Origin: a virus
Taxonomy: Duplodnaviria > Caudoviricetes
Length of the DNA stretch: 51,846 nucleotides
IMG/VR virus record: IMGVR_UViG_3300027205_000002
Coordinates: 1-51,846 of that record
Direction: 5' to 3' (one strand)
Below the pieces are notes generated by a model. The model was not told where the DNA came from, did not search any database, and saw only the letters and a list, made by a program, of their open reading frames with translations. Numbering within the stretch: position 1 is the first letter of the stretch; every line of letters starts with the position of its first letter. The translations under genes were made by a program, and so were the position numbers. Below, in pieces: positions 1 to 51,846 of this stretch.

Positions 1-10
1 CATAACCATT

Positions 11-124
11 ACACTACCACCTGACGCTTACAATGTCAAGCCAATCAAACAAATCCAACCGTAACATAAGTCACAAACAAATCCAACCAAAACACTTGAC
101 AACACCACACATACACGATAGACT
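11..124. promoter_or_regulatory. Divergent sigmaA promoter pair with central CRP-type box
   Basis: Minus TTGACA(39-34)-17-TAGTGT(16-11)-7-ATG(3); plus TTGACA(96-101)-17-TAGACT(119-124)-6-ATG(131); CGTAA-N6-TCACA at 60-75, 20 bp from each -35. Confidence 0.75.
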
Positions 125-130
125 AATCAT

Positions 131-340
131 ATGAACAAAACAACTACAGCACAATACACACCACAAGGGCTTATCGCCAAGGAAACCTACGACCTTATCG
201 TAGAAACAAACACCAACTTGTCAAAACTCGCATACAGCGAGGGACTGACCAAAAAGCAACTCAAAGCAATCAACAAGGCGTGGGTAGAGTTGAGTAAAAT
301 CAACGAAGCAGACGCAGACGACGACGACCCGTTCGCCTGA
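131..340 (+). CDS. hypothetical protein, leaderless
   Basis: ATG 6 nt after -10; acidic tail; followed by hairpin. Confidence 0.8.
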   Translation: MNKTTTAQYTPQGLIAKETYDLIVETNTNLSKLAYSEGLTKKQLKAINKAWVELSKINEADADDDDPFA

Positions 341-363
341 CCCACACATAGACCGCAAGGAAG

Positions 364-402
364 AGCCCCCACGACAACTTCGACCCGTCGTGGGGGTTTC
401 TT
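364..402 (+). terminator. intrinsic terminator-like hairpin
   Basis: AGCCCCCACGAC...GTCGTGGGGGTT then TCTT. Confidence 0.6.
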
Positions 403-534
403 GTACCCCGCCACCGACCAGCCCCGGCAGCGCGACACCCACACCCACACACAACCCCCCACACCCACAAACAAAAAACAACAACCCCTTGCCGGCTACA
501 AAAAGTAGACTCTACACTTATACCTCTCCGGCCA

Positions 535-599
535 TGTGACACACGACACATCCACAAAACCACACAAAGGTTGACAAATACATAAACACTCGCTATACT
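535..599 (+). promoter_or_regulatory. CRP-type box plus sigmaA promoter
   Basis: TGTGA-N6-ACACA 535-550, 20 bp gap, TTGACA(571)-17-TATACT(594). Confidence 0.7.
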
Positions 600-606
600 A
601 ATACAC

Positions 607-828
607 ATGACAAAGACACAAGCCGAGCGCACAGCGCAGGTAAATGACCACAAAGAGTTCATCGCCCTATGCGAGGCGTACGACACCCTTGAAGGTGAAG
701 CCAAGGACAAAGCAAAGGCTGACATCGCCGCCTATCTCGTCCGCTACCAAGAACTCTTGGAACTACCCAAGACTCTACACATGAGCGAGAACGAGTACGA
801 GGGTTGGCTAGAACGCCACCACCGCTAA
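607..828 (+). CDS. hypothetical protein, leaderless
   Basis: ATG 7 nt after TATACT. Confidence 0.8.
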   Translation: MTKTQAERTAQVNDHKEFIALCEAYDTLEGEAKDKAKADIAAYLVRYQELLELPKTLHMSENEYEGWLERHHR

Positions 829-835
829 GAGCGAA

Positions 836-853
836 CTGGGGGGAAACCCCCAG
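836..853 (+). terminator. hairpin after stop codon
   Basis: CTGGGGG-GAAA-CCCCCAG. Confidence 0.5.
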
Positions 854-1004
854 CCACCCGCCAACAAAAACGCCCGCTAATACAAAAGCAACGATTAGTG
901 GGTGCGTGCCGGAGTCCCGCTACCGACTTATCTCTTTGCTTTAATACGGGACTGTCTAGACGGCTAATCCCCCACCCCGTGTAGGGCAGGGGCATTGGCC
1001 TGAC

Positions 1005-1475
1005 TCACCAGCCTGCGAGTCTTGCCAGCAACCTCGCTAGGGGCGTATCAGCATCGTCTAGGTCATTGACTAGGGCGATGGACTCAGCGTCTAGGTCATT
1101 GACTGAGGAGACGAAATCAGCCTCAAAATCGTTGACGAGGGCAATGGACTCAGCCTCAAACTTGGCGAACGACTTGTCGCCATATCGGGCGACTGACTCG
1201 CTATGGAATACGACCGCAGGGAACTTGCTGTCAAACAGACCGTACATCGTACACAACATCCCTGAACTATAGAAGTAGTGAACGAGGCGGGCAGTTGCCG
1301 TGTAACGCTTGCGCTTGCCGTCGTGGGCGAACGATATTTCTACACGCTCACCATAGGGGGTTGTGTCTCCCCCGTGTCGTATATCCATCGTGGGGGAGTT
1401 CCACGCATAGGTGACCTTGCGGTCACGGTCGGTACGGGTGGCCTGCGAGAAACGCTCGGCGTGTGTGGTTGTCAT
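1005..1475 (-). CDS. hypothetical protein, leaderless (start revised to MTTTHAE)
   Basis: TTGCGT-17-TATACT-7-ATG(1475); internal near-duplication ESIALVND. Confidence 0.8.
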   Translation of the reverse strand: MTTTHAERFSQATRTDRDRKVTYAWNSPTMDIRHGGDTTPYGERVEISFAHDGKRKRYTATARLVHYFYSSGMLCTMYGLFDSKFPAVVFHSESVARYGDKSFAKFEAESIALVNDFEADFVSSVNDLDAESIALVNDLDDADTPLARLLARLAGW

Positions 1476-1482
1476 AGGTATT

Positions 1483-1576
1483 AGTATATCGTCTTGATAC
1501 AAGAAACGCAACCTATCCTACTATGAAATAAGTCACACAAATATGACTTGCTATTTTGGCCAATGGCCGTTATGCT
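1483..1576. promoter_or_regulatory. Divergent promoter pair with central CRP-type box
   Basis: TATGA-N6-TCACA 1522-1537, exactly 10 bp from minus -35 (1506-1511) and plus -35 TTGCTA (1548-1553). Confidence 0.8.
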
Positions 1577-1582
1577 AACACT

Positions 1583-1705
1583 ATGGAAAACGAAAACGAC
1601 CTCAACGACCCAGACCGCTACGACGCTCAGGGCTACCTAGACCCCGACAACGGGTGCTACGACCACGAAGGCAACTTCATCGGGCGACCCGTCAGCCATT
1701 GGTAA
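1583..1705 (+). CDS. 40-aa acidic peptide (not in ORF track)
   Basis: TATGCT-6-ATG; MENENDLNDPDRYDAQGYLDPDNGCYDHEGNFIGRPVSHW. Confidence 0.7.
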   Translation: MENENDLNDPDRYDAQGYLDPDNGCYDHEGNFIGRPVSHW

Positions 1706-1788
1706 CCCCTCAGGGGAATATAAACCAAACCCCCCATTCACTTAACATTCGCCCAACAGACAACACAGTCCCGGCGCCGGCATAAAAG

Positions 1789-1802
1789 CGAACAGGTGTT
1801 CG
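1789..1802. promoter_or_regulatory. LexA (SOS) box, Gram-positive/actinobacterial type
   Basis: CGAACAGGTGTTCG perfect CGAAC-N4-GTTCG. Confidence 0.75.
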
Positions 1803-1834
1803 GGGCTACTCGCCGTTACTTACCAGCGGTAAGT

Positions 1835-2014
1835 TCACTCCACCACCCGAAACACACGCACACCATCAACCCGACGCAGAAAAGTCCCACGCTCACGGAG
1901 CGACACACGCTGAAACTCACGCCCATCACGCACAAACACCAGCGTCACGGGCGCATCAACACGCACCTGATCACCCACACCAACACGCACACGCTCAAGC
2001 ATCTCCATATCCAT
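1835..2014 (-). CDS. hypothetical protein, leaderless
   Basis: TTGACA(2049-2044)-17-TAGAAT-6-ATG(2014). Confidence 0.7.
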   Translation of the reverse strand: MDMEMLERVRVGVGDQVRVDAPVTLVFVRDGREFQRVSLRERGTFLRRVDGVRVFRVVE

Positions 2015-2069
2015 ACACATATTCTACCCCAACACAAAACAAATGTCAACCTAATACACAAATAACCTA

Positions 2070-2085
2070 TATGAAACAAGTCACA
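2070..2085. promoter_or_regulatory. CRP-type box
   Basis: TATGA-AACAAG-TCACA, 20 bp from minus -35. Confidence 0.65.
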
Positions 2086-2180
2086 AACAATAACAAAAGT
2101 TCAAAAAAGTTTCAGAACGCAGACAAAGACGGTCTTTGGGGGTGGTTTTTAATCCTTTTCTGAGGATGGTTGGTTTTTCT

Positions 2181-2204
2181 TCAAGGAGTCACGGTGGTGG
2201 AAAG
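2181..2204 (+). repeat. 24-bp polar motif copy 1
   Basis: TCAA-N5-CACGGTGGTGGAAAG. Confidence 0.8.
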
Positions 2205-2277
2205 GGTTCTATGGTTTGTAGTGGGGTTATCTGTTTTAGAGATATAGGGTATCTTTTTTAGTGATATGGTGTTTATC

Positions 2278-2526
2278 TTACTTTGTAGGCGGTTGGGTAA
2301 TGTGTATCTCCCCGACTGCTAGCCAGCCCTGCCAGTGCGGTTCCCGCAGCCCCGTGAGGAGTATGTGGTCTGGTTTGTTGTTGTTTGGTGTGTGTATGAA
2401 GTGTGGTCCGTGTTCCCTAATGCGGTTACGGGTGCGTTGGGTTGCGGTGTGTGGGTTCGGTGCGATATGTACGGTTATTGGTTGTTCTGAGTCTTGTGTG
2501 ACTGCGGGACTCTCTGGCTGTTTCAT
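2278..2526 (-). CDS. hypothetical protein
   Basis: ORF with purine-rich RBS. Confidence 0.6.
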   Translation of the reverse strand: MKQPESPAVTQDSEQPITVHIAPNPHTATQRTRNRIREHGPHFIHTPNNNKPDHILLTGLREPHWQGWLAVGEIHITQPPTK

Positions 2527-2592
2527 GTCTCTCTCTCCCTAGGTAGATTCTGATACGGATTTCGTTTTCGTTGCTTTGTTACTGGTGCGTTT

Positions 2593-2967
2593 TTACTCTT
2601 GGGCGATGGGGGTGACGGTGATTGTTCCGCTTCCGTCGTGGTGCGAGAGTGCGCCTGTCAGGTGGTTTTCGTGGACTGTGAGTTCCAAGCGCCATTCTGT
2701 GCGGTCAGGCGTGATTGACTCCAGCAGTTTTTCGGGTGTTCGGGCGTGGAATGTTCCGCTAACTGGTCCGTCCCAGCGTGGGAATCCCTCAATACGAAAC
2801 TCTTGGTTGTTTTCGGTGAACAAGTGTTCCGTGATTTCCTGAAAATGCTCAACTTGGTCAGTCCAGCAGTCTCCCCAGCATTCGGGCGCTTCTTCCCAGT
2901 CGCCTGAGTCGTCGTTGAAGGTAACACAAATACAAGTGTTGGTGATTGTAGTGGTTGTTTTGTTCAT
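2593..2967 (-). CDS. hypothetical protein, leaderless
   Basis: TTGACA(3002-2997)-17-TATACT-6-ATG. Confidence 0.85.
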   Translation of the reverse strand: MNKTTTTITNTCICVTFNDDSGDWEEAPECWGDCWTDQVEHFQEITEHLFTENNQEFRIEGFPRWDGPVSGTFHARTPEKLLESITPDRTEWRLELTVHENHLTGALSHHDGSGTITVTPIAQE

Positions 2968-3047
2968 AGTGTTAGTATATCGCCTTTAGGAGTGTTTGTC
3001 AAGTGTTTGTCAAAAGAATAATAAGTATTTTTAGGGGGCGGGTTGGT

Positions 3048-3088
3048 TGTGTCACAAACTGCGGGGTGAATGTGTCATAAACTGCGGG
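3048..3088 (+). repeat. 18-bp direct repeat
   Basis: TGTGTCAYAAACTGCGGG at 3048 and 3071. Confidence 0.8.
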
Positions 3089-3141
3089 TTTATGGGTGGG
3101 TAAAAGGTGCGCATTGTTGATGCGGGCGGAGCCCCGTGCTA

Positions 3142-3513
3142 TCACTGGCCAACAAGTACCTTCGGGTGTCCGTTATGGATTGTGCCTGTGAGTGTCTTGG
3201 CTTGGTGTATTGGCTGGTCAGCGGACATAAAGGTGGTATGGGCGTAGGGGTTGTAGGCGACCGGGACTGTCCCAGTGGAGGGTGTGGCTGTCCATACTCC
3301 TCTGAGGTAGGCGTGTACATTCTTGCGTTGCTCTCGCAGGACTCGCTGTCTGCCTCTCTCTGAGACGATGAGGGTAACTGCGGTTAAGCCGATGTTTTGG
3401 GCGTGTGCTATCACTCGTCCGTAGGAGCCCCGAGCGCGCGACTTGACGGAAAAACACTTCTTGTGGAGGTTCCAATAAATGTCTACTGGGGTGCCATCGG
3501 GGATGTCAGTCAT
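3142..3513 (-). CDS. conserved phage hypothetical protein (YWNLHKKCFSV...RKNVHA motif)
   Basis: Motif recognised from phage early genes; GAAAGG RBS before ATG 3513. Confidence 0.8.
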   Translation of the reverse strand: MTDIPDGTPVDIYWNLHKKCFSVKSRARGSYGRVIAHAQNIGLTAVTLIVSERGRQRVLREQRKNVHAYLRGVWTATPSTGTVPVAYNPYAHTTFMSADQPIHQAKTLTGTIHNGHPKVLVGQ

Positions 3514-3529
3514 CTTCCGAGTGTACCTT

Positions 3530-3625
3530 TCAGCAGTCACACGCACCCAATGGGCGGATTTTGCCTCGGAGGTGTTCGCAGTCCTCGCAGGTTTCGTAGG
3601 GGATGGTGTCTTCTTCTGTTTCCAT
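3530..3625 (-). CDS. 31-aa Cys-rich peptide (not in track)
   Basis: GAAAGG RBS; METEEDTIPYETCEDCEHLRGKIRPLGACDC. Confidence 0.5.
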   Translation of the reverse strand: METEEDTIPYETCEDCEHLRGKIRPLGACDC

Positions 3626-3636
3626 GATCGTGCCTT

Positions 3637-3807
3637 TCAGTCTTCGTATTGGCGGTTGCTTCGGCGGACTCGGTAGAACTTGCCGTCCTTGCGGAGGGCG
3701 AGGTCAGGGTCAATGGCGAGTCCGAGGCGGATGTCTTCGTTCATGTCGTCTTCTTCTGAGTCAAACATTTCGTCAAACATTTCGGTGATGATGTCGGTGA
3801 TTTCCAT
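3637..3807 (-). CDS. acidic hypothetical protein, leaderless
   Basis: TTGCAA-17-TAGAGT-7-ATG(3807). Confidence 0.75.
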   Translation of the reverse strand: MEITDIITEMFDEMFDSEEDDMNEDIRLGLAIDPDLALRKDGKFYRVRRSNRQYED

Positions 3808-3814
3808 AAGTGTT

Positions 3815-4033
3815 ACTCTATCGGTCTTTGGGGGTGATTGCAACTTTATCGCTAGGTCAAATGTCACATAGGAAATACTTGACATAGGCTAATAGTTCTG
3901 CTAGACTCGCGCGGTTGGGTGGCCGGCCAGATTTCGGGCATTCTATCAGATTATTAGCATAAAAGCAACTTTATTGTGAGTGAAAAATGTCACATAGAAT
4001 AAGGTTGTGTCAGGGTAGTATTGGCGATAGAGT
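3815..4033. promoter_or_regulatory. Four-promoter module with two CRP-type boxes
   Basis: Minus 3815-3843, box 3853-3868, plus 3879-3907; minus 3940-3968, box AGTGA-N6-TCACA 3979-3994, plus 4005-4033. Confidence 0.75.
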
Positions 4034-4040
4034 ACTACTT

Positions 4041-4334
4041 ATGAAAACACAACACAAATACCAATATGTCCCTACCAGCGAAGCAATGACGGTTGATTGC
4101 GAGGGCTCTACTGCCATCGCTGAGTTCACTTTCAGCCCCAATGTTGCCTCTGAGCAGGTGTGGGTACAAGTTCAGTACCGTTCAGGCGGAACTTACTGCT
4201 ACTTCGTTCCCTTCGGCATTTTCTACAGCAACCTTCACCTCGCTAGCGTCGGCAAGTTCGTCGCCACCGTCGTCAAGGCTCACGCCACCTTCACCTCAGA
4301 CCGTGACCGTGCGGGCAAGGCGGTCGCCTGCTGA
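4041..4334 (+). CDS. KTSC-domain-like protein
   Basis: STAI...VQYRSGGTYCYFVP...ASVGKF fits KTSC pattern; leaderless. Confidence 0.7.
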   Translation: MKTQHKYQYVPTSEAMTVDCEGSTAIAEFTFSPNVASEQVWVQVQYRSGGTYCYFVPFGIFYSNLHLASVGKFVATVVKAHATFTSDRDRAGKAVAC

Positions 4335-4501
4335 CCCTCAAGTAGAGGTTGAGGGTTTGCTACGCTATCACCTGAGAGTTTGGTGGTAGTGTCATAGGGT
4401 CGGTGTGGTTTGCAGGTCGGAGCCAGCGCCCCCACATCACAAGCAAGGAGTCCTTCGCCCAAGTGGTGAGGGACTCTTTGTCGTTCCGCCCTCGGTAGCC
4501 C

Positions 4502-4530
4502 CGAACATTTGTTCGCCGAACATCCGTTCG
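4502..4530. promoter_or_regulatory. Tandem LexA boxes
   Basis: CGAACATTTGTTCG (4502) and CGAACATCCGTTCG (4517), 1 bp apart. Confidence 0.8.
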
Positions 4531-4582
4531 CCCGTTTCGTAAACTGCGGGGCTGGTAGGTGGAGGTGTGTCGGTATACAAAA

Positions 4583-4622
4583 GAACCCCACGACAGCCCA
4601 AGGGACCAGCCGTGGGGGTTCT
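4583..4622. terminator. hairpin between convergent genes
   Basis: GAACCCCACG...CGTGGGGGTTC. Confidence 0.45.
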
Positions 4623-4642
4623 CCCTTACGGAGGAGGTTGCT

Positions 4643-4867
4643 TTAGCCTCTACCAATGACGACGGCTTCATCAGCCATACGAACCATCTCTTTGGTCATA
4701 TTGAGACCGCCAAGAATAGCCAAGCCAATGGCTCGCTTTAGTTCGTTGGGCGTTGCCAGTGGCAAGTAGTTGTCAATGGCTTCCCAAGCCTTCAAACCCG
4801 CAAGGATTTCCTCGTGGGTCTTGTAGATGTATGTCTTGTTTTGCTCTGTGAGTTCTAGTGTTTTCAT
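4643..4867 (-). CDS. hypothetical protein, leaderless
   Basis: TTGCGG-17-TAGAAT-7-ATG(4867). Confidence 0.8.
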   Translation of the reverse strand: MKTLELTEQNKTYIYKTHEEILAGLKAWEAIDNYLPLATPNELKRAIGLAILGGLNMTKEMVRMADEAVVIGRG

Positions 4868-4874
4868 AAGAGTC

Positions 4875-4976
4875 ATTCTAATGGTTGTTACTGTAAACCG
4901 CAACCTCTATTTGCTTTATTTGTGTGATAAAAGTCACACAGAATAACTTGCTTTTAGACTAACTATCCTGTAGAGT
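4875..4976. promoter_or_regulatory. Divergent promoters with perfect CRP box
   Basis: TGTGA-TAAAAG-TCACA 4923-4938; gaps 19 and 9 bp to the -35 elements. Confidence 0.8.
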
Positions 4977-4983
4977 ACTTGAC

Positions 4984-5268
4984 ATGACAAAAAACACCGC
5001 TGACTGCTTTGCAGAAGCAAATGTTTGGAACACTCAACCATACGAGAAGGCAGTCGCTCACGCCCGTGATCTTCTTGAAGCCCTCGCCCAGTGGGGCACC
5101 GATGGCGACGATCTCTGGTCAGGTATCGCCGACGATCTCTACCCTGCCCTTATGGCGCTCGTCTCTGAAGGCGCAAGTTTCGGTCTCACCGACTGCGCCT
5201 GCGGACCTCGCTACTCAGACCTCACCAACCCACAACACGGAAAAGTTGCTTTCGGGCAACCCAACTGA
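4984..5268 (+). CDS. hypothetical protein, leaderless
   Basis: TTGCTT-17-TAGAGT-7-ATG. Confidence 0.75.
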   Translation: MTKNTADCFAEANVWNTQPYEKAVAHARDLLEALAQWGTDGDDLWSGIADDLYPALMALVSEGASFGLTDCACGPRYSDLTNPQHGKVAFGQPN

Positions 5269-5281
5269 TAGGATACTCCCC

Positions 5282-5584
5282 ATGACAACGATGCTCACCA
5301 CCACAGAAACCGAAGCCCTCGTCGCAGACGCTCACGCTGTTTGCGCCCTACTCCCTGCTCACCTCGGACCGAACAAGACCCAATCACAGATACTCACCGA
5401 ATGCGAACTCATCGCCAAAGTTTGGAAAACTCTCCACTCGGTCTTTGATGTCCATACTCACGCCCTGCCACTTGATCAAGAAGAAGTGATGCGACTCCAA
5501 AACACGCTCAAGTCAATCAACGCCATTGACTACGGGCGCAAGGGGTCTTTCTCGCCAAGTTGGACATGGTACGAACTCGTCTGA
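5282..5584 (+). CDS. hypothetical protein, leaderless (start revised)
   Basis: TTGCTT(5246)-17-TAGGAT-7-ATG(5282). Confidence 0.75.
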   Translation: MTTMLTTTETEALVADAHAVCALLPAHLGPNKTQSQILTECELIAKVWKTLHSVFDVHTHALPLDQEEVMRLQNTLKSINAIDYGRKGSFSPSWTWYELV

Positions 5585-5772
5585 GCAGGGCGGCCCGACC
5601 GTCAGAAGTTACTCGGAGGCTACGGCCTGCCACTCGGAGTTAGAAATGACACCGACTCAAAGTTAGAAAAAAGACTCGGCGACAGTAGCGTCAGTATGTC
5701 AAATTATGTTAAACACAAACATACTGTTGTAGCCTACAAGTATTAGCATAACCCTCTAGTAGAGGTTGAGAG

Positions 5773-5976
5773 TTAGTCGAGACCCTCAGACCAGCGATGC
5801 ATCTCACCAATGGTCTTGCCTTGATTGAACTGAGCCGTGCCAGCATTCCGCACCTGCAGGTCTAGCCCCGATGATAGTGAAGCGAGCATTCCCTTGATCT
5901 CGTTCAGCGTTTGACGAAGCAAAACAATCTCGCGCTCTAATCTATCCAATCGTTGAGATAGCAATTCGTCGTCCAT
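5773..5976 (-). CDS. coiled-coil hypothetical protein
   Basis: Heptad Leu pattern; TAATGT 6 nt upstream of ATG. Confidence 0.7.
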   Translation of the reverse strand: MDDELLSQRLDRLEREIVLLRQTLNEIKGMLASLSSGLDLQVRNAGTAQFNQGKTIGEMHRWSEGLD

Positions 5977-6014
5977 ACCCAGACATTAGCGTAAGCCGGG
6001 GCTGCGTAGGGAGA

Positions 6015-6221
6015 CTACCCTCGGATTGTTTCCACCGTGTCGCACAACTTTGAGATGTCAATGCCGTAGTGGTACAGCATCATATTTTTGGCGAGGTCTG
6101 TGGCGACTGTTTCTAGTTTGTCGTTGTCAGCATCAGCGATGTCTGGTTCTAGTAAGTCAAGTTCTACGCCGACATTCATCGTGAAGTGGTCGGCTATGAA
6201 AGTAACTGTGTACGGTGTCAT
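6015..6221 (-). CDS. hypothetical protein
   Basis: ATGA coupling to upstream gene. Confidence 0.7.
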   Translation of the reverse strand: MTPYTVTFIADHFTMNVGVELDLLEPDIADADNDKLETVATDLAKNMMLYHYGIDISKLCDTVETIRG

Positions 6222-6421
6222 CGCCATACGCCTGTTTTGATACGGACAAGGCTGGTTGCCTCGGCTCGGGAGCCCCGTACGCCAAGTAGTTCGCCTTGTG
6301 TGTCGTAAGCGACCCAAGTGTCATAACGATATGACCACCATCGCACTCGTGCTGGTATCAGATAACCGACTTTGGGTGTCTTATATTTTTTGCCTGCGTA
6401 GATGGTTGCGAAAGTCGCCAT
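6218..6421 (-). CDS. hypothetical protein
   Basis: TAATG coupling. Confidence 0.7.
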   Translation of the reverse strand: MATFATIYAGKKYKTPKVGYLIPARVRWWSYRYDTWVAYDTQGELLGVRGSRAEATSLVRIKTGVWR

Positions 6422-6762
6422 TATTCGTCGTCCTCGTCGTCGTCCTGTTCGTCGTCGTAATCCCAAGAGTCACCCTGACTAATCAGACTAATGTAACCAG
6501 CGTTCGGGTCGGCGTGATTAGTGGCGACTGCGCTAACAAACCTCAGACCGCAAGAGTTGGTGTACCAACAGTCAAGTGCGCTAAGCATTTCGTCGCTCGT
6601 CCCCCGTACGGAGTATTCGTAGTTTTCCTCAAACCACTGTGCCTGCTCGTCGTCTAGAGCCACATAGATTTTATGGCAACCGTCCCAAGCGACAAGGAGA
6701 GCATCGCCCATAGCGTCTGCGACCTTATCGGCAACCAATGGGTGCAAGTCTCGGAGTTCCAT
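6421..6762 (-). CDS. hypothetical protein (WDGCHKIY motif)
   Basis: TAATG coupling; acidic tail. Confidence 0.8.
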   Translation of the reverse strand: MELRDLHPLVADKVADAMGDALLVAWDGCHKIYVALDDEQAQWFEENYEYSVRGTSDEMLSALDCWYTNSCGLRFVSAVATNHADPNAGYISLISQGDSWDYDDEQDDDEDDE

Positions 6763-7031
6763 TAGAGCGTTACCGCCACTCCGTCAGCGGACTTCTTGAC
6801 CACCAATGTGGCTAGTGGCTTGACAAACAGGCTAAGAAACTTGCCTGCCGAGTCGTAGTTGGCGAGTGTGGCGAGCAGGTTGCCCTCGCTTACTGTGTAG
6901 ATGTATGTCTGCTCTGTGTTGCTCTTGAACCGAGCAATGACGATACTGTCGTCAATGATGTTCAGGCTCTCCAACGCTACGCTGGTTGAGCAATCTACTG
7001 TGACCGTATTTGTGGTGGTGGTGATTTTCAT
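6762..7031 (-). CDS. KTSC-domain-like protein, paralog of 4041-4334
   Basis: TVDC.S..., ARFKS...YIYTV...SAGKFL; TATAAT-6-ATG. Confidence 0.65.
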   Translation of the reverse strand: MKITTTTNTVTVDCSTSVALESLNIIDDSIVIARFKSNTEQTYIYTVSEGNLLATLANYDSAGKFLSLFVKPLATLVVKKSADGVAVTL

Positions 7032-7037
7032 ATCTCC

Positions 7038-7267
7038 ATTATACACCCGTTAGGCTAGGAGTCAATAGGTTTTAGTGATTTTCTTTGTGGCAGATGTCAC
7101 ATAGGATAAGGTTGCTTTTATCATAACAATCGGTTAGACTAGCGTTTTTTCTGCGCCGGCGTCAGTGATCGCGCATTATAACCATTACTAACCTATAAGT
7201 CAAGTTATTCTAATATGATAAATGTCACACGGGAATACTTGCGTTACGGCGAGATAGACGATAGGAT
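7038..7267. promoter_or_regulatory. Four-promoter module with two CRP-type boxes
   Basis: Minus 7038-7065, box 7086-7101, plus 7112-7140; minus 7175-7203, box 7214-7229, plus 7239-7267. Confidence 0.75.
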
Positions 7268-7274
7268 ATCTCTT

Positions 7275-7508
7275 ATGAAAACAAACACCACAATCAGTGA
7301 ACTTGCCAGCCTTATCCTTGATGGCTATTGGACTCTCTGCTCAGGCGGGGAAGCCATTGAGGCAGCCATTAGCGATTACCTTAGTCGCACGCCCGAAAGC
7401 GGTATGCTCCCTTGGGGCATTGACGAGGACACGCCCGTCAGCCCATTAGAGTTTCTCTCAGCCATTGAGGAACTCATTGGGTGGCTCAGAGAGAACGGCT
7501 CACTGTAA
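7275..7508 (+). CDS. hypothetical protein, paralog of 13752-14081
   Basis: ELA..ILDGY.TLCS...AI shared; leaderless. Confidence 0.8.
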   Translation: MKTNTTISELASLILDGYWTLCSGGEAIEAAISDYLSRTPESGMLPWGIDEDTPVSPLEFLSAIEELIGWLRENGSL

Positions 7509-7885
7509 TGGGCGCCAGAGGACATATCGGTATCGTTCACAGCAACAATCCGACCCCAATCTATTTCTACACTCATTGGCAGGGGTTTAGTGTTTGCTCA
7601 ACTCTCGCTATGGGATTAGCGAAAGCGAAAGAGGAAGGCAGGCTCACCGACGAAACTTACGCCACTCGTATCATCTTTGATGTTTTGACGGGTTGTACGG
7701 GTGATAGCACGGGCTACGGAATAATGATCGGCGACCCAGCGGGCGACAATGAGTACGATATCCCGACGGTTTTTTGGGAACAAAACTGCGCAGAGCCATT
7801 TGTGGTTTACGCAGACCGCCGATACAGCGCAGACGACTTTATCGCTCTGACACCGCTTGGCGGGCGTGAAGGTGTGCCGTTGTAA
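7508..7885 (+). CDS. conserved phage hypothetical protein (MG.R...IY.Y.HW.G)
   Basis: TAATG coupling; motif. Confidence 0.8.
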   Translation: MGARGHIGIVHSNNPTPIYFYTHWQGFSVCSTLAMGLAKAKEEGRLTDETYATRIIFDVLTGCTGDSTGYGIMIGDPAGDNEYDIPTVFWEQNCAEPFVVYADRRYSADDFIALTPLGGREGVPL

Positions 7886-8012
7886 CTAGGGCGAAACTTT
7901 ATAGCCCACACGCAGGGGTTTCGCAACTACACAAACAATGACAAATTAGGGGTGGCGACACTCCCTCTTTTGTAGCCCCGTGAGCGGTGATATTGGGAGT
8001 GATAGCACGGCA

Positions 8013-8026
8013 CGAACAGATGTTCG
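8013..8026. promoter_or_regulatory. LexA box
   Basis: CGAACAGATGTTCG between convergent genes. Confidence 0.75.
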
Positions 8027-8045
8027 GGGCTGCTAGTGCGGGCAG

Positions 8046-8252
8046 TTAGTCACGCAGACGACGGAACCACTCCACTGATCGGTTGATTGCGTTGCTTGCG
8101 CTGATGTGCTTGCGCTTGCGGTCAATGCGCTCGGCGAGTTCAAGGATTTGTACGCCTCGTGTGATGCCGTACTTCTTGATGAGTGTCTCGGTGAGTTCTT
8201 CGCGCTCGTAGCGTGAGAGTTGCTTGATGGACTTGGTGGTGGTGATGTTCAT
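8046..8252 (-). CDS. basic hypothetical protein
   Basis: MNITTT start; non-sigmaA upstream motif. Confidence 0.75.
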   Translation of the reverse strand: MNITTTKSIKQLSRYEREELTETLIKKYGITRGVQILELAERIDRKRKHISASNAINRSVEWFRRLRD

Positions 8253-8260
8253 ACTTGTAA

Positions 8261-8288
8261 AACGATCCTGGTGAGAGAAAATGTGCGG
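8261..8288 (-). promoter_or_regulatory. Candidate alternative-sigma promoter
   Basis: CCGCAC-N18-CGTT-N8-ATG, same geometry at 14937-14964. Confidence 0.55.
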
Positions 8289-8403
8289 GGGTTTAGAAAC
8301 TTTTTTGGGTTTCTATTCTCTATAAGAGTCGTTCGTATGAGTTATGTCAGAAATATCTTCAGAAAAGATTGCTCGGGGCTACGGCCCAGACGATTTTTAT
8401 TAC

Positions 8404-8769
8404 TTACGGAAGTTCGTTATTCTCAGCAGTATATTCCATCACATACTTGATGTGCTTCTCTACTGCTTCTCCTGCTGCGATATAGGGCATGACATCATTT
8501 TTTGCGTCAGGGAAATCCCATATCATGACGGGGTTCTCGGTATTGTTTGAGTCGTACCAAAGCGAGACTTCCCAATGGACATCTGCGTCACCGAACTTAG
8601 ACTCAACATAATCCCAAGTCTGTACGAGAACATAAGCAAAGTAGTCAAGGTCGTAGTATGCGAGGCGCACGACTGATGCGAGAGCCCCGTTTTCCTCGTG
8701 ACTTTCTTGATCCAGCAAGTCTCTGACAAGTTCAGGAATACTGCGTAAATCTACATTGCTTGATTTCAC
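8404..8769 (-). CDS. hypothetical protein
   Basis: GTGA coupling. Confidence 0.75.
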   Translation of the reverse strand: MKSSNVDLRSIPELVRDLLDQESHEENGALASVVRLAYYDLDYFAYVLVQTWDYVESKFGDADVHWEVSLWYDSNNTENPVMIWDFPDAKNDVMPYIAAGEAVEKHIKYVMEYTAENNELP

Positions 8770-8942
8770 CTTGGTTTGTCTCCCAATCGCACTAATGGAT
8801 TATTCATTGCGTCACGAAATGCTCGCTCGTGGCTTGCGCCGTTGAGGTATCGCTCTAAAGAGTATGCCTCGCTAAACGACATACTCCAACCGTATTTGGC
8901 TTTTGTGCGAAGTGTCAGGTGCTTTATGCTTATCTCGTTCAT
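8766..8942 (-). CDS. hypothetical protein, leaderless
   Basis: TTGACA-17-TAAACT-7-ATG(8942). Confidence 0.75.
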   Translation of the reverse strand: MNEISIKHLTLRTKAKYGWSMSFSEAYSLERYLNGASHERAFRDAMNNPLVRLGDKPR

Positions 8943-8949
8943 AAGTAGT

Positions 8950-9043
8950 AGTTTAGCAATCTTGTTTCTAAATGTCAAGTCTTTTGTAAGTGAAAAATGT
9001 CACATAGAATAGGCTTGCTTTTATCTTAGAGTGTTGATAGAGT
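8950..9043. promoter_or_regulatory. Divergent promoters with central CRP-type box
   Basis: AGTGA-N6-TCACA 8989-9004, 10 bp from each -35. Confidence 0.8.
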
Positions 9044-9050
9044 AATACTT

Positions 9051-9245
9051 ATGACAAACGAAACCATCACACCCGTAGAAATCAAATGGAACACCGAACT
9101 CGTCACCCTCGTTTGGGCGTACGGCGGAGAACACACAATGAGCCCAATAGCACTACTCAACACGCTCATTGAGAACCACCAAGTCGGTAACCACGAAACC
9201 AACACCACCATCATTGAGGCAATCATCAGAGGACAGGAGAAGTAA
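9051..9245 (+). CDS. hypothetical protein, leaderless
   Basis: TTGCTT-17-TAGAGT-7-ATG. Confidence 0.8.
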   Translation: MTNETITPVEIKWNTELVTLVWAYGGEHTMSPIALLNTLIENHQVGNHETNTTIIEAIIRGQEK

Positions 9246-9246
9246 T

Positions 9247-9369
9247 ATGGAAAACGACACGGTAGCCCTATTCATAGAAGTCGCATACATTGTCGGCACA
9301 TTGTCGGCGTGGCTTGTAGTCATCTCGCCCCTGCTCATATGTTGGTTTATGGCAAGTCGTAGGAAGTAA
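9247..9369 (+). CDS. small membrane peptide
   Basis: AGGAG RBS; one TM helix, basic tail. Confidence 0.65.
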   Translation: MENDTVALFIEVAYIVGTLSAWLVVISPLLICWFMASRRK

Positions 9370-9470
9370 TGGAAGTCATTTGGACAATCACTCGCGTCGC
9401 TACCACGGCGGGACTCACGGTCGCCATAGGGACACTGTTTTATTGGGCGCTGTTCTCGTGGGATCGTTGA
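9369..9470 (+). CDS. small membrane peptide (33 aa)
   Basis: TAATG coupling; hydrophobic. Confidence 0.55.
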   Translation: MEVIWTITRVATTAGLTVAIGTLFYWALFSWDR

Positions 9471-9479
9471 TCCGATAAG

Positions 9480-9552
9480 CGTCTCAGGCAGGACTTGAAC
9501 CTACAACCTTTGGGGTAGAAACCCATTGCGCTATCCATTGCGCCACTGAGAC
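9480..9552 (-). tRNA. tRNA-Arg(UCU)
   Basis: GTCTCAG acceptor stem, D arm GCGC-AATGGATA-GCGC, anticodon loop TT-TCT-AC, T loop GGTTCAAGTCC; CCA not encoded. Confidence 0.9.
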
Positions 9553-9749
9553 AATACTTTTGATTGTATCCGGTGTGCGCCGGCGCGCTAGTCCCGGGCG
9601 ACGGGTGTTTCGGGGTTCAGTCGTTCCCTCACACAATGGCTGGCTTCGTCGTGAACAGCATAACTGTCCACTCGGCTCGCATCAAGTGTTTAGTACTCAC
9701 CTCATTTAACCAACGACTTGACAGGTCGTCAGCCCCGAGTCACACTCTC

Positions 9750-10031
9750 TTAGAGACGACCGCCGTAGTCACGCTCGTGCCAGTAGCGGGTTTCCCAGCG
9801 AGCCTGCTCGTCGGCATCTCGGATTTCTTTTTCAATCTCGTTGTAGATTTCTGCCATCGCTTCAACCACTCGTGTGCTGAGAATGTCGGCGAATGTGTCG
9901 TGTGCGATTTTGTCGCTCTTTGTTTCGTCGTACCAGTTGAATAGCGCGTGCCATTCTCCGATGTCTCTCGCATCGTATGCTTCTGCGATGATGCCTTTGA
10001 TAATTTCTGTGAAGTGTGCGGTGGTTTTCAT
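9750..10031 (-). CDS. hypothetical protein, leaderless
   Basis: TTGACA-17-TAGACT-7-ATG(10031). Confidence 0.8.
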   Translation of the reverse strand: MKTTAHFTEIIKGIIAEAYDARDIGEWHALFNWYDETKSDKIAHDTFADILSTRVVEAMAEIYNEIEKEIRDADEQARWETRYWHERDYGGRL

Positions 10032-10038
10032 AATGATT

Positions 10039-10132
10039 AGTCTAGCAAATGTTTTGGTGAATGTCAACTTTTTTGTTTGTGCTATATGTCACACACTATA
10101 GAGTTGCTATTTTATTGTTTGGCTACTATAAT
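10039..10132. promoter_or_regulatory. Divergent promoters with central CRP-type box
   Basis: TGTGC-N6-TCACA 10078-10093, 10 bp from each -35. Confidence 0.8.
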
Positions 10133-10139
10133 GATTTAT

Positions 10140-10262
10140 ATGACACACACACCAAACCCACCACAAGATAATGACGAGCCCGTCTGTTCTACCTGCGAGG
10201 TCGTAGAAACCGATTGTGATTGCTACGACGGCAAGTACGAGCGAGCATCACGGGCACTCTAG
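10140..10262 (+). CDS. 40-aa Cys-rich peptide, leaderless
   Basis: TATAAT-7-ATG; CxxC...CxC. Confidence 0.65.
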   Translation: MTHTPNPPQDNDEPVCSTCEVVETDCDCYDGKYERASRAL

Positions 10263-10285
10263 CCAAAAACTACAGAGGCGGGTAT

Positions 10286-10319
10286 TTGCCCACACCCCTG
10301 TGGATAAAGGTGTGGATAA
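10286..10319. promoter_or_regulatory. DnaA box cluster 1
   Basis: TGTGGATAA at 10299 and 10311; degenerate TTGCCCACA at 10286. Confidence 0.75.
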
Positions 10320-10367
10320 GTTCCTGCGTAGCCCCGTGCGTTTTTCCGCCGCCCTTCGAGGCCGGGG

Positions 10368-10463
10368 CTAGTCGGCTTCTGGGGTGAGCCACTCTGTCTC
10401 TATGGTGCGCGCTATTTCTTCGGCAACCATTTCCCATAGTTCTTCGTCTTGCGGTTCGTTCAT
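10368..10463 (-). CDS. 31-aa acidic peptide
   Basis: ATGA coupling to upstream gene. Confidence 0.5.
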   Translation of the reverse strand: MNEPQDEELWEMVAEEIARTIETEWLTPEAD

Positions 10464-10816
10464 TTCACCGTGATGGTGGTCTTGTAACTTGCGCTGATTT
10501 GTGTCCGTGTGTCGGAGTCTTGGGGAGTGAGCGTATCCCACTCTGCGATTTGGTTATATATCGCTGAGATGGTGTCGTCGTTCAGTCGTTCCGTGAGAAA
10601 CAAGTTCCAACCCTCGCCAGCACCGTGACAGTCAAGGACTGTGATGGCGTGGAAGTGACCGTTATAGGTGTCCATAGCGACGAACCAGCCCTCGTCGTTA
10701 CCGTCTTGATAGGCACGCTCTATGTCCTCACGGTCTAGGTCAGACATAATGTCGTCAAGCGAGTTCCACGCTGTAATCGTTCCAGCGAACGGGCGGTATG
10801 TGATGTTGATTTCCAT
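10460..10816 (-). CDS. hypothetical protein, leaderless
   Basis: TTGACA-17-TAGGAT-7-ATG. Confidence 0.85.
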   Translation of the reverse strand: MEINITYRPFAGTITAWNSLDDIMSDLDREDIERAYQDGNDEGWFVAMDTYNGHFHAITVLDCHGAGEGWNLFLTERLNDDTISAIYNQIAEWDTLTPQDSDTRTQISASYKTTITVK

Positions 10817-10872
10817 AAGAAGTATCCTACTCTAATAGTGGTGGTTTGTCAAGTGATTTGTTGGATTTCTTT

Positions 10873-11073
10873 TTATGTGTTGGCGACTGCGTTAGCAAGT
10901 GCTACGAGGTCAACGCTATTGCGCCCCATAACCAGCGTAGTTATTGTATCTCGGCGTGAGAGACACTCCTCGCACGAACAACCTTCTACGAGCGTTCCTG
11001 CGAGGAAACGAGCGATAGCGACTGCGGGCGATAGTTCTATGTTGTCCTGTACGGTGTCTGTGGTGATTTCCAT
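10873..11073 (-). CDS. hypothetical protein, leaderless
   Basis: TTGCTT-17-TAGGAT-7-ATG(11073). Confidence 0.75.
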   Translation of the reverse strand: MEITTDTVQDNIELSPAVAIARFLAGTLVEGCSCEECLSRRDTITTLVMGRNSVDLVALANAVANT

Positions 11074-11080
11074 AAAAAGT

Positions 11081-11174
11081 ATCCTATCGGCATTATTAGA
11101 ATAAAGCAACCTTTGTTCGTGTGATAAAAGTCACATAGAATATAGTTGCTATTAGCGTAGTAAGACTGTAGAAT
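11081..11174. promoter_or_regulatory. Divergent promoters with perfect CRP box
   Basis: TGTGA-TAAAAG-TCACA 11120-11135, 10 bp from each -35. Confidence 0.8.
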
Positions 11175-11180
11175 GGTGCT

Positions 11181-11298
11181 TATCAAGGTAGCCCCCATAA
11201 GACCCGACCGAGTCAGTGAGTGAGCGACATCGTCGCGCCGACCTCAATGCTGACTGAGGGACAGAGTGCTGAGAGGGTATGGCACGGCTACTTTGATA
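11181..11298 (+). ncRNA. Candidate structured small RNA (~118 nt)
   Basis: Starts at predicted +1 of TTGCTA-17-TAGAAT with no ATG; 11181-11193 pairs with 11286-11298; internal stems; downstream hairpin ~11320-11346. Confidence 0.6.
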
Positions 11299-11390
11299 CT
11301 TGTCCATCGTGGCAGGGTGGGGGGAGGGCGTAACTGCTCTCTCCCCATAATGAAAATTTTTGATCCACCATAAATATTTATAAGTGTTCT

Positions 11391-11414
11391 TCAAGGAACG
11401 ACGGTGGTGGAAAG
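11391..11414 (+). repeat. 24-bp polar motif copy 2
   Basis: TCAA-N5-GACGGTGGTGGAAAG. Confidence 0.85.
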
Positions 11415-11420
11415 GAAAAT

Positions 11421-11810
11421 TCAGAAACCGAAGAAACGGCGCAGAGTAACCTGCCAGCCCCGGGGACTATCGGGCGGAGTTGCTATTTCGTCATCAAGGG
11501 GGAACACGGAGTTGAACAACTCGGTCTCCTCTTTAGTTGGACTAGGAAGAAGCAATGAGTGTTCTACTACGAGAGAGTCTGAGTCAGTGAGTAGTTCGCC
11601 GTACATATAACGCCACACTCGTCGTCCCTTGGTGTCGTACAGTTCCATATCGTATGTCTCTACGGTGTAGTCGGCATCCACGAAGTATCCGTCGGGGCTC
11701 TCGATCCTCGGGTTCTGGAAGCACTCGGACACGGTAGTAAGTAAGTCACCCAACTCAAGGTCGGTTGGCTCTTTGTCGGTTTCAATGCCGATATGTACGG
11801 TGTACTTCAT
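11421..11810 (-). CDS. hypothetical protein
   Basis: Extended -10 TGATAACCT 7 nt before ATG. Confidence 0.75.
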   Translation of the reverse strand: MKYTVHIGIETDKEPTDLELGDLLTTVSECFQNPRIESPDGYFVDADYTVETYDMELYDTKGRRVWRYMYGELLTDSDSLVVEHSLLLPSPTKEETELFNSVFPLDDEIATPPDSPRGWQVTLRRFFGF

Positions 11811-11861
11811 GTCGCACAGGTTATCACTCTCGCTGTGCGCTAGCGGAATACCAATTCCTGT

Positions 11862-12122
11862 TTACAAACCTTCCCAATGGCTGGCTTGTCGTACGATGTC
11901 GTCCTCCCAGCAGATGGTGTGGCTGGTGGGGAGTCCTAACATTGCGCCGTAACGCAGGGCGATTTCGGTTGCTTGTGTTTTGTTGAGGCACGGCATGATT
12001 AGCGTGCCCGTGTCTGTTGAGTCGCCTGTTGGTGACTTGAAGAAGAAATGTAGTTCTGTGTCAAAGATGCGAATAGCGGTGATGTCGCCTTTGAAATATT
12101 CTTTTTCTGTTGCGGTGGTCAT
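11862..12122 (-). CDS. hypothetical protein
   Basis: TTGACA-17-TATAAT promoter plus AAAGGA RBS. Confidence 0.8.
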   Translation of the reverse strand: MTTATEKEYFKGDITAIRIFDTELHFFFKSPTGDSTDTGTLIMPCLNKTQATEIALRYGAMLGLPTSHTICWEDDIVRQASHWEGL

Positions 12123-12195
12123 GGTTTTCCTTTGTTGTTGTGGTGTTGTTTATATTATATCGGGTGATTGCCTATTTGTCAAGTCTTTTGAAAGA

Positions 12196-12492
12196 TTATT
12201 TCTGTTCAGAGTGGTTTCTGTATGTTCGTTGTCTCATGACAATGCCTTTGACTGTTTGTGCTGTCAGTCCAACTGCTTGAGCGACTTCTTCTATCGTCTT
12301 GCCATCTTTAGTCATGGCGTAGATTGTGTTATGTCGCTCGCGTCTCATGTCTCGGTGTATCCCCGTAGTCCCGAGTACGCGCCTCAGTTCGTCATCTCTC
12401 GTTCCGAGCGTTTCTATCACTTGTCCGTAGGTTGCTCCTGAGAGAACAAGTTTCTTTGCTTCTTCTATGAGTTCGGGGTTCACTCGTCCCAC
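12196..12492 (-). CDS. helix-turn-helix DNA-binding protein
   Basis: GKTIEEVAQAVGLTAQTV HTH. Confidence 0.75.
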   Translation of the reverse strand: MGRVNPELIEEAKKLVLSGATYGQVIETLGTRDDELRRVLGTTGIHRDMRRERHNTIYAMTKDGKTIEEVAQAVGLTAQTVKGIVMRQRTYRNHSEQK

Positions 12493-12905
12493 GCCCCATC
12501 GTCGGCGAGTAGTTCCGTTGCTGACGCAATAGCGTCGGTGAGAGTGTGCTGTACGCAGTCACTCCAACCTTGCTCGTCGGCATATAAGTCAAACCAAGAG
12601 TTGTTTATCCAATCCAAGAGACCGCTCTCACTCGCCTCAAAGATGTCCTTGTCGTTGTTGATGTTGTGTGCTGACCACTCATCGGACGAACGAACAACAT
12701 GATGTCCCTTACTCCAATCGCCAACTTCATAGGGGATATGGACTCGCTGTTCTCCATCGGCGTAGATATGGACTGTGCGCTCGCCATTACTGACGGTAGC
12801 AATGATGTCGTGATGGTCGGGTGAATATGTGTACCAAGCAGAGTCTTCACGCCCTTGCGAACGCTCGTCGGGTTGATGCCATGTGATGTTGATAGTGGTG
12901 GTCAT
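12480..12905 (-). CDS. hypothetical protein
   Basis: AAAGGAAAG RBS, MTTTINI start. Confidence 0.8.
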   Translation of the reverse strand: MTTTINITWHQPDERSQGREDSAWYTYSPDHHDIIATVSNGERTVHIYADGEQRVHIPYEVGDWSKGHHVVRSSDEWSAHNINNDKDIFEASESGLLDWINNSWFDLYADEQGWSDCVQHTLTDAIASATELLADDGAWDE

Positions 12906-13003
12906 CTCTTTCCTTTTCTGTTTACGATGAATAGTGGAAGGATTACTCCAGCGCAACCTAGTGCGAACACGGTGTTGCCGATGATGATTTCAATGTTGCT
13001 CAT
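12902..13003 (-). CDS. small membrane peptide (33 aa)
   Basis: Promoter 13037-13065, AAAGGA RBS, TM helix, ATGA coupling. Confidence 0.6.
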   Translation of the reverse strand: MSNIEIIIGNTVFALGCAGVILPLFIVNRKGKR

Positions 13004-13042
13004 GCGTTTTCCTTTGTGGTGGTTTTGATAGTTGTTATCCTA

Positions 13043-13285
13043 TCACTCATTTTCTAGTTTGTCAACCTTTTCTACAAGATTTTTCAAAGTTTCATAGATG
13101 GCGAGGTCTGCTTTTTCTAGTTCCCCTGTGACACGACTCCACTCCATCTCGCTGTCGTTCCAAATGGTTCGCTGTGAGTCAATGGCTATGTCGGGCTGTA
13201 CGACGAAACGCAGTTGCCCGTCCCGCATCTCCGCCATCACGGGGAAATAGAACTGTAAGCCTTCGGGGATTTCAGGTGCGTCCAT
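13043..13285 (-). CDS. hypothetical protein
   Basis: Directly follows upstream stop. Confidence 0.75.
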   Translation of the reverse strand: MDAPEIPEGLQFYFPVMAEMRDGQLRFVVQPDIAIDSQRTIWNDSEMEWSRVTGELEKADLAIYETLKNLVEKVDKLENE

Positions 13286-13287
13286 TA

Positions 13288-13500
13288 CTAGACCTCACAG
13301 TCGTGTCCGTAGTGCCACTCATTACTGTCGGTCTCATCGCTCATAAGAAACCAACGCTCGCACTCAGGGCAAACATTGAGAAGCAGATTTCCCCGTCCGT
13401 CGCACATATCGCATTGCGTTGCGTCGCCGTTTCCTGTCCATACTCCGCCGTGACCCGTACAGGCAGGGCAGATTTTTTTTGTGGTGTTGGTGTCGTTCAT
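13288..13500 (-). CDS. DnaJ-type CxxCxGxG zinc-finger protein, leaderless
   Basis: CPACTGHG, CDMCDGRG; TTGACA-17-TAAACT-6-ATG; CRP-type box 13556-13571 20 bp upstream of -35. Confidence 0.75.
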   Translation of the reverse strand: MNDTNTTKKICPACTGHGGVWTGNGDATQCDMCDGRGNLLLNVCPECERWFLMSDETDSNEWHYGHDCEV

Positions 13501-13571
13501 GTGATTAGTTTAGCGTAATGGTCTTAGGTTGTCAAGTGTTTGAGTAAGATTTATCTGTGACTGATGGCACA

Positions 13572-13748
13572 CTACTCATCATCAAATGTACATTCCATAT
13601 TACATTCGCCTCGTGCTTGGCAGTACTGATAGTCCACACACTCGGGGCTCCCCTGTCGCGCTGCGGGTCTTGGCTGGTTGCGTTCGGCTTCTTTGCGTCC
13701 GCTTCGCTTTCCAAGCCCATAAACGATTGCGCCTGTAATGAATCCCAT
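13572..13748 (-). CDS. 58-aa Cys-rich protein (not in track)
   Basis: MGFITGAIVYGLGK...CVDYQYC...CNMEC; follows upstream stop. Confidence 0.55.
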   Translation of the reverse strand: MGFITGAIVYGLGKRSGRKEAERNQPRPAARQGSPECVDYQYCQARGECNMECTFDDE

Positions 13749-13751
13749 TGC

Positions 13752-14081
13752 TTACTTCTTTCTGCGACGAGCGAATCGTGAACGAGGGTAACGAGCGATG
13801 AGTTCGCCTACCCTGTTGATTTTGACGGCATCGTCGTGGTAGTCGTAGGCACGCCACCCGTTAGCGTCCTCGTAGTGAGCGATTAGTTCCGCAACTGCTT
13901 CCAACATTTCGTTGGCGGTAACAACTTTGTCGTTGAAGGTGAAGGGATTATCCTCAGGGCGTTCTAGGAACTCGCCGATTGCGAATCCGATTGCGTCTGC
14001 TGGTGAGCAGAGAGTCAAATATCCGTCAAGGATTCCGTCTGCTAGTTCGCCAAGTCCGTAGATTTCTTTGTTTGTGTTCAT
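13752..14081 (-). CDS. hypothetical protein, paralog of 7275-7508
   Basis: TTGACA-17-TATACT-7-ATG. Confidence 0.85.
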   Translation of the reverse strand: MNTNKEIYGLGELADGILDGYLTLCSPADAIGFAIGEFLERPEDNPFTFNDKVVTANEMLEAVAELIAHYEDANGWRAYDYHDDAVKINRVGELIARYPRSRFARRRKK

Positions 14082-14224
14082 GCTGTTTAGTATATCAACA
14101 AGTCAAGCGTTTGTCAAGTCTTTTTTGTAAATATCTTGTAGGTTTTTGTAGCGTTTTTGATAGCGAGAGTGGCGCGCTGGCGCAGTCCCGGGGTTTAAGA
14201 GGAGAAAGATTTATTTATATAACG

Positions 14225-14248
14225 GCAAGGGACGACGGTGGTGGAAAG
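14225..14248 (+). repeat. 24-bp polar motif copy 3
   Basis: GCAA-N5-GACGGTGGTGGAAAG. Confidence 0.85.
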
Positions 14249-14257
14249 GAAAATTGT

Positions 14258-14470
14258 TCACCACACATCTTTAATAAAACTCCACACTTCTGTGTTGATT
14301 TCTATGCGCCCATTCTTTTTATGAACCTTGCGTCCTGTTTTATGTAGGCGTTCCACGAGTTCAGGTCGTTCTTCTGTAAGTCGTTCCAAGAAACAGTCTG
14401 CGAAGCGCACATGAGCCCCGTACAACGAGTACCTCTCGTGAACACTCACCAAGAATGGTCGGTACTCCAT
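14258..14470 (-). CDS. hypothetical protein
   Basis: Operonic with upstream ORF. Confidence 0.7.
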   Translation of the reverse strand: MEYRPFLVSVHERYSLYGAHVRFADCFLERLTEERPELVERLHKTGRKVHKKNGRIEINTEVWSFIKDVW

Positions 14471-14478
14471 GTCAGGTA

Positions 14479-14928
14479 CTACGCCTCAAGCATCTTTTCT
14501 AGTTCGGATATTTCTTCGTTGCGAGTTATTGTGTGGAATAGTGCGTTGTCAAGGACACCGATGATCTCAGGGTTGTCTGCGATGAACTCGTTCACTTCAT
14601 CTTCGGATACTTCAATGTCTTGGTATTCGCTATCTTCGTTCATAAGAAGCACCCCTCTATCAAGATAGTCGTAAAGAGTTTCTTCGCTTACGCCCAACTC
14701 ATCACAAAGACGATTTTCCAACCATGCTTTGGCTGGGATTCGCTCATCGGTGGTGAGTGTGTGAATCATGTTCTCCCAAAAGAGTTCTGTTTTATACAGT
14801 TGAAGATTGATGAGGTCGTCATCAGTTGGGTCTGACCATATGGTGTTACTAAGCATGAAGTCGCTGGGTGTTGCTTCCCCGTCAATTTGCTTCATGTTCT
14901 TTGCTGTTTGGATTGGGTCGTGGTTCAT
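14479..14928 (-). CDS. acidic hypothetical protein
   Basis: 149-aa ORF. Confidence 0.8.
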   Translation of the reverse strand: MNHDPIQTAKNMKQIDGEATPSDFMLSNTIWSDPTDDDLINLQLYKTELFWENMIHTLTTDERIPAKAWLENRLCDELGVSEETLYDYLDRGVLLMNEDSEYQDIEVSEDEVNEFIADNPEIIGVLDNALFHTITRNEEISELEKMLEA

Positions 14929-14936
14929 ATTTATAT

Positions 14937-14964
14937 AACGCTCCGTGGTGAGGAAAGTGTGCGG
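14937..14964 (-). promoter_or_regulatory. Candidate alternative-sigma promoter
   Basis: CCGCAC-N18-CGTT-N8-ATG(14928). Confidence 0.55.
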
Positions 14965-14980
14965 TTATTTGAAAAGTTTT

Positions 14981-15280
14981 TTAGAAAATTCTGATTGCTG
15001 TGTTGAGCAGAGTTTGTCGTGCTTCGTCCATGTTTTTGAGTGCCATGTGTGCGATTGCGTTCATGCCGTTTGCGATTGATACGGTAATGATTGAGCGGTT
15101 CTCGCCCGATTCGTTGCTTTCCATGTATGAGAAAGTCATGGTGTCGCTTCTAACGGAGAGCAAGAGTGATGAGAGTTCACGGAGTACGCCGTTTTGTTCG
15201 TCCATGTACATGATTGATGGGGCGTTGGCGCTGTCAAAGAGAACGCTGATGTTGTCGTTTTCTGCAAGTGTCGTGGTCAT
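14981..15280 (-). CDS. hypothetical protein, leaderless
   Basis: TTGACA-17-TATACT-7-ATG(15280). Confidence 0.8.
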   Translation of the reverse strand: MTTTLAENDNISVLFDSANAPSIMYMDEQNGVLRELSSLLLSVRSDTMTFSYMESNESGENRSIITVSIANGMNAIAHMALKNMDEARQTLLNTAIRIF

Positions 15281-15330
15281 GTTGATTAGTATAGCGGTCT
15301 CTTGAGCGTTTGTCAACCTTTTAGAAAGAT

Positions 15331-15741
15331 TTATTTGTGCGGTAGTAAGTTTTTTGCTCTAGCCGCCATAATTCTTTTTGCGGCTGTAGAGATTGTGATT
15401 CCTTGAGCATTTGCCACTGCCCGCTGTACTGGTACTCGTGCTTTATGAGCCGCAATATAGATTTCTGCGACTTCCTGTAGGTCGTCATCGGAGTGTGCTC
15501 GCCCTTGCCGTGAAGTTTTTTCACGCTTTTCTAGTATCCGTGAGAGGGCTGGCAACTTTACTGCCAGTTCATCACGCAAGATTTCTTCAAGTGAGATATC
15601 TGACAGTGCTCTTCGTGTGACGGGCGTTGAGTCAGTTGTTTCAATTTTGACGGATATGATTTCCTGTCGACCATTGATCAACTTAGTGGCGAGTGTGACA
15701 TCCCACTTTTTCCCAATTTTGTCTGTGAATGTTTTTTTCAT
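15331..15741 (-). CDS. HTH-containing putative transcription regulator
   Basis: LQEVAEIY...VQRAVANAQGITISTAAKRI. Confidence 0.7.
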   Translation of the reverse strand: MKKTFTDKIGKKWDVTLATKLINGRQEIISVKIETTDSTPVTRRALSDISLEEILRDELAVKLPALSRILEKREKTSRQGRAHSDDDLQEVAEIYIAAHKARVPVQRAVANAQGITISTAAKRIMAARAKNLLPHK

Positions 15742-15748
15742 TGGTTTC

Positions 15749-16021
15749 CTATTCCTTGTGTTTCATTCTGAGGACTTCCTCAACGATTGTGTCGTCGTAC
15801 CCAGCCGAGTAGCCCTCTTCGTATGCCATACAGATTTCGTGACCATGTTCGTCATTATCTGCTTTAGCAATGAGGTCACCGATGAGTTCGGTCATGCTTT
15901 CGCCTGCCCATTCTCCCGAGAGAGGGAAGTCGTTTTTCTCTGCGAGTGCGAGTGCGTCGTTTGCTCCTCGGATATATCCTCGTGCTTCGGCAACCTCAAC
16001 AATTTTTACGGTGTCGTCCAT
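15749..16021 (-). CDS. hypothetical protein, leaderless
   Basis: TTGACA-17-TATAAT-7-ATG(16021). Confidence 0.8.
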   Translation of the reverse strand: MDDTVKIVEVAEARGYIRGANDALALAEKNDFPLSGEWAGESMTELIGDLIAKADNDEHGHEICMAYEEGYSAGYDDTIVEEVLRMKHKE

Positions 16022-16094
16022 ATTGTCCATTATACTATCGTCATGAGTGTTTGTCAAGTGTTTGTAAAGAATTTATTTGTGATAGTTTTAGACC

Positions 16095-16403
16095 ATGGAA
16101 ATAAAGGGAACAGCCAAAAAAGGTGCGAAACCAATGGCAACATTCACGCTCTCCAACGGGGCTACCGTGGAGCACGCACCACAACACTTTGACTTCATCG
16201 TCATCTCCGCATGGGGAAACCAAGGGCGCGCATACCGCTCATACCCAACAAAAAAAGAAGCACAAGAACGCATCAAACTTGTAGAACGCCTCGTCACAGA
16301 AAACAGTGGGCAGTTCGCAAAAGATTACGGCGCATATGTCATGGAACTTCAAGGGGACTCAACATATAAATGTATTGCCAAATGGGTGCGCTCGTCCAAG
16401 TAG
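16095..16403 (+). CDS. hypothetical protein
   Basis: 102-aa ORF. Confidence 0.7.
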   Translation: MEIKGTAKKGAKPMATFTLSNGATVEHAPQHFDFIVISAWGNQGRAYRSYPTKKEAQERIKLVERLVTENSGQFAKDYGAYVMELQGDSTYKCIAKWVRSSK

Positions 16404-16442
16404 TCTCCCCACGCCGGCATAGCCCCGTGTTACTCTGCTCTT

Positions 16443-16718
16443 ATGCCAAGCATTAGCGAGATGAAAACAAAAAACACGGAAGTCGGACATCATTTCTTTG
16501 ATGACGCAACAGTGAACTTCTTTGATTCAAAAGTATCAGCAAAGACTTTCGGCGATTACTTCGTTACTTCTGAGTGCGGACCCTCGGGGCTGCGTCGCTA
16601 CACCGTGCGAGTATTTGACCCAAGTACGGGAGAAATCAAAACTCACGGGTTGTTTCAGGAGTTTGACACGCTTCGTGAAGCGCAATCAGTTGCTAAGAAA
16701 GCATCAAGAACTATCTGA
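16443..16718 (+). CDS. conserved phage hypothetical protein (HFF...FF.S...YFVTSE...RRYTVR)
   Basis: Motif; TGT-TACTCT extended -10 6 nt before ATG. Confidence 0.8.
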   Translation: MPSISEMKTKNTEVGHHFFDDATVNFFDSKVSAKTFGDYFVTSECGPSGLRRYTVRVFDPSTGEIKTHGLFQEFDTLREAQSVAKKASRTI

Positions 16719-16902
16719 CAAGCGGAGCGACTAGTGCGTGGATGTCCAAAAGGATGTCGCCCATATCAGAGGCTGGGATTACTTGGTGACCTGAAGTCAT
16801 CTTGATAGCCTGCTGAACAAGAGCAAGTATTTCACGCAACGCTTTGAGTTCTGCGTCAATGTCGGATACTTCGTCTAGTGGCGTGTCAGTGAGTTTATTC
16901 AT
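16711..16902 (-). CDS. hypothetical protein, leaderless
   Basis: TTGACA-17-TAGAAT-6-ATG. Confidence 0.75.
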   Translation of the reverse strand: MNKLTDTPLDEVSDIDAELKALREILALVQQAIKMTSGHQVIPASDMGDILLDIHALVAPLVR

Positions 16903-16933
16903 ATCTATATTCTACCCCGTTTTAGTCTAAATG

Positions 16934-17197
16934 TCAAGCGTTTTGTATGAAAATATTTCCGTACATCTCGTGACGCAGTATCAAATCTCTGACAGCCCCG
17001 TCTGGCGAGTCGCCACGACCAAGAAGAATCGCTCGGTCACTCCACCAAAAAGCAGAGCACTCAGCATCATCGCCTATTGCGTCAGTTGGAAAAGCAAAGC
17101 CTGAGAAAGCGAACCAAGCCCCACCTTCGTACACTCCCCCGTAGCGTGACTCCCTTACAACAACGGGATACAACTCAATGGGGGGAGAAGGAAACAT
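16934..17197 (-). CDS. hypothetical protein
   Basis: RYGGVYEGG motif; operonic. Confidence 0.75.
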   Translation of the reverse strand: MFPSPPIELYPVVVRESRYGGVYEGGAWFAFSGFAFPTDAIGDDAECSAFWWSDRAILLGRGDSPDGAVRDLILRHEMYGNIFIQNA

Positions 17198-17200
17198 TGC

Positions 17201-17542
17201 TTACATCAAAAGCGATCTGACGATGATTGGGGTTCGCTCACCTATCCATGCGCCGACACAGTTGAACTCAATAAACTCCATTGCTTCTTCGTCGTCCATG
17301 CCATCACGGGTCATAAGGACTTCTACCATTTTGTCGTATGAGTAGACAGCGAGGATTGGTTCGTTGATGCGTTGTGAGTAACCGATACAGGCTTCGTCAA
17401 AACCGTCCATAAGGAGTGCTTCTTCGTCTATCTCCTTGAAGTGTTCGGTAAGTTCTTCTCTAGTGGTGGTCATTGTTGCCCCTTTCGGCATTGTGTCGTA
17501 TTCGGTTGATGCGTCTTTGTAGCGAAATGGATTGTAGTCCAC
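17201..17542 (-). CDS. conserved phage hypothetical protein (DGFDEA.IG...A.EF.EFN..GAW.GE.TP)
   Basis: Motif common in aquatic phages; start may be ATG 17473. Confidence 0.8.
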   Translation of the reverse strand: MDYNPFRYKDASTEYDTMPKGATMTTTREELTEHFKEIDEEALLMDGFDEACIGYSQRINEPILAVYSYDKMVEVLMTRDGMDDEEAMEFIEFNCVGAWIGERTPIIVRSLLM

Positions 17543-17632
17543 CTATCGCTTCCAATACTTGATAGCAAACATAGAACCCACTCCAATAACGAGGGTAAAA
17601 CATAGGAACACAGAGTCAAAATGAAGTGTCAT
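17543..17632 (-). CDS. 29-aa membrane peptide, leaderless
   Basis: TTGACA-17-TAGACT-6-ATG; TM helix then KYWKR. Confidence 0.6.
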   Translation of the reverse strand: MTLHFDSVFLCFTLVIGVGSMFAIKYWKR

Positions 17633-17670
17633 GGTCATAGTCTATCTCCATTTATCCTCTTTGTCAAGTA

Positions 17671-17796
17671 TTATCTACGACAGCCACCGCATGGTGGTCG
17701 TGAACCCATCATTCTTTGAAGGAAAACGCCTTGATTTTCTTTCTTTTTGATGGTTGTCTCTGTCGCTGGGGTTTCGGGTTTTTTGTTTTCGTCCAT
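17671..17796 (-). CDS. 41-aa peptide
   Basis: MDENKK...PPCGGCRR. Confidence 0.45.
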   Translation of the reverse strand: MDENKKPETPATETTIKKKENQGVFLQRMMGSRPPCGGCRR

Positions 17797-17815
17797 TCCC
17801 TATTTTACACGGAGA

Positions 17816-18037
17816 CTAGTTCGTGGAGACCAATTGATAACTAGTGATGATGTTAGAGCATGAGCGGAGTTGGACATTCTTGAAAATTGTTTGGTAGTAA
17901 GCCATTTTGGCTTTTGCCCGTGGCAATTCTTTTTCGTCGTAGATATGCCATTCGCAGGCACTAACTTCACCAAGTTTGAACTCAGGCAGGTCAGTGTCTT
18001 TGGGGAGATGGGCAAGAAGGATGTAGTGGTTGGTCAT
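17816..18037 (-). CDS. hypothetical protein, leaderless
   Basis: TTGACA-17-TATACT-7-ATG(18037). Confidence 0.75.
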   Translation of the reverse strand: MTNHYILLAHLPKDTDLPEFKLGEVSACEWHIYDEKELPRAKAKMAYYQTIFKNVQLRSCSNIITSYQLVSTN

Positions 18038-18085
18038 ATGTGTCAGTATATCGTGAGAAAGGCTATTTGTCAACCTTTTATAATA

Positions 18086-18538
18086 TTATTTCTCGTAGAA
18101 TAAATTGTTTAGTTCATTGATCTCATCAATACGCTCAACGGCAATGTTCATAGAAGAGGTGAATATTTCCTCTATTGCCACATCTTCATTGATCTCGTCC
18201 AAGAGTTTTTCCATTCCCTCGTAGAACTCATCAACTTCTTCTTTGTCCATTCCGCTAAAGCGACGATCCATAGCAATCCAGTTGCCAATCTCGCAGTACA
18301 TAGCAAACTCGTGGAGCGATAGCCCCGCCATCTCTGCTACATCAAGAAGTTCAAACCGTGCTGGCTGATCATCAACAAAACCCTTTATTAGAATCATTTG
18401 CTGAAGCCGAGAAATCTTTACCAAGTCTTCGCTTGACGGGTGTTCCCAATTATGTACGGTAACTATCCATTCTTTGAGGTCGGCTATTTCTTCCTCGGAG
18501 ATATTTTTGGCGATTGATTTTTTGAAATCTTCGTTCAT
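18086..18538 (-). CDS. hypothetical protein, tandem paralog of 18535-18939
   Basis: AG...Y...G.WIA.DR shared; ATGA coupling. Confidence 0.8.
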   Translation of the reverse strand: MNEDFKKSIAKNISEEEIADLKEWIVTVHNWEHPSSEDLVKISRLQQMILIKGFVDDQPARFELLDVAEMAGLSLHEFAMYCEIGNWIAMDRRFSGMDKEEVDEFYEGMEKLLDEINEDVAIEEIFTSSMNIAVERIDEINELNNLFYEK

Positions 18539-18939
18539 AGTTCCCACATTTCGTTGAGCAGTTCAATTTCGTTATAAACATTGTCGTCTTTGACGGGCGC
18601 AATAAGAATATTTGGTTGGTTTTCGGGGTTGCCCCAGAAGTCATCGTAATCATCTGATTCCATACTGCGTGTTGATCGGTCTAGTGCGATCCATTCCCCG
18701 TATGATGCGTATGCCATTAGGTCGTCTTTGTCCACGCCGGCCAGCCCCGCATAGGTGTCTATCATCATCGGGTAGTTTCCGTGCGTGAGTGCGCATACGG
18801 TTTTGATATCTGACAAGAATTGCCACAGGTCTATAACTGTTTGCGGTCGCGCAAATTGTGATCCAGTGATTTTGCTGAACTGTTTGGCTTTTTCTCGTAA
18901 TCGTTTTTTGAGGATTACTATGTAGTCTTCCTTTTCCAT
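18535..18939 (-). CDS. hypothetical protein, leaderless
   Basis: TTGACA-17-TAGAAT-6-ATG. Confidence 0.85.
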   Translation of the reverse strand: MEKEDYIVILKKRLREKAKQFSKITGSQFARPQTVIDLWQFLSDIKTVCALTHGNYPMMIDTYAGLAGVDKDDLMAYASYGEWIALDRSTRSMESDDYDDFWGNPENQPNILIAPVKDDNVYNEIELLNEMWEL

Positions 18940-18978
18940 GCGTATATTCTACTCTGTTTTCTGTTGTTTGTCAAGTGT

Positions 18979-19182
18979 TTAGAATAAAGAATCTTGCCTG
19001 TTGCCTCTGAGGTGTCGCGTATCAAAACACCATGCGTGAAGATAAACATATTCCTCGTTCTCAATGGCGACAGTGCGTGTTGCCCCCTTCACCCAGCCCC
19101 GTACAAGGCGATAGATATTTGACTGCGAAGGGTCTAACCCTTCTCCACAGTCTCGGCAGGTGTAAATAGGCGACAGTGCCAT
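18979..19182 (-). CDS. small zinc-binding protein
   Basis: CRDC...HAWC; GAAAGGA RBS. Confidence 0.7.
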   Translation of the reverse strand: MALSPIYTCRDCGEGLDPSQSNIYRLVRGWVKGATRTVAIENEEYVYLHAWCFDTRHLRGNRQDSLF

Positions 19183-19331
19183 GCGTGTTCCTTTCGTCTA
19201 CTACGAGCGTAGTCTTCAATCGCATCAGCATACGACAAAAACTCCCTACCAGTCATGGCAAGAAGTTCGTTGTCGGTAGGTTCTCTATCGGGTCGCCACT
19301 TGCGCCACTGATAGTTAGACCATTCCGTCAT
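19134..19331 (-). CDS. hypothetical protein
   Basis: Operonic ORF. Confidence 0.55.
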   Translation of the reverse strand: MTEWSNYQWRKWRPDREPTDNELLAMTGREFLSYADAIEDYARSRRKEHAWHCRLFTPAETVEKG

Positions 19332-19719
19332 TCATTCGTTCTTTCGCTACGGCAACAGACGCTTTGTCTTTCATTGCCCCCAGCCAAATCTTGTAAGTTT
19401 CGGCATGATGAATAATCATTCGGAGTTCGTCAGCGGGGACATCGTAGTCCTCTCCGTCCGACTCTCCGTCTGAGTTGAGTGCGCCAAACACGACGCAAGT
19501 TCCGCAGAGAATGCGACCAAATAAAGCGGTGGCGATGAAGTTGATGTGTTCGCCGTCAATGAGTCCTGTGTCGGATACATAGCCGATGATGTTCTCGCCG
19601 TATACGCAGTCAAACCAGTTCCCGATCATTTCGTGAATTTCGGAATGGGTTATTCCTACCTCAAATGTCTTTGTGGAGATGCCGTTGTTGGTGATGATGA
19701 TTGCTGTGGTGGTTGTCAT
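19315..19719 (-). CDS. DUF3846-like protein, leaderless
   Basis: IG..FD.V...YV.D.GL....IN..AT...L.G..V; promoter 19726-19754. Confidence 0.7.
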   Translation of the reverse strand: MTTTTAIIITNNGISTKTFEVGITHSEIHEMIGNWFDCVYGENIIGYVSDTGLIDGEHINFIATALFGRILCGTCVVFGALNSDGESDGEDYDVPADELRMIIHHAETYKIWLGAMKDKASVAVAKERMNDGMV

Positions 19720-19805
19720 GAGTACAGTATATCTCCGTTATTGTTGTTTGTCAAGTTTTTATTTGAGATTTTCTGACTTTTTTACAACGAGAGTGAAGGT
19801 CTTGC

Positions 19806-20216
19806 TCATTGTTCCCACCACTCGTTTAGGGCGTCACAAATCGCACCCTGTCCATCGCCACCCAAGTCCAGAGCCTCATCAGGCTCGTCCTCACGGCGCA
19901 TAATGTTTGAGAACCCGTGAATAGTTTTCATAGTCACGATGCGAATGCGATAACGCTCAGGGTGCTGACTCGGACGGATTGTTTCAGGATTTTCGGGGTT
20001 GTGGGGCGAAGCGTATCCAACCATTACCAACGCAACAGCGTTGATGTACGAGGGTCGTTTGGTTTCCACTAATAACTCGTAGGGGTTAGGGTTTGTTCCC
20101 AGCAGATAAGCCCCGTCGTTGTCGCAGGCGTAAAGCAGAGCGTCTATCTCAAACGGGTCGTCCGTGTGATTGTGAACCAAGTCGTCAATAGTTTTTGCCA
20201 TTGCGGTGATGTTCAT
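19806..20216 (-). CDS. hypothetical protein (RPSQHPER.R.R motif)
   Basis: TAATG coupling. Confidence 0.8.
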   Translation of the reverse strand: MNITAMAKTIDDLVHNHTDDPFEIDALLYACDNDGAYLLGTNPNPYELLVETKRPSYINAVALVMVGYASPHNPENPETIRPSQHPERYRIRIVTMKTIHGFSNIMRREDEPDEALDLGGDGQGAICDALNEWWEQ

Positions 20217-20491
20217 TATTCCGTTTCCCCTACTGCTTCTATTTGTTCGTTGATTAGTTGTTCGTTGTATTCCGACTTTTCTACAACTGCGTCGGCAATC
20301 CATTCGGATACATCGTTTCCTGCGTTGTCCCATTCGTCAAACTCCTTACAGATTTCTGCCCACGCTTCATCGGTGAGGGTGTGTTCGTCAATCGTTGGGT
20401 ACTCCATATCCTCTTTGAGCCATATGAGAGCGCAGATGTTTTCGTCAGGGCTTTTGCCCTCTAGGATTTTTAGGAGTGATGAGACTTTCAT
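20216..20491 (-). CDS. acidic hypothetical protein
   Basis: ATGA coupling. Confidence 0.8.
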   Translation of the reverse strand: MKVSSLLKILEGKSPDENICALIWLKEDMEYPTIDEHTLTDEAWAEICKEFDEWDNAGNDVSEWIADAVVEKSEYNEQLINEQIEAVGETE

Positions 20492-20793
20492 CGCTCAACT
20501 CCGATGTGGGCTAGTGCTTCCAATACATCGTGGAAGTAGTGTCCGTGACAGATGTACCAACCTCTGTCGTTGGCGATAACTGTCCAAGAGGCGTAGGCGT
20601 GAAAGTTCTGTCCCTCACGGACTGCCACTACTTGCCAAGTGGAGAAACTTGCGCCACCCCATTGTGACGGGTGAGCAGGTCGGAAGTCTTGTGTCTTGCG
20701 GAACGCAATGACAGTTGCCTCGTTGTAGAGGCGTGTGCCTACTGCGATATCGGCGGTGGTGTGGTCGTATTCGGTGATGGTGGTGGTGGTCAT
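20488..20793 (-). CDS. hypothetical protein, leaderless
   Basis: TTGACA-17-TATACT-6-ATG. Confidence 0.85.
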   Translation of the reverse strand: MTTTTITEYDHTTADIAVGTRLYNEATVIAFRKTQDFRPAHPSQWGGASFSTWQVVAVREGQNFHAYASWTVIANDRGWYICHGHYFHDVLEALAHIGVER

Positions 20794-20853
20794 GACTACA
20801 GTATACCAATCTTTCTGTTAGTTGTCAAGTGTTTTACGAAAGTATTTACGAAA

Positions 20854-21318
20854 CTACCAAGATGACGAATACTCAAAGTCCCAATCGTTGGGCATGGTGA
20901 GCAACTTGTCAATCGTGTCGGCGGTATAGGTCAAGCCCTCTATGTACCATTCGCTATAGTCCGTTGAGCCGAAGAAGAAACCGTTAGAAGTCGGCAACAG
21001 TTCGTCAGCGAGCGTGGTATCGGCAAGAACCTTACGACAGGTGTCTCGCAGTTCCTCTAACTTCTCTCGCCCGACAAAGACCGTCTGACATTCGTCCTCG
21101 CCACCCTGACACTCCTGAACGAACCAGTTATGGATAGCGTTCTGCTTGCGCCATTGAGCGACTTTCACTTCTATGAAAGCCGTCGGGAAGTCTGTTTCCA
21201 TAAACTCCCCAACCTTACTGAGAGCGACAAGCGTGGCAAACAGTTGCTTGCTCTCGTCACTACCCCAGTCACCGCTGTGAGCGAACTTCTTTGCGTATAA
21301 GTATTGGTCGAGTCCCAT
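20854..21318 (-). CDS. conserved phage protein (MGLDQY...WRK.NAIHNWF...GFFFGS)
   Basis: Motif; TTGACA-17-TAGAAT-6-ATG. Confidence 0.9.
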   Translation of the reverse strand: MGLDQYLYAKKFAHSGDWGSDESKQLFATLVALSKVGEFMETDFPTAFIEVKVAQWRKQNAIHNWFVQECQGGEDECQTVFVGREKLEELRDTCRKVLADTTLADELLPTSNGFFFGSTDYSEWYIEGLTYTADTIDKLLTMPNDWDFEYSSSW

Positions 21319-21388
21319 GTGTTTATTCTACCCCTTATCTTTGTTGGTGTCAAGTGTTTGTTTAGATTTATTTGGGAGAGCGAGGGGA

Positions 21389-21688
21389 TTAGTCCTCGTC
21401 ATCATCCTCGTCGTTGTCAATGCCTTCGGGTGCTTCCACATTCGGGAAGTAAACGATAATGCCCCTGCCCATGTCGTCAAAGCGTGGCTGGCTAAGTATG
21501 AAAGCCAAGTCCGAGTCCTGAACGCTGAGAGCGAAACGGAAAGCGTCAGTAATGCTCTCCATGTCAATACCGAGACATTCCTTGCCGTACATATTGCGCC
21601 CGCTGTATGAGCGAAGTTCGGCATCGTCAATGTCGGATACGAGGCTCTGAATGTCCTCAACTTGTGTGGTGGTTAGTGTGGTTGTCAT
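21389..21688 (-). CDS. conserved phage hypothetical protein (YSGR.MYGKECLG)
   Basis: TTGACA-17-TATACT-7-ATG(21688). Confidence 0.85.
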   Translation of the reverse strand: MTTTLTTTQVEDIQSLVSDIDDAELRSYSGRNMYGKECLGIDMESITDAFRFALSVQDSDLAFILSQPRFDDMGRGIIVYFPNVEAPEGIDNDEDDDED

Positions 21689-21752
21689 GGATGTAAGTAT
21701 ACCGCCATTACGGTAGGTTGTCAATAGTTTTACGGATATTTCCTAAGAATAT

Positions 21753-21820
21753 TTATCCACAGGTTTATCCACAAGCACTAAGGTTATCCACAACCGCCAC
21801 CCCGAACGAACAAGTGTTCC
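21753..21820. promoter_or_regulatory. DnaA box cluster 2 plus LexA-like box
   Basis: TTATCCACA at 21753, 21765, 21784; CGAACAAGTGTTCC at 21807. Confidence 0.8.
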
Positions 21821-21854
21821 CCATTCCCGACGAAGGAGAAAAACTTATATATGC

Positions 21855-21878
21855 GCAAGGAGTGACGGTGGCAGAAAG
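21855..21878 (+). repeat. 24-bp polar motif copy 4
   Basis: GCAA-N5-GACGGTGGCAGAAAG. Confidence 0.75.
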
Positions 21879-21880
21879 CA

Positions 21881-22330
21881 CTACGGCACTAAGGGTCGTA
21901 GGGCGATTGACTCAGCCTTAGCGAACTGATCAGGACACAAGTTCTCTCCGCCTGATTGGACAATAGAGTAATGAAGTTTTGCGTCATCATTATCCGTTGA
22001 GCCTTCGTTGATACGGCTGATCACATCATCGGTAGTCATGCCATCAGTCATCAACTGACACCACAACTCGCCCAACTCAACAACTTCGTTATCAGACATC
22101 GGCGGAACAGCCCCGTAGAGGAAGTACACATCGTCCACGAACGCTGTTTGTTCCTGAGTGAATGGTCTATCCGTAATCGGAATAGTGTCAAAAATAGGAA
22201 CACCAGTCGTAGGAAGCGGTTGAAGCGTAGTGCCAGCAACATCATCCATCTTTGATGAACAACTCACCTGAACAAGCAGGAGCGAGTAAACACATCCGAG
22301 AAGAGCAATTGGAAGTATCGTGCGTTTCAT
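21881..22330 (-). CDS. DUF732-like secreted/lipoprotein
   Basis: Signal peptide; F...G...C..M..G...CP pattern. Confidence 0.7.
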   Translation of the reverse strand: MKRTILPIALLGCVYSLLLVQVSCSSKMDDVAGTTLQPLPTTGVPIFDTIPITDRPFTQEQTAFVDDVYFLYGAVPPMSDNEVVELGELWCQLMTDGMTTDDVISRINEGSTDNDDAKLHYSIVQSGGENLCPDQFAKAESIALRPLVP

Positions 22331-22743
22331 TAGTTATCAAACTTGTATGCCTGCTCAGGGCAGAAGTTCACGACAGCCGATGCCACAACATTAGTAAGTA
22401 ATTCTTCTACACTGGCGATACCGCCAGACGATGAGACAATTGCGTCAAGTGCGTCGTATCCACTCATACCACTACGCAAACCATCACACACCACATAACC
22501 TGTGTTAATCATGTCTTGGTCTTCTAAGTAGATAGGGCCAGAAGTTTCGCTGTAGATGTCGTAGATGAACTCTTCTTCGTCTGAGTAGATGGGTTCAGGT
22601 CCTGAGGTCGCAATTGGTGCGTCAGTTGTCTTGGTCACCTTGACTGTTGTGTCAGGTGCTTCGGTACTAGTGACATACACGGTCTTGCTTCCGCAACCTA
22701 CGAGTACGAGTGTGCCGATAATAATTGGAATGAGTCGTTTCAT
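22330..22743 (-). CDS. DUF732-like lipoprotein
   Basis: Lipobox LVGC; GYVVCDGLRSG...AVVNFCP. Confidence 0.75.
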   Translation of the reverse strand: MKRLIPIIIGTLVLVGCGSKTVYVTSTEAPDTTVKVTKTTDAPIATSGPEPIYSDEEEFIYDIYSETSGPIYLEDQDMINTGYVVCDGLRSGMSGYDALDAIVSSSGGIASVEELLTNVVASAVVNFCPEQAYKFDN

Positions 22744-23063
22744 ACTGATACCTTATCCTTTTTTTTAGGTTTTGTCAAGTGCTTTTCTATACCGTTGTTG
22801 GGTTTGGTTTTAGCATCGTCCCATTCATTTACAGCCTTACATACCTCGCATACTGTTTCAGTCATCTCCCCGTCATACGGGTGAGATAACCACATAGCGA
22901 AGCGTTCTTTGGAGTCCCGTGCCGTAGTCATAAGGACAGCCATAAGTCTGCTGTATTCGGCGTACTCTTCAGTTGGCGTACAAGAACAACCCACCGTTAT
23001 GGCGATGTTGCGCAGTCGTTCACCGAGAGCGATAAGGTCAGGACATTCCTGCTGAACGAGCAA
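22740..23063 (-). CDS. hypothetical protein (probable TTG start 23063)
   Basis: GGAAAG before TTG; Cys motifs. Confidence 0.55.
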   Translation of the reverse strand: MLVQQECPDLIALGERLRNIAITVGCSCTPTEEYAEYSRLMAVLMTTARDSKERFAMWLSHPYDGEMTETVCEVCKAVNEWDDAKTKPNNGIEKHLTKPKKKDKVSV

Positions 23064-23406
23064 GACGGTCTTTCCATTCCTGAATATCCGCAGCCAACTT
23101 TTCGTCAGGCTGACCGAACTCGTTGGGGGTATAACGGACATAGATATCGTACAAACCGTCGTCGTCACGCTTGCGAGTGGCAAAACGGAACTGTGAATAC
23201 TTGCCGAGTGTTGGGGCAAGGCTTGAGCGATTAGAGGCACTCTCACGGACGAGACACCACAGGTTAGGCTTCTGTATGACTCCCAAAATGAGTTTCTGTA
23301 CCGTACCTAAGCGGTATGCGTAGCGATTAGGATTGCCCTTACGACCTCTTCCTGACGCTCCGCCACGACTTTCGGGCAGGCTAGTAAATGCTTTGATTTC
23401 TGACAT
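23038..23406 (-). CDS. hypothetical protein
   Basis: Promoter 23468-23496, AAAGGGA RBS. Confidence 0.8.
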   Translation of the reverse strand: MSEIKAFTSLPESRGGASGRGRKGNPNRYAYRLGTVQKLILGVIQKPNLWCLVRESASNRSSLAPTLGKYSQFRFATRKRDDDGLYDIYVRYTPNEFGQPDEKLAADIQEWKDRLARSAGMS

Positions 23407-23520
23407 AGTTTGTTTTCCCTTTTGTTTGTTTGCTTATTGCTACCCTTGTGGGCAGTTCTTGTTGGTTAGTCTACCAAGTTATTACTGAAATGTCAAGTGA
23501 TAACAACATTTGTTATTGTG

Positions 23521-23805
23521 TCACTCGTCACTGATTACTTTCCAACCATCGTGATGTCCTGTGACAAGAAGGTCTTTCCATTCTTGTTCGGACTCGCAGT
23601 AGTAGAAGATTTGGTCATCCCACTCAGACCACACATCGTGTTCGGGGTGTTCGGGGTCTGCCAAGATATCGGTTACCCGTGAGGCGTTGCTATCAACAAT
23701 GATTTGGACGCTCTCTGTTGCTTCGGGTGCGTCGTCCCAAAAGATTTCTACCTCAACACCGTTGAGCCAAAAGTCGGATGGTGTAACGAACTTTGTGAGT
23801 TCCAT
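23521..23805 (-). CDS. acidic hypothetical protein
   Basis: TAATG coupling. Confidence 0.8.
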   Translation of the reverse strand: MELTKFVTPSDFWLNGVEVEIFWDDAPEATESVQIIVDSNASRVTDILADPEHPEHDVWSEWDDQIFYYCESEQEWKDLLVTGHHDGWKVISDE

Positions 23806-24008
23806 TACTTGTTCACCGCCCAAGCGGCTTGCGACATACAGCCGTGTCCATACCAGTCCTCTAGACCCTCTGATGTTCCACAGTCTGAGCAGATTTCTGT
23901 TTGGTTATCGGTGCGTGAGAGTGCGCCGATGTATTGCCCACGACATAAGTCGTTGGGGATACCGCCCAAGCAACGAGGGCAAGTGTATTGGTCAAGCGTA
24001 ATGCTCAC
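23805..24008 (-). CDS. zinc-finger protein (CPRC...ALSR.DN.T.ICS.CG)
   Basis: Motif; GTGA coupling. Confidence 0.8.
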   Translation of the reverse strand: MSITLDQYTCPRCLGGIPNDLCRGQYIGALSRTDNQTEICSDCGTSEGLEDWYGHGCMSQAAWAVNK

Positions 24009-24403
24009 ACTTCCACTTCCTCTTTGACTTCAGCAACGACGATACGGGTGTAAGGCGTTGGGGTCATTACTTGTTCCTCAATGCCTGAGTCAATCAGACC
24101 GTTCTTGAGAGCCTTGTCAAATGCTTTTGGCTCAACGGCAATCTTGGTGACTTCACGGAAGATATCCGCAGTGACGAGTCCCTCTAGGATGTCGGTGTGG
24201 AAGTTACGACGGATAGCGTCAATCGCTGAGACTTTCTGTCCATCTACGGTTGCGTTGTTTGTGTCTTCTGAGGCGAATGCCCGCTGAAGTTCGTCTTTCG
24301 CTTGCTCAACCATTTTGTCGGCGTTCTTCTGAGCGTTGAGAGCCATCAGGTAAATGCGTGAGGCTCGTTGGGACATGGACTCTGTGGTGGTTAGTGTTGT
24401 CAT
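24005..24403 (-). CDS. hypothetical protein, leaderless
   Basis: TTGACA-17-TAAGAT-7-ATG(24403). Confidence 0.85.
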   Translation of the reverse strand: MTTLTTTESMSQRASRIYLMALNAQKNADKMVEQAKDELQRAFASEDTNNATVDGQKVSAIDAIRRNFHTDILEGLVTADIFREVTKIAVEPKAFDKALKNGLIDSGIEEQVMTPTPYTRIVVAEVKEEVEV

Positions 24404-24561
24404 GGTGTACATCTTATCCTTGTTTATTGTGTTTGTCAATAGTTTTGCGAAGATTTCTTAGAAATATTTTGGGCTATCGTTTGTGGCGTATGGAGTGGAT
24501 AGGCTAACACTATCGGTATGTGTAGTTTTATTTCTTACTGAGAGTAAATATTTGTATATGC

Positions 24562-24585
24562 GCAATGTATGACGGTGGTGGAAAG
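24562..24585 (+). repeat. 24-bp polar motif copy 5
   Basis: GCAA-N5-GACGGTGGTGGAAAG. Confidence 0.85.
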
Positions 24586-24587
24586 GA

Positions 24588-24800
24588 TCAGTCAATGACC
24601 GTCCATCTGTCGCCAAACTCAGAGTTCAGTCCTAAAGACGAGCCATCGTCCCATTTCACAGAGACAGTACCCGTGTCATCCACGAAGTCAATGACCCCTT
24701 GGTTGCCTTGGCGTAGCCCCGTGTACGGGTCGTTCGTGTATTGGAGTTGGACTCGCTTGCCGATGAGTGCTTGTAAGTGGGGATAGGGGTGTTTCAACAT
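24588..24800 (-). CDS. DUF4314 family protein
   Basis: G.RV.L....DPY...G..G.I..VDD.G.V.VKWD.GSSLGL. Confidence 0.85.
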   Translation of the reverse strand: MLKHPYPHLQALIGKRVQLQYTNDPYTGLRQGNQGVIDFVDDTGTVSVKWDDGSSLGLNSEFGDRWTVID

Positions 24801-25066
24801 TAGATGTTCTTGCCAATCCCATAGAACGCACGGGCGTGTCCAAGTAGAAACTCCGAGATAAGATAATCTATCTCAATCTGTGATGCTTCCTCGTTGTAGT
24901 TTGTCATGTCCTCTACGAACACCATGTAAAGCAAGATGATGTCCGAGATGTCTTTACGGGGGTTTTCCTCGCTCCTATCCACCCCACCGAGAGCGTCCTG
25001 CTCTCCGAGTTTTACGCCTCTTGCGTACACTCTTTCGGCAAGGGTTTCTAATGTCTGAACATTCAT
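24800..25066 (-). CDS. hypothetical protein
   Basis: Coupled operon. Confidence 0.75.
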   Translation of the reverse strand: MNVQTLETLAERVYARGVKLGEQDALGGVDRSEENPRKDISDIILLYMVFVEDMTNYNEEASQIEIDYLISEFLLGHARAFYGIGKNI

Positions 25067-25317
25067 AGGTCGTTCCCGTCCTCGTCTTGGAATACAAGTT
25101 CACTCAATCGCATACCAGCGAAGTCGTCTTCTACATATGACTCAACACGGTCAATGATTTGCTCAATCGTAAATGTTTCGTCCGCCGATGGGCGATGAGA
25201 ACCATCTTTGTCGTAGAGGATTGCGAAGTCTCGCTCATCGCTGAGTTGCTGAACAATGCCAGCAACATCATAAGAAACGACTTTCATAACATTTATTCGT
25301 TCAGGTAGGTCGCTCAT
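25063..25317 (-). CDS. hypothetical protein
   Basis: Coupled operon. Confidence 0.75.
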   Translation of the reverse strand: MSDLPERINVMKVVSYDVAGIVQQLSDERDFAILYDKDGSHRPSADETFTIEQIIDRVESYVEDDFAGMRLSELVFQDEDGNDL

Positions 25318-25436
25318 CGGTTATTGCTTCTCCATTCGCAGTAGGCGTTGTAGGTTTCGTCATCGTCGGGGTCAAGACCATTGGCTTCACACCATTGGTC
25401 GTAGGAAGGATTGGACTCAAAGACCTTGATAGTCAT
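25314..25436 (-). CDS. 40-aa peptide (not in track)
   Basis: ATGA overlaps both ends; SYDQWCEANGLDPD. Confidence 0.65.
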   Translation of the reverse strand: MTIKVFESNPSYDQWCEANGLDPDDDETYNAYCEWRSNNR

Positions 25437-25765
25437 TGCTTCACTTCGTGAATGCTTGGTAAGAAATGCCAAGAGTTGTCAGTAATGAACATCGTTGCGT
25501 CACTAAAGGTCGCAAACCGATGGAGTGTAGAGGAGGGTTGGAGTTCTACACACCAACCAAGTCCGTCTGCGTCCTTCATATCTGTGTCGTAGTAGAGGAC
25601 GACACGGCGTACTGCGTTCTCTAGTTCTTTTTTAGTTAGTTGTAATAACACATAGGTGTCCTTATACATCTGACTATTTGTTCCGTGAAGGTCGGCTTCT
25701 ATTTCTAGATTTGCTTCGTGTTCGTCGTGGAGTCTCTGTAACTCGTACATATCGGTTTCATTCAT
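25433..25765 (-). CDS. hypothetical protein
   Basis: Operonic. Confidence 0.75.
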   Translation of the reverse strand: MNETDMYELQRLHDEHEANLEIEADLHGTNSQMYKDTYVLLQLTKKELENAVRRVVLYYDTDMKDADGLGWCVELQPSSTLHRFATFSDATMFITDNSWHFLPSIHEVKQ

Positions 25766-25768
25766 CGG

Positions 25769-26044
25769 TTACCACTTCTCCAATGAGATGACTTTGTAAT
25801 CTTGTAAGCCAGCCTCGTTATCCGCAATCTTGTCAAGCCCGTCATCGTCGTCGCACTCAACCCAGCCCTTGACCCAATGGCAGTTAGCGTCCTCGTTGAG
25901 ATACTCTGCCCTATCGTCGTCGGACATTCCTATCCAAGCAGAGGGCATAAGTGACTCGTCAATGACCGTGTAGTAGTTCCACTCAAAGGTCTTGATACCC
26001 GATGGGTAAGTCTGCTCGGCGCAAACCTTGTAGCCGATAGTCAT
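25769..26044 (-). CDS. hypothetical protein
   Basis: ATGA coupling. Confidence 0.75.
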   Translation of the reverse strand: MTIGYKVCAEQTYPSGIKTFEWNYYTVIDESLMPSAWIGMSDDDRAEYLNEDANCHWVKGWVECDDDDGLDKIADNEAGLQDYKVISLEKW

Positions 26045-26349
26045 TTGTCCCCCAAGTCAATAGCGAGAGGCTCAATCTGCTGAAAGTGAAAGAGGAGTTC
26101 GTCCCAATCGGCTTCAGACCAATCAGGGTGGTCACCCGTAGAGTCTGCGTACTTCAGTAGAGCGAGAGCGTCATTCGGAAACCAACCTAAGTTGAGAAGT
26201 GTGTTCACCATAAATGGCGAGTGTCCACGAAACATCTCAGGGAGACAGGAGTTGTCGTACTGAAACATCTGAACTTTCATTCTCATATCGTTGTTCCACG
26301 CACTTCCCCGTGAACGCTTCATTACTTTGTATTTGTTGTTGGTGGTCAT
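26041..26349 (-). CDS. hypothetical protein, leaderless
   Basis: TTGTTA-17-TAGGAT-7-ATG(26349). Confidence 0.75.
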   Translation of the reverse strand: MTTNNKYKVMKRSRGSAWNNDMRMKVQMFQYDNSCLPEMFRGHSPFMVNTLLNLGWFPNDALALLKYADSTGDHPDWSEADWDELLFHFQQIEPLAIDLGDK

Positions 26350-26412
26350 AATGAGTATCCTATCGTTCGTTTGTAGTAATAACAACCTGCGCCACAATAA
26401 AACTTGGCTTAT

Positions 26413-26664
26413 TCACAGTATGTCGCCCTTGCTAAAAGCGTCAATCTTCTTCGCCGTTCTGCCGTTGTTGATAGCAGTGTTTATACATTCCTGAAAGTCC
26501 TCGTCCACTTCCCACGCCCAGTGGTATAGGTCGCAGATAATGTCAATAAGAAGTTCCTCGTTATTGCGAGGGCTTGCTACGGGTGTTCCGTATCCGTCCA
26601 TCTCGTAGGAGAGTAGGCGGAAGTGTTCCATTACTTTTTCGGCTCTATCTAGTGGTGTGGTCAT
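26413..26664 (-). CDS. hypothetical protein, leaderless
   Basis: TTGACA-17-TATAAT-7-ATG(26664). Confidence 0.8.
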   Translation of the reverse strand: MTTPLDRAEKVMEHFRLLSYEMDGYGTPVASPRNNEELLIDIICDLYHWAWEVDEDFQECINTAINNGRTAKKIDAFSKGDIL

Positions 26665-26716
26665 AGTTAGTATTATACCCCCAATAAATGATATTGTCAA
26701 GTGTTTTACAAAAGAT

Positions 26717-26905
26717 TTATTCTTCGTAGGTGTCAAACCCGTCAAGGGCTTCGGGGTATTCAGAAGAAGGCGACTTGAGTTGAGCAATGCGGGCTTCTAG
26801 CCCCGCCATCACTAGTTCCTTCTCGTTGGTAACACATTCCATCCAGTCCTCGTATTGCGAGCCACTGACAGAGAATGCGATAGTAAATGCGTGGTTGTAG
26901 GTCAT
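26717..26905 (-). CDS. hypothetical protein
   Basis: TAATG coupling. Confidence 0.75.
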   Translation of the reverse strand: MTYNHAFTIAFSVSGSQYEDWMECVTNEKELVMAGLEARIAQLKSPSSEYPEALDGFDTYEE

Positions 26906-27423
26906 TAGCAAATCTCAAATCCGTCGCACTCAATAAGAAACTCTGCGAACTCACGCACATTCTCAATAGAGAACGGATAGTTCGTTGCGAAGTGTTGTAC
27001 CTTGCCGTGTCCACGACAGGAGTTACACCAACCGTGAGTGCGTCCTAGAATGATTGCGTCTGCTTCTTCTAGTTCTTTATCGGGCATACCGTTATCAACG
27101 CCGACAGTATCCGAACGGATACCCGTACCTTGACAGTAATCGCAGTCTGATGTTGGTAACGAGGCGAGGTGTTCACGGTATTCGGTTTCGTACTTGGCAG
27201 TTACACCCGTAGCGATGTCGTTGAGAAGTCGCTGACCGAGTGCGAGTGCGTTCTCTGCGTCAAGACCGTCGCCATCATTGGAGTATCCACTCTCAACAGT
27301 ATGAGTAATGTCGCCGTGAAGTTCCTCGCAGTAGTTCCATAGTGGTCGCCACCACCAAACATTGTTCCTGAAATACGAACCCTTTTCGCTTTCTTGGTTC
27401 TTGCCGTATACATCCATTCCCAT
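26905..27423 (-). CDS. conserved phage protein (MGMDVYG...FRNNVWWWRPLW) with DnaJ-type Zn finger
   Basis: CDYCQGTG, CNSCRGHG; promoter and RBS. Confidence 0.85.
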   Translation of the reverse strand: MGMDVYGKNQESEKGSYFRNNVWWWRPLWNYCEELHGDITHTVESGYSNDGDGLDAENALALGQRLLNDIATGVTAKYETEYREHLASLPTSDCDYCQGTGIRSDTVGVDNGMPDKELEEADAIILGRTHGWCNSCRGHGKVQHFATNYPFSIENVREFAEFLIECDGFEIC

Positions 27424-27558
27424 TGGAGTTCCCTTTCGTCGTGGTTGATAACACTCTATCGTCTTATCGCTACTATGTCAAGTCTTTTCTTCAGATTTAT
27501 TTATAAATATTTTGAGAAATAGATTGACACTACACTCATAAGCAGATATACTGAGCGT

Positions 27559-27972
27559 ATGACCACCATAGATATCTCCATCGAACTCAGGCAAGAAATG
27601 CTCTCTTGGGCGCAACAGCAACTTGACGCTATGTCTCAAACCGAATACGGCAATGACTGGTGGGGTGCGTACAACGACAAGTGGGATATAAACATTTGGG
27701 ACTCACAAGAACTGGGTAATACTTCGTATGACCAACCCACCCGTGTAACTGCCTACAGCCTAACCATAGATGGTCGCACTGACTACAGTTCGTTTGTTGG
27801 TATTGGTTTCATTAGTGAACCTGCCGAATGGTACTTAGACCATTCTTGTAATGAGTGTGGCGAACCGATGAGTGGCAAAGGTGACGGCACTCGTCCGACT
27901 CGCTACGCCCACGGGTACGCCCACGGGCAATGCGCTCTTGACTTTGAGAACTTTCTCAACAAATCCAAATAA
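27559..27972 (+). CDS. hypothetical protein, leaderless
   Basis: TTGACA-17-TATACT-6-ATG. Confidence 0.85.
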   Translation: MTTIDISIELRQEMLSWAQQQLDAMSQTEYGNDWWGAYNDKWDINIWDSQELGNTSYDQPTRVTAYSLTIDGRTDYSSFVGIGFISEPAEWYLDHSCNECGEPMSGKGDGTRPTRYAHGYAHGQCALDFENFLNKSK

Positions 27973-28013
27973 AACACTTGACACGACAAGCATAAGGAGA
28001 TAGACTTACCGCT

Positions 28014-28358
28014 ATGACTACCACCATCACTCAAAAAACCAAAGACGCTATTGCCGACGGGAAGATCATCGGTGATGGACACACCATCTTTGATCCCTCG
28101 TACTACGCTCCCCACTTCTCTGAGGACGAACTGCGTAAAGCGAAACTCATCCAAACCTATAAGTCGGATACATCGGATCACAAGTCCACCATCTTTGACG
28201 ACAATGGCAAGCCGATGACGAAACTAAAGGGCGTGTACAACTTAGAGTTCTTGTATTGGCTCTGCGGTGCGCTCGGTATCAACTCGCACAACGACTACAA
28301 CGGGCGTGGCTCACAGGCAGACGAACTTGCTCGCCGTATCCGCAAGGAACTGGCGTGA
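28014..28358 (+). CDS. hypothetical protein, leaderless
   Basis: TTGACA-17-TAGACT-7-ATG. Confidence 0.85.
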   Translation: MTTTITQKTKDAIADGKIIGDGHTIFDPSYYAPHFSEDELRKAKLIQTYKSDTSDHKSTIFDDNGKPMTKLKGVYNLEFLYWLCGALGINSHNDYNGRGSQADELARRIRKELA

Positions 28359-28654
28359 ACGAGATTTCAGAACCCACGATAGTGGAGTTGGCTCACAGGG
28401 ACAGCCTAGAGAAAGCACCATTCACTATTACTCATCACGACGAAGCCTCGTCTTGGTGTGACTCGTCACTTCTAAAGGCATTAGCCAAGTCATTCAGTAC
28501 CGTCTTGGTTACGACACTTGATGGCTACATCTATGAAGGCGAGGTGCTTGCCGTTGAGAACGGAATACTCGTACTCTCCAATAGCAATCTTGGCAATGCG
28601 TGGGCAGAAATGGAACTCACGCTAGCGAGTATCACCAACATTCATTACTGCTAA
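28355..28654 (+). CDS. possible Sm/LSm-like fold protein
   Basis: GTGA coupling; VLVTTLDGYIYEGEVLAVENGILVL resembles Sm1. Confidence 0.6.
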   Translation: MNEISEPTIVELAHRDSLEKAPFTITHHDEASSWCDSSLLKALAKSFSTVLVTTLDGYIYEGEVLAVENGILVLSNSNLGNAWAEMELTLASITNIHYC

Positions 28655-28709
28655 AGAAATCTCACCCGTAAGGTTGTGATTATAAACATAAGGGGATAAA
28701 CTGACCGCT

Positions 28710-28889
28710 ATGACCACCTACCACATTGAGTACATCGTTCACCTTGAGATAGAGGCTGAGAGCGAGGACGAGGCACTAAAACTCGGCTCGCAGGAACTTC
28801 ACGCCCTTGATGGTGACGGACTCGCTAACTGTTGCGAGTTCTTAGATATAGAAATCGTAAACAACGACGACTTAGGAGAAACCGAATGA
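28710..28889 (+). CDS. 59-aa protein (IEAESEDEA motif), leaderless
   Basis: TTGTGA-17-TAAACT-7-ATG. Confidence 0.75.
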   Translation: MTTYHIEYIVHLEIEAESEDEALKLGSQELHALDGDGLANCCEFLDIEIVNNDDLGETE

Positions 28890-29083
28890 AGTATTACCGT
28901 GTAGGCATTTTTGCGTCCGTGAATGTGGAAGCAGAGAACGAGGACGACGCAATACACCAAGCCCGTCACATTGTTATTGACGGCGCAATCAAGACGCACG
29001 AATACGAGTTTGAGGCTCAGGACAGAGAACTTGACCCCGACTTGGACTTCTTAGCAATGATGGCAGAGGAGAAAGCGAAATGA
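28886..29083 (+). CDS. small protein (VEAENEDDA motif), paralog-like of previous
   Basis: AGGAG RBS, ATGA coupling. Confidence 0.75.
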   Translation: MKYYRVGIFASVNVEAENEDDAIHQARHIVIDGAIKTHEYEFEAQDRELDPDLDFLAMMAEEKAK

Positions 29084-29529
29084 CGAAACTCGTTATTCAT
29101 ATTGGTACAGGAACTATCATTGACGCTGACGAATGCGTTATCGTTGATGTAGAGAAACTGGACGATCACGACACTGCTCTCGTAAACGACGGTGACGACT
29201 CTGATGTCGTTGAGATCGCTGAACGACTCGGTAAGCCACTCAACCTGACGGACTTATCGTTCCGTAACACGGTGGCGTTCTCTCCATCATCTCTCCGTAG
29301 CGAAGCAGAGGAAGCGATCTCTCAAGGTTTTGCTACCGACGACGACGATATTGCCTATCTCACTTGGACTGCCGAAGTAGCCACTGACGACGAACTAAGC
29401 GGTGTTGCTGACTACATTCTCAATGACGACACAATGTGGAACGAATACAACACGACGGTAATGGACGGTATGCGACAAGGTTACAGATGGTCTAAGGAAA
29501 ATAAAAAACTTGACAGCGACGAGTCTTAG
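29080..29529 (+). CDS. acidic hypothetical protein
   Basis: ATGA coupling. Confidence 0.8.
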   Translation: MTKLVIHIGTGTIIDADECVIVDVEKLDDHDTALVNDGDDSDVVEIAERLGKPLNLTDLSFRNTVAFSPSSLRSEAEEAISQGFATDDDDIAYLTWTAEVATDDELSGVADYILNDDTMWNEYNTTVMDGMRQGYRWSKENKKLDSDES

Positions 29530-29545
29530 GACTATAATGACAAGT

Positions 29546-29887
29546 ATGACCACCAACATCTTTGACCCTTGTATTTACTGCGGTGACTTCACTGCGTTTG
29601 GCTCTGTCCGTGAGGACGGAACACTCATCGGCAAGTTCGTGAACCGTATTCCTGCTGACACTACGGATGAGGAAACAGGCGAATACAAGGACGGGTATGC
29701 GTGTGCTGAGTGCGCTGGGTTTGAGTGCGACGAATGCGATACGGCTATCTATCTTGACTGCGAAACCCGTGTGGAGTTTCAGGACGAGAGTGGCAAGTAC
29801 CACTACGGCAACTATCACACCGAGTGCTACAACGAAACGAAACACGGTAAAGCCGAATACGGCGAGAACATTGAGGAGACAGTATGA
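29546..29887 (+). CDS. Cys-rich hypothetical protein (GKFVNRIPA), leaderless
   Basis: TTGACA-17-TATAAT-7-ATG(29546). Confidence 0.85.
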   Translation: MTTNIFDPCIYCGDFTAFGSVREDGTLIGKFVNRIPADTTDEETGEYKDGYACAECAGFECDECDTAIYLDCETRVEFQDESGKYHYGNYHTECYNETKHGKAEYGENIEETV

Positions 29888-30237
29888 CCACCATTACGAA
29901 ACGAGAGATTGACCTCTCTATACGGAACGCCGATAACTCTTGGTATTGGCAACAAATCCGTGACTACAGCAATAGAGAAACCCATCGGTTGCGAGCGAAC
30001 ATTCGTCGTAACGCCTACGACCATCAGTCGTACGCCAACATTGAGAGATGGTCTAACGAACGAGGCTGGGTCATCATTTCGTGCCACCCCATCACGGACT
30101 ACCCGTGTGCCAAAGTTTGGTCTGGCAGAGAACAACTTACCGACAACGACCACGAGTGGTTCATTCAGAGTGCTGAGTGCTTATTTGCGATAGGAGTGAA
30201 GTTCATTGAGAGCGATTACAGTTACACAGACATATGA
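29884..30237 (+). CDS. hypothetical protein
   Basis: GAGGAG RBS. Confidence 0.8.
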   Translation: MTTITKREIDLSIRNADNSWYWQQIRDYSNRETHRLRANIRRNAYDHQSYANIERWSNERGWVIISCHPITDYPCAKVWSGREQLTDNDHEWFIQSAECLFAIGVKFIESDYSYTDI

Positions 30238-30490
30238 ACTAATCGTTACGGCTGAAGTCCAAGTGCCTGACGATAGTACCTATGAAGATATGGTCAATGC
30301 GTTTACCGACTTCCCTATTCGTGTTGATGTAAACCCCGTTTGGGACGATACCGAGAATGGTATGACTATCGGTGGACTCTGCGTGGACGGCGTTGTTTCT
30401 TTGACGGGCGACGACACGCTCGTTTTTTATGAAATGAAAGACGACGAATGGACTCGCATAGAAGAAAGCGAGGAAAGTGACGATGAGTGA
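30206..30490 (+). CDS. acidic hypothetical protein
   Basis: Operonic. Confidence 0.7.
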   Translation: MRAITVTQTYELIVTAEVQVPDDSTYEDMVNAFTDFPIRVDVNPVWDDTENGMTIGGLCVDGVVSLTGDDTLVFYEMKDDEWTRIEESEESDDE

Positions 30491-30719
30491 CTTCCACGAC
30501 TTCACTGGCATTACCCGTATGGACTTTGACTGTGCGACAGACTCTCGCAAGGAAGTCATAGTTCAGTTATCTACAGTCAAGCACGACCCACAACAGAGTG
30601 TATGTATTGTTGTTTTCACTGAAGAGGGAGTCATCTTTGACTTTTATACTGATGGAGAACTCGTCCGTACGAACGGGCGCACCTATCAAGAATGGTTTGA
30701 TGCGTCGCTACAAGCGTAG
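30477..30719 (+). CDS. hypothetical protein (TEEGVIFDFY)
   Basis: GAGGA RBS. Confidence 0.75.
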   Translation: MTMSDFHDFTGITRMDFDCATDSRKEVIVQLSTVKHDPQQSVCIVVFTEEGVIFDFYTDGELVRTNGRTYQEWFDASLQA

Positions 30720-30761
30720 GGACACCCATAGCCTGAATATCACTACAACAAGAAAGGGATT

Positions 30762-31061
30762 ATGAACGATCCAATAAAGAAAGAGAACGGCTCTATTGAC
30801 ACCGACGCTTATAAGGGTATGTCGGGGCTAGTAGATGTGAATGGAATGAAGGTGTCCGTCACTGTCACTGATACCCGTGTGTGTTACGGGAGATTTGATT
30901 TGTGCGTAGTACCGAAGGAAGGTAACGGTCAGCGTTGGATTGACTACAAGAATGTAGAACTCTCCGATATGCCGAAGCCAACTGCCGAACCTGAACTCTC
31001 TACGATACGAGAAATGATTTTGTCTCTTACTGAGAAAGCAAAAGCGAAGCAAGAGGCATAA
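30762..31061 (+). CDS. hypothetical protein
   Basis: GAAAGGGA RBS. Confidence 0.8.
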   Translation: MNDPIKKENGSIDTDAYKGMSGLVDVNGMKVSVTVTDTRVCYGRFDLCVVPKEGNGQRWIDYKNVELSDMPKPTAEPELSTIREMILSLTEKAKAKQEA

Positions 31062-31064
31062 AGG

Positions 31065-31112
31065 TTTGTGGGGTTCTCCGTACTCCTATTTATTGCGGAG
31101 AACTTCCACAAA
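31065..31112 (+). terminator. long hairpin after operon
   Basis: TTTGTGGGGTTCTCCG...CGGAGAACTTCCACAAA. Confidence 0.55.
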
Positions 31113-31180
31113 ACACTTGACATTGGTTTGATTTACCGATATACTTATCTCTATAACCACCACTACCGAAGGGGATTACT

Positions 31181-31918
31181 ATGCCGAACTGGTGCTACAA
31201 CAGAATGAATGTTACGGGAGACCGTGAGTCGCTAGTCAAACTCACTGAAGCGATTACCCGTCAGTACGACCCGTCGCTCGCTGAGACAACAATGGGTGTT
31301 GAGCAGGTGAACTACGACCTATCTGTCTTATTTCCTATTCCTGATGAACTCCGAATAACGGCTATGTTCTTTAGTACCGAGACTGACGACCCTGAATATC
31401 AAGAACTTCTCAAGAAGTACGAAGCGAACAAGGAGAAGTACGGTTACACCACTTGGTATGACTGGGCTATTGAGAACTGGGGTACGAAGTGGTCGCCTCG
31501 TATTGAGGAGTGGGAAATCATTGACCACTCTGACGGGAGTGGCGGTATCTATGCGTACTACGAGACTGCGTGGTCACCTGCTGACGGACTTATCCGTGAA
31601 GTGAGCAAGCAGTTCCCGACACTCTTGTTCGTAGTTTCTTCTGACGAGGAAGGTCGCTCGTTCTCTTGTGTTGGGGCGTTCAGTAATGGCGAGATGGTTG
31701 CTGAGGCTGGTTGCGAACTGTCTGCTAACAAAGTGCCTGAGCAGTTCCGTGAGGCTTATGCGAGGATAGATGAGGAAATAGAGTCTGGTACAAGTGACGG
31801 GAACTACGACGCTTGGGACGAGATGAGCGAACTTGACAGTGACATTCTCGGCTGGTTAGAAACTGAAGTAGATAACCAACTGCGTGACAAGGGATTACTG
31901 CCGAAGTTGAGCGTATGA
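31181..31918 (+). CDS. YubB/DUF1281-like ferredoxin-fold protein
   Basis: MPNWC.N...WYDW..ENWGTKW...TAWSP signature. Confidence 0.85.
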   Translation: MPNWCYNRMNVTGDRESLVKLTEAITRQYDPSLAETTMGVEQVNYDLSVLFPIPDELRITAMFFSTETDDPEYQELLKKYEANKEKYGYTTWYDWAIENWGTKWSPRIEEWEIIDHSDGSGGIYAYYETAWSPADGLIREVSKQFPTLLFVVSSDEEGRSFSCVGAFSNGEMVAEAGCELSANKVPEQFREAYARIDEEIESGTSDGNYDAWDEMSELDSDILGWLETEVDNQLRDKGLLPKLSV

Positions 31919-31941
31919 CCCGTAGGTCACCCGTGTAGTTT

Positions 31942-32205
31942 TCAGACTTCTTCTGAGTGTTCGCAGTTTTCGTCGTGAGTGTGTTCTTCGGTGGCGACTT
32001 CGGTGTCGTTCTTCTTGGACTTGCGCTTGGGCTTATCCTCGGCGGCAACTTCTTCCGTAGCGACTTCTTCCGTGACGACTTCTGCGACAGGGGCGACTTC
32101 TTCTACGACGACTTCAGCAACAACCTCGGCAACGGGGCTGACTGTGACACGAGTGGCGAGAGCCTCGCGATGAGCAATAAGTTCTTCTTTTGATAGTTTG
32201 CGCAT
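31942..32205 (-). CDS. E/V/A-rich low-complexity protein
   Basis: CAGGAG RBS; EEVA repeats, KPKRKSKK. Confidence 0.7.
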   Translation of the reverse strand: MRKLSKEELIAHREALATRVTVSPVAEVVAEVVVEEVAPVAEVVTEEVATEEVAAEDKPKRKSKKNDTEVATEEHTHDENCEHSEEV

Positions 32206-32305
32206 TGGGTTTCTCCTGATAGGGGTACAGAACAGTGTATCAAATACTAGGGTTATTATAAAATAAGACTTGACAGAAAGAAAGTTACCTTGTATGCTTG
32301 ACAGT

Positions 32306-32767
32306 ATGACACCACAAGAAGCCGATACAGAATACAAGAACACTCTCCGTAGCCTCGCTGAGGAACACGGCGGTTACAGTTTTATCCCTAGTGAGTCGTG
32401 GCGTGAAGCGTCAGAGATCACTCGTGCGTGGGCAGTCGTTGCTAAGTACGAGGGTACGGTTAGCGTGGAGTTACTCGGTCGCTATATGGTTCCGCTATCC
32501 ATTATTACCCGTATTATGCCCTCGGTGACACTGGATAACACCCGTAAGGTCGCTCGTGCTGACCAATACAAAGCATTTGAGCAGTGGGCGAGAGATCACG
32601 ACAGAGAACAGTTCACGACAGATCAGATCGTAGAAGCGTCAGGGTTTGGATATCAGACAACGCTGAAGTTCATTGACGGACACCCGTCTTTTTATAAGAT
32701 CAAGAAAGGCCTATACGAGTGCCGTGATTGTCACGCTGATCGTGAGCAGGCTAAGAAATCTAAATAA
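32306..32767 (+). CDS. hypothetical protein with possible winged HTH, leaderless
   Basis: TTGACA-17-TATGCT-7-ATG(32306). Confidence 0.8.
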   Translation: MTPQEADTEYKNTLRSLAEEHGGYSFIPSESWREASEITRAWAVVAKYEGTVSVELLGRYMVPLSIITRIMPSVTLDNTRKVARADQYKAFEQWARDHDREQFTTDQIVEASGFGYQTTLKFIDGHPSFYKIKKGLYECRDCHADREQAKKSK

Positions 32768-32853
32768 ATCTTTCGGAAACACTTGACAGGCGATCTAATC
32801 ACTGGTAGAGTTATACCCGTAAGCAAAACCACCACTACACAGAAAGAAACAAA

Positions 32854-33570
32854 ATGACCACCACCACACTCCCTGCCTGCTGGCAGAAGTTCCACAACGC
32901 CCTACACGCTGGTATTGACCGCATTATCTTATTCGGACCCGCTGGTACGGGTAAGACTTTCGCTGGTTTATCTTTCGGTGATACGGCAGGCGGTTCTTTC
33001 CGTCTTGCGTGTACCGAAGATATGACCAACGCTGATGTATCGGGTTCTTTTATGCCTGACACTAAGGGCGGTTTCTCTTGGGTTAGCGGTTCTGCGCTGA
33101 AGGCGTGGAACGGCGACAACACTAAGGGCGGTCGTCTTGTCGTAGACGAGATTGACAAGGCTGGCGGAGATGTATTCGCTACCCTACTGAACTTCCTTGA
33201 CTCTCCTGAGTCTGCTAGTTGGGAACACCCTGAGACGGGTCGTATCTACACTCCCCGTAGCGGTTTCTCTGCCGTAATGACAACAAACATTGAGAATATG
33301 GCAGAACTACCCGTAGCACTTGCTGACCGTTTCCCCGTTCGTATTCGTATCAGTGAGCCACACCCACAGGCACTTCTGAAACTGTCTGACGACTTGCGTG
33401 GTATGGCAGTGCGTATGTCTGACGCTGGTAAGCAACGGATTAGTTTGCGAGCGTTCTATGCGTTTGACAAACTGCGCTCCACTCTCTCCATAGAAGAAAG
33501 TGCCGAGATCGTATTCGGTGAGCGAGCAACTTCTATTCTAGAAGCGATCAAAGTAGACGCTCTGAAATGA
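32854..33570 (+). CDS. MoxR/CbbQ/CobS-like AAA+ ATPase
   Basis: Walker A GPAGTGKT, Walker B LVVDEID, LPVALADRF Arg finger. Confidence 0.9.
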   Translation: MTTTTLPACWQKFHNALHAGIDRIILFGPAGTGKTFAGLSFGDTAGGSFRLACTEDMTNADVSGSFMPDTKGGFSWVSGSALKAWNGDNTKGGRLVVDEIDKAGGDVFATLLNFLDSPESASWEHPETGRIYTPRSGFSAVMTTNIENMAELPVALADRFPVRIRISEPHPQALLKLSDDLRGMAVRMSDAGKQRISLRAFYAFDKLRSTLSIEESAEIVFGERATSILEAIKVDALK

Positions 33571-35066
33571 GTAAGACACTTCACCGCCCCCTGCCTGAAA
33601 TAATCACTAGGCACGATATCTCCGTAGGCGAGTGGTCAGTATCGGACTGCGCTCCTACTCGTGGCTTACCCCATACTGTCATTAGTCAGAAGCGTCTTGT
33701 CGCCCCACAGGGCAGTGACCCACTATCACAGGCGATACGAGCGCACGAGATGGTTCATATCAAAGTGTCACCACAAGACTACGCACCGTGGGTAAAGCGT
33801 GGACACGCTACCTACGAGTCACTGATCGCCTGCGAGGAAGCACGAGTGAACTATCTCGCTACGAAAGCAGGGTTTGATATGAAAGCCCTCGCTGACGGTT
33901 CTGAGAAAGAAGCGGGCGAGCGTTATGTCGCTAACGAGGACTGGGAAGGAGCAGTGCGTACTGCTATCGCAACTGTCGGTAGTAATGCCCATAGGCAGTT
34001 CATTACGGGCGTACGCCGACATAACAAAGTGTGGGCTGATGTTCTTGCCGATATTGGTAAGCGAGCCACCCGTGAACTAAAAAAGCACGATAGACGAAGT
34101 GGTAAGCGAAGTCTCGCTAGTACGACTGACGACGATAACGACTTCACTCCTTACGGTTTTATCTATACCGAAATGCTAGCGAACTGGGTTGATCGCCTAT
34201 GCGGTAATAATCCCGACGACAAAAGTAACGACGGTGACGACGACGGTGATAGCGACGGTGACGGTGATGGTGGTGAAAGCAAAGACACCAACAAGGGTAA
34301 AGACTCCGACAACACCCGTGACACTACCCGTGACGATAAAAAGAAAGTGCTTGACGAGTATAAGCGTATGGAAATCGCTGACACTCCTATCCCTGCTTGG
34401 TGTGATCTTGTCATAGAGACTTGCCCTATGCCCGTAGTTCTGAACGGTTCTATGGGTAGAAAGCGTGTTGCGAGTAATACGGGCAGAAGTCCACGCCGAC
34501 TTCACCGCTACTTGACTGACCCCCAACGGCGAGTGTTTGACCACACTATTCGTGGCAAGGGCGGTATCGTACTTATTGACTGCTCGGGTTCTACTCAGAT
34601 CACCAAAGACGAAGTGCGAGAGATACTAGTCAATAGCCCTAGTGCTACTGTTGTTGTCTATACGGTGCTTAGTTTCACCCGTGACGATAACGGCGAACTA
34701 CCTACTAATGCTTGGGTTCTCGCTAAGAACGGTCGTATGGTTGAGGATATTCCGTTTGAGAGTGGTGCTGCTAATGCGGTTGATCTCCCTGCCGTTCGTT
34801 GGGCGGTTGATAATCGCAAGCGTCGTGAGCCGATTATTTGGGTTACTGATGGTGGCGTGTCAGGCGTGTCAAGCGAGGGTAGGGGAGAGTCTTTTCATAA
34901 GTCGCTGAACCTAGAGTGTCTAGAGTTTGTCAAGCGACACGGGATTATCCTTGCGAGTGATGTCACCAACGCTATTGAGAAACTCACCAAACTACGGACA
35001 GGCACAAGACCACACTCAGACTACGGTCAAGGGTTCTCTCCCTATGTCTCACAAGTATTCGGATAA
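33567..35066 (+). CDS. vWA-domain protein with N-terminal HExxH motif (CobT-like partner)
   Basis: HEMVH...EEAR, acidic D/G linker, MIDAS DCSGS and VTDG. Confidence 0.85.
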   Translation: MSKTLHRPLPEIITRHDISVGEWSVSDCAPTRGLPHTVISQKRLVAPQGSDPLSQAIRAHEMVHIKVSPQDYAPWVKRGHATYESLIACEEARVNYLATKAGFDMKALADGSEKEAGERYVANEDWEGAVRTAIATVGSNAHRQFITGVRRHNKVWADVLADIGKRATRELKKHDRRSGKRSLASTTDDDNDFTPYGFIYTEMLANWVDRLCGNNPDDKSNDGDDDGDSDGDGDGGESKDTNKGKDSDNTRDTTRDDKKKVLDEYKRMEIADTPIPAWCDLVIETCPMPVVLNGSMGRKRVASNTGRSPRRLHRYLTDPQRRVFDHTIRGKGGIVLIDCSGSTQITKDEVREILVNSPSATVVVYTVLSFTRDDNGELPTNAWVLAKNGRMVEDIPFESGAANAVDLPAVRWAVDNRKRREPIIWVTDGGVSGVSSEGRGESFHKSLNLECLEFVKRHGIILASDVTNAIEKLTKLRTGTRPHSDYGQGFSPYVSQVFG

Positions 35067-35307
35067 CCGTTCGGGTACGAGCGTAGGCGTTATGCTACGC
35101 TATGTGAGAAGTGTAGTTGAGTCACTATGGTCGTGGTGGTCAGTAGGTGACTCCTACACTTTACTAAGTAGCACTGCCTTACTCTCACGAGTAGGTGGTG
35201 CTATTTGGTATACGGGGACAGGTATGAGAGAGACACGAGGTACTGAACTACTGTCACGCTCTCACCTACTGTCATACTCCGACACACACACTCCCTTACT
35301 CCCTAGA

Positions 35308-35743
35308 GTTACCCGTAGGACTACCCGTGTCACTTGGCGACAGGACACACTAAGAGACAGCACGCTAGGGGGTAGTAGGGTAACGAGGACAGGTCAGGGT
35401 AGGGGAGAGACTTTTTTCGTTTTGACGGCTTACTAGGGTAGGGGTACGCAATGCTTGACGGTGGTGGAAAGGGCGTTGCTTTTCTCTCTTGCGGTCAAGG
35501 GTTGGGGTTCATAAAGTTTTACTAGGTCAAGGGTCAAGGTCAAGGGGAGTCACTAGGACACTAGGGGACACGGGGGTTCACTAGAGGACTCAGGTGAAGT
35601 CAGGCGGAGACTAGGAGACTCAGGGGGAGACAGGTGGACACAAGGGGAGTCAAGGGTCAAGAGGGATAACGGTCAAGGGTCAAGAGGGATAACGGTCAAG
35701 GGTCAAGGTGATAGGGCATAGGGTTACCCGTAGGACTACCCGT
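35308..35743 (+). repeat. G-rich repeat arm
   Basis: GTTACCCGTAGGACTACCCGT at 35308 and 35723; 23-bp GTCAAGGGTCAAGAGGGATAACG x2 at 35649-35694; many GGTCAAGG units. Confidence 0.8.
35448..35471 (+). repeat. 24-bp polar motif copy 6
   Basis: GCAA-N5-GACGGTGGTGGAAAG. Confidence 0.85.
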
Positions 35744-35790
35744 AGCACTTTTTTTTCGGGGTCAGGGAGTCAAGGTCAGGGGGGTCAGGC

Positions 35791-35921
35791 TGTGGATAAG
35801 TCTGTGGATAAAGGGATAGGGCTGTGGATAAGTGGGGGGGTAGGGCTGTGGATAAGTAAGGGGGGGGCAAGGGGTCAATAGGGGGTAGTTATACACAGGC
35901 TGGGGATAGGGCTGTGGATAA
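35791..35921. promoter_or_regulatory. DnaA box cluster 3 (6 boxes)
   Basis: TGTGGATAA at 35791, 35803, 35823, 35847, 35913; TTATACACA at 35889. Confidence 0.85.
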
Positions 35922-35984
35922 GTAGGGGTTAGGGGTATCCCTAGAATTACCCGTAGGGCTGGCGGTTTCCTCACCCTTGACAGT

Positions 35985-36243
35985 CCCGCCTCGCCCTGTC
36001 CTCTTGCCTTGCCTTGCCTTGCCCTCGCCTCGCCTCGCCTTGCCTTGCCCTGCCTCTCTCGCCTTGCCCTCTCGCCTTGCCCTCGCCTTGCCCTCGCCTT
36101 GCCTTACCCTCTCTTGCCAGCCCCGCCCTCTTGCCCTCGCCTTGCCTTGCCCTGCCTCTCTCGCCTTGCCCTCTCGCCCTGCCTCTCCCCCTCTCCTTGC
36201 CTTGCCCCTCTCGCCCCTCTCGCTTCGCCTTGCCCTACCTTGC
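35985..36243 (+). repeat. C/T-rich repeat arm (CCTTG/CCTCG units)
   Basis: Almost no A; 44-bp internal duplication at ~36033 and ~36135. Confidence 0.85.
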
Positions 36244-36285
36244 TAGTCCCGCTTACGACACGGGCAAAATACGGGCAAAATATGC

Positions 36286-36525
36286 CGAACATTTGTTCGT
36301 AACGAGTGTCATAACGACTTCCATAGCCCCCACCGAACAGGCGTTCGCCGAACATTTGTTCGCACCGACAGTCCCGCCAAGACGACGAACACTTGTTCGC
36401 ACTCCAACACGGGATACGACAGTCCCGCAAATCAGCCCCCATTACAAGCCCAATAACACCCGTAGGCTTACCCGTAGATGTTTGTACCGTACAACCAAAC
36501 ACCTGTTCGTATGACAAATGTCACA
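36286..36525. promoter_or_regulatory. LexA box cluster (5) plus CRP-type box
   Basis: CGAAC-N4-GTTCG at 36286, 36334, 36349, 36386; CAAAC-N4-GTTCG at 36496; TATGA-N6-TCACA at 36510. Confidence 0.85.
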
Positions 36526-36649
36526 TCAGTACGACATACGGGGCTGCCCCCCAACTTTTCCGTGCGGGTATTTCCCCGTGGGCGGGCGTGCGCTATATTT
36601 TTAGTGTTCTGATGTTTGGGTTAGATTTATCCAGCCTAGTGAGTGGTGG

Positions 36650-36865
36650 TTACTCTTTTTTGCTGGCGAGGTTGTTCCACCATAGGCGTGTGAATGTCCA
36701 TGTGATGGCGATCAGTGCTGTTTGTGGCCACGTGGGGTGGTTAGCAACGATGTCTTGTTTGTCGAGCACGTAGAGCGGTACCCAGATGGCTGCCTGGGTG
36801 AGCAAGACCGTGATCATGAAGCCGGTGAAGACTGCCAGTGCGGTAGGTTCGTTATTTTGTTTCAT
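36650..36865 (-). CDS. two-TM membrane protein
   Basis: Hydrophobic segments; ATGA coupling. Confidence 0.75.
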   Translation of the reverse strand: MKQNNEPTALAVFTGFMITVLLTQAAIWVPLYVLDKQDIVANHPTWPQTALIAITWTFTRLWWNNLASKKE

Positions 36866-37251
36866 GCTGTTGTTGTTGTTGTTGTTGTGTCTCGTTTGAT
36901 GATCTGGTGGATGCGTTGGCGACTGAGGTTGTACTCGTCGGCAATCTGTGAGAGTGATAAACCTTGTTCACGGAGTTGTGTGATGTTGGTGTTGCGGACG
37001 GTTTTCTTTGTTGGGCCTGGCTTGAGCGGTCCCCATGTCCAGCCTGGTGTGTTATCTAGTGTCTCCCAGCGGCTTTGTGTGAGTTTGCCGTTCTTATTGC
37101 GTTGACGCATGTAGCCAACCCAAGCCCCGAGAGTAATGAGTTCGTTGCTTTTATTCTCGATGTGAGTTGCAGGAACGAGCGCGTCGCCCTCTCTGGCGAT
37201 GTATTGTTGTAGAGCCTGGTGATATTGATTAAATCTGGTGTTGTTGTCCAT
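36862..37251 (-). CDS. helicase-associated (HA) domain plus sigma70 region-4-like HTH protein
   Basis: YIAREG...VP...LGAWV..MR...GKL...L; SLSQIADEYNLSRQRIHQI. Confidence 0.8.
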   Translation of the reverse strand: MDNNTRFNQYHQALQQYIAREGDALVPATHIENKSNELITLGAWVGYMRQRNKNGKLTQSRWETLDNTPGWTWGPLKPGPTKKTVRNTNITQLREQGLSLSQIADEYNLSRQRIHQIIKRDTTTTTTTA

Positions 37252-37334
37252 GTTTTGTATGTTAGTTGACAATCTGTCGTAATGCAGGGGAGGTTGTCAA
37301 GTTTTTTGTAACTTTTTGTGTTTTTTATCCTTGT

Positions 37335-37358
37335 GCTATGTTCGACGGTGGTGGAAAG
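37335..37358 (+). repeat. 24-bp polar motif copy 7
   Basis: GCTA-N5-GACGGTGGTGGAAAG, overlaps RBS of next gene. Confidence 0.85.
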
Positions 37359-37365
37359 GAATTTT

Positions 37366-37788
37366 ATGAGTGAGGATTTTGGGGATTTGTTTGGTTTTTT
37401 GGGTGGTTTAGATGGTGTTTTGCCGGGTGCTCTGTTCGAATGCGTGAATGACGTGTCGTTTGAGTTAGCGGAGTCCCGGGGCCAGACGGATGTTTTGTTT
37501 TTGGGGTCGGATGGCCAGCGTTTGGTGAAGTGTTTACATGTCCCTCGTGCCGGTTTGGGTGGTGATGGGCCTGTTTTGTTTCCGGGGATATCGAATTTTA
37601 TTATAGTTGCCGCTTATTCGGATGAATTTATCCAGGATCGGGTTCAGGAATTAATCGAGGAGTTCGACTCCGAAGAAGAACGCGAAGAAGAATGGGAAAA
37701 GTTCATGTCGACACTGGCGAAAGATATCGCCTACATTTATGATACAAACCCACCAGAAAACCTGGTTGATCAACTTGGAGACTTATGA
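37366..37788 (+). CDS. acidic hypothetical protein
   Basis: AAAGGA RBS before ATG 37366. Confidence 0.8.
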   Translation: MSEDFGDLFGFLGGLDGVLPGALFECVNDVSFELAESRGQTDVLFLGSDGQRLVKCLHVPRAGLGGDGPVLFPGISNFIIVAAYSDEFIQDRVQELIEEFDSEEEREEEWEKFMSTLAKDIAYIYDTNPPENLVDQLGDL

Positions 37789-38315
37789 ACTGGAATACCG
37801 CCGCCGCTGACGTCACTGAAAGAATCTTTAACGGTGATCAGCCGTCAGGGACCCTGGAAGCCCTCAGGTTCCTTCTGGATTTCTTTGTCGACTCAGACGC
37901 CTCAGGGAGGGCAGAAGGCTGCCAGAGCGAAGAATTCATTGCTTTGGGGAAGCATGCGCTGCTGTTAGGCCGGCGCCAGGGCTATTTTGCCGGTCCGAAT
38001 GCCGCTCAGAACGTTTTAGATACCGTGATCCGCAAACAGTGCGACTATGGGCACCAGAATATTTCTCGTTTCGGTCGTTTTGGTCTTCTCGTACGTATGC
38101 ATGACAAGGTTGCGCGCCTGGAAAACCTCATGATGTCTGGCCACACACCGAATCATGAATCAATCGAGGATAATATCCTAGATGTTATTGGGTACTCAAT
38201 TGTTGGTGTGATGTGGGAAGAAAATTCTTTTATGTTGGATGCTTTTCCCCTACATGCGCTACATGTGACGGTGGTGGAAAGCGGCCCGAACCGTGAAAAG
38301 GAATGGGTGTTCTGA
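37785..38315 (+). CDS. DUF1599/nucleotide-modification-associated domain protein
   Basis: RKQCDYG...VRMHDK.ARL.NL...ESIED..LD.IGY; contains motif copy 8 (38258-38281). Confidence 0.8.
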   Translation: MNWNTAAADVTERIFNGDQPSGTLEALRFLLDFFVDSDASGRAEGCQSEEFIALGKHALLLGRRQGYFAGPNAAQNVLDTVIRKQCDYGHQNISRFGRFGLLVRMHDKVARLENLMMSGHTPNHESIEDNILDVIGYSIVGVMWEENSFMLDAFPLHALHVTVVESGPNREKEWVF

Positions 38316-38969
38316 TCCTCATGGGTCGAAAAATATTATAAGATGTTCTTTTGTTTGGTTAGATTTATCTAATGTGTTGTGGGGTGTCCCCGTTTTGAAA
38401 AAAAATCGCTTTGGCCGTACGGGTCATTTGGAAGAGTCAGCACTTTTCGGAATGCCGGCGGGGTCGGGGAGCCTCGGGAAGTAGCACCTGCATCCTCCCC
38501 CCGAGGCATCAACCCTATTTGGCCATCGAAAGAAAGGGGGAACTTCTTTGGCCAAAAATGAACCTAGCACACGAGAGAAACACGTGCATGTAAACAAATT
38601 TTCCCAATATTTAAAGAAATATCGCTTTGGTGCTTGCACGCGCGCAACATCGCGTGATACGTTGCTCGACATCAACTTCGGTCGACCGGTCGGAACTGTA
38701 TAACACTTGCGTCACCTGCGTAAAGTGTTCTTTGTGGTGCACTTGAGGCGGAGGGACTTTTTCTAAAGGTTCCCCCGGACCCCCTCCAAAGGGGTTTTCT
38801 CTTCTTTCTAGTTTTATTTAACTAAAAAGAAAGTAAGTCATTGCTTTGAAATGATTTCTTTATTACTCTCAAATAAAATACCTTTTGAGAGAAGAATCTA
38901 TACGCGTACTGATCGGTCAAGCAAAGTAAAAAAAAGGAACTCATTTTGAACGTTATTATGTTAAATACT

Positions 38970-39365
38970 ATGGAAAATGAATTTTTTGAATTTCAAGAGC
39001 CAAAGAAGAAGAAGAACGTCCGCGGACCTTCAAAAGCAACGGTCGAACAGACAGTCAAGAGTTCTACGGTGGCGGAAAGCGCCGTTCAAGAAATCTACGA
39101 TTACTGGTGTCTCGTCATGCGACCCAACCGGAAGAACCCAGCGCGCCTGGATGTCAAGGGTCGGGATCGTGTTGCAGCAGCGATTAAGGATTTCGGTATG
39201 GAGACGTGTCGGCGTGCGATTGACGGTTGCGCTGTGTCGGATTTTCATATGGGCCGCAATAAGCGTGGCCGGCGGTATGACAGTTTGGATTTGATTTTTC
39301 GTTCGCATGATAATGTTGAGCGTTTTTTGGGGTATTTGGTTGAGGGTGGTGCTGATCCGTGGTGA
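38970..39365 (+). CDS. putative phage replication initiator-like protein
   Basis: IYDYW...RL...AIDGC...FHMG.N...YD.L.LIFR...VERF; next to helicase-loader-like gene. Confidence 0.6.
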   Translation: MENEFFEFQEPKKKKNVRGPSKATVEQTVKSSTVAESAVQEIYDYWCLVMRPNRKNPARLDVKGRDRVAAAIKDFGMETCRRAIDGCAVSDFHMGRNKRGRRYDSLDLIFRSHDNVERFLGYLVEGGADPW

Positions 39366-39826
39366 GGGTTCGCGATGTGTCGAAAGAGTTCGAGCAGTTT
39401 GTGTCGGTTTGCTTCGCGATGTTTAATCGTGAGTTGTTTGAGGGTGACCGTCGTAATGTTGTTCGTGCGTGGTTTGATGTGTTGGGGGATGTGGATGTTG
39501 AGTTGTTGCGTGTCAAGTATGTTGAGTTGGCGACGGTGTCTAAGGTGATGCCTACACCTGGTTTGTTGCGTCGGCATGTATTTGCTGATCTTATCAGTGA
39601 TATTGTATCGCCTGCTGTTGCGTGGGGGCAGTTGCAGGGGTTGCGCGTTGCTTTGAATTCTGGTGTTGAGCGTCCGGTGCTATCGGCGACGGTGGTGGAA
39701 ACGATTCAGAAGTTGGGTGATGTTGTGTTTGGTTTGACGACTAATGGTGATCGGGAGTACTTCTTGGAGGTGTATCGTGATGTTTGTGAAAAGCGATTGG
39801 TTGAGTTGTTGAGGGTGGCTGTATGA
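39359..39826 (+). CDS. G39P-like helicase loader/inhibitor
   Basis: AWFDVLGD...MPTPG.L...AWG pattern; contains motif copy 9 (39679-39702). Confidence 0.6.
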   Translation: MVRVRDVSKEFEQFVSVCFAMFNRELFEGDRRNVVRAWFDVLGDVDVELLRVKYVELATVSKVMPTPGLLRRHVFADLISDIVSPAVAWGQLQGLRVALNSGVERPVLSATVVETIQKLGDVVFGLTTNGDREYFLEVYRDVCEKRLVELLRVAV

Positions 39827-39993
39827 AGCGGTTGACGGGTAGGCCTCCAGTAGTGCCGGTAGGTGATCGTGCGTCTGTGTCTTTGAAGGTGTCTGCTGAT
39901 TTCAAGAAGTTGGTGTTGGCGCAGGCTGAGGGGTATGGGTTGAGTATCCGAGAGTATGTTGAGATGCTGGTGTTGAGAGATGTCGGTAAGTGA
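39823..39993 (+). CDS. ribbon-helix-helix DNA-binding protein (56 aa, not in track)
   Basis: GRPP...VSLKVSADFKKLVLAQAEGYGLSIREYV; overlaps both neighbours. Confidence 0.75.
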   Translation: MKRLTGRPPVVPVGDRASVSLKVSADFKKLVLAQAEGYGLSIREYVEMLVLRDVGK

Positions 39994-40517
39994 GGGACTT
40001 AGGGTATAGCCAAGAACTTTTTGTTCGGGAATTGAAAATTGGACACAAGTGGACAGAGTACGTTGCTGAAATACTTAACTCTGAGGGCATTAAATGTGAG
40101 GCCACACCAATGAGTATTAGAAAAACCGAAAAAGAACGTCTTTCTTTTGCTACAGAAAAGGATGTTGTGCTCCAAAACATGCCTGGGAATATTGAAGTTA
40201 AGTCACGACGGCTCAACTTCAATGAACAACCAAATAGTTACCCTAAAAGTACTGCTTTTGTTGATACCGAGTTTGGGTGGAAACTAAAAGACCCTCTTCC
40301 ATTGGCTGTGGTTTTGGTAAGTCAAGAAACTGGCTCGTTGTTGGTTATTCCAATCTCTAGTATGCCCACATGGACTACAACACGAAGATTTGATAACGTT
40401 CGAAAGATAGAAGACACCTTTCTTTTAGTCAATAAAAAGCATTTGAAGCCTTGGTCGGAATTTGTTGACTGGCTAAATGTTCGGCAGGAAAAACATGAAC
40501 AAAAAAATAGCGCCTAA
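39990..40517 (+). CDS. PD-(D/E)xK nuclease-like protein
   Basis: KDVVL...IEVKSR. Confidence 0.65.
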   Translation: MRDLGYSQELFVRELKIGHKWTEYVAEILNSEGIKCEATPMSIRKTEKERLSFATEKDVVLQNMPGNIEVKSRRLNFNEQPNSYPKSTAFVDTEFGWKLKDPLPLAVVLVSQETGSLLVIPISSMPTWTTTRRFDNVRKIEDTFLLVNKKHLKPWSEFVDWLNVRQEKHEQKNSA

Positions 40518-40854
40518 AGCAGCCAGGAAGGCTAAATATAAAGACCGTTTATACAATATTGCTTTGCGTGTTGAAGGTTCTTTGAAAAATCAAATTATTG
40601 ACGCTGCTAATCGGAATAAAATGATGTTGAGCGAGTACGTTTTGTATTGCGTTTGGGAACATATGCGTTCAGAGCGCGGAGTGCCTGTTCCAGGGGAGTC
40701 GCAGTTTGCTTTGGCGGACCCAATGGAGCATTTGAGGGCTTATCTTGAAGGTAAAGATGTTTTAATGCCGTGTGGCAAGAAGGAATGTGAAATGAAAATT
40801 ATAGAATTTCAAGATATGGAATTTTGCGAAACTTGTAATGTGAGGATTTCGTGA
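40495..40854 (+). CDS. RHH-like regulator with C-terminal Zn ribbon
   Basis: IALRVEGSLK..I..AA....LSEYV; PCG...CETC. Confidence 0.7.
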   Translation: MNKKIAPKAARKAKYKDRLYNIALRVEGSLKNQIIDAANRNKMMLSEYVLYCVWEHMRSERGVPVPGESQFALADPMEHLRAYLEGKDVLMPCGKKECEMKIIEFQDMEFCETCNVRIS

Positions 40855-41225
40855 TTTCAAAGTTTGAAGGAACAGTTTTTCAACGTAAAGCAGACGGATT
40901 TGCCTTTTTTGTGAGTCCAATGGGCAAAATTTGGGACGTCGATGAGGATATGTCTAAATTTTGGCCCGATATTACTCAAGTTTTGAATGTAATGGGTATG
41001 GCTCGTCACATCGAGAGTGAAGTAATCGATATTAGTTTTGACAATATTTGGATTTTTGCCATTCCGGACACGATGGATCATGAAATTGCGTTAAATCAAC
41101 TCTTACAGAAGTGTTTGAGTGTTGGTTGCAGTTCATTAAATCTTGTTGGAAGCGAAAAACTGTATGAATTGTCTAACAATATTGCCGACGTTGATGTTGA
41201 TTTGGCTCTTTGTATATCAATTTGA
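40851..41225 (+). CDS. hypothetical protein
   Basis: GTGA coupling. Confidence 0.75.
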   Translation: MISKFEGTVFQRKADGFAFFVSPMGKIWDVDEDMSKFWPDITQVLNVMGMARHIESEVIDISFDNIWIFAIPDTMDHEIALNQLLQKCLSVGCSSLNLVGSEKLYELSNNIADVDVDLALCISI

Positions 41226-41236
41226 TATACTTTTGG

Positions 41237-41551
41237 CTAATATCCCCACATTTGAGCCAACGTAGGTCTAGTTGGCCTAATTTCTCTTCGTCTTTGTTCT
41301 GCAGCCAATTGCCTACTTGTTAATCCAGCCCAAACACCATGCATATCTGCTGCTGGAAATTCAAGCGCATATTCAAGACATTGCGGCTGCACTGGACACT
41401 CTGCGCATAAAGCCCGAGCGTCGACAATGTAGGTAATATCTTTGTGTTCTTTTGGGAACATGATATAAGTTTTACCTTTACAGGAAGCGTTGTTCATCCA
41501 ACTTTGCTTACCGTTATTTATAATACTTCCAATACTATCTTCTAGACTCAC
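41237..41551 (-). CDS. whiB: WhiB-family transcription regulator
   Basis: W...ASC...ALCAECPV...CLEYAL...GVWAG. Confidence 0.92.
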   Translation of the reverse strand: MSLEDSIGSIINNGKQSWMNNASCKGKTYIMFPKEHKDITYIVDARALCAECPVQPQCLEYALEFPAADMHGVWAGLTSRQLAAEQRRREIRPTRPTLAQMWGY

Positions 41552-42180
41552 TGAATAGCCTTTCTTACTTTAATAGATATAGAATCTTGTACGTATGTTT
41601 TATATGGATGTCCTGTATGAGGATCATATTTTGATGCTGTAGATAGTGCTTTCAAAACATGACGCTTTGCTTGCGTTAAAGTAGGCAACTTTGGACACAA
41701 AATATTAAGTGCTCCGAGTGCATAAGATGATCCTGTTCCAATTGCGTATAATCCAGAAGCGTCAGTAGTCCATGCATAGTCGTTATCGATTTGATAAATG
41801 ATTTTATTGATTGAAACAATGATGGATGAACCTTGTGATGCTATGTGATCTGAATTTTCTTTTGGTGGCGGGGAGTAGCCGTTTGAATCAAAGCACTCTC
41901 GTAGTGACGAAATGAATTTAAGAGTAATAAATTCATCTAGTTTTCTCCCTTTCATTGTCGCCGGAGGGACCGGGGGCTGAAATGCGTGGTTCATGAGGTT
42001 AATGGCGCGCACATCACCAGCAATACCAATTAAATAGGGTCCTATTTGTGCTATTTTACTCATGGATGGACTTAGGGTTTGTATATATGAGACATACCCA
42101 TCGTCGTCAACCGTAGAAATTCTACTATCAGAACAAAGAATGGTAAAACCATCGCCCTGAATACCTACAATTGTTGTCAT
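41548..42180 (-). CDS. Ntn-hydrolase, proteasome beta-subunit/HslV-like protease
   Basis: MTTIVG...DSR...KI...GIAGD...AIGTGS..ALGAL; N-terminal Thr. Confidence 0.85.
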   Translation of the reverse strand: MTTIVGIQGDGFTILCSDSRISTVDDDGYVSYIQTLSPSMSKIAQIGPYLIGIAGDVRAINLMNHAFQPPVPPATMKGRKLDEFITLKFISSLRECFDSNGYSPPPKENSDHIASQGSSIIVSINKIIYQIDNDYAWTTDASGLYAIGTGSSYALGALNILCPKLPTLTQAKRHVLKALSTASKYDPHTGHPYKTYVQDSISIKVRKAIQ

Positions 42181-42181
42181 T

Positions 42182-43357
42182 TTATTTTCCGGTCTTGTAA
42201 TCAGAAGAAAATTCTTTTCCTCTAAACATTCCCCAGCCTGAATAAATGGGCATGCACTCGTAGGAGAACTTATGTTCACCATCATCTTCATACATCACTA
42301 CGCCAAGACCCTGTTGCCAATTCTCATGGCGCACTAATGGGCGTCCATCGAGGTCTACTCCACCCCTGGTGCTGGGAATTGCGCCATCAATACGTGCCAA
42401 ACAGCCTGGCGAAGCCGCCATGATGGTTCTTGGGCCATCAAAATCTTCACGAGTTTTGAAAGCCATTTCAACACGATGGATATGACCATAAATGACACTG
42501 CTTTTTTCAGCATTAAGGTATACATGCGCAGTTGAGCCACCACTTTTTACGCGATCACCATGGATGATGCGCAATTTTTTGTTTACCCAAATGTCTGATG
42601 CTGGGTATCCGGGTCGATATTCAACGCCAAAGTCATCCATTCGACACAGATAAGGGACCGACATCACTGGCCACGATTCTGGTTCGTTGCCCTTGCGGAG
42701 TCCGTATGCTGCGCCAGCATTTTGAACAAGATATTTAGGCATGCGTTCTTCATGGTTGCCAGCAAGCCAAACAATTTGAGCATCAGGTGATGCATGGCGC
42801 ATTTCGGCGCAGAATGTCGTAGCCCTATCGATAGTTGCCTGTGTTGTTAGCGCATAACTAGGATATACAACATATTTTCCCATTTCCGGAAGGTCTAAGT
42901 TGTCACCAACACAAACTATTAGTTCTGGTTTTAGGTGCTTTATGACATTTAGAGCAACGCTGATTGCATCTTCATCATGAGTCGGCTCTAATTGTCCATC
43001 ACGATTTCTGTAATAACCAAATTGAATATCCGGGATCACTACGCAAGTTTTAAATGTTTCACTTTTTTTAGGTTGTGAAGTATTCTTGGGAAGTTTAACT
43101 TCTGGACCGCGTTGAACAACTGGCCATTCTGGTCCTGATTCCCATTTTGGTGAAATTTGGATTGCTGCCAGGTCGACTATTTGAGGATCACCGTTTTCAT
43201 CCTTGAGCATTGACTGATAAATAGAGATTCTAGTAATATCTCCAATTTCGCTAATGTCAATATTTTTTGATGCAAGTAGATCGGCGATAGCGCCAAGATT
43301 TTTTGATCTACTGGCGGTTGTTTCTACTTCTGATAATTTATCAGAGAGGGATGTCAT
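42182..43357 (-). CDS. calcineurin-like metallophosphoesterase
   Basis: DIQ, GDNLD, GNHE, HGD, GHIH motifs. Confidence 0.88.
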   Translation of the reverse strand: MTSLSDKLSEVETTASRSKNLGAIADLLASKNIDISEIGDITRISIYQSMLKDENGDPQIVDLAAIQISPKWESGPEWPVVQRGPEVKLPKNTSQPKKSETFKTCVVIPDIQFGYYRNRDGQLEPTHDEDAISVALNVIKHLKPELIVCVGDNLDLPEMGKYVVYPSYALTTQATIDRATTFCAEMRHASPDAQIVWLAGNHEERMPKYLVQNAGAAYGLRKGNEPESWPVMSVPYLCRMDDFGVEYRPGYPASDIWVNKKLRIIHGDRVKSGGSTAHVYLNAEKSSVIYGHIHRVEMAFKTREDFDGPRTIMAASPGCLARIDGAIPSTRGGVDLDGRPLVRHENWQQGLGVVMYEDDGEHKFSYECMPIYSGWGMFRGKEFSSDYKTGK

Positions 43358-43617
43358 TTCATTAATTCCTTTACTGTTGAGCATTTGCATGCAGATTTTG
43401 AGAGAACGCAATGTCGAGCAGTTTCGATTGTCGATCTGCCGATTTCAATTTCTTCTGATACCAAAGCACGATGAATCGCTCGTGCTGAAATTGATTCGTT
43501 TTTCATTAATTTCATAAGGATTTCTTGTGAGTCTTGGTCAAGAGATTTTATTAATCCTCCAAATTTGCAACCATCTGGTTCTTGCGTGAGAAGTTGATTG
43601 AGTGTGTCTTTTAGCAT
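43354..43617 (-). CDS. small protein usually preceding phage phosphoesterase
   Basis: C...I.RAL....I....I...R..C...C.C; ATGA coupling. Confidence 0.75.
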   Translation of the reverse strand: MLKDTLNQLLTQEPDGCKFGGLIKSLDQDSQEILMKLMKNESISARAIHRALVSEEIEIGRSTIETARHCVLSKSACKCSTVKELMK

Positions 43618-43690
43618 AGTTGCCCCTTTGTGTTGTCTGTTATGAACTACGCTCGTACAATAGAACTCTTTTTACTGGAGTGTGTAGACG

Positions 43691-44008
43691 ATGACAATAT
43701 TCAAAATTTGGGTAGATTCTGAAGAGGGCGTAAATAGCCAATCTTTACTATCTACATCAGGGCGTGTTTTAATTGGCTTATCTGAAAACCCTGCAGTTGG
43801 TCATCTTGCTTTGTCGTTAATGCTTGGGGTCACAGAAACCGCCATAGAAAAAGCAGTAGCAAAACTAGTCAAAGCAGGTATGCTTAAAGTTGAGAAAAAT
43901 GGCCGTCGTAATAAATACACAATCCTTTGGGATGTTGTTTATTGCGATAGAGACTTTAAGATTATGAAAGAGTTTTATGACAATCAAGAACGACTCAGTG
44001 ACACATGA
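43691..44008 (+). CDS. winged-HTH (MarR-like) protein
   Basis: LSLMLGVTETAIEKAV.KL..AG...EKNGRRNKY. Confidence 0.8.
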   Translation: MTIFKIWVDSEEGVNSQSLLSTSGRVLIGLSENPAVGHLALSLMLGVTETAIEKAVAKLVKAGMLKVEKNGRRNKYTILWDVVYCDRDFKIMKEFYDNQERLSDT

Positions 44009-44243
44009 CATTTTGGTATATGCAAAAATGGTAAATAAGCCTTTTAAGCCAAGTGATCCAATGGTGATTTTTGCAAAAATGGATAGGGTTTCCAAGATCG
44101 AACGTTCGATCAAGACACTGATAGAAAATGGATATCTAAAAGACTGCGGCGATGGCCAATATATGATTACGCTATCTGGAATAGACTGTATATATGTGAT
44201 GGCAAGACGTCATGGGATTAAAGAAACTCGTAGGGATGTTTAA
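43977..44243 (+). CDS. winged-HTH-like protein
   Basis: IERSIKTLIENGYL...YMIT..G. Confidence 0.7.
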   Translation: MTIKNDSVTHDILVYAKMVNKPFKPSDPMVIFAKMDRVSKIERSIKTLIENGYLKDCGDGQYMITLSGIDCIYVMARRHGIKETRRDV

Positions 44244-44563
44244 AGGTTCTTAGAAACCAGCCATGCGTGAAATGCCTCATCGTTCATTGGCACAAACCAC
44301 AATTGACATGCTTCGGGGTCATTTCTGTCTCCAGCAATAGACCAGCACAATTCTAAAACTTCCTCAATGGGACACACTCCAACATTGCACTCAAATCCGT
44401 ATCGTGTCAAAAAGAACTGAACAAGACAACCTGATCGACTATGCCAACATGCTCCAGAATTTCCATTTGGGCAAGTCGTTTCGATGATTTCGACTTCTGT
44501 TTTATTAAGGCGCAACCTAATTTTGTGGCCATCCGTATGCCAGACTAATTCATTGTCTTCCAT
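44240..44563 (-). CDS. Cys-rich hypothetical protein
   Basis: GAGGA RBS; 107 aa. Confidence 0.75.
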   Translation of the reverse strand: MEDNELVWHTDGHKIRLRLNKTEVEIIETTCPNGNSGACWHSRSGCLVQFFLTRYGFECNVGVCPIEEVLELCWSIAGDRNDPEACQLWFVPMNDEAFHAWLVSKNL

Positions 44564-44632
44564 CTAGTGCCGCATCCTCAGTGAGATTTATATTTTTCAC
44601 CTACGTCTTGAGGCGAAGTTAACATGAGCCTA

Positions 44633-44866
44633 CTATTCGCTATCGGCTCTGTCAACTTTGTTGAATACGGAGTTTATTTCCGCTACAGATAGTTTACCGT
44701 CATCTAGGTACGCCCGGGACAACCCTTCGACAACTTGTGCCACTCCTGCGACCCCAGCCATAAAGACTGCCTTCCATAACGGGATATTAGCGATAGCGCC
44801 AGCCCCAATAACACCAAGCCCTGAGGCTGCAAATGTTGCCAAAATACGAAATGCAAGAGTTTTCAT
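44633..44866 (-). CDS. holin-like membrane protein
   Basis: Two TM helices; in lysis cassette. Confidence 0.65.
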   Translation of the reverse strand: MKTLAFRILATFAASGLGVIGAGAIANIPLWKAVFMAGVAGVAQVVEGLSRAYLDDGKLSVAEINSVFNKVDRADSE

Positions 44867-44890
44867 AATTTTATCCCCTAATAATTGTTT

Positions 44891-45070
44891 TTATTCTTCA
44901 AATTCACCTTTTGCGTGGTCGTTGATATGACCATCAATTTTAATCTCAATGCGATTTAATGACTGCACGACGAGGTTGTGGTCATCCTTGTTCTCTTTGC
45001 GACCCTTCTGAATAATCACCGTCAAAATAGCAAACACTCCACCAATGACTGCAACAATGACGGCCTCCAT
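44891..45070 (-). CDS. single-TM lysis-cassette protein (59 aa, not in track)
   Basis: MEAVIVAVIGGVFAILTVII...RIEIKIDGHINDH; TAATG coupling. Confidence 0.75.
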   Translation of the reverse strand: MEAVIVAVIGGVFAILTVIIQKGRKENKDDHNLVVQSLNRIEIKIDGHINDHAKGEFEE

Positions 45071-45339
45071 TAGATTTCCGAATCCGTGTCGTTATTGCCT
45101 TTGCGTGAATTAGAAATCATCAATCCAGCAAGGGTTCCGGTGATGAATGTGGCAACGCTTGAAAGTACGCTAAAAAACATTTTGTCATTCTCTGCCTGAA
45201 CGCCGATGGGCTGGGTAACAAACACAAGCGCATACAAGATTGCCCCTGTCGTAATAAGAAGCACTCCACCAAGGACGCAACCAATAACAAATTTTAGGCG
45301 AGCGTCTAACTCATCTGCCGTATAGCGTTTTTTACTCAT
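45070..45339 (-). CDS. two-TM membrane protein
   Basis: Hydrophobic helices; ATGA coupling. Confidence 0.75.
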   Translation of the reverse strand: MSKKRYTADELDARLKFVIGCVLGGVLLITTGAILYALVFVTQPIGVQAENDKMFFSVLSSVATFITGTLAGLMISNSRKGNNDTDSEI

Positions 45340-45527
45340 GGTTGACTTCCTTTTCCGATAAGCGTGAACCAACACGAGCCATTTACTTCGCAAATAGGTG
45401 GATTGCATTCTTCGTTCTCCCAGTTTGCGGGGTCTTGGCATGAATATCTGTAGGTTCCATCTCCGCAAGAAGCAAGAGAGGGGGCAAACAGCAAAGATAA
45501 CCCGATTATTAGTTTATTAATTTTCAT
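45336..45527 (-). CDS. small Cys-rich lipoprotein
   Basis: Lipobox LASC; YRY.CQDPANW...C.PP.C...C. Confidence 0.75.
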   Translation of the reverse strand: MKINKLIIGLSLLFAPSLASCGDGTYRYSCQDPANWENEECNPPICEVNGSCWFTLIGKGSQP

Positions 45528-45546
45528 GGCTCCCTTTCTGGGAATA

Positions 45547-46362
45547 TCAGCCAAACATTTTCTTCCATGTAATGGGACCAACGGAACCGTCGGTGGTCAA
45601 GCCATTTGCCTTTTGCCATGCCTTCAACGCTTCAACAGACTTGGCACCAAAGTCACCGTCAGTTTTTGCTCCAATGATTGCCTGAACGAGAGAAGCGTGT
45701 ACTCCCTTGGAGCCGAGACCCACCGGAGTGCCAGGGTAGTCAAACTTCATCGGGCCAGCCTCTACGGAGCCTCCAGAGGGCTTCAGGGTGTCACTGGAGG
45801 CAACTGGGGCGGAAGCATTGGGGGCAGAATCGCCGAGACAGTACTGCCAGTGCCACGCTTCAAATTCTTTAGAAGATGAATCTGAACCCTGTAGATAAAA
45901 ACCATACTTCGGCGCATTAGCGCACATCCACTCAAAGCACTTTCCACCCATTGAGGTGAGTTTGCCGTTGGCGTCATAACCAAGGTCGATTGCGAGTCCC
46001 CAGCCATGATTGGAGCCTTTGAGACCAGTTGGGTCTGGGGTGGCAGAAGGGGCCTTGCCCTTCTTGAGGTACCAGGTCTTGCCTTCGAAGTTTCGGGTTA
46101 CGCCAGTACCGGTGTTTTCAAGCACATAGCGGTCACGGAACATTGCTAGTTGACTTTCAAAAGAGCGATAGTCACCAACATTCTTGAGTTTAAATCCAGC
46201 AGCGAGGGCAGCATCATACATTTTATTAAACTGCTGCGCCACTGGAGTATGCATTCTCCCACCGGTCTTAACTGATGCTAATAAAGAATCAGGTAATTGA
46301 CCATTTTTGTGCGCTTTGAGCGCCGCTGGTACTACGAGTTTAATGAAAGGATACTGACTCAT
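45547..46362 (-). CDS. endolysin: peptidase M15 (VanY-like) plus peptidoglycan-binding domain
   Basis: YRS..Q, SNHGWGLAID, EAWH; DGDFG...WQKANGL..DG.VG..TW. Confidence 0.9.
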   Translation of the reverse strand: MSQYPFIKLVVPAALKAHKNGQLPDSLLASVKTGGRMHTPVAQQFNKMYDAALAAGFKLKNVGDYRSFESQLAMFRDRYVLENTGTGVTRNFEGKTWYLKKGKAPSATPDPTGLKGSNHGWGLAIDLGYDANGKLTSMGGKCFEWMCANAPKYGFYLQGSDSSSKEFEAWHWQYCLGDSAPNASAPVASSDTLKPSGGSVEAGPMKFDYPGTPVGLGSKGVHASLVQAIIGAKTDGDFGAKSVEALKAWQKANGLTTDGSVGPITWKKMFG

Positions 46363-46415
46363 GAAAATCTCCTAAGATACTAAAGTTATAGAAGTATATT
46401 GTACAGGATTTGCAC

Positions 46416-46595
46416 CTATTCGTCAGATGGTTTAATGACTGCGATAAGCAGATGTAGTAATAAAGCGAATACAAATATCTGAATTCCTTGAGATTTTGTT
46501 GGTCCGCTGAGTGTGATAAGAACCAGAATTGTTCCTGCCACTGTCCAGTTTAAGCCATCAAGAATATCTAGTAATTTTTTAAAGTATTTTTTCAT
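46416..46595 (-). CDS. two-TM membrane protein (59 aa, not in track)
   Basis: TAATG coupling; WTVAGTILVLITLSG. Confidence 0.7.
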   Translation of the reverse strand: MKKYFKKLLDILDGLNWTVAGTILVLITLSGPTKSQGIQIFVFALLLHLLIAVIKPSDE

Positions 46596-49500
46596 TATTT
46601 CCTCTTTCCAGTATTTTTGTTTTTATTATCAGTTGCGACGACAGAGCCACCAACCGAGGGGGCGGGTGCTGGTGGTGCGGGCTGTGGCAGCATTGTCATC
46701 GTTAAACCAGCAGCAGCGATAATGACACGACGGGTACTGACGGGGACGCTTGACCCAATGGGGACGTAGGTATCTACGTTGCCTGCAGAAAAAATGTCAA
46801 TTTCACTCTCAAAAGCAGCCTTGACTTCGGTTGGAGCATCCTGCACCGCCTCAACAAGTGCTGCCGCTTCTTCGTCGGTAATGTCGGAAATTGGAACTTC
46901 AGCAAAAATTTCCGAAGCCTGGTCGCCCGTAACGGATTCAAGAACTTCTCCACTAGTAGCGATACTTACAGCCTGAGATTCCGTAATGCCGTTGTCAATA
47001 ATTGAGGTAACGGCTGATTGAACCTGCTCCTCGGTAACGCTGTCGCCGCCCAAGACATCAACCAACTCATCGAACGCAGCGTCCGAGATTGGTTCATCCA
47101 AAATGGCGTCAATGACAGAACTAAATACATCGTCGCTTAATGGCTCTTCAAAAACAGTATTGAGAACTTCAGCGAATGCTTCATCACTAATATCCGACGT
47201 GAAAACTTGGTCTACGACAGCGGCTATTTCTTGGTCGGACAAATCTTGACTAAAAACTTGGTCAACGAGTTCAGTTAACGCATCGTCTGATAAATCTTGA
47301 CTAAATACTTCAGCAACGACAGAAGCAAATTCTTCAGAACTTAAATCCGATGCCAACAATGCACCAGCAACGCTTACCAATTCTTCTTCAGAGTCAGTAT
47401 TGCTCAAAGCATCACTAACAGCATTCCCTAGTTCTTCGGGAGACAAGTCTCCTGAAAGAATGTCTCCAACAACCTCTTCGGCTGTCGGTGTTTCTTCTAC
47501 CGGTAATTCCGGTGTTGTAGTTGTCGTTTCTTCTTCTGGGGCTGATTCAGGTACGGTTGTTTCGGGTGACGTTGTGTCGGGCGGACTTCCGGTTCCTCCA
47601 TCAGGACCTCCATCGGTAGTATCTGGTGTTGTTACTATTGTATCTTCTGGCTCCGTATCTGGAGGCAAAGTTTCTGGTGCTTCAGTCGTCGTTGTAGGCA
47701 CTTCTGAAGTTGTTGTTGTGGGGACCTCTGTTGTTGTGGTTGTTGGTACTTCTGTCGTTGTCGTGGTCGTGGTCGTAGGTTCTGGTTCCGTGGTCGTAGT
47801 GGTTGTAGGCGGAATAGTTGTAGTTGTAGTTGTAGTTGTGGTAGGTGGGGTTGGGTCAAGAACAGTCGCATCAACGGTTATTTCGGGTCCATAGACACAC
47901 GGCCCTACTCCTTCGTTGGAGAAACAACTTTGATTTCCTGCTTTAATACCAAAGCGAACCGGTCCGTATCCAGTCGTGACAGGATTGCTGCCAGAGAACA
48001 TCCCAGTGCTTAACGAATAGTTGGTTCCTTGATTAGTCGACACACCCCAACCGCCTGAGGTGGTTCCACCAATTTCGTCAAGGTCGTAGAAACTAACCGA
48101 GTAACCGTGGATGGTGGTATTGCTTGCTGCTGATGCATCCCAATCAAGGTCAACACTTCCATCTGCGTTCGCAACAGCCGTCAGGTTTGTCACTGCATTA
48201 AGGTACGGAGGGGGTGTGACGGACAAACTCTCCCATGATTGACCATCCGCAGAAGTCATAACTCTGTTGTTTGTTCCAGAGTTTGCTACAGCAACATATT
48301 TACCAGCCCCATAAGCAACACCTTGCCACGAGTTACTTGAAACTCCAGAGCCCAGCGTCCAGTTCGCACCATCGGTTGAATAAGCGGAGCGGGAATTTAA
48401 TCCGCCTTCCGCTACCGCAATAAATTTATCTCCGCCGTAGGTGATGTATTTCCACTGGTTAGATGGAACAAGTCCAGCAGACCAGTTCAATCCATTTGTG
48501 GAGTAACCGCCATATCTATTTCCCGAGTTTGTACTGTACTCAAGCCACGAGAAACGACCATTACCAAACGCAACTGTTCGGATATCCACAATTGCACCGG
48601 GGTTTTGAGTAGACCAGCCAGTGGTTCCATTAGCGGAAGACCATGCTCTACCAAACTGAGACACAGATACAAACCGTGGAATTGTTGCACTACAGGCAAC
48701 AGCGTCATGCGACCATCCATAAGATGGAGTGCGTAATATCCATTCAGCACCATCCGTGGAAGACATTACATAACTACTTCCCCAAGTTGCGGTAGCAACA
48801 AAAAGACCGCCACAGTTCGTGATTGCTTGCCACTCGCCAACTGGCACAGTTCTTGATGTCCAAGTAATTCCATCAGGCGAGGTCATTACAGCATTTGAAC
48901 CAACCGCAATAAACTGATTGTCTGCATAGGTGATTCCTTGCCAGTTATCATTAGAGGCAGACGTTCTTGAGGTCCAATAATTACCATTTATTGAAGTCAT
49001 GACACGGTTGCCGTCTCCAGACGAAGCAACGGCAACAAATTTTCCATTGCCGTAAGTCACTGCTTCCCACTGCTGGTCTGCTGGATACCCTGTCAATGTT
49101 GACTCATCAGCACCTAAATTACATATTGAAGAAGACTGCAATAGGGTACAGGTGTCATCTCCGCCCTCGCCGTAAAACAACGACTCTTCACTGAGTGTTG
49201 AAACTGTGTCGTCACCATATCCACCATAAAACACCGAATACCACATTTGAGTGACGGTGTCGTTTCCTGCACCACCCCAAAAATAGTCCTTCGTCCCACC
49301 GTTGGAGTCAAGATTAGGTGATTGATTGTTTTGACTGTTACCACAATAGACATCTGGGCGATGCCCGTTGTCTTCCCCGAAGTTGCCAGAACCAGAAGCA
49401 ATATACGCACCCCATGTGCCAGCGTTATATGCAGTAATGAACGTTGCTTCGGTATTGAGTCCAGTGGCGGAAAGAATTGACTGCTTGGTCACTAAAGCAT

Positions 49501-50206
49501 CGGCAATATTATTGACGCATAAATCCAAAATACTGAGTTCATAGTTTGTGTGATAAGGCGTGTTTTCTGTATCTACGCACAATGTGGACGAATAGAGACC
49601 CTGGCAAGTATCCCACGCTGTATTTATGGAAAGAGTCCAGTCATCTGGAGCGTTATCCGTTACGTTATTGAAGTCGTGGTTAATTAATTGCTCGTAGGTT
49701 GTTCCGTCACTTTTTGTTCCAATGAGGCTCACGTAGTCCACTATTGGCCCGTAGTTCCCGCCCCACCCTTCGCTATCTTGCCCATATACAGAGACCGCAA
49801 TATGTTTAATATCCGACCACGCAATACCGGACGGAAGACCTACATTTGCAGGGTTAATTGTGTATGTGAATACTTGATAATCGGCTAATAAAGTGATGTT
49901 GCCTGATTCAGGATATCTAACCGTACTTAATGTTGACCATGCGTCATCATAGAAAGCAATTTCGGAGTATAAATTGTCTGGTCCGTAAGCCCCATATCTC
50001 GCCTTGACAGAAAATGTCAATGACGAGTAATTGGAAATGTTTTCGGTATCGATTTGTTGACGAATATGGTTGGATGTATAGGAAAATCTAACAACACCAT
50101 TTGAATAATCATCAGCATAAACATGGGCCTGGCTAGGAGCGAACCACGCCACAAGAGCGATAACCCAAAATATCCATTGCCCTTTACGGACGCCCCTTTT
50201 TCGCAT
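46595..50206 (-). CDS. large secreted/membrane-anchored multidomain protein
   Basis: Signal peptide, GGxGxD repeats, YGNGKFVAV/SxDGxxW propeller repeats, FN3-like domain, PT linker, acidic helical repeats, C-terminal hydrophobic segment. Confidence 0.85.
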   Translation of the reverse strand: MRKRGVRKGQWIFWVIALVAWFAPSQAHVYADDYSNGVVRFSYTSNHIRQQIDTENISNYSSLTFSVKARYGAYGPDNLYSEIAFYDDAWSTLSTVRYPESGNITLLADYQVFTYTINPANVGLPSGIAWSDIKHIAVSVYGQDSEGWGGNYGPIVDYVSLIGTKSDGTTYEQLINHDFNNVTDNAPDDWTLSINTAWDTCQGLYSSTLCVDTENTPYHTNYELSILDLCVNNIADALVTKQSILSATGLNTEATFITAYNAGTWGAYIASGSGNFGEDNGHRPDVYCGNSQNNQSPNLDSNGGTKDYFWGGAGNDTVTQMWYSVFYGGYGDDTVSTLSEESLFYGEGGDDTCTLLQSSSICNLGADESTLTGYPADQQWEAVTYGNGKFVAVASSGDGNRVMTSINGNYWTSRTSASNDNWQGITYADNQFIAVGSNAVMTSPDGITWTSRTVPVGEWQAITNCGGLFVATATWGSSYVMSSTDGAEWILRTPSYGWSHDAVACSATIPRFVSVSQFGRAWSSANGTTGWSTQNPGAIVDIRTVAFGNGRFSWLEYSTNSGNRYGGYSTNGLNWSAGLVPSNQWKYITYGGDKFIAVAEGGLNSRSAYSTDGANWTLGSGVSSNSWQGVAYGAGKYVAVANSGTNNRVMTSADGQSWESLSVTPPPYLNAVTNLTAVANADGSVDLDWDASAASNTTIHGYSVSFYDLDEIGGTTSGGWGVSTNQGTNYSLSTGMFSGSNPVTTGYGPVRFGIKAGNQSCFSNEGVGPCVYGPEITVDATVLDPTPPTTTTTTTTTIPPTTTTTTEPEPTTTTTTTTEVPTTTTTEVPTTTTSEVPTTTTEAPETLPPDTEPEDTIVTTPDTTDGGPDGGTGSPPDTTSPETTVPESAPEEETTTTTPELPVEETPTAEEVVGDILSGDLSPEELGNAVSDALSNTDSEEELVSVAGALLASDLSSEEFASVVAEVFSQDLSDDALTELVDQVFSQDLSDQEIAAVVDQVFTSDISDEAFAEVLNTVFEEPLSDDVFSSVIDAILDEPISDAAFDELVDVLGGDSVTEEQVQSAVTSIIDNGITESQAVSIATSGEVLESVTGDQASEIFAEVPISDITDEEAAALVEAVQDAPTEVKAAFESEIDIFSAGNVDTYVPIGSSVPVSTRRVIIAAAGLTMTMLPQPAPPAPAPSVGGSVVATDNKNKNTGKRK

Positions 50207-50284
50207 TTCTCACCACTTTGCAGGATAGTGTAATACTTTCTATTGTACTACTGCATAGATTTTTTTGGTGACAGTTTTACTTTA

Positions 50285-51846
50285 CTAATCATAGACCGTG
50301 CCGCTGAGAGTTTGAATGCCAGACAGGATGAAATTTTTCATTCTATATGTTTGCAAGGTTGTGCCATCATAGGAGCCGCAACCAACCGCGCATCCGGCAG
50401 TTCTACTTCCTAGAGTCGTTCTGACTTGAAAATATTTGCCTGAAATATTACTTCCGCCCCAATTACTTAGAGTTCCTGTGGTCGCAGTACCAAACGTGCC
50501 GTTGAGGTAAGGCCAGGAACCGCTGAATCCCGCCGTGCTTGAGGTTCCATAAATATCAGCAGTGAAATCAGGGTGAAAAGAATCACTGACCCAGGCTAAG
50601 TGAGTTTTATTAGCAACAGTGTATTGCATGAACGCACAACCGTTGACACTTCCTGATGTTTGCTGAACTCCATCAACAGACAATTGATTTACAGCAATAT
50701 ATCCACCCGTATTGTCTGAGGACGGAACAGTGCCAAAGGTGTAACTAAATTCAGAAGTACAGTTTGCGGTAGTTGAAAAATATATTGCGGAAGTTTGGAT
50801 GTATCCAGAATTCCAGGGTTGATTTTTCTCTGGTCTTTTCCACGATATTTGGTTGGAAGCGGTGGATTGTGAGCCATGTTTATTGTAGTTGTATGCAACA
50901 TAATATTCTCTACCACCATCAGAGGCATACCCAGCAATATCTTGGCTACCAGTTGCTTTTGTAACAAATGTCGCCCCAGTATCAGAGCCAGATGTCGTGC
51001 GCCTCGCAATTTTGACGGTCGTTGTTGATCCAGCATTGCCGCTGATTGTAAATTGAGCCGTTCCAGATGAAGCACCTGTCATGGAACGCCATGCAATCGT
51101 GGGAGTTGGGGGGAGGGCCGCATTGGTTATTGCTGTTCCACTCACTTTTGCTGAAGCATATCCCTGGGTATCAACTGCCCGTACATAAACCGTATATGAG
51201 GTATCTGCAGTACGGCCACCTACGGAGTTCCCAGATAATGTCGTATAAGTATCACCATTATTGAAGTTATATTGATAGTAACTAATCGGCCACGATCCGG
51301 CAGTAAAGCCACTAGGAGTAACATCTAATGTAGCGGTGTTCGTGCCGTTGTATGTTGGTGCTGCGACAGTTACAGAACCCGCTGTCGGATTACGTTTTGC
51401 GGTTAAAGTAACCGAAGTTGACGTCACGTCACTTAATGTTCCTTGAGTGTCTTTTGTTCGTGTATCAATATAATAGGTACTACCAGGAGTTAAAATAGCA
51501 TCCACATATGATGATGTACCAATAGCCTTGGTTCCGACAAAATCTTGATAAGTATCGTATCCAGTGACGTACGTAATTGTTCCACTATTATTTGATCTCA
51601 CTCTGTATTGCGAACTTAACACTGGATATGATCTGGCGGTTCCCGGAGTGTGCGAGAATGTAAAAGAGAATTCGCCCTGATTATCGGTTGCAACTACTGC
51701 CGCAGTTAGGCTGGTTGGCGCATTGGGAGCGACAATGCCGTTAGTGGTCACTTCTTGATATGCAGGAGAGGAATACGTAATTGTTCCCGATGTATCCGCA
51801 ACCGTCTTTAAACGAACTCTATATGTCGTCGCAGGGCTGAGTGCTC
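50285..51846 (-). CDS. FN3-repeat tail/adhesin-like protein, 5'-truncated by window edge
   Basis: Frame stays open to the edge (ALSPATTYRVRL); LTPGSTYY, YTVYVRAVD FN3 motifs. Confidence 0.8.
   Translation of the reverse strand, partial: ALSPATTYRVRLKTVADTSGTITYSSPAYQEVTTNGIVAPNAPTSLTAAVVATDNQGEFSFTFSHTPGTARSYPVLSSQYRVRSNNSGTITYVTGYDTYQDFVGTKAIGTSSYVDAILTPGSTYYIDTRTKDTQGTLSDVTSTSVTLTAKRNPTAGSVTVAAPTYNGTNTATLDVTPSGFTAGSWPISYYQYNFNNGDTYTTLSGNSVGGRTADTSYTVYVRAVDTQGYASAKVSGTAITNAALPPTPTIAWRSMTGASSGTAQFTISGNAGSTTTVKIARRTTSGSDTGATFVTKATGSQDIAGYASDGGREYYVAYNYNKHGSQSTASNQISWKRPEKNQPWNSGYIQTSAIYFSTTANCTSEFSYTFGTVPSSDNTGGYIAVNQLSVDGVQQTSGSVNGCAFMQYTVANKTHLAWVSDSFHPDFTADIYGTSSTAGFSGSWPYLNGTFGTATTGTLSNWGGSNISGKYFQVRTTLGSRTAGCAVGCGSYDGTTLQTYRMKNFILSGIQTLSGTVYD

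Follow-up and report, generated by a model that had tools for sequence, protein, structure and literature searches.

The window, the whole 51,846-nt stretch of IMGVR_UViG_3300027205_000002 analysed here, comes from an uncultured lake phage and is part of a family of ~150-kb freshwater phages. The record is ~33% complete, so a phage-encoded protein that binds the boxes described below may lie beyond the window; an identical contig (G011) extends it leftward by 14.8 kb. The early region is composed of small genes, most of whose products carry no Pfam or PHROG name, and its 43 leaderless sigA-type promoters (TTGnnn-16/17-TAnnnT-5..8-ATG) have no counterpart right of 32.3 kb. The main genes and regions are as follows.

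1..35066, early region; small genes arranged as promoter-gene cassettes
32854..35066 (+), AAA_5 ATPase and vWA-like partner; family anchor, with a 58% homologue in acIV/Ilumatobacteraceae chromosomes
36862..37251 (-), gene for an HA domain and a sigma70_r4-type HTH (HA-HTH); a single SOS operator lies at its promoter in the sister clade, not here
38946..39826 (+), replication-initiator-like gene (phrog_16167, E 2e-15) with its partner; the DnaA cluster is 3 kb away
41237..41551 (-), WhiB-family gene, a marker of an actinobacterial host

The host is probably a member of the Ilumatobacteraceae, an assignment based on one operon in common and on WhiB rather than on a spacer or prophage. Genomes of this lineage encode DnaA (57/61), LexA (39/41) and a Crp-type HTH (HTH_Crp_2; 41/41); the Crp recognition helix reads SRERVNK, of the R-E-x-x-x-K/R form, in four of 20 loci, differs in one, and falls outside the search pattern in 15. 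Among 21 phage records, sigma70_r2 (six records near complete) and DnaA domain IV (PF08299; most records partial) were each over cut-off in none, and a Crp-type HTH in one, a winged-helix gene (14 bits for its orthologue in the window). The cultured phages searched gave distant matches only, with the AAA protein at 31% identity to two Microbacterium phages and seven partial matches to a 1203-aa protein. DSL-LC01 carries a comparable AAA/WhiB/HslV gene set. An Rfam search returned tRNA-Arg alone.

Motif sets in the early region

Three motif sets resembling host-regulator sites are real features of the window. CRP-type boxes (TGTGA-N6-TCACA, up to one mismatch) occur 12 times, two of them perfect, against 2.69 expected from shuffled sequence and with none of 100 shuffles reaching 12; two further boxes with two mismatches lie at 60 and 8336. 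The SOS box CGAAC-N4-GTTCG is found in eight exact copies (0.04 expected), or ten when one mismatch is allowed, and the 11 DnaA boxes comprise ten copies of TTATCCACA (0.53 expected) and one of TTATACACA. With an order-3 Markov background built from the window's 9,047 intergenic bases, the means were 0.47, 0.01 and 0.45 for CRP, SOS and DnaA, and the observed counts were reached in 0/200 simulations. All 12 CRP-type, eight exact SOS and 11 DnaA boxes are intergenic, and none of the three motifs occurs right of 36.6 kb; the extra 14.8 kb of G011 holds one DnaA box and no CRP-type or SOS box. The initial annotation, which had counted about 14, 10 and 11 boxes, nearly all intergenic and none beyond 36.6 kb, stands on these points, with enrichment over both backgrounds. 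Its overall span of 1-36.6 kb does not hold for the CRP-type boxes, of which 11 of the 12 lie within 535-13571 and one at 36510.

The words also match host sites, as had been proposed. Ilumatobacteraceae carry CGAAC-N4-GTTCG at 29 of 30 lexA promoters, several boxes to a promoter, and TTATCCACA/TTGTCCACA at dnaA/oriC; the window DnaA boxes fit TT(A/G)TNCACA as at host oriC. The PafBC promoter motif is TGTC(A/G)G-N10-TA-N3-T and parS is GTTTCACGTGAAAC; each has no match in the window. GACAC, a WhiA-like lead, has a raw count of 157. Four sequencing runs are represented by contigs only, which show no genome ends, strands or levels, and the RNA run among them contains 9% of the words.

CRP-type boxes at early promoters

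The boxes associated with promoters are listed below, with distances from box centre to -35.

60..75, two mismatches; 28.5 bp above two divergent TTGACA boxes
535..550, 28.5 bp above the -35 at 571
1522..1537, 18.5 bp above two divergent weak -35 boxes
2070..2085, 28.5 bp above the -35 at 2049 (-)
3979..3994, 18.5 bp above TTGTGT at 4005 (+)
4923..4938, perfect; between divergent promoters, at 17.5 and 27.5 bp
7086..7101, 28.5 bp above the -35 at 7065 (-)
7214..7229, 17.5 bp above TTGCGT at 7239 (+)
8989..9004, 18.5 bp above two divergent promoters
10078..10093, 18.5 bp above two divergent promoters
11120..11135, perfect; 18.5 bp above TTGCTT at 11109 (-), with an abutting SOS half-site
13556..13571, 28.5 bp above the -35 at 13535 (-); last box with a promoter

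The proposal that CRP boxes sit at promoters is borne out with a fixed phase: 12 of 13 centres lie at one of two distances above the -35, 18 bp or 28 bp (17.5-18.5 or 27.5-28.5), which differ by 10 bp (p 1.6e-9, binomial, against 8/53 positions). Five boxes each serve two divergent promoters, and in the first 13.6 kb 17 of 23 promoters have a box at one of the two positions. Non-consensus -35 boxes are found in 8/10 near-box promoters versus 6/26 box-less ones (Fisher p 0.005). The boxes share one polarity (all 12) and a common A-rich spacer, a pattern expected from the copying of one cassette. Position 11 is G in 12/12 unforced boxes, the GNCAC half is present in 13/13, and the full GTG-N6-GNCAC, the footprinted Crp consensus of Streptomyces coelicolor (PMC3520106), in 8/13. 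The palindrome, its 6-bp spacer and the G ahead of the downstream half resemble actinobacterial Crp sites, and the host Crp helix SRERVNK is a further likeness.

The spacing recurs in phages that have zero or one protein in common with the window, where 49 of 126 distinct sites show a gap of 10, 42 of these with a -10 box, and several such sites have SOS and DnaA boxes nearby. An SOS box directly abuts the CRP-type box at 13/34 phage sites. The repeated spacing, together with this abutment, points to a common host factor. Host chromosomes do contain CRP boxes near TTGAC (26 versus 1 control in 401 Acidimicrobiia; 40 versus 0 in 401 Actinomycetota), but the phage spacing is not preferred among them, gap 10 occurring in 1/26 and 2/40 sites with a search pattern somewhat more permissive than that used for the phages. 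GTGA-N5-GTCAC is not enriched in five small host genomes, being rarer than its control (36 versus 109). E. coli CRP acts optimally at -41.5 (class II) and -61.5 (class I), whereas the window boxes are centred at about -53 and -63. Crp would likely activate the early promoters, since those with a box at the near position have weak -35 elements; activation is not established, because the host sites lack the phage spacing and the centres are off the E. coli optima.

SOS and DnaA boxes and the non-coding array

The remaining boxes are distributed as follows.

1789..1802, exact SOS box beside an AGCCCCG word, convergent gene junction
4502..4530, two tandem exact SOS boxes with a 15-bp period, convergent junction
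8013..8026, exact SOS box, convergent junction
10299..10319 (-), two tandem DnaA boxes with a 3-nt spacer, convergent junction
21753..21820, three DnaA boxes and one SOS box (one mismatch) above the promoter at 21724 (-); kept in relative G009
35067..36649, 1.6-kb non-coding stretch between convergent genes, with strand-biased low-complexity repeats, TACCCGTAG words, and DnaA and SOS clusters
35791..35921, six clustered DnaA boxes (L008, L011, L012 and L014 have 13-16)
36286..36525, four exact SOS boxes, then a one-mismatch SOS box abutting the CRP-type box at 36510, with no promoter behind it

The segment 36496-36525 resembles the SOS-CRP-promoter module of other phages minus its promoter. 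An SOS box overlapping -35 to -10, the LexA-repressed layout, occurs at 0/11 window sites, and 17 of the 22 SOS/DnaA sites are at promoter-free ends of convergent genes, in agreement with the earlier view that these boxes cluster away from promoters in the window. Relatives differ. The HA-HTH promoter carries a single box in SOS operator geometry in 33/61 related loci; the sister clade shares this layout with LexA-controlled phages (GIL01, CTXphi, SPC32H and 186, which are listed with the Spo0A sites of phi29 in PMC9437464; GIL01 also in PMC4551915). The window differs from those phages in that its SOS boxes are away from the HTH promoter, and neither integrase nor resolvase was found in five complete relatives. 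In close relatives 45/68 DnaA boxes stand directly at an early promoter core (20/33 and 25/35), and across the family the distance from box to start codon moves in helical steps (41-42, about 52 and 64 nt). The window keeps a promoter-upstream DnaA box at one promoter, where the nearest box of 21753..21820 ends 28 nt above TTGACA. In G013, 18 DnaA boxes match neither promoter pattern tested.

The initial annotation had interpreted the promoter-free clusters as decoys that titrate LexA and DnaA, derepress SOS and block host initiation before any phage protein is made, the CRP boxes acting as sensors. Besides the convergent-end location, this is consistent with the conserved DnaA-then-SOS order of the array at 35.8-36.5 kb in L008, L011, L012 and L014, whose DnaA boxes are of several natural variants, and with E. 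coli datA, which titrates DnaA directly to some degree and likewise clusters consensus and one-misfit boxes outside the origin (PMC5835720). However, datA requires an IHF site between its boxes and acts mostly by IHF-dependent ATP hydrolysis. An incoming genome would bring 11 DnaA and 10 SOS boxes against the ~200 DnaA molecules per origin reported for E. coli (PMC5835720), and a single host lexA promoter already holds several SOS boxes; on this comparison eleven DnaA boxes would be too few for titration ahead of replication. Conservation is also divided: the array order is kept in four relatives, but the DnaA cluster is absent from the nearest, L004 (95% AAA identity), the relatives richest in boxes place them at promoters, and the SOS box is a single operator at a promoter in 33/61 loci. 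We therefore regard the decoy model as unlikely. Its least secure element is the timing before any phage protein; once the phage has replicated, its boxes could still form a sink.

The array could instead be a DnaA-assisted origin or a T5-like injection-stop or genome-end element that is uninvolved in transcription. Like the T5 region, it is a repeat-rich non-coding stretch of ~1.6 kb with several DnaA boxes, here dense and in mixed orientation, at the edge of the first-expressed genes; the replication-initiator-like gene is 3 kb away, and several contigs terminate within or close to the stretch. T5-like phages keep eight boxes in a 1.66-kb region in all 25 phages compared, in a study that is in silico only (Davison, bioRxiv 10.1101/866236). 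In contrast, the window cluster has no counterpart in L004 or the complete genomes G001-G005, is accompanied by SOS boxes, and belongs to a family in which most DnaA boxes are at promoters. There is no GC-skew extreme at the array position in five complete genomes, and an origin or injection-stop role would leave the CRP boxes and promoter-linked DnaA boxes unexplained. We consider it very unlikely.

Promoter types across the family and the proposed role of the boxes

Close relatives drive orthologous genes, at 70-90% identity, from promoter types other than the window's. G012 and G014 each have 30 promoters with (C/G)AAC(T/C)...CCGATA; compared with the SigD/ECF-type promoter (-35 GTAAC(A/G), -10 GAT; PMC6338062), AAC and GAT agree and GT does not. 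For G010, a de novo 9-mer search pointed to no clear promoter word. In the sister clade there is a single textbook LexA operator, and the place of the DnaA boxes is taken by an XRE gene and a word of its own, TAG(A/G)TAAG. This word is present in 45-119 copies in the early region, is one base off the DnaA box and is likewise positioned just above promoters. A host with a variant DnaA box, TTAYCTA, was considered and rejected (0 in 29 oriC regions); the paired word was found in 1/151 Acidimicrobiia genomes, ahead of a TetR-like gene. The HA-HTH protein was also rejected as reader of the lineage words.

Such words raise the alternative that phage-encoded proteins read the boxes and that host-site likeness reflects mimicry or drift within related words (TGGATAAG, TAGATAAG, TAGGTAAG). 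The sister-clade word tracks XRE (24/26 XRE loci versus 0/25 XRE-less loci) and is missing from 29 host oriC regions, and Cluster A mycobacteriophage stoperators offer a parallel, with many lineage-specific short-word copies in the early region and a proposed elongation block (PMC9283540, PMC6550527). Stoperators are read by a phage repressor, however, and are closer to the sister clade than to the window, where the words match host sites (SOS and DnaA exactly) and no repressor gene tracks the word in the ~33% of the genome covered. No XRE was found in the DnaA-bearing loci, in G011 or in the window, and the XRE/word split essentially reflects a single division between clades and not independent events. 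The CRP geometry is repeated in unrelated phages, and the HA-HTH recognition helix is invariant while the lineage words differ. Phage-encoded readers thus appear quite unlikely.

Each lineage has a private high-copy word, and promoter spacers are homogenised lineage-wide; cassettes are therefore homogenised irrespective of any reading by a host protein. The boxes could then be largely passengers of recombinational copying, with the promoter-free clusters as relics of promoter modules, as the uniform polarity and spacer of the CRP-type boxes and the promoter-less 36496-36525 segment would suggest. Yet the exact host consensus is retained amid variable flanks, the spacing is retained in unrelated phages and shifts by helical turns between lineages, and a bound host protein would act regardless of initial selection. 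This we hold to be highly improbable.

On balance we lean towards the boxes being host Crp, DnaA and LexA sites built into phage promoter cassettes, with early transcription gated by host state. The small early genes would be driven by the sigA-type promoters, with host Crp predicted to bind above the -35 of 17 of the 23 in the first 13.6 kb and likely to activate. The DnaA box would serve as a helically spaced promoter-upstream element in the family, and the SOS box as a repressor operator in the sister clade. In the window, host proteins bound at convergent gene ends would most likely insulate strong facing units from one another or form roadblocks between them, and a sink effect would be possible only after amplification of phage DNA; the promoter-free sites may be roadblocks, late sinks or relics. 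The fixed box positions here and in relatives make gene tuning to cell state likely, rather than mainly decoys. Less probably, the early promoters may form a swappable dialect, with entire sets of orthologous genes rewired among sigA+Crp, ECF-type+DnaA, sigA+DnaA and a private XRE word. DnaA would then be a master activator of early genes in some lineages and, as protein-free sinks or roadblocks, the promoter-free arrays of the window's lineage would upset host replication and SOS control while phage DNA accumulates.

The closest parallel is the 'lytic deferment' proposed for CtrA-controlled phages of Alphaproteobacteria (Mascolo et al. 2022, PMC9437464), in which host-regulator sites likewise cluster intergenically in one small-gene region and host state is proposed to time phage genes. 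That study concerns one regulator, with EMSA and reporter data, and reports DnaA sites without positional bias, whereas the window has predicted sites for three and close relatives swap regulator and promoter type. Phage use of a single host regulator (LexA, Spo0A, CtrA) is already known; in the mostly open-access literature searched, we found neither a Crp, LexA and DnaA triad in a phage nor a printed precedent for three regulators at once or for 20-25 phage promoters with DnaA as a constant upstream element. The family provides natural experiments, with orthologues behind different promoter types and one clade with a phage repressor word. If the predicted binding is true, abundant lake phages of slow-growing actinobacteria would make takeover conditional on signals of carbon, replication and damage, and the boxes would be usable as a host-prediction signal.

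Enrichment of the three words and the phage family

The CRP-type, SOS and DnaA words reported by the initial annotation are present in the window and enriched. TGTGA-N6-TCACA occurs 12 times at ≤1 mismatch against 2.69 expected, CGAAC-N4-GTTCG 8 times exactly against 0.04 (10 at one mismatch), and the DnaA word TTATCCACA 10 times against 0.53, with one further TTATACACA box. All 12 CRP-type, 8 SOS and 11 DnaA boxes are intergenic. An order-3 Markov background trained on the window's own intergenic DNA gave means of 0.47, 0.01 and 0.45, and the observed 12, 8 and 11 were reached in 0/200 runs. The proposed span of 1–36.6 kb holds at its right edge, beyond which the window has no CRP, SOS or DnaA box, but is too generous for the CRP boxes, which are limited to 535–13571 and 36510. 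The contig G011, 100% identical over window 1–35861, contributes 14.8 kb of further core genes on the left, with CRP, SOS and DnaA counts of 0, 0 and 1. G011:C1:1-126 is the reverse complement of window 1–126, and the gene after it is suitably placed for the leftward promoter at window 39; the inversion is either an assembly artefact or an inverted repeat. An SOS-like GAACAAGTGTTC within a gene at window 2817–2829, kept in the orthologues of relatives G012 and G013, may have arisen by chance from the coding sequence.

Estimated by CheckV at 33% completeness, the window is part of a genome from a freshwater phage family whose complete members are 151–159 kb and whose AAA gene is common to 69 loci at 62–100%. 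The left 35 kb contains small, mostly unnamed genes (108 proteins scanned) and 43 leaderless sigA-type promoters. Five complete relatives yielded neither an integrase nor a resolvase. One tRNA lies within the early region:

9479–9552, minus strand: tRNA-Arg(TCT), identical in sequence to that of G014

The likely host family is Ilumatobacteraceae, because the window carries a WhiB gene and an AAA-vWA homologue (58%) adjoins leuS in acIV/Ilumatobacteraceae bins in 6 of 9 genome matches, the other three being phage-like contigs in bins. Ilumatobacteraceae genomes encode DnaA (57/61), LexA (39/41) and Crp-type proteins (41/41); CGAAC-N4-GTT(C/T)G is found, often in tandem, at 29 of 30 lexA promoters, and both TTATCCACA and TTGTCCACA occur in dnaA/oriC regions.

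Promoter geometry of the CRP boxes

Spacing was counted for 13 CRP boxes, the 12 at ≤1 mismatch and a box at 60. Twelve are centred 17.5–18.5 or 27.5–28.5 bp above the first T of the -35 box, bearing out the assignment of CRP boxes to promoters, and five each serve two divergent promoters. Coverage extends to 17 of 23 window promoters up to 13.6 kb and to 0 of 20 beyond. The -35 is non-consensus at 8/10 promoters with a near CRP box versus 6/26 box-less ones (p 0.005), which fits the expectation for activator dependence. All 13 boxes have the GNCAC half, and eight the full GTG-N6-GNCAC, the Streptomyces Crp consensus (PMC3520106).

A box-gap-TTGACA scan covering 27 of the 64 parts of IMG/VR found 124 loci having 0–1 proteins in common with the window. 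Gap 10 (centre 18.5) accounts for 49 of 126 distinct sites in those phages, 42 with a -10 box, and a second peak lies at gap 21 (15 sites). An SOS box directly touches the CRP box at 13/34 distinct sites elsewhere, with a window counterpart at 36496–36525. These scans of unrelated phages confirm that the pattern is widespread. The three boxes occur together in the unrelated loci L298 (4400–4460 region), L281, L289, L312 and L317; L298 also has a parS-like palindrome next to a CRP box near 2600.

Simple activation by Crp is opposed by several observations. Host chromosomes have CRP boxes near TTGAC in excess of control, yet without the phage spacing (gap 10: 1/26, 2/40), and in five small host genomes the CRP core word falls below its control. 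The optimum positions of E. coli CRP differ from those in the window. Finally, the window boxes all have a common polarity and a common spacer, as cassette copying would produce. That the boxes are passengers is the least probable of the readings weighed here.

DnaA and SOS boxes in the window and its relatives

Three of the 11 window DnaA boxes lie above a promoter, two at a convergent junction and six in a 1.6-kb non-coding stretch; the nearest promoter-linked box ends 28 nt above TTGACA and is kept in relative G009. The initial placement of DnaA boxes away from promoters describes 8/11 in the window; relatives present a different arrangement. G012 and G014 (AAA 76%; genes in common often 80–95% at the DNA level) have 33 and 35 exact DnaA boxes, 1–2 CRP boxes and 1–3 TTGAC-type leaderless promoters. 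There, 20/33 and 25/35 boxes stand 8–9 nt above a (C/G)AAC(T/C)...CCGATA core, with 7 and 5 further boxes as tandem partners. This core, found in only four contigs, is similar, not identical, to the SigD consensus. Both relatives additionally have TTGTTA-17-TTnAnT promoters lacking the usual TA at -10. Among the 30 boxes of G007, G008, G015, G019 and G020, 13 precede a TTG-17-TAnnnT promoter by 17 nt; neither arrangement fits the 18 boxes in G013. From box end to ATG the three groups measure 41–42, about 52 and 64 nt, roughly one helical turn per step.

Orthologous genes change promoter type wholesale between relatives. Gene 8769–8942 has a CRP box and TTGACA in the window, a DnaA box and ECF-like core in G012, and the AAATCCTTA type in G013. 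Each lineage has a private homogenised core: AAC..CCGATA (G012, G014), AAATCCTTA..GACAG (G013), TACAAGGCATAAT (G015/G020), CTACCGATA (G007/G008/G019) and GTCTG(A/T)ACC..TGGTAC (G001–G004).

Conservation of the 35.8-kb DnaA cluster is partial: L008, L011, L012 and L014 have 13–16 boxes there, followed by SOS boxes, and L004, the nearest non-identical relative, has no DnaA boxes at this position. In window 35299–36477, TACCCGTAG recurs as direct repeats (12-nt pairs), and near 35.96 kb the strand switches from purine to pyrimidine. Microsatellites occupy this position in relatives, and several contigs end here. We regard an origin or injection element as quite improbable.

As initially described, SOS boxes avoid promoters in the window: none of the 11 sites overlaps one, nine are found at convergent gene ends, and the other two lie above the 21.7-kb promoter and inside a gene. 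The promoter-free SOS and DnaA clusters had been interpreted as decoys that titrate host LexA and DnaA. We consider this unlikely: E. coli has ~200 DnaA per origin, a figure that may not be the host's, and 11 boxes equal about 5% of it; datA acts mostly via IHF-dependent hydrolysis (PMC5835720 for both). Phage DNA amplification would multiply box number by copy number.

In 33 of the 61 loci with the HA-HTH gene (window 36862–37251, minus strand), a single SOS box sits just above the -10 of its promoter, to all appearances a textbook operator layout. These loci form one clade (14/36 rows, support 90/99) in a tree built from two bacterial AAA sequences and 34 of the 70 from phages. DnaA boxes are nearly absent around the AAA anchor in this clade, whose early region has 45–119 copies of TAG(A/G)TAAG and an XRE gene:

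L078:4690–4908 (one example), minus strand: XRE-family gene, helix DRKTVNRIEN, in G001–G005 early regions, co-occurring with TAG(A/G)TAAG

Of the 51 loci with 3 kb or more of upstream sequence, XRE and the word occur without a DnaA box in 24, DnaA boxes without either in 17, XRE only in two and none of the three in eight; the rows are kin, so this counts as one split, not many. XRE and TAG(A/G)TAAG are a candidate stoperator-like system of this sister clade. The sole bacterial match to the paired word among 151 Acidimicrobiia genomes, L494 (G074:C56:2039-2059), precedes a TetR-like gene.

Two further words recur in the window. AGCCCCG occurs 37 times (420–37129; 3.25 expected), with none right of 37.2 kb; it often touches SOS boxes and in relatives forms GGAGCCCCG...CGGGGCTCC inverted pairs. 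An orphan word is found nine times, always on the plus strand, versus 0.10 expected:

2191, 11401, 14235, 24572, 35458, 37345, 38268, 39066 and 39689, plus strand: (G)ACGGTGG(T/C)GGAAAG

It is strictly polar (166 to 0 across 69 AAA-oriented loci) and, like the HA-HTH recognition helix, invariant between lineages. That a phage-encoded protein reads the CRP, SOS and DnaA words is a doubtful alternative, slightly more so than the decoys.

Proposed host-regulator control of early transcription

From the observed box counts, positions, phasing and conservation pattern, and from the host proteins and their sites, we somewhat favour early transcription gated by host state through host regulators; we infer the host's identity, regulator binding and the sign of control. 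Crp would likely activate the first 13.6 kb, DnaA may be the family's promoter-upstream factor, kept at one promoter in the window, and those SOS and DnaA boxes that lack a promoter would most likely be roadblocks between facing units. The CtrA, Spo0A and LexA cases (PMC9437464) co-opt host regulators in the way proposed here, and T5 (10.1101/866236) has a DnaA array in common with the window phage. Membership of the window is not established for the class I/II CRP promoter set, the datA locus, the injection stop or the stoperator system. No account of a Crp/LexA/DnaA triad was found in the literature searched. The three-word pattern is real and widespread, and what is new in this family is the fixed placement of DnaA boxes at promoters, the wholesale exchange of promoters among close relatives, and exclusion with the XRE word.
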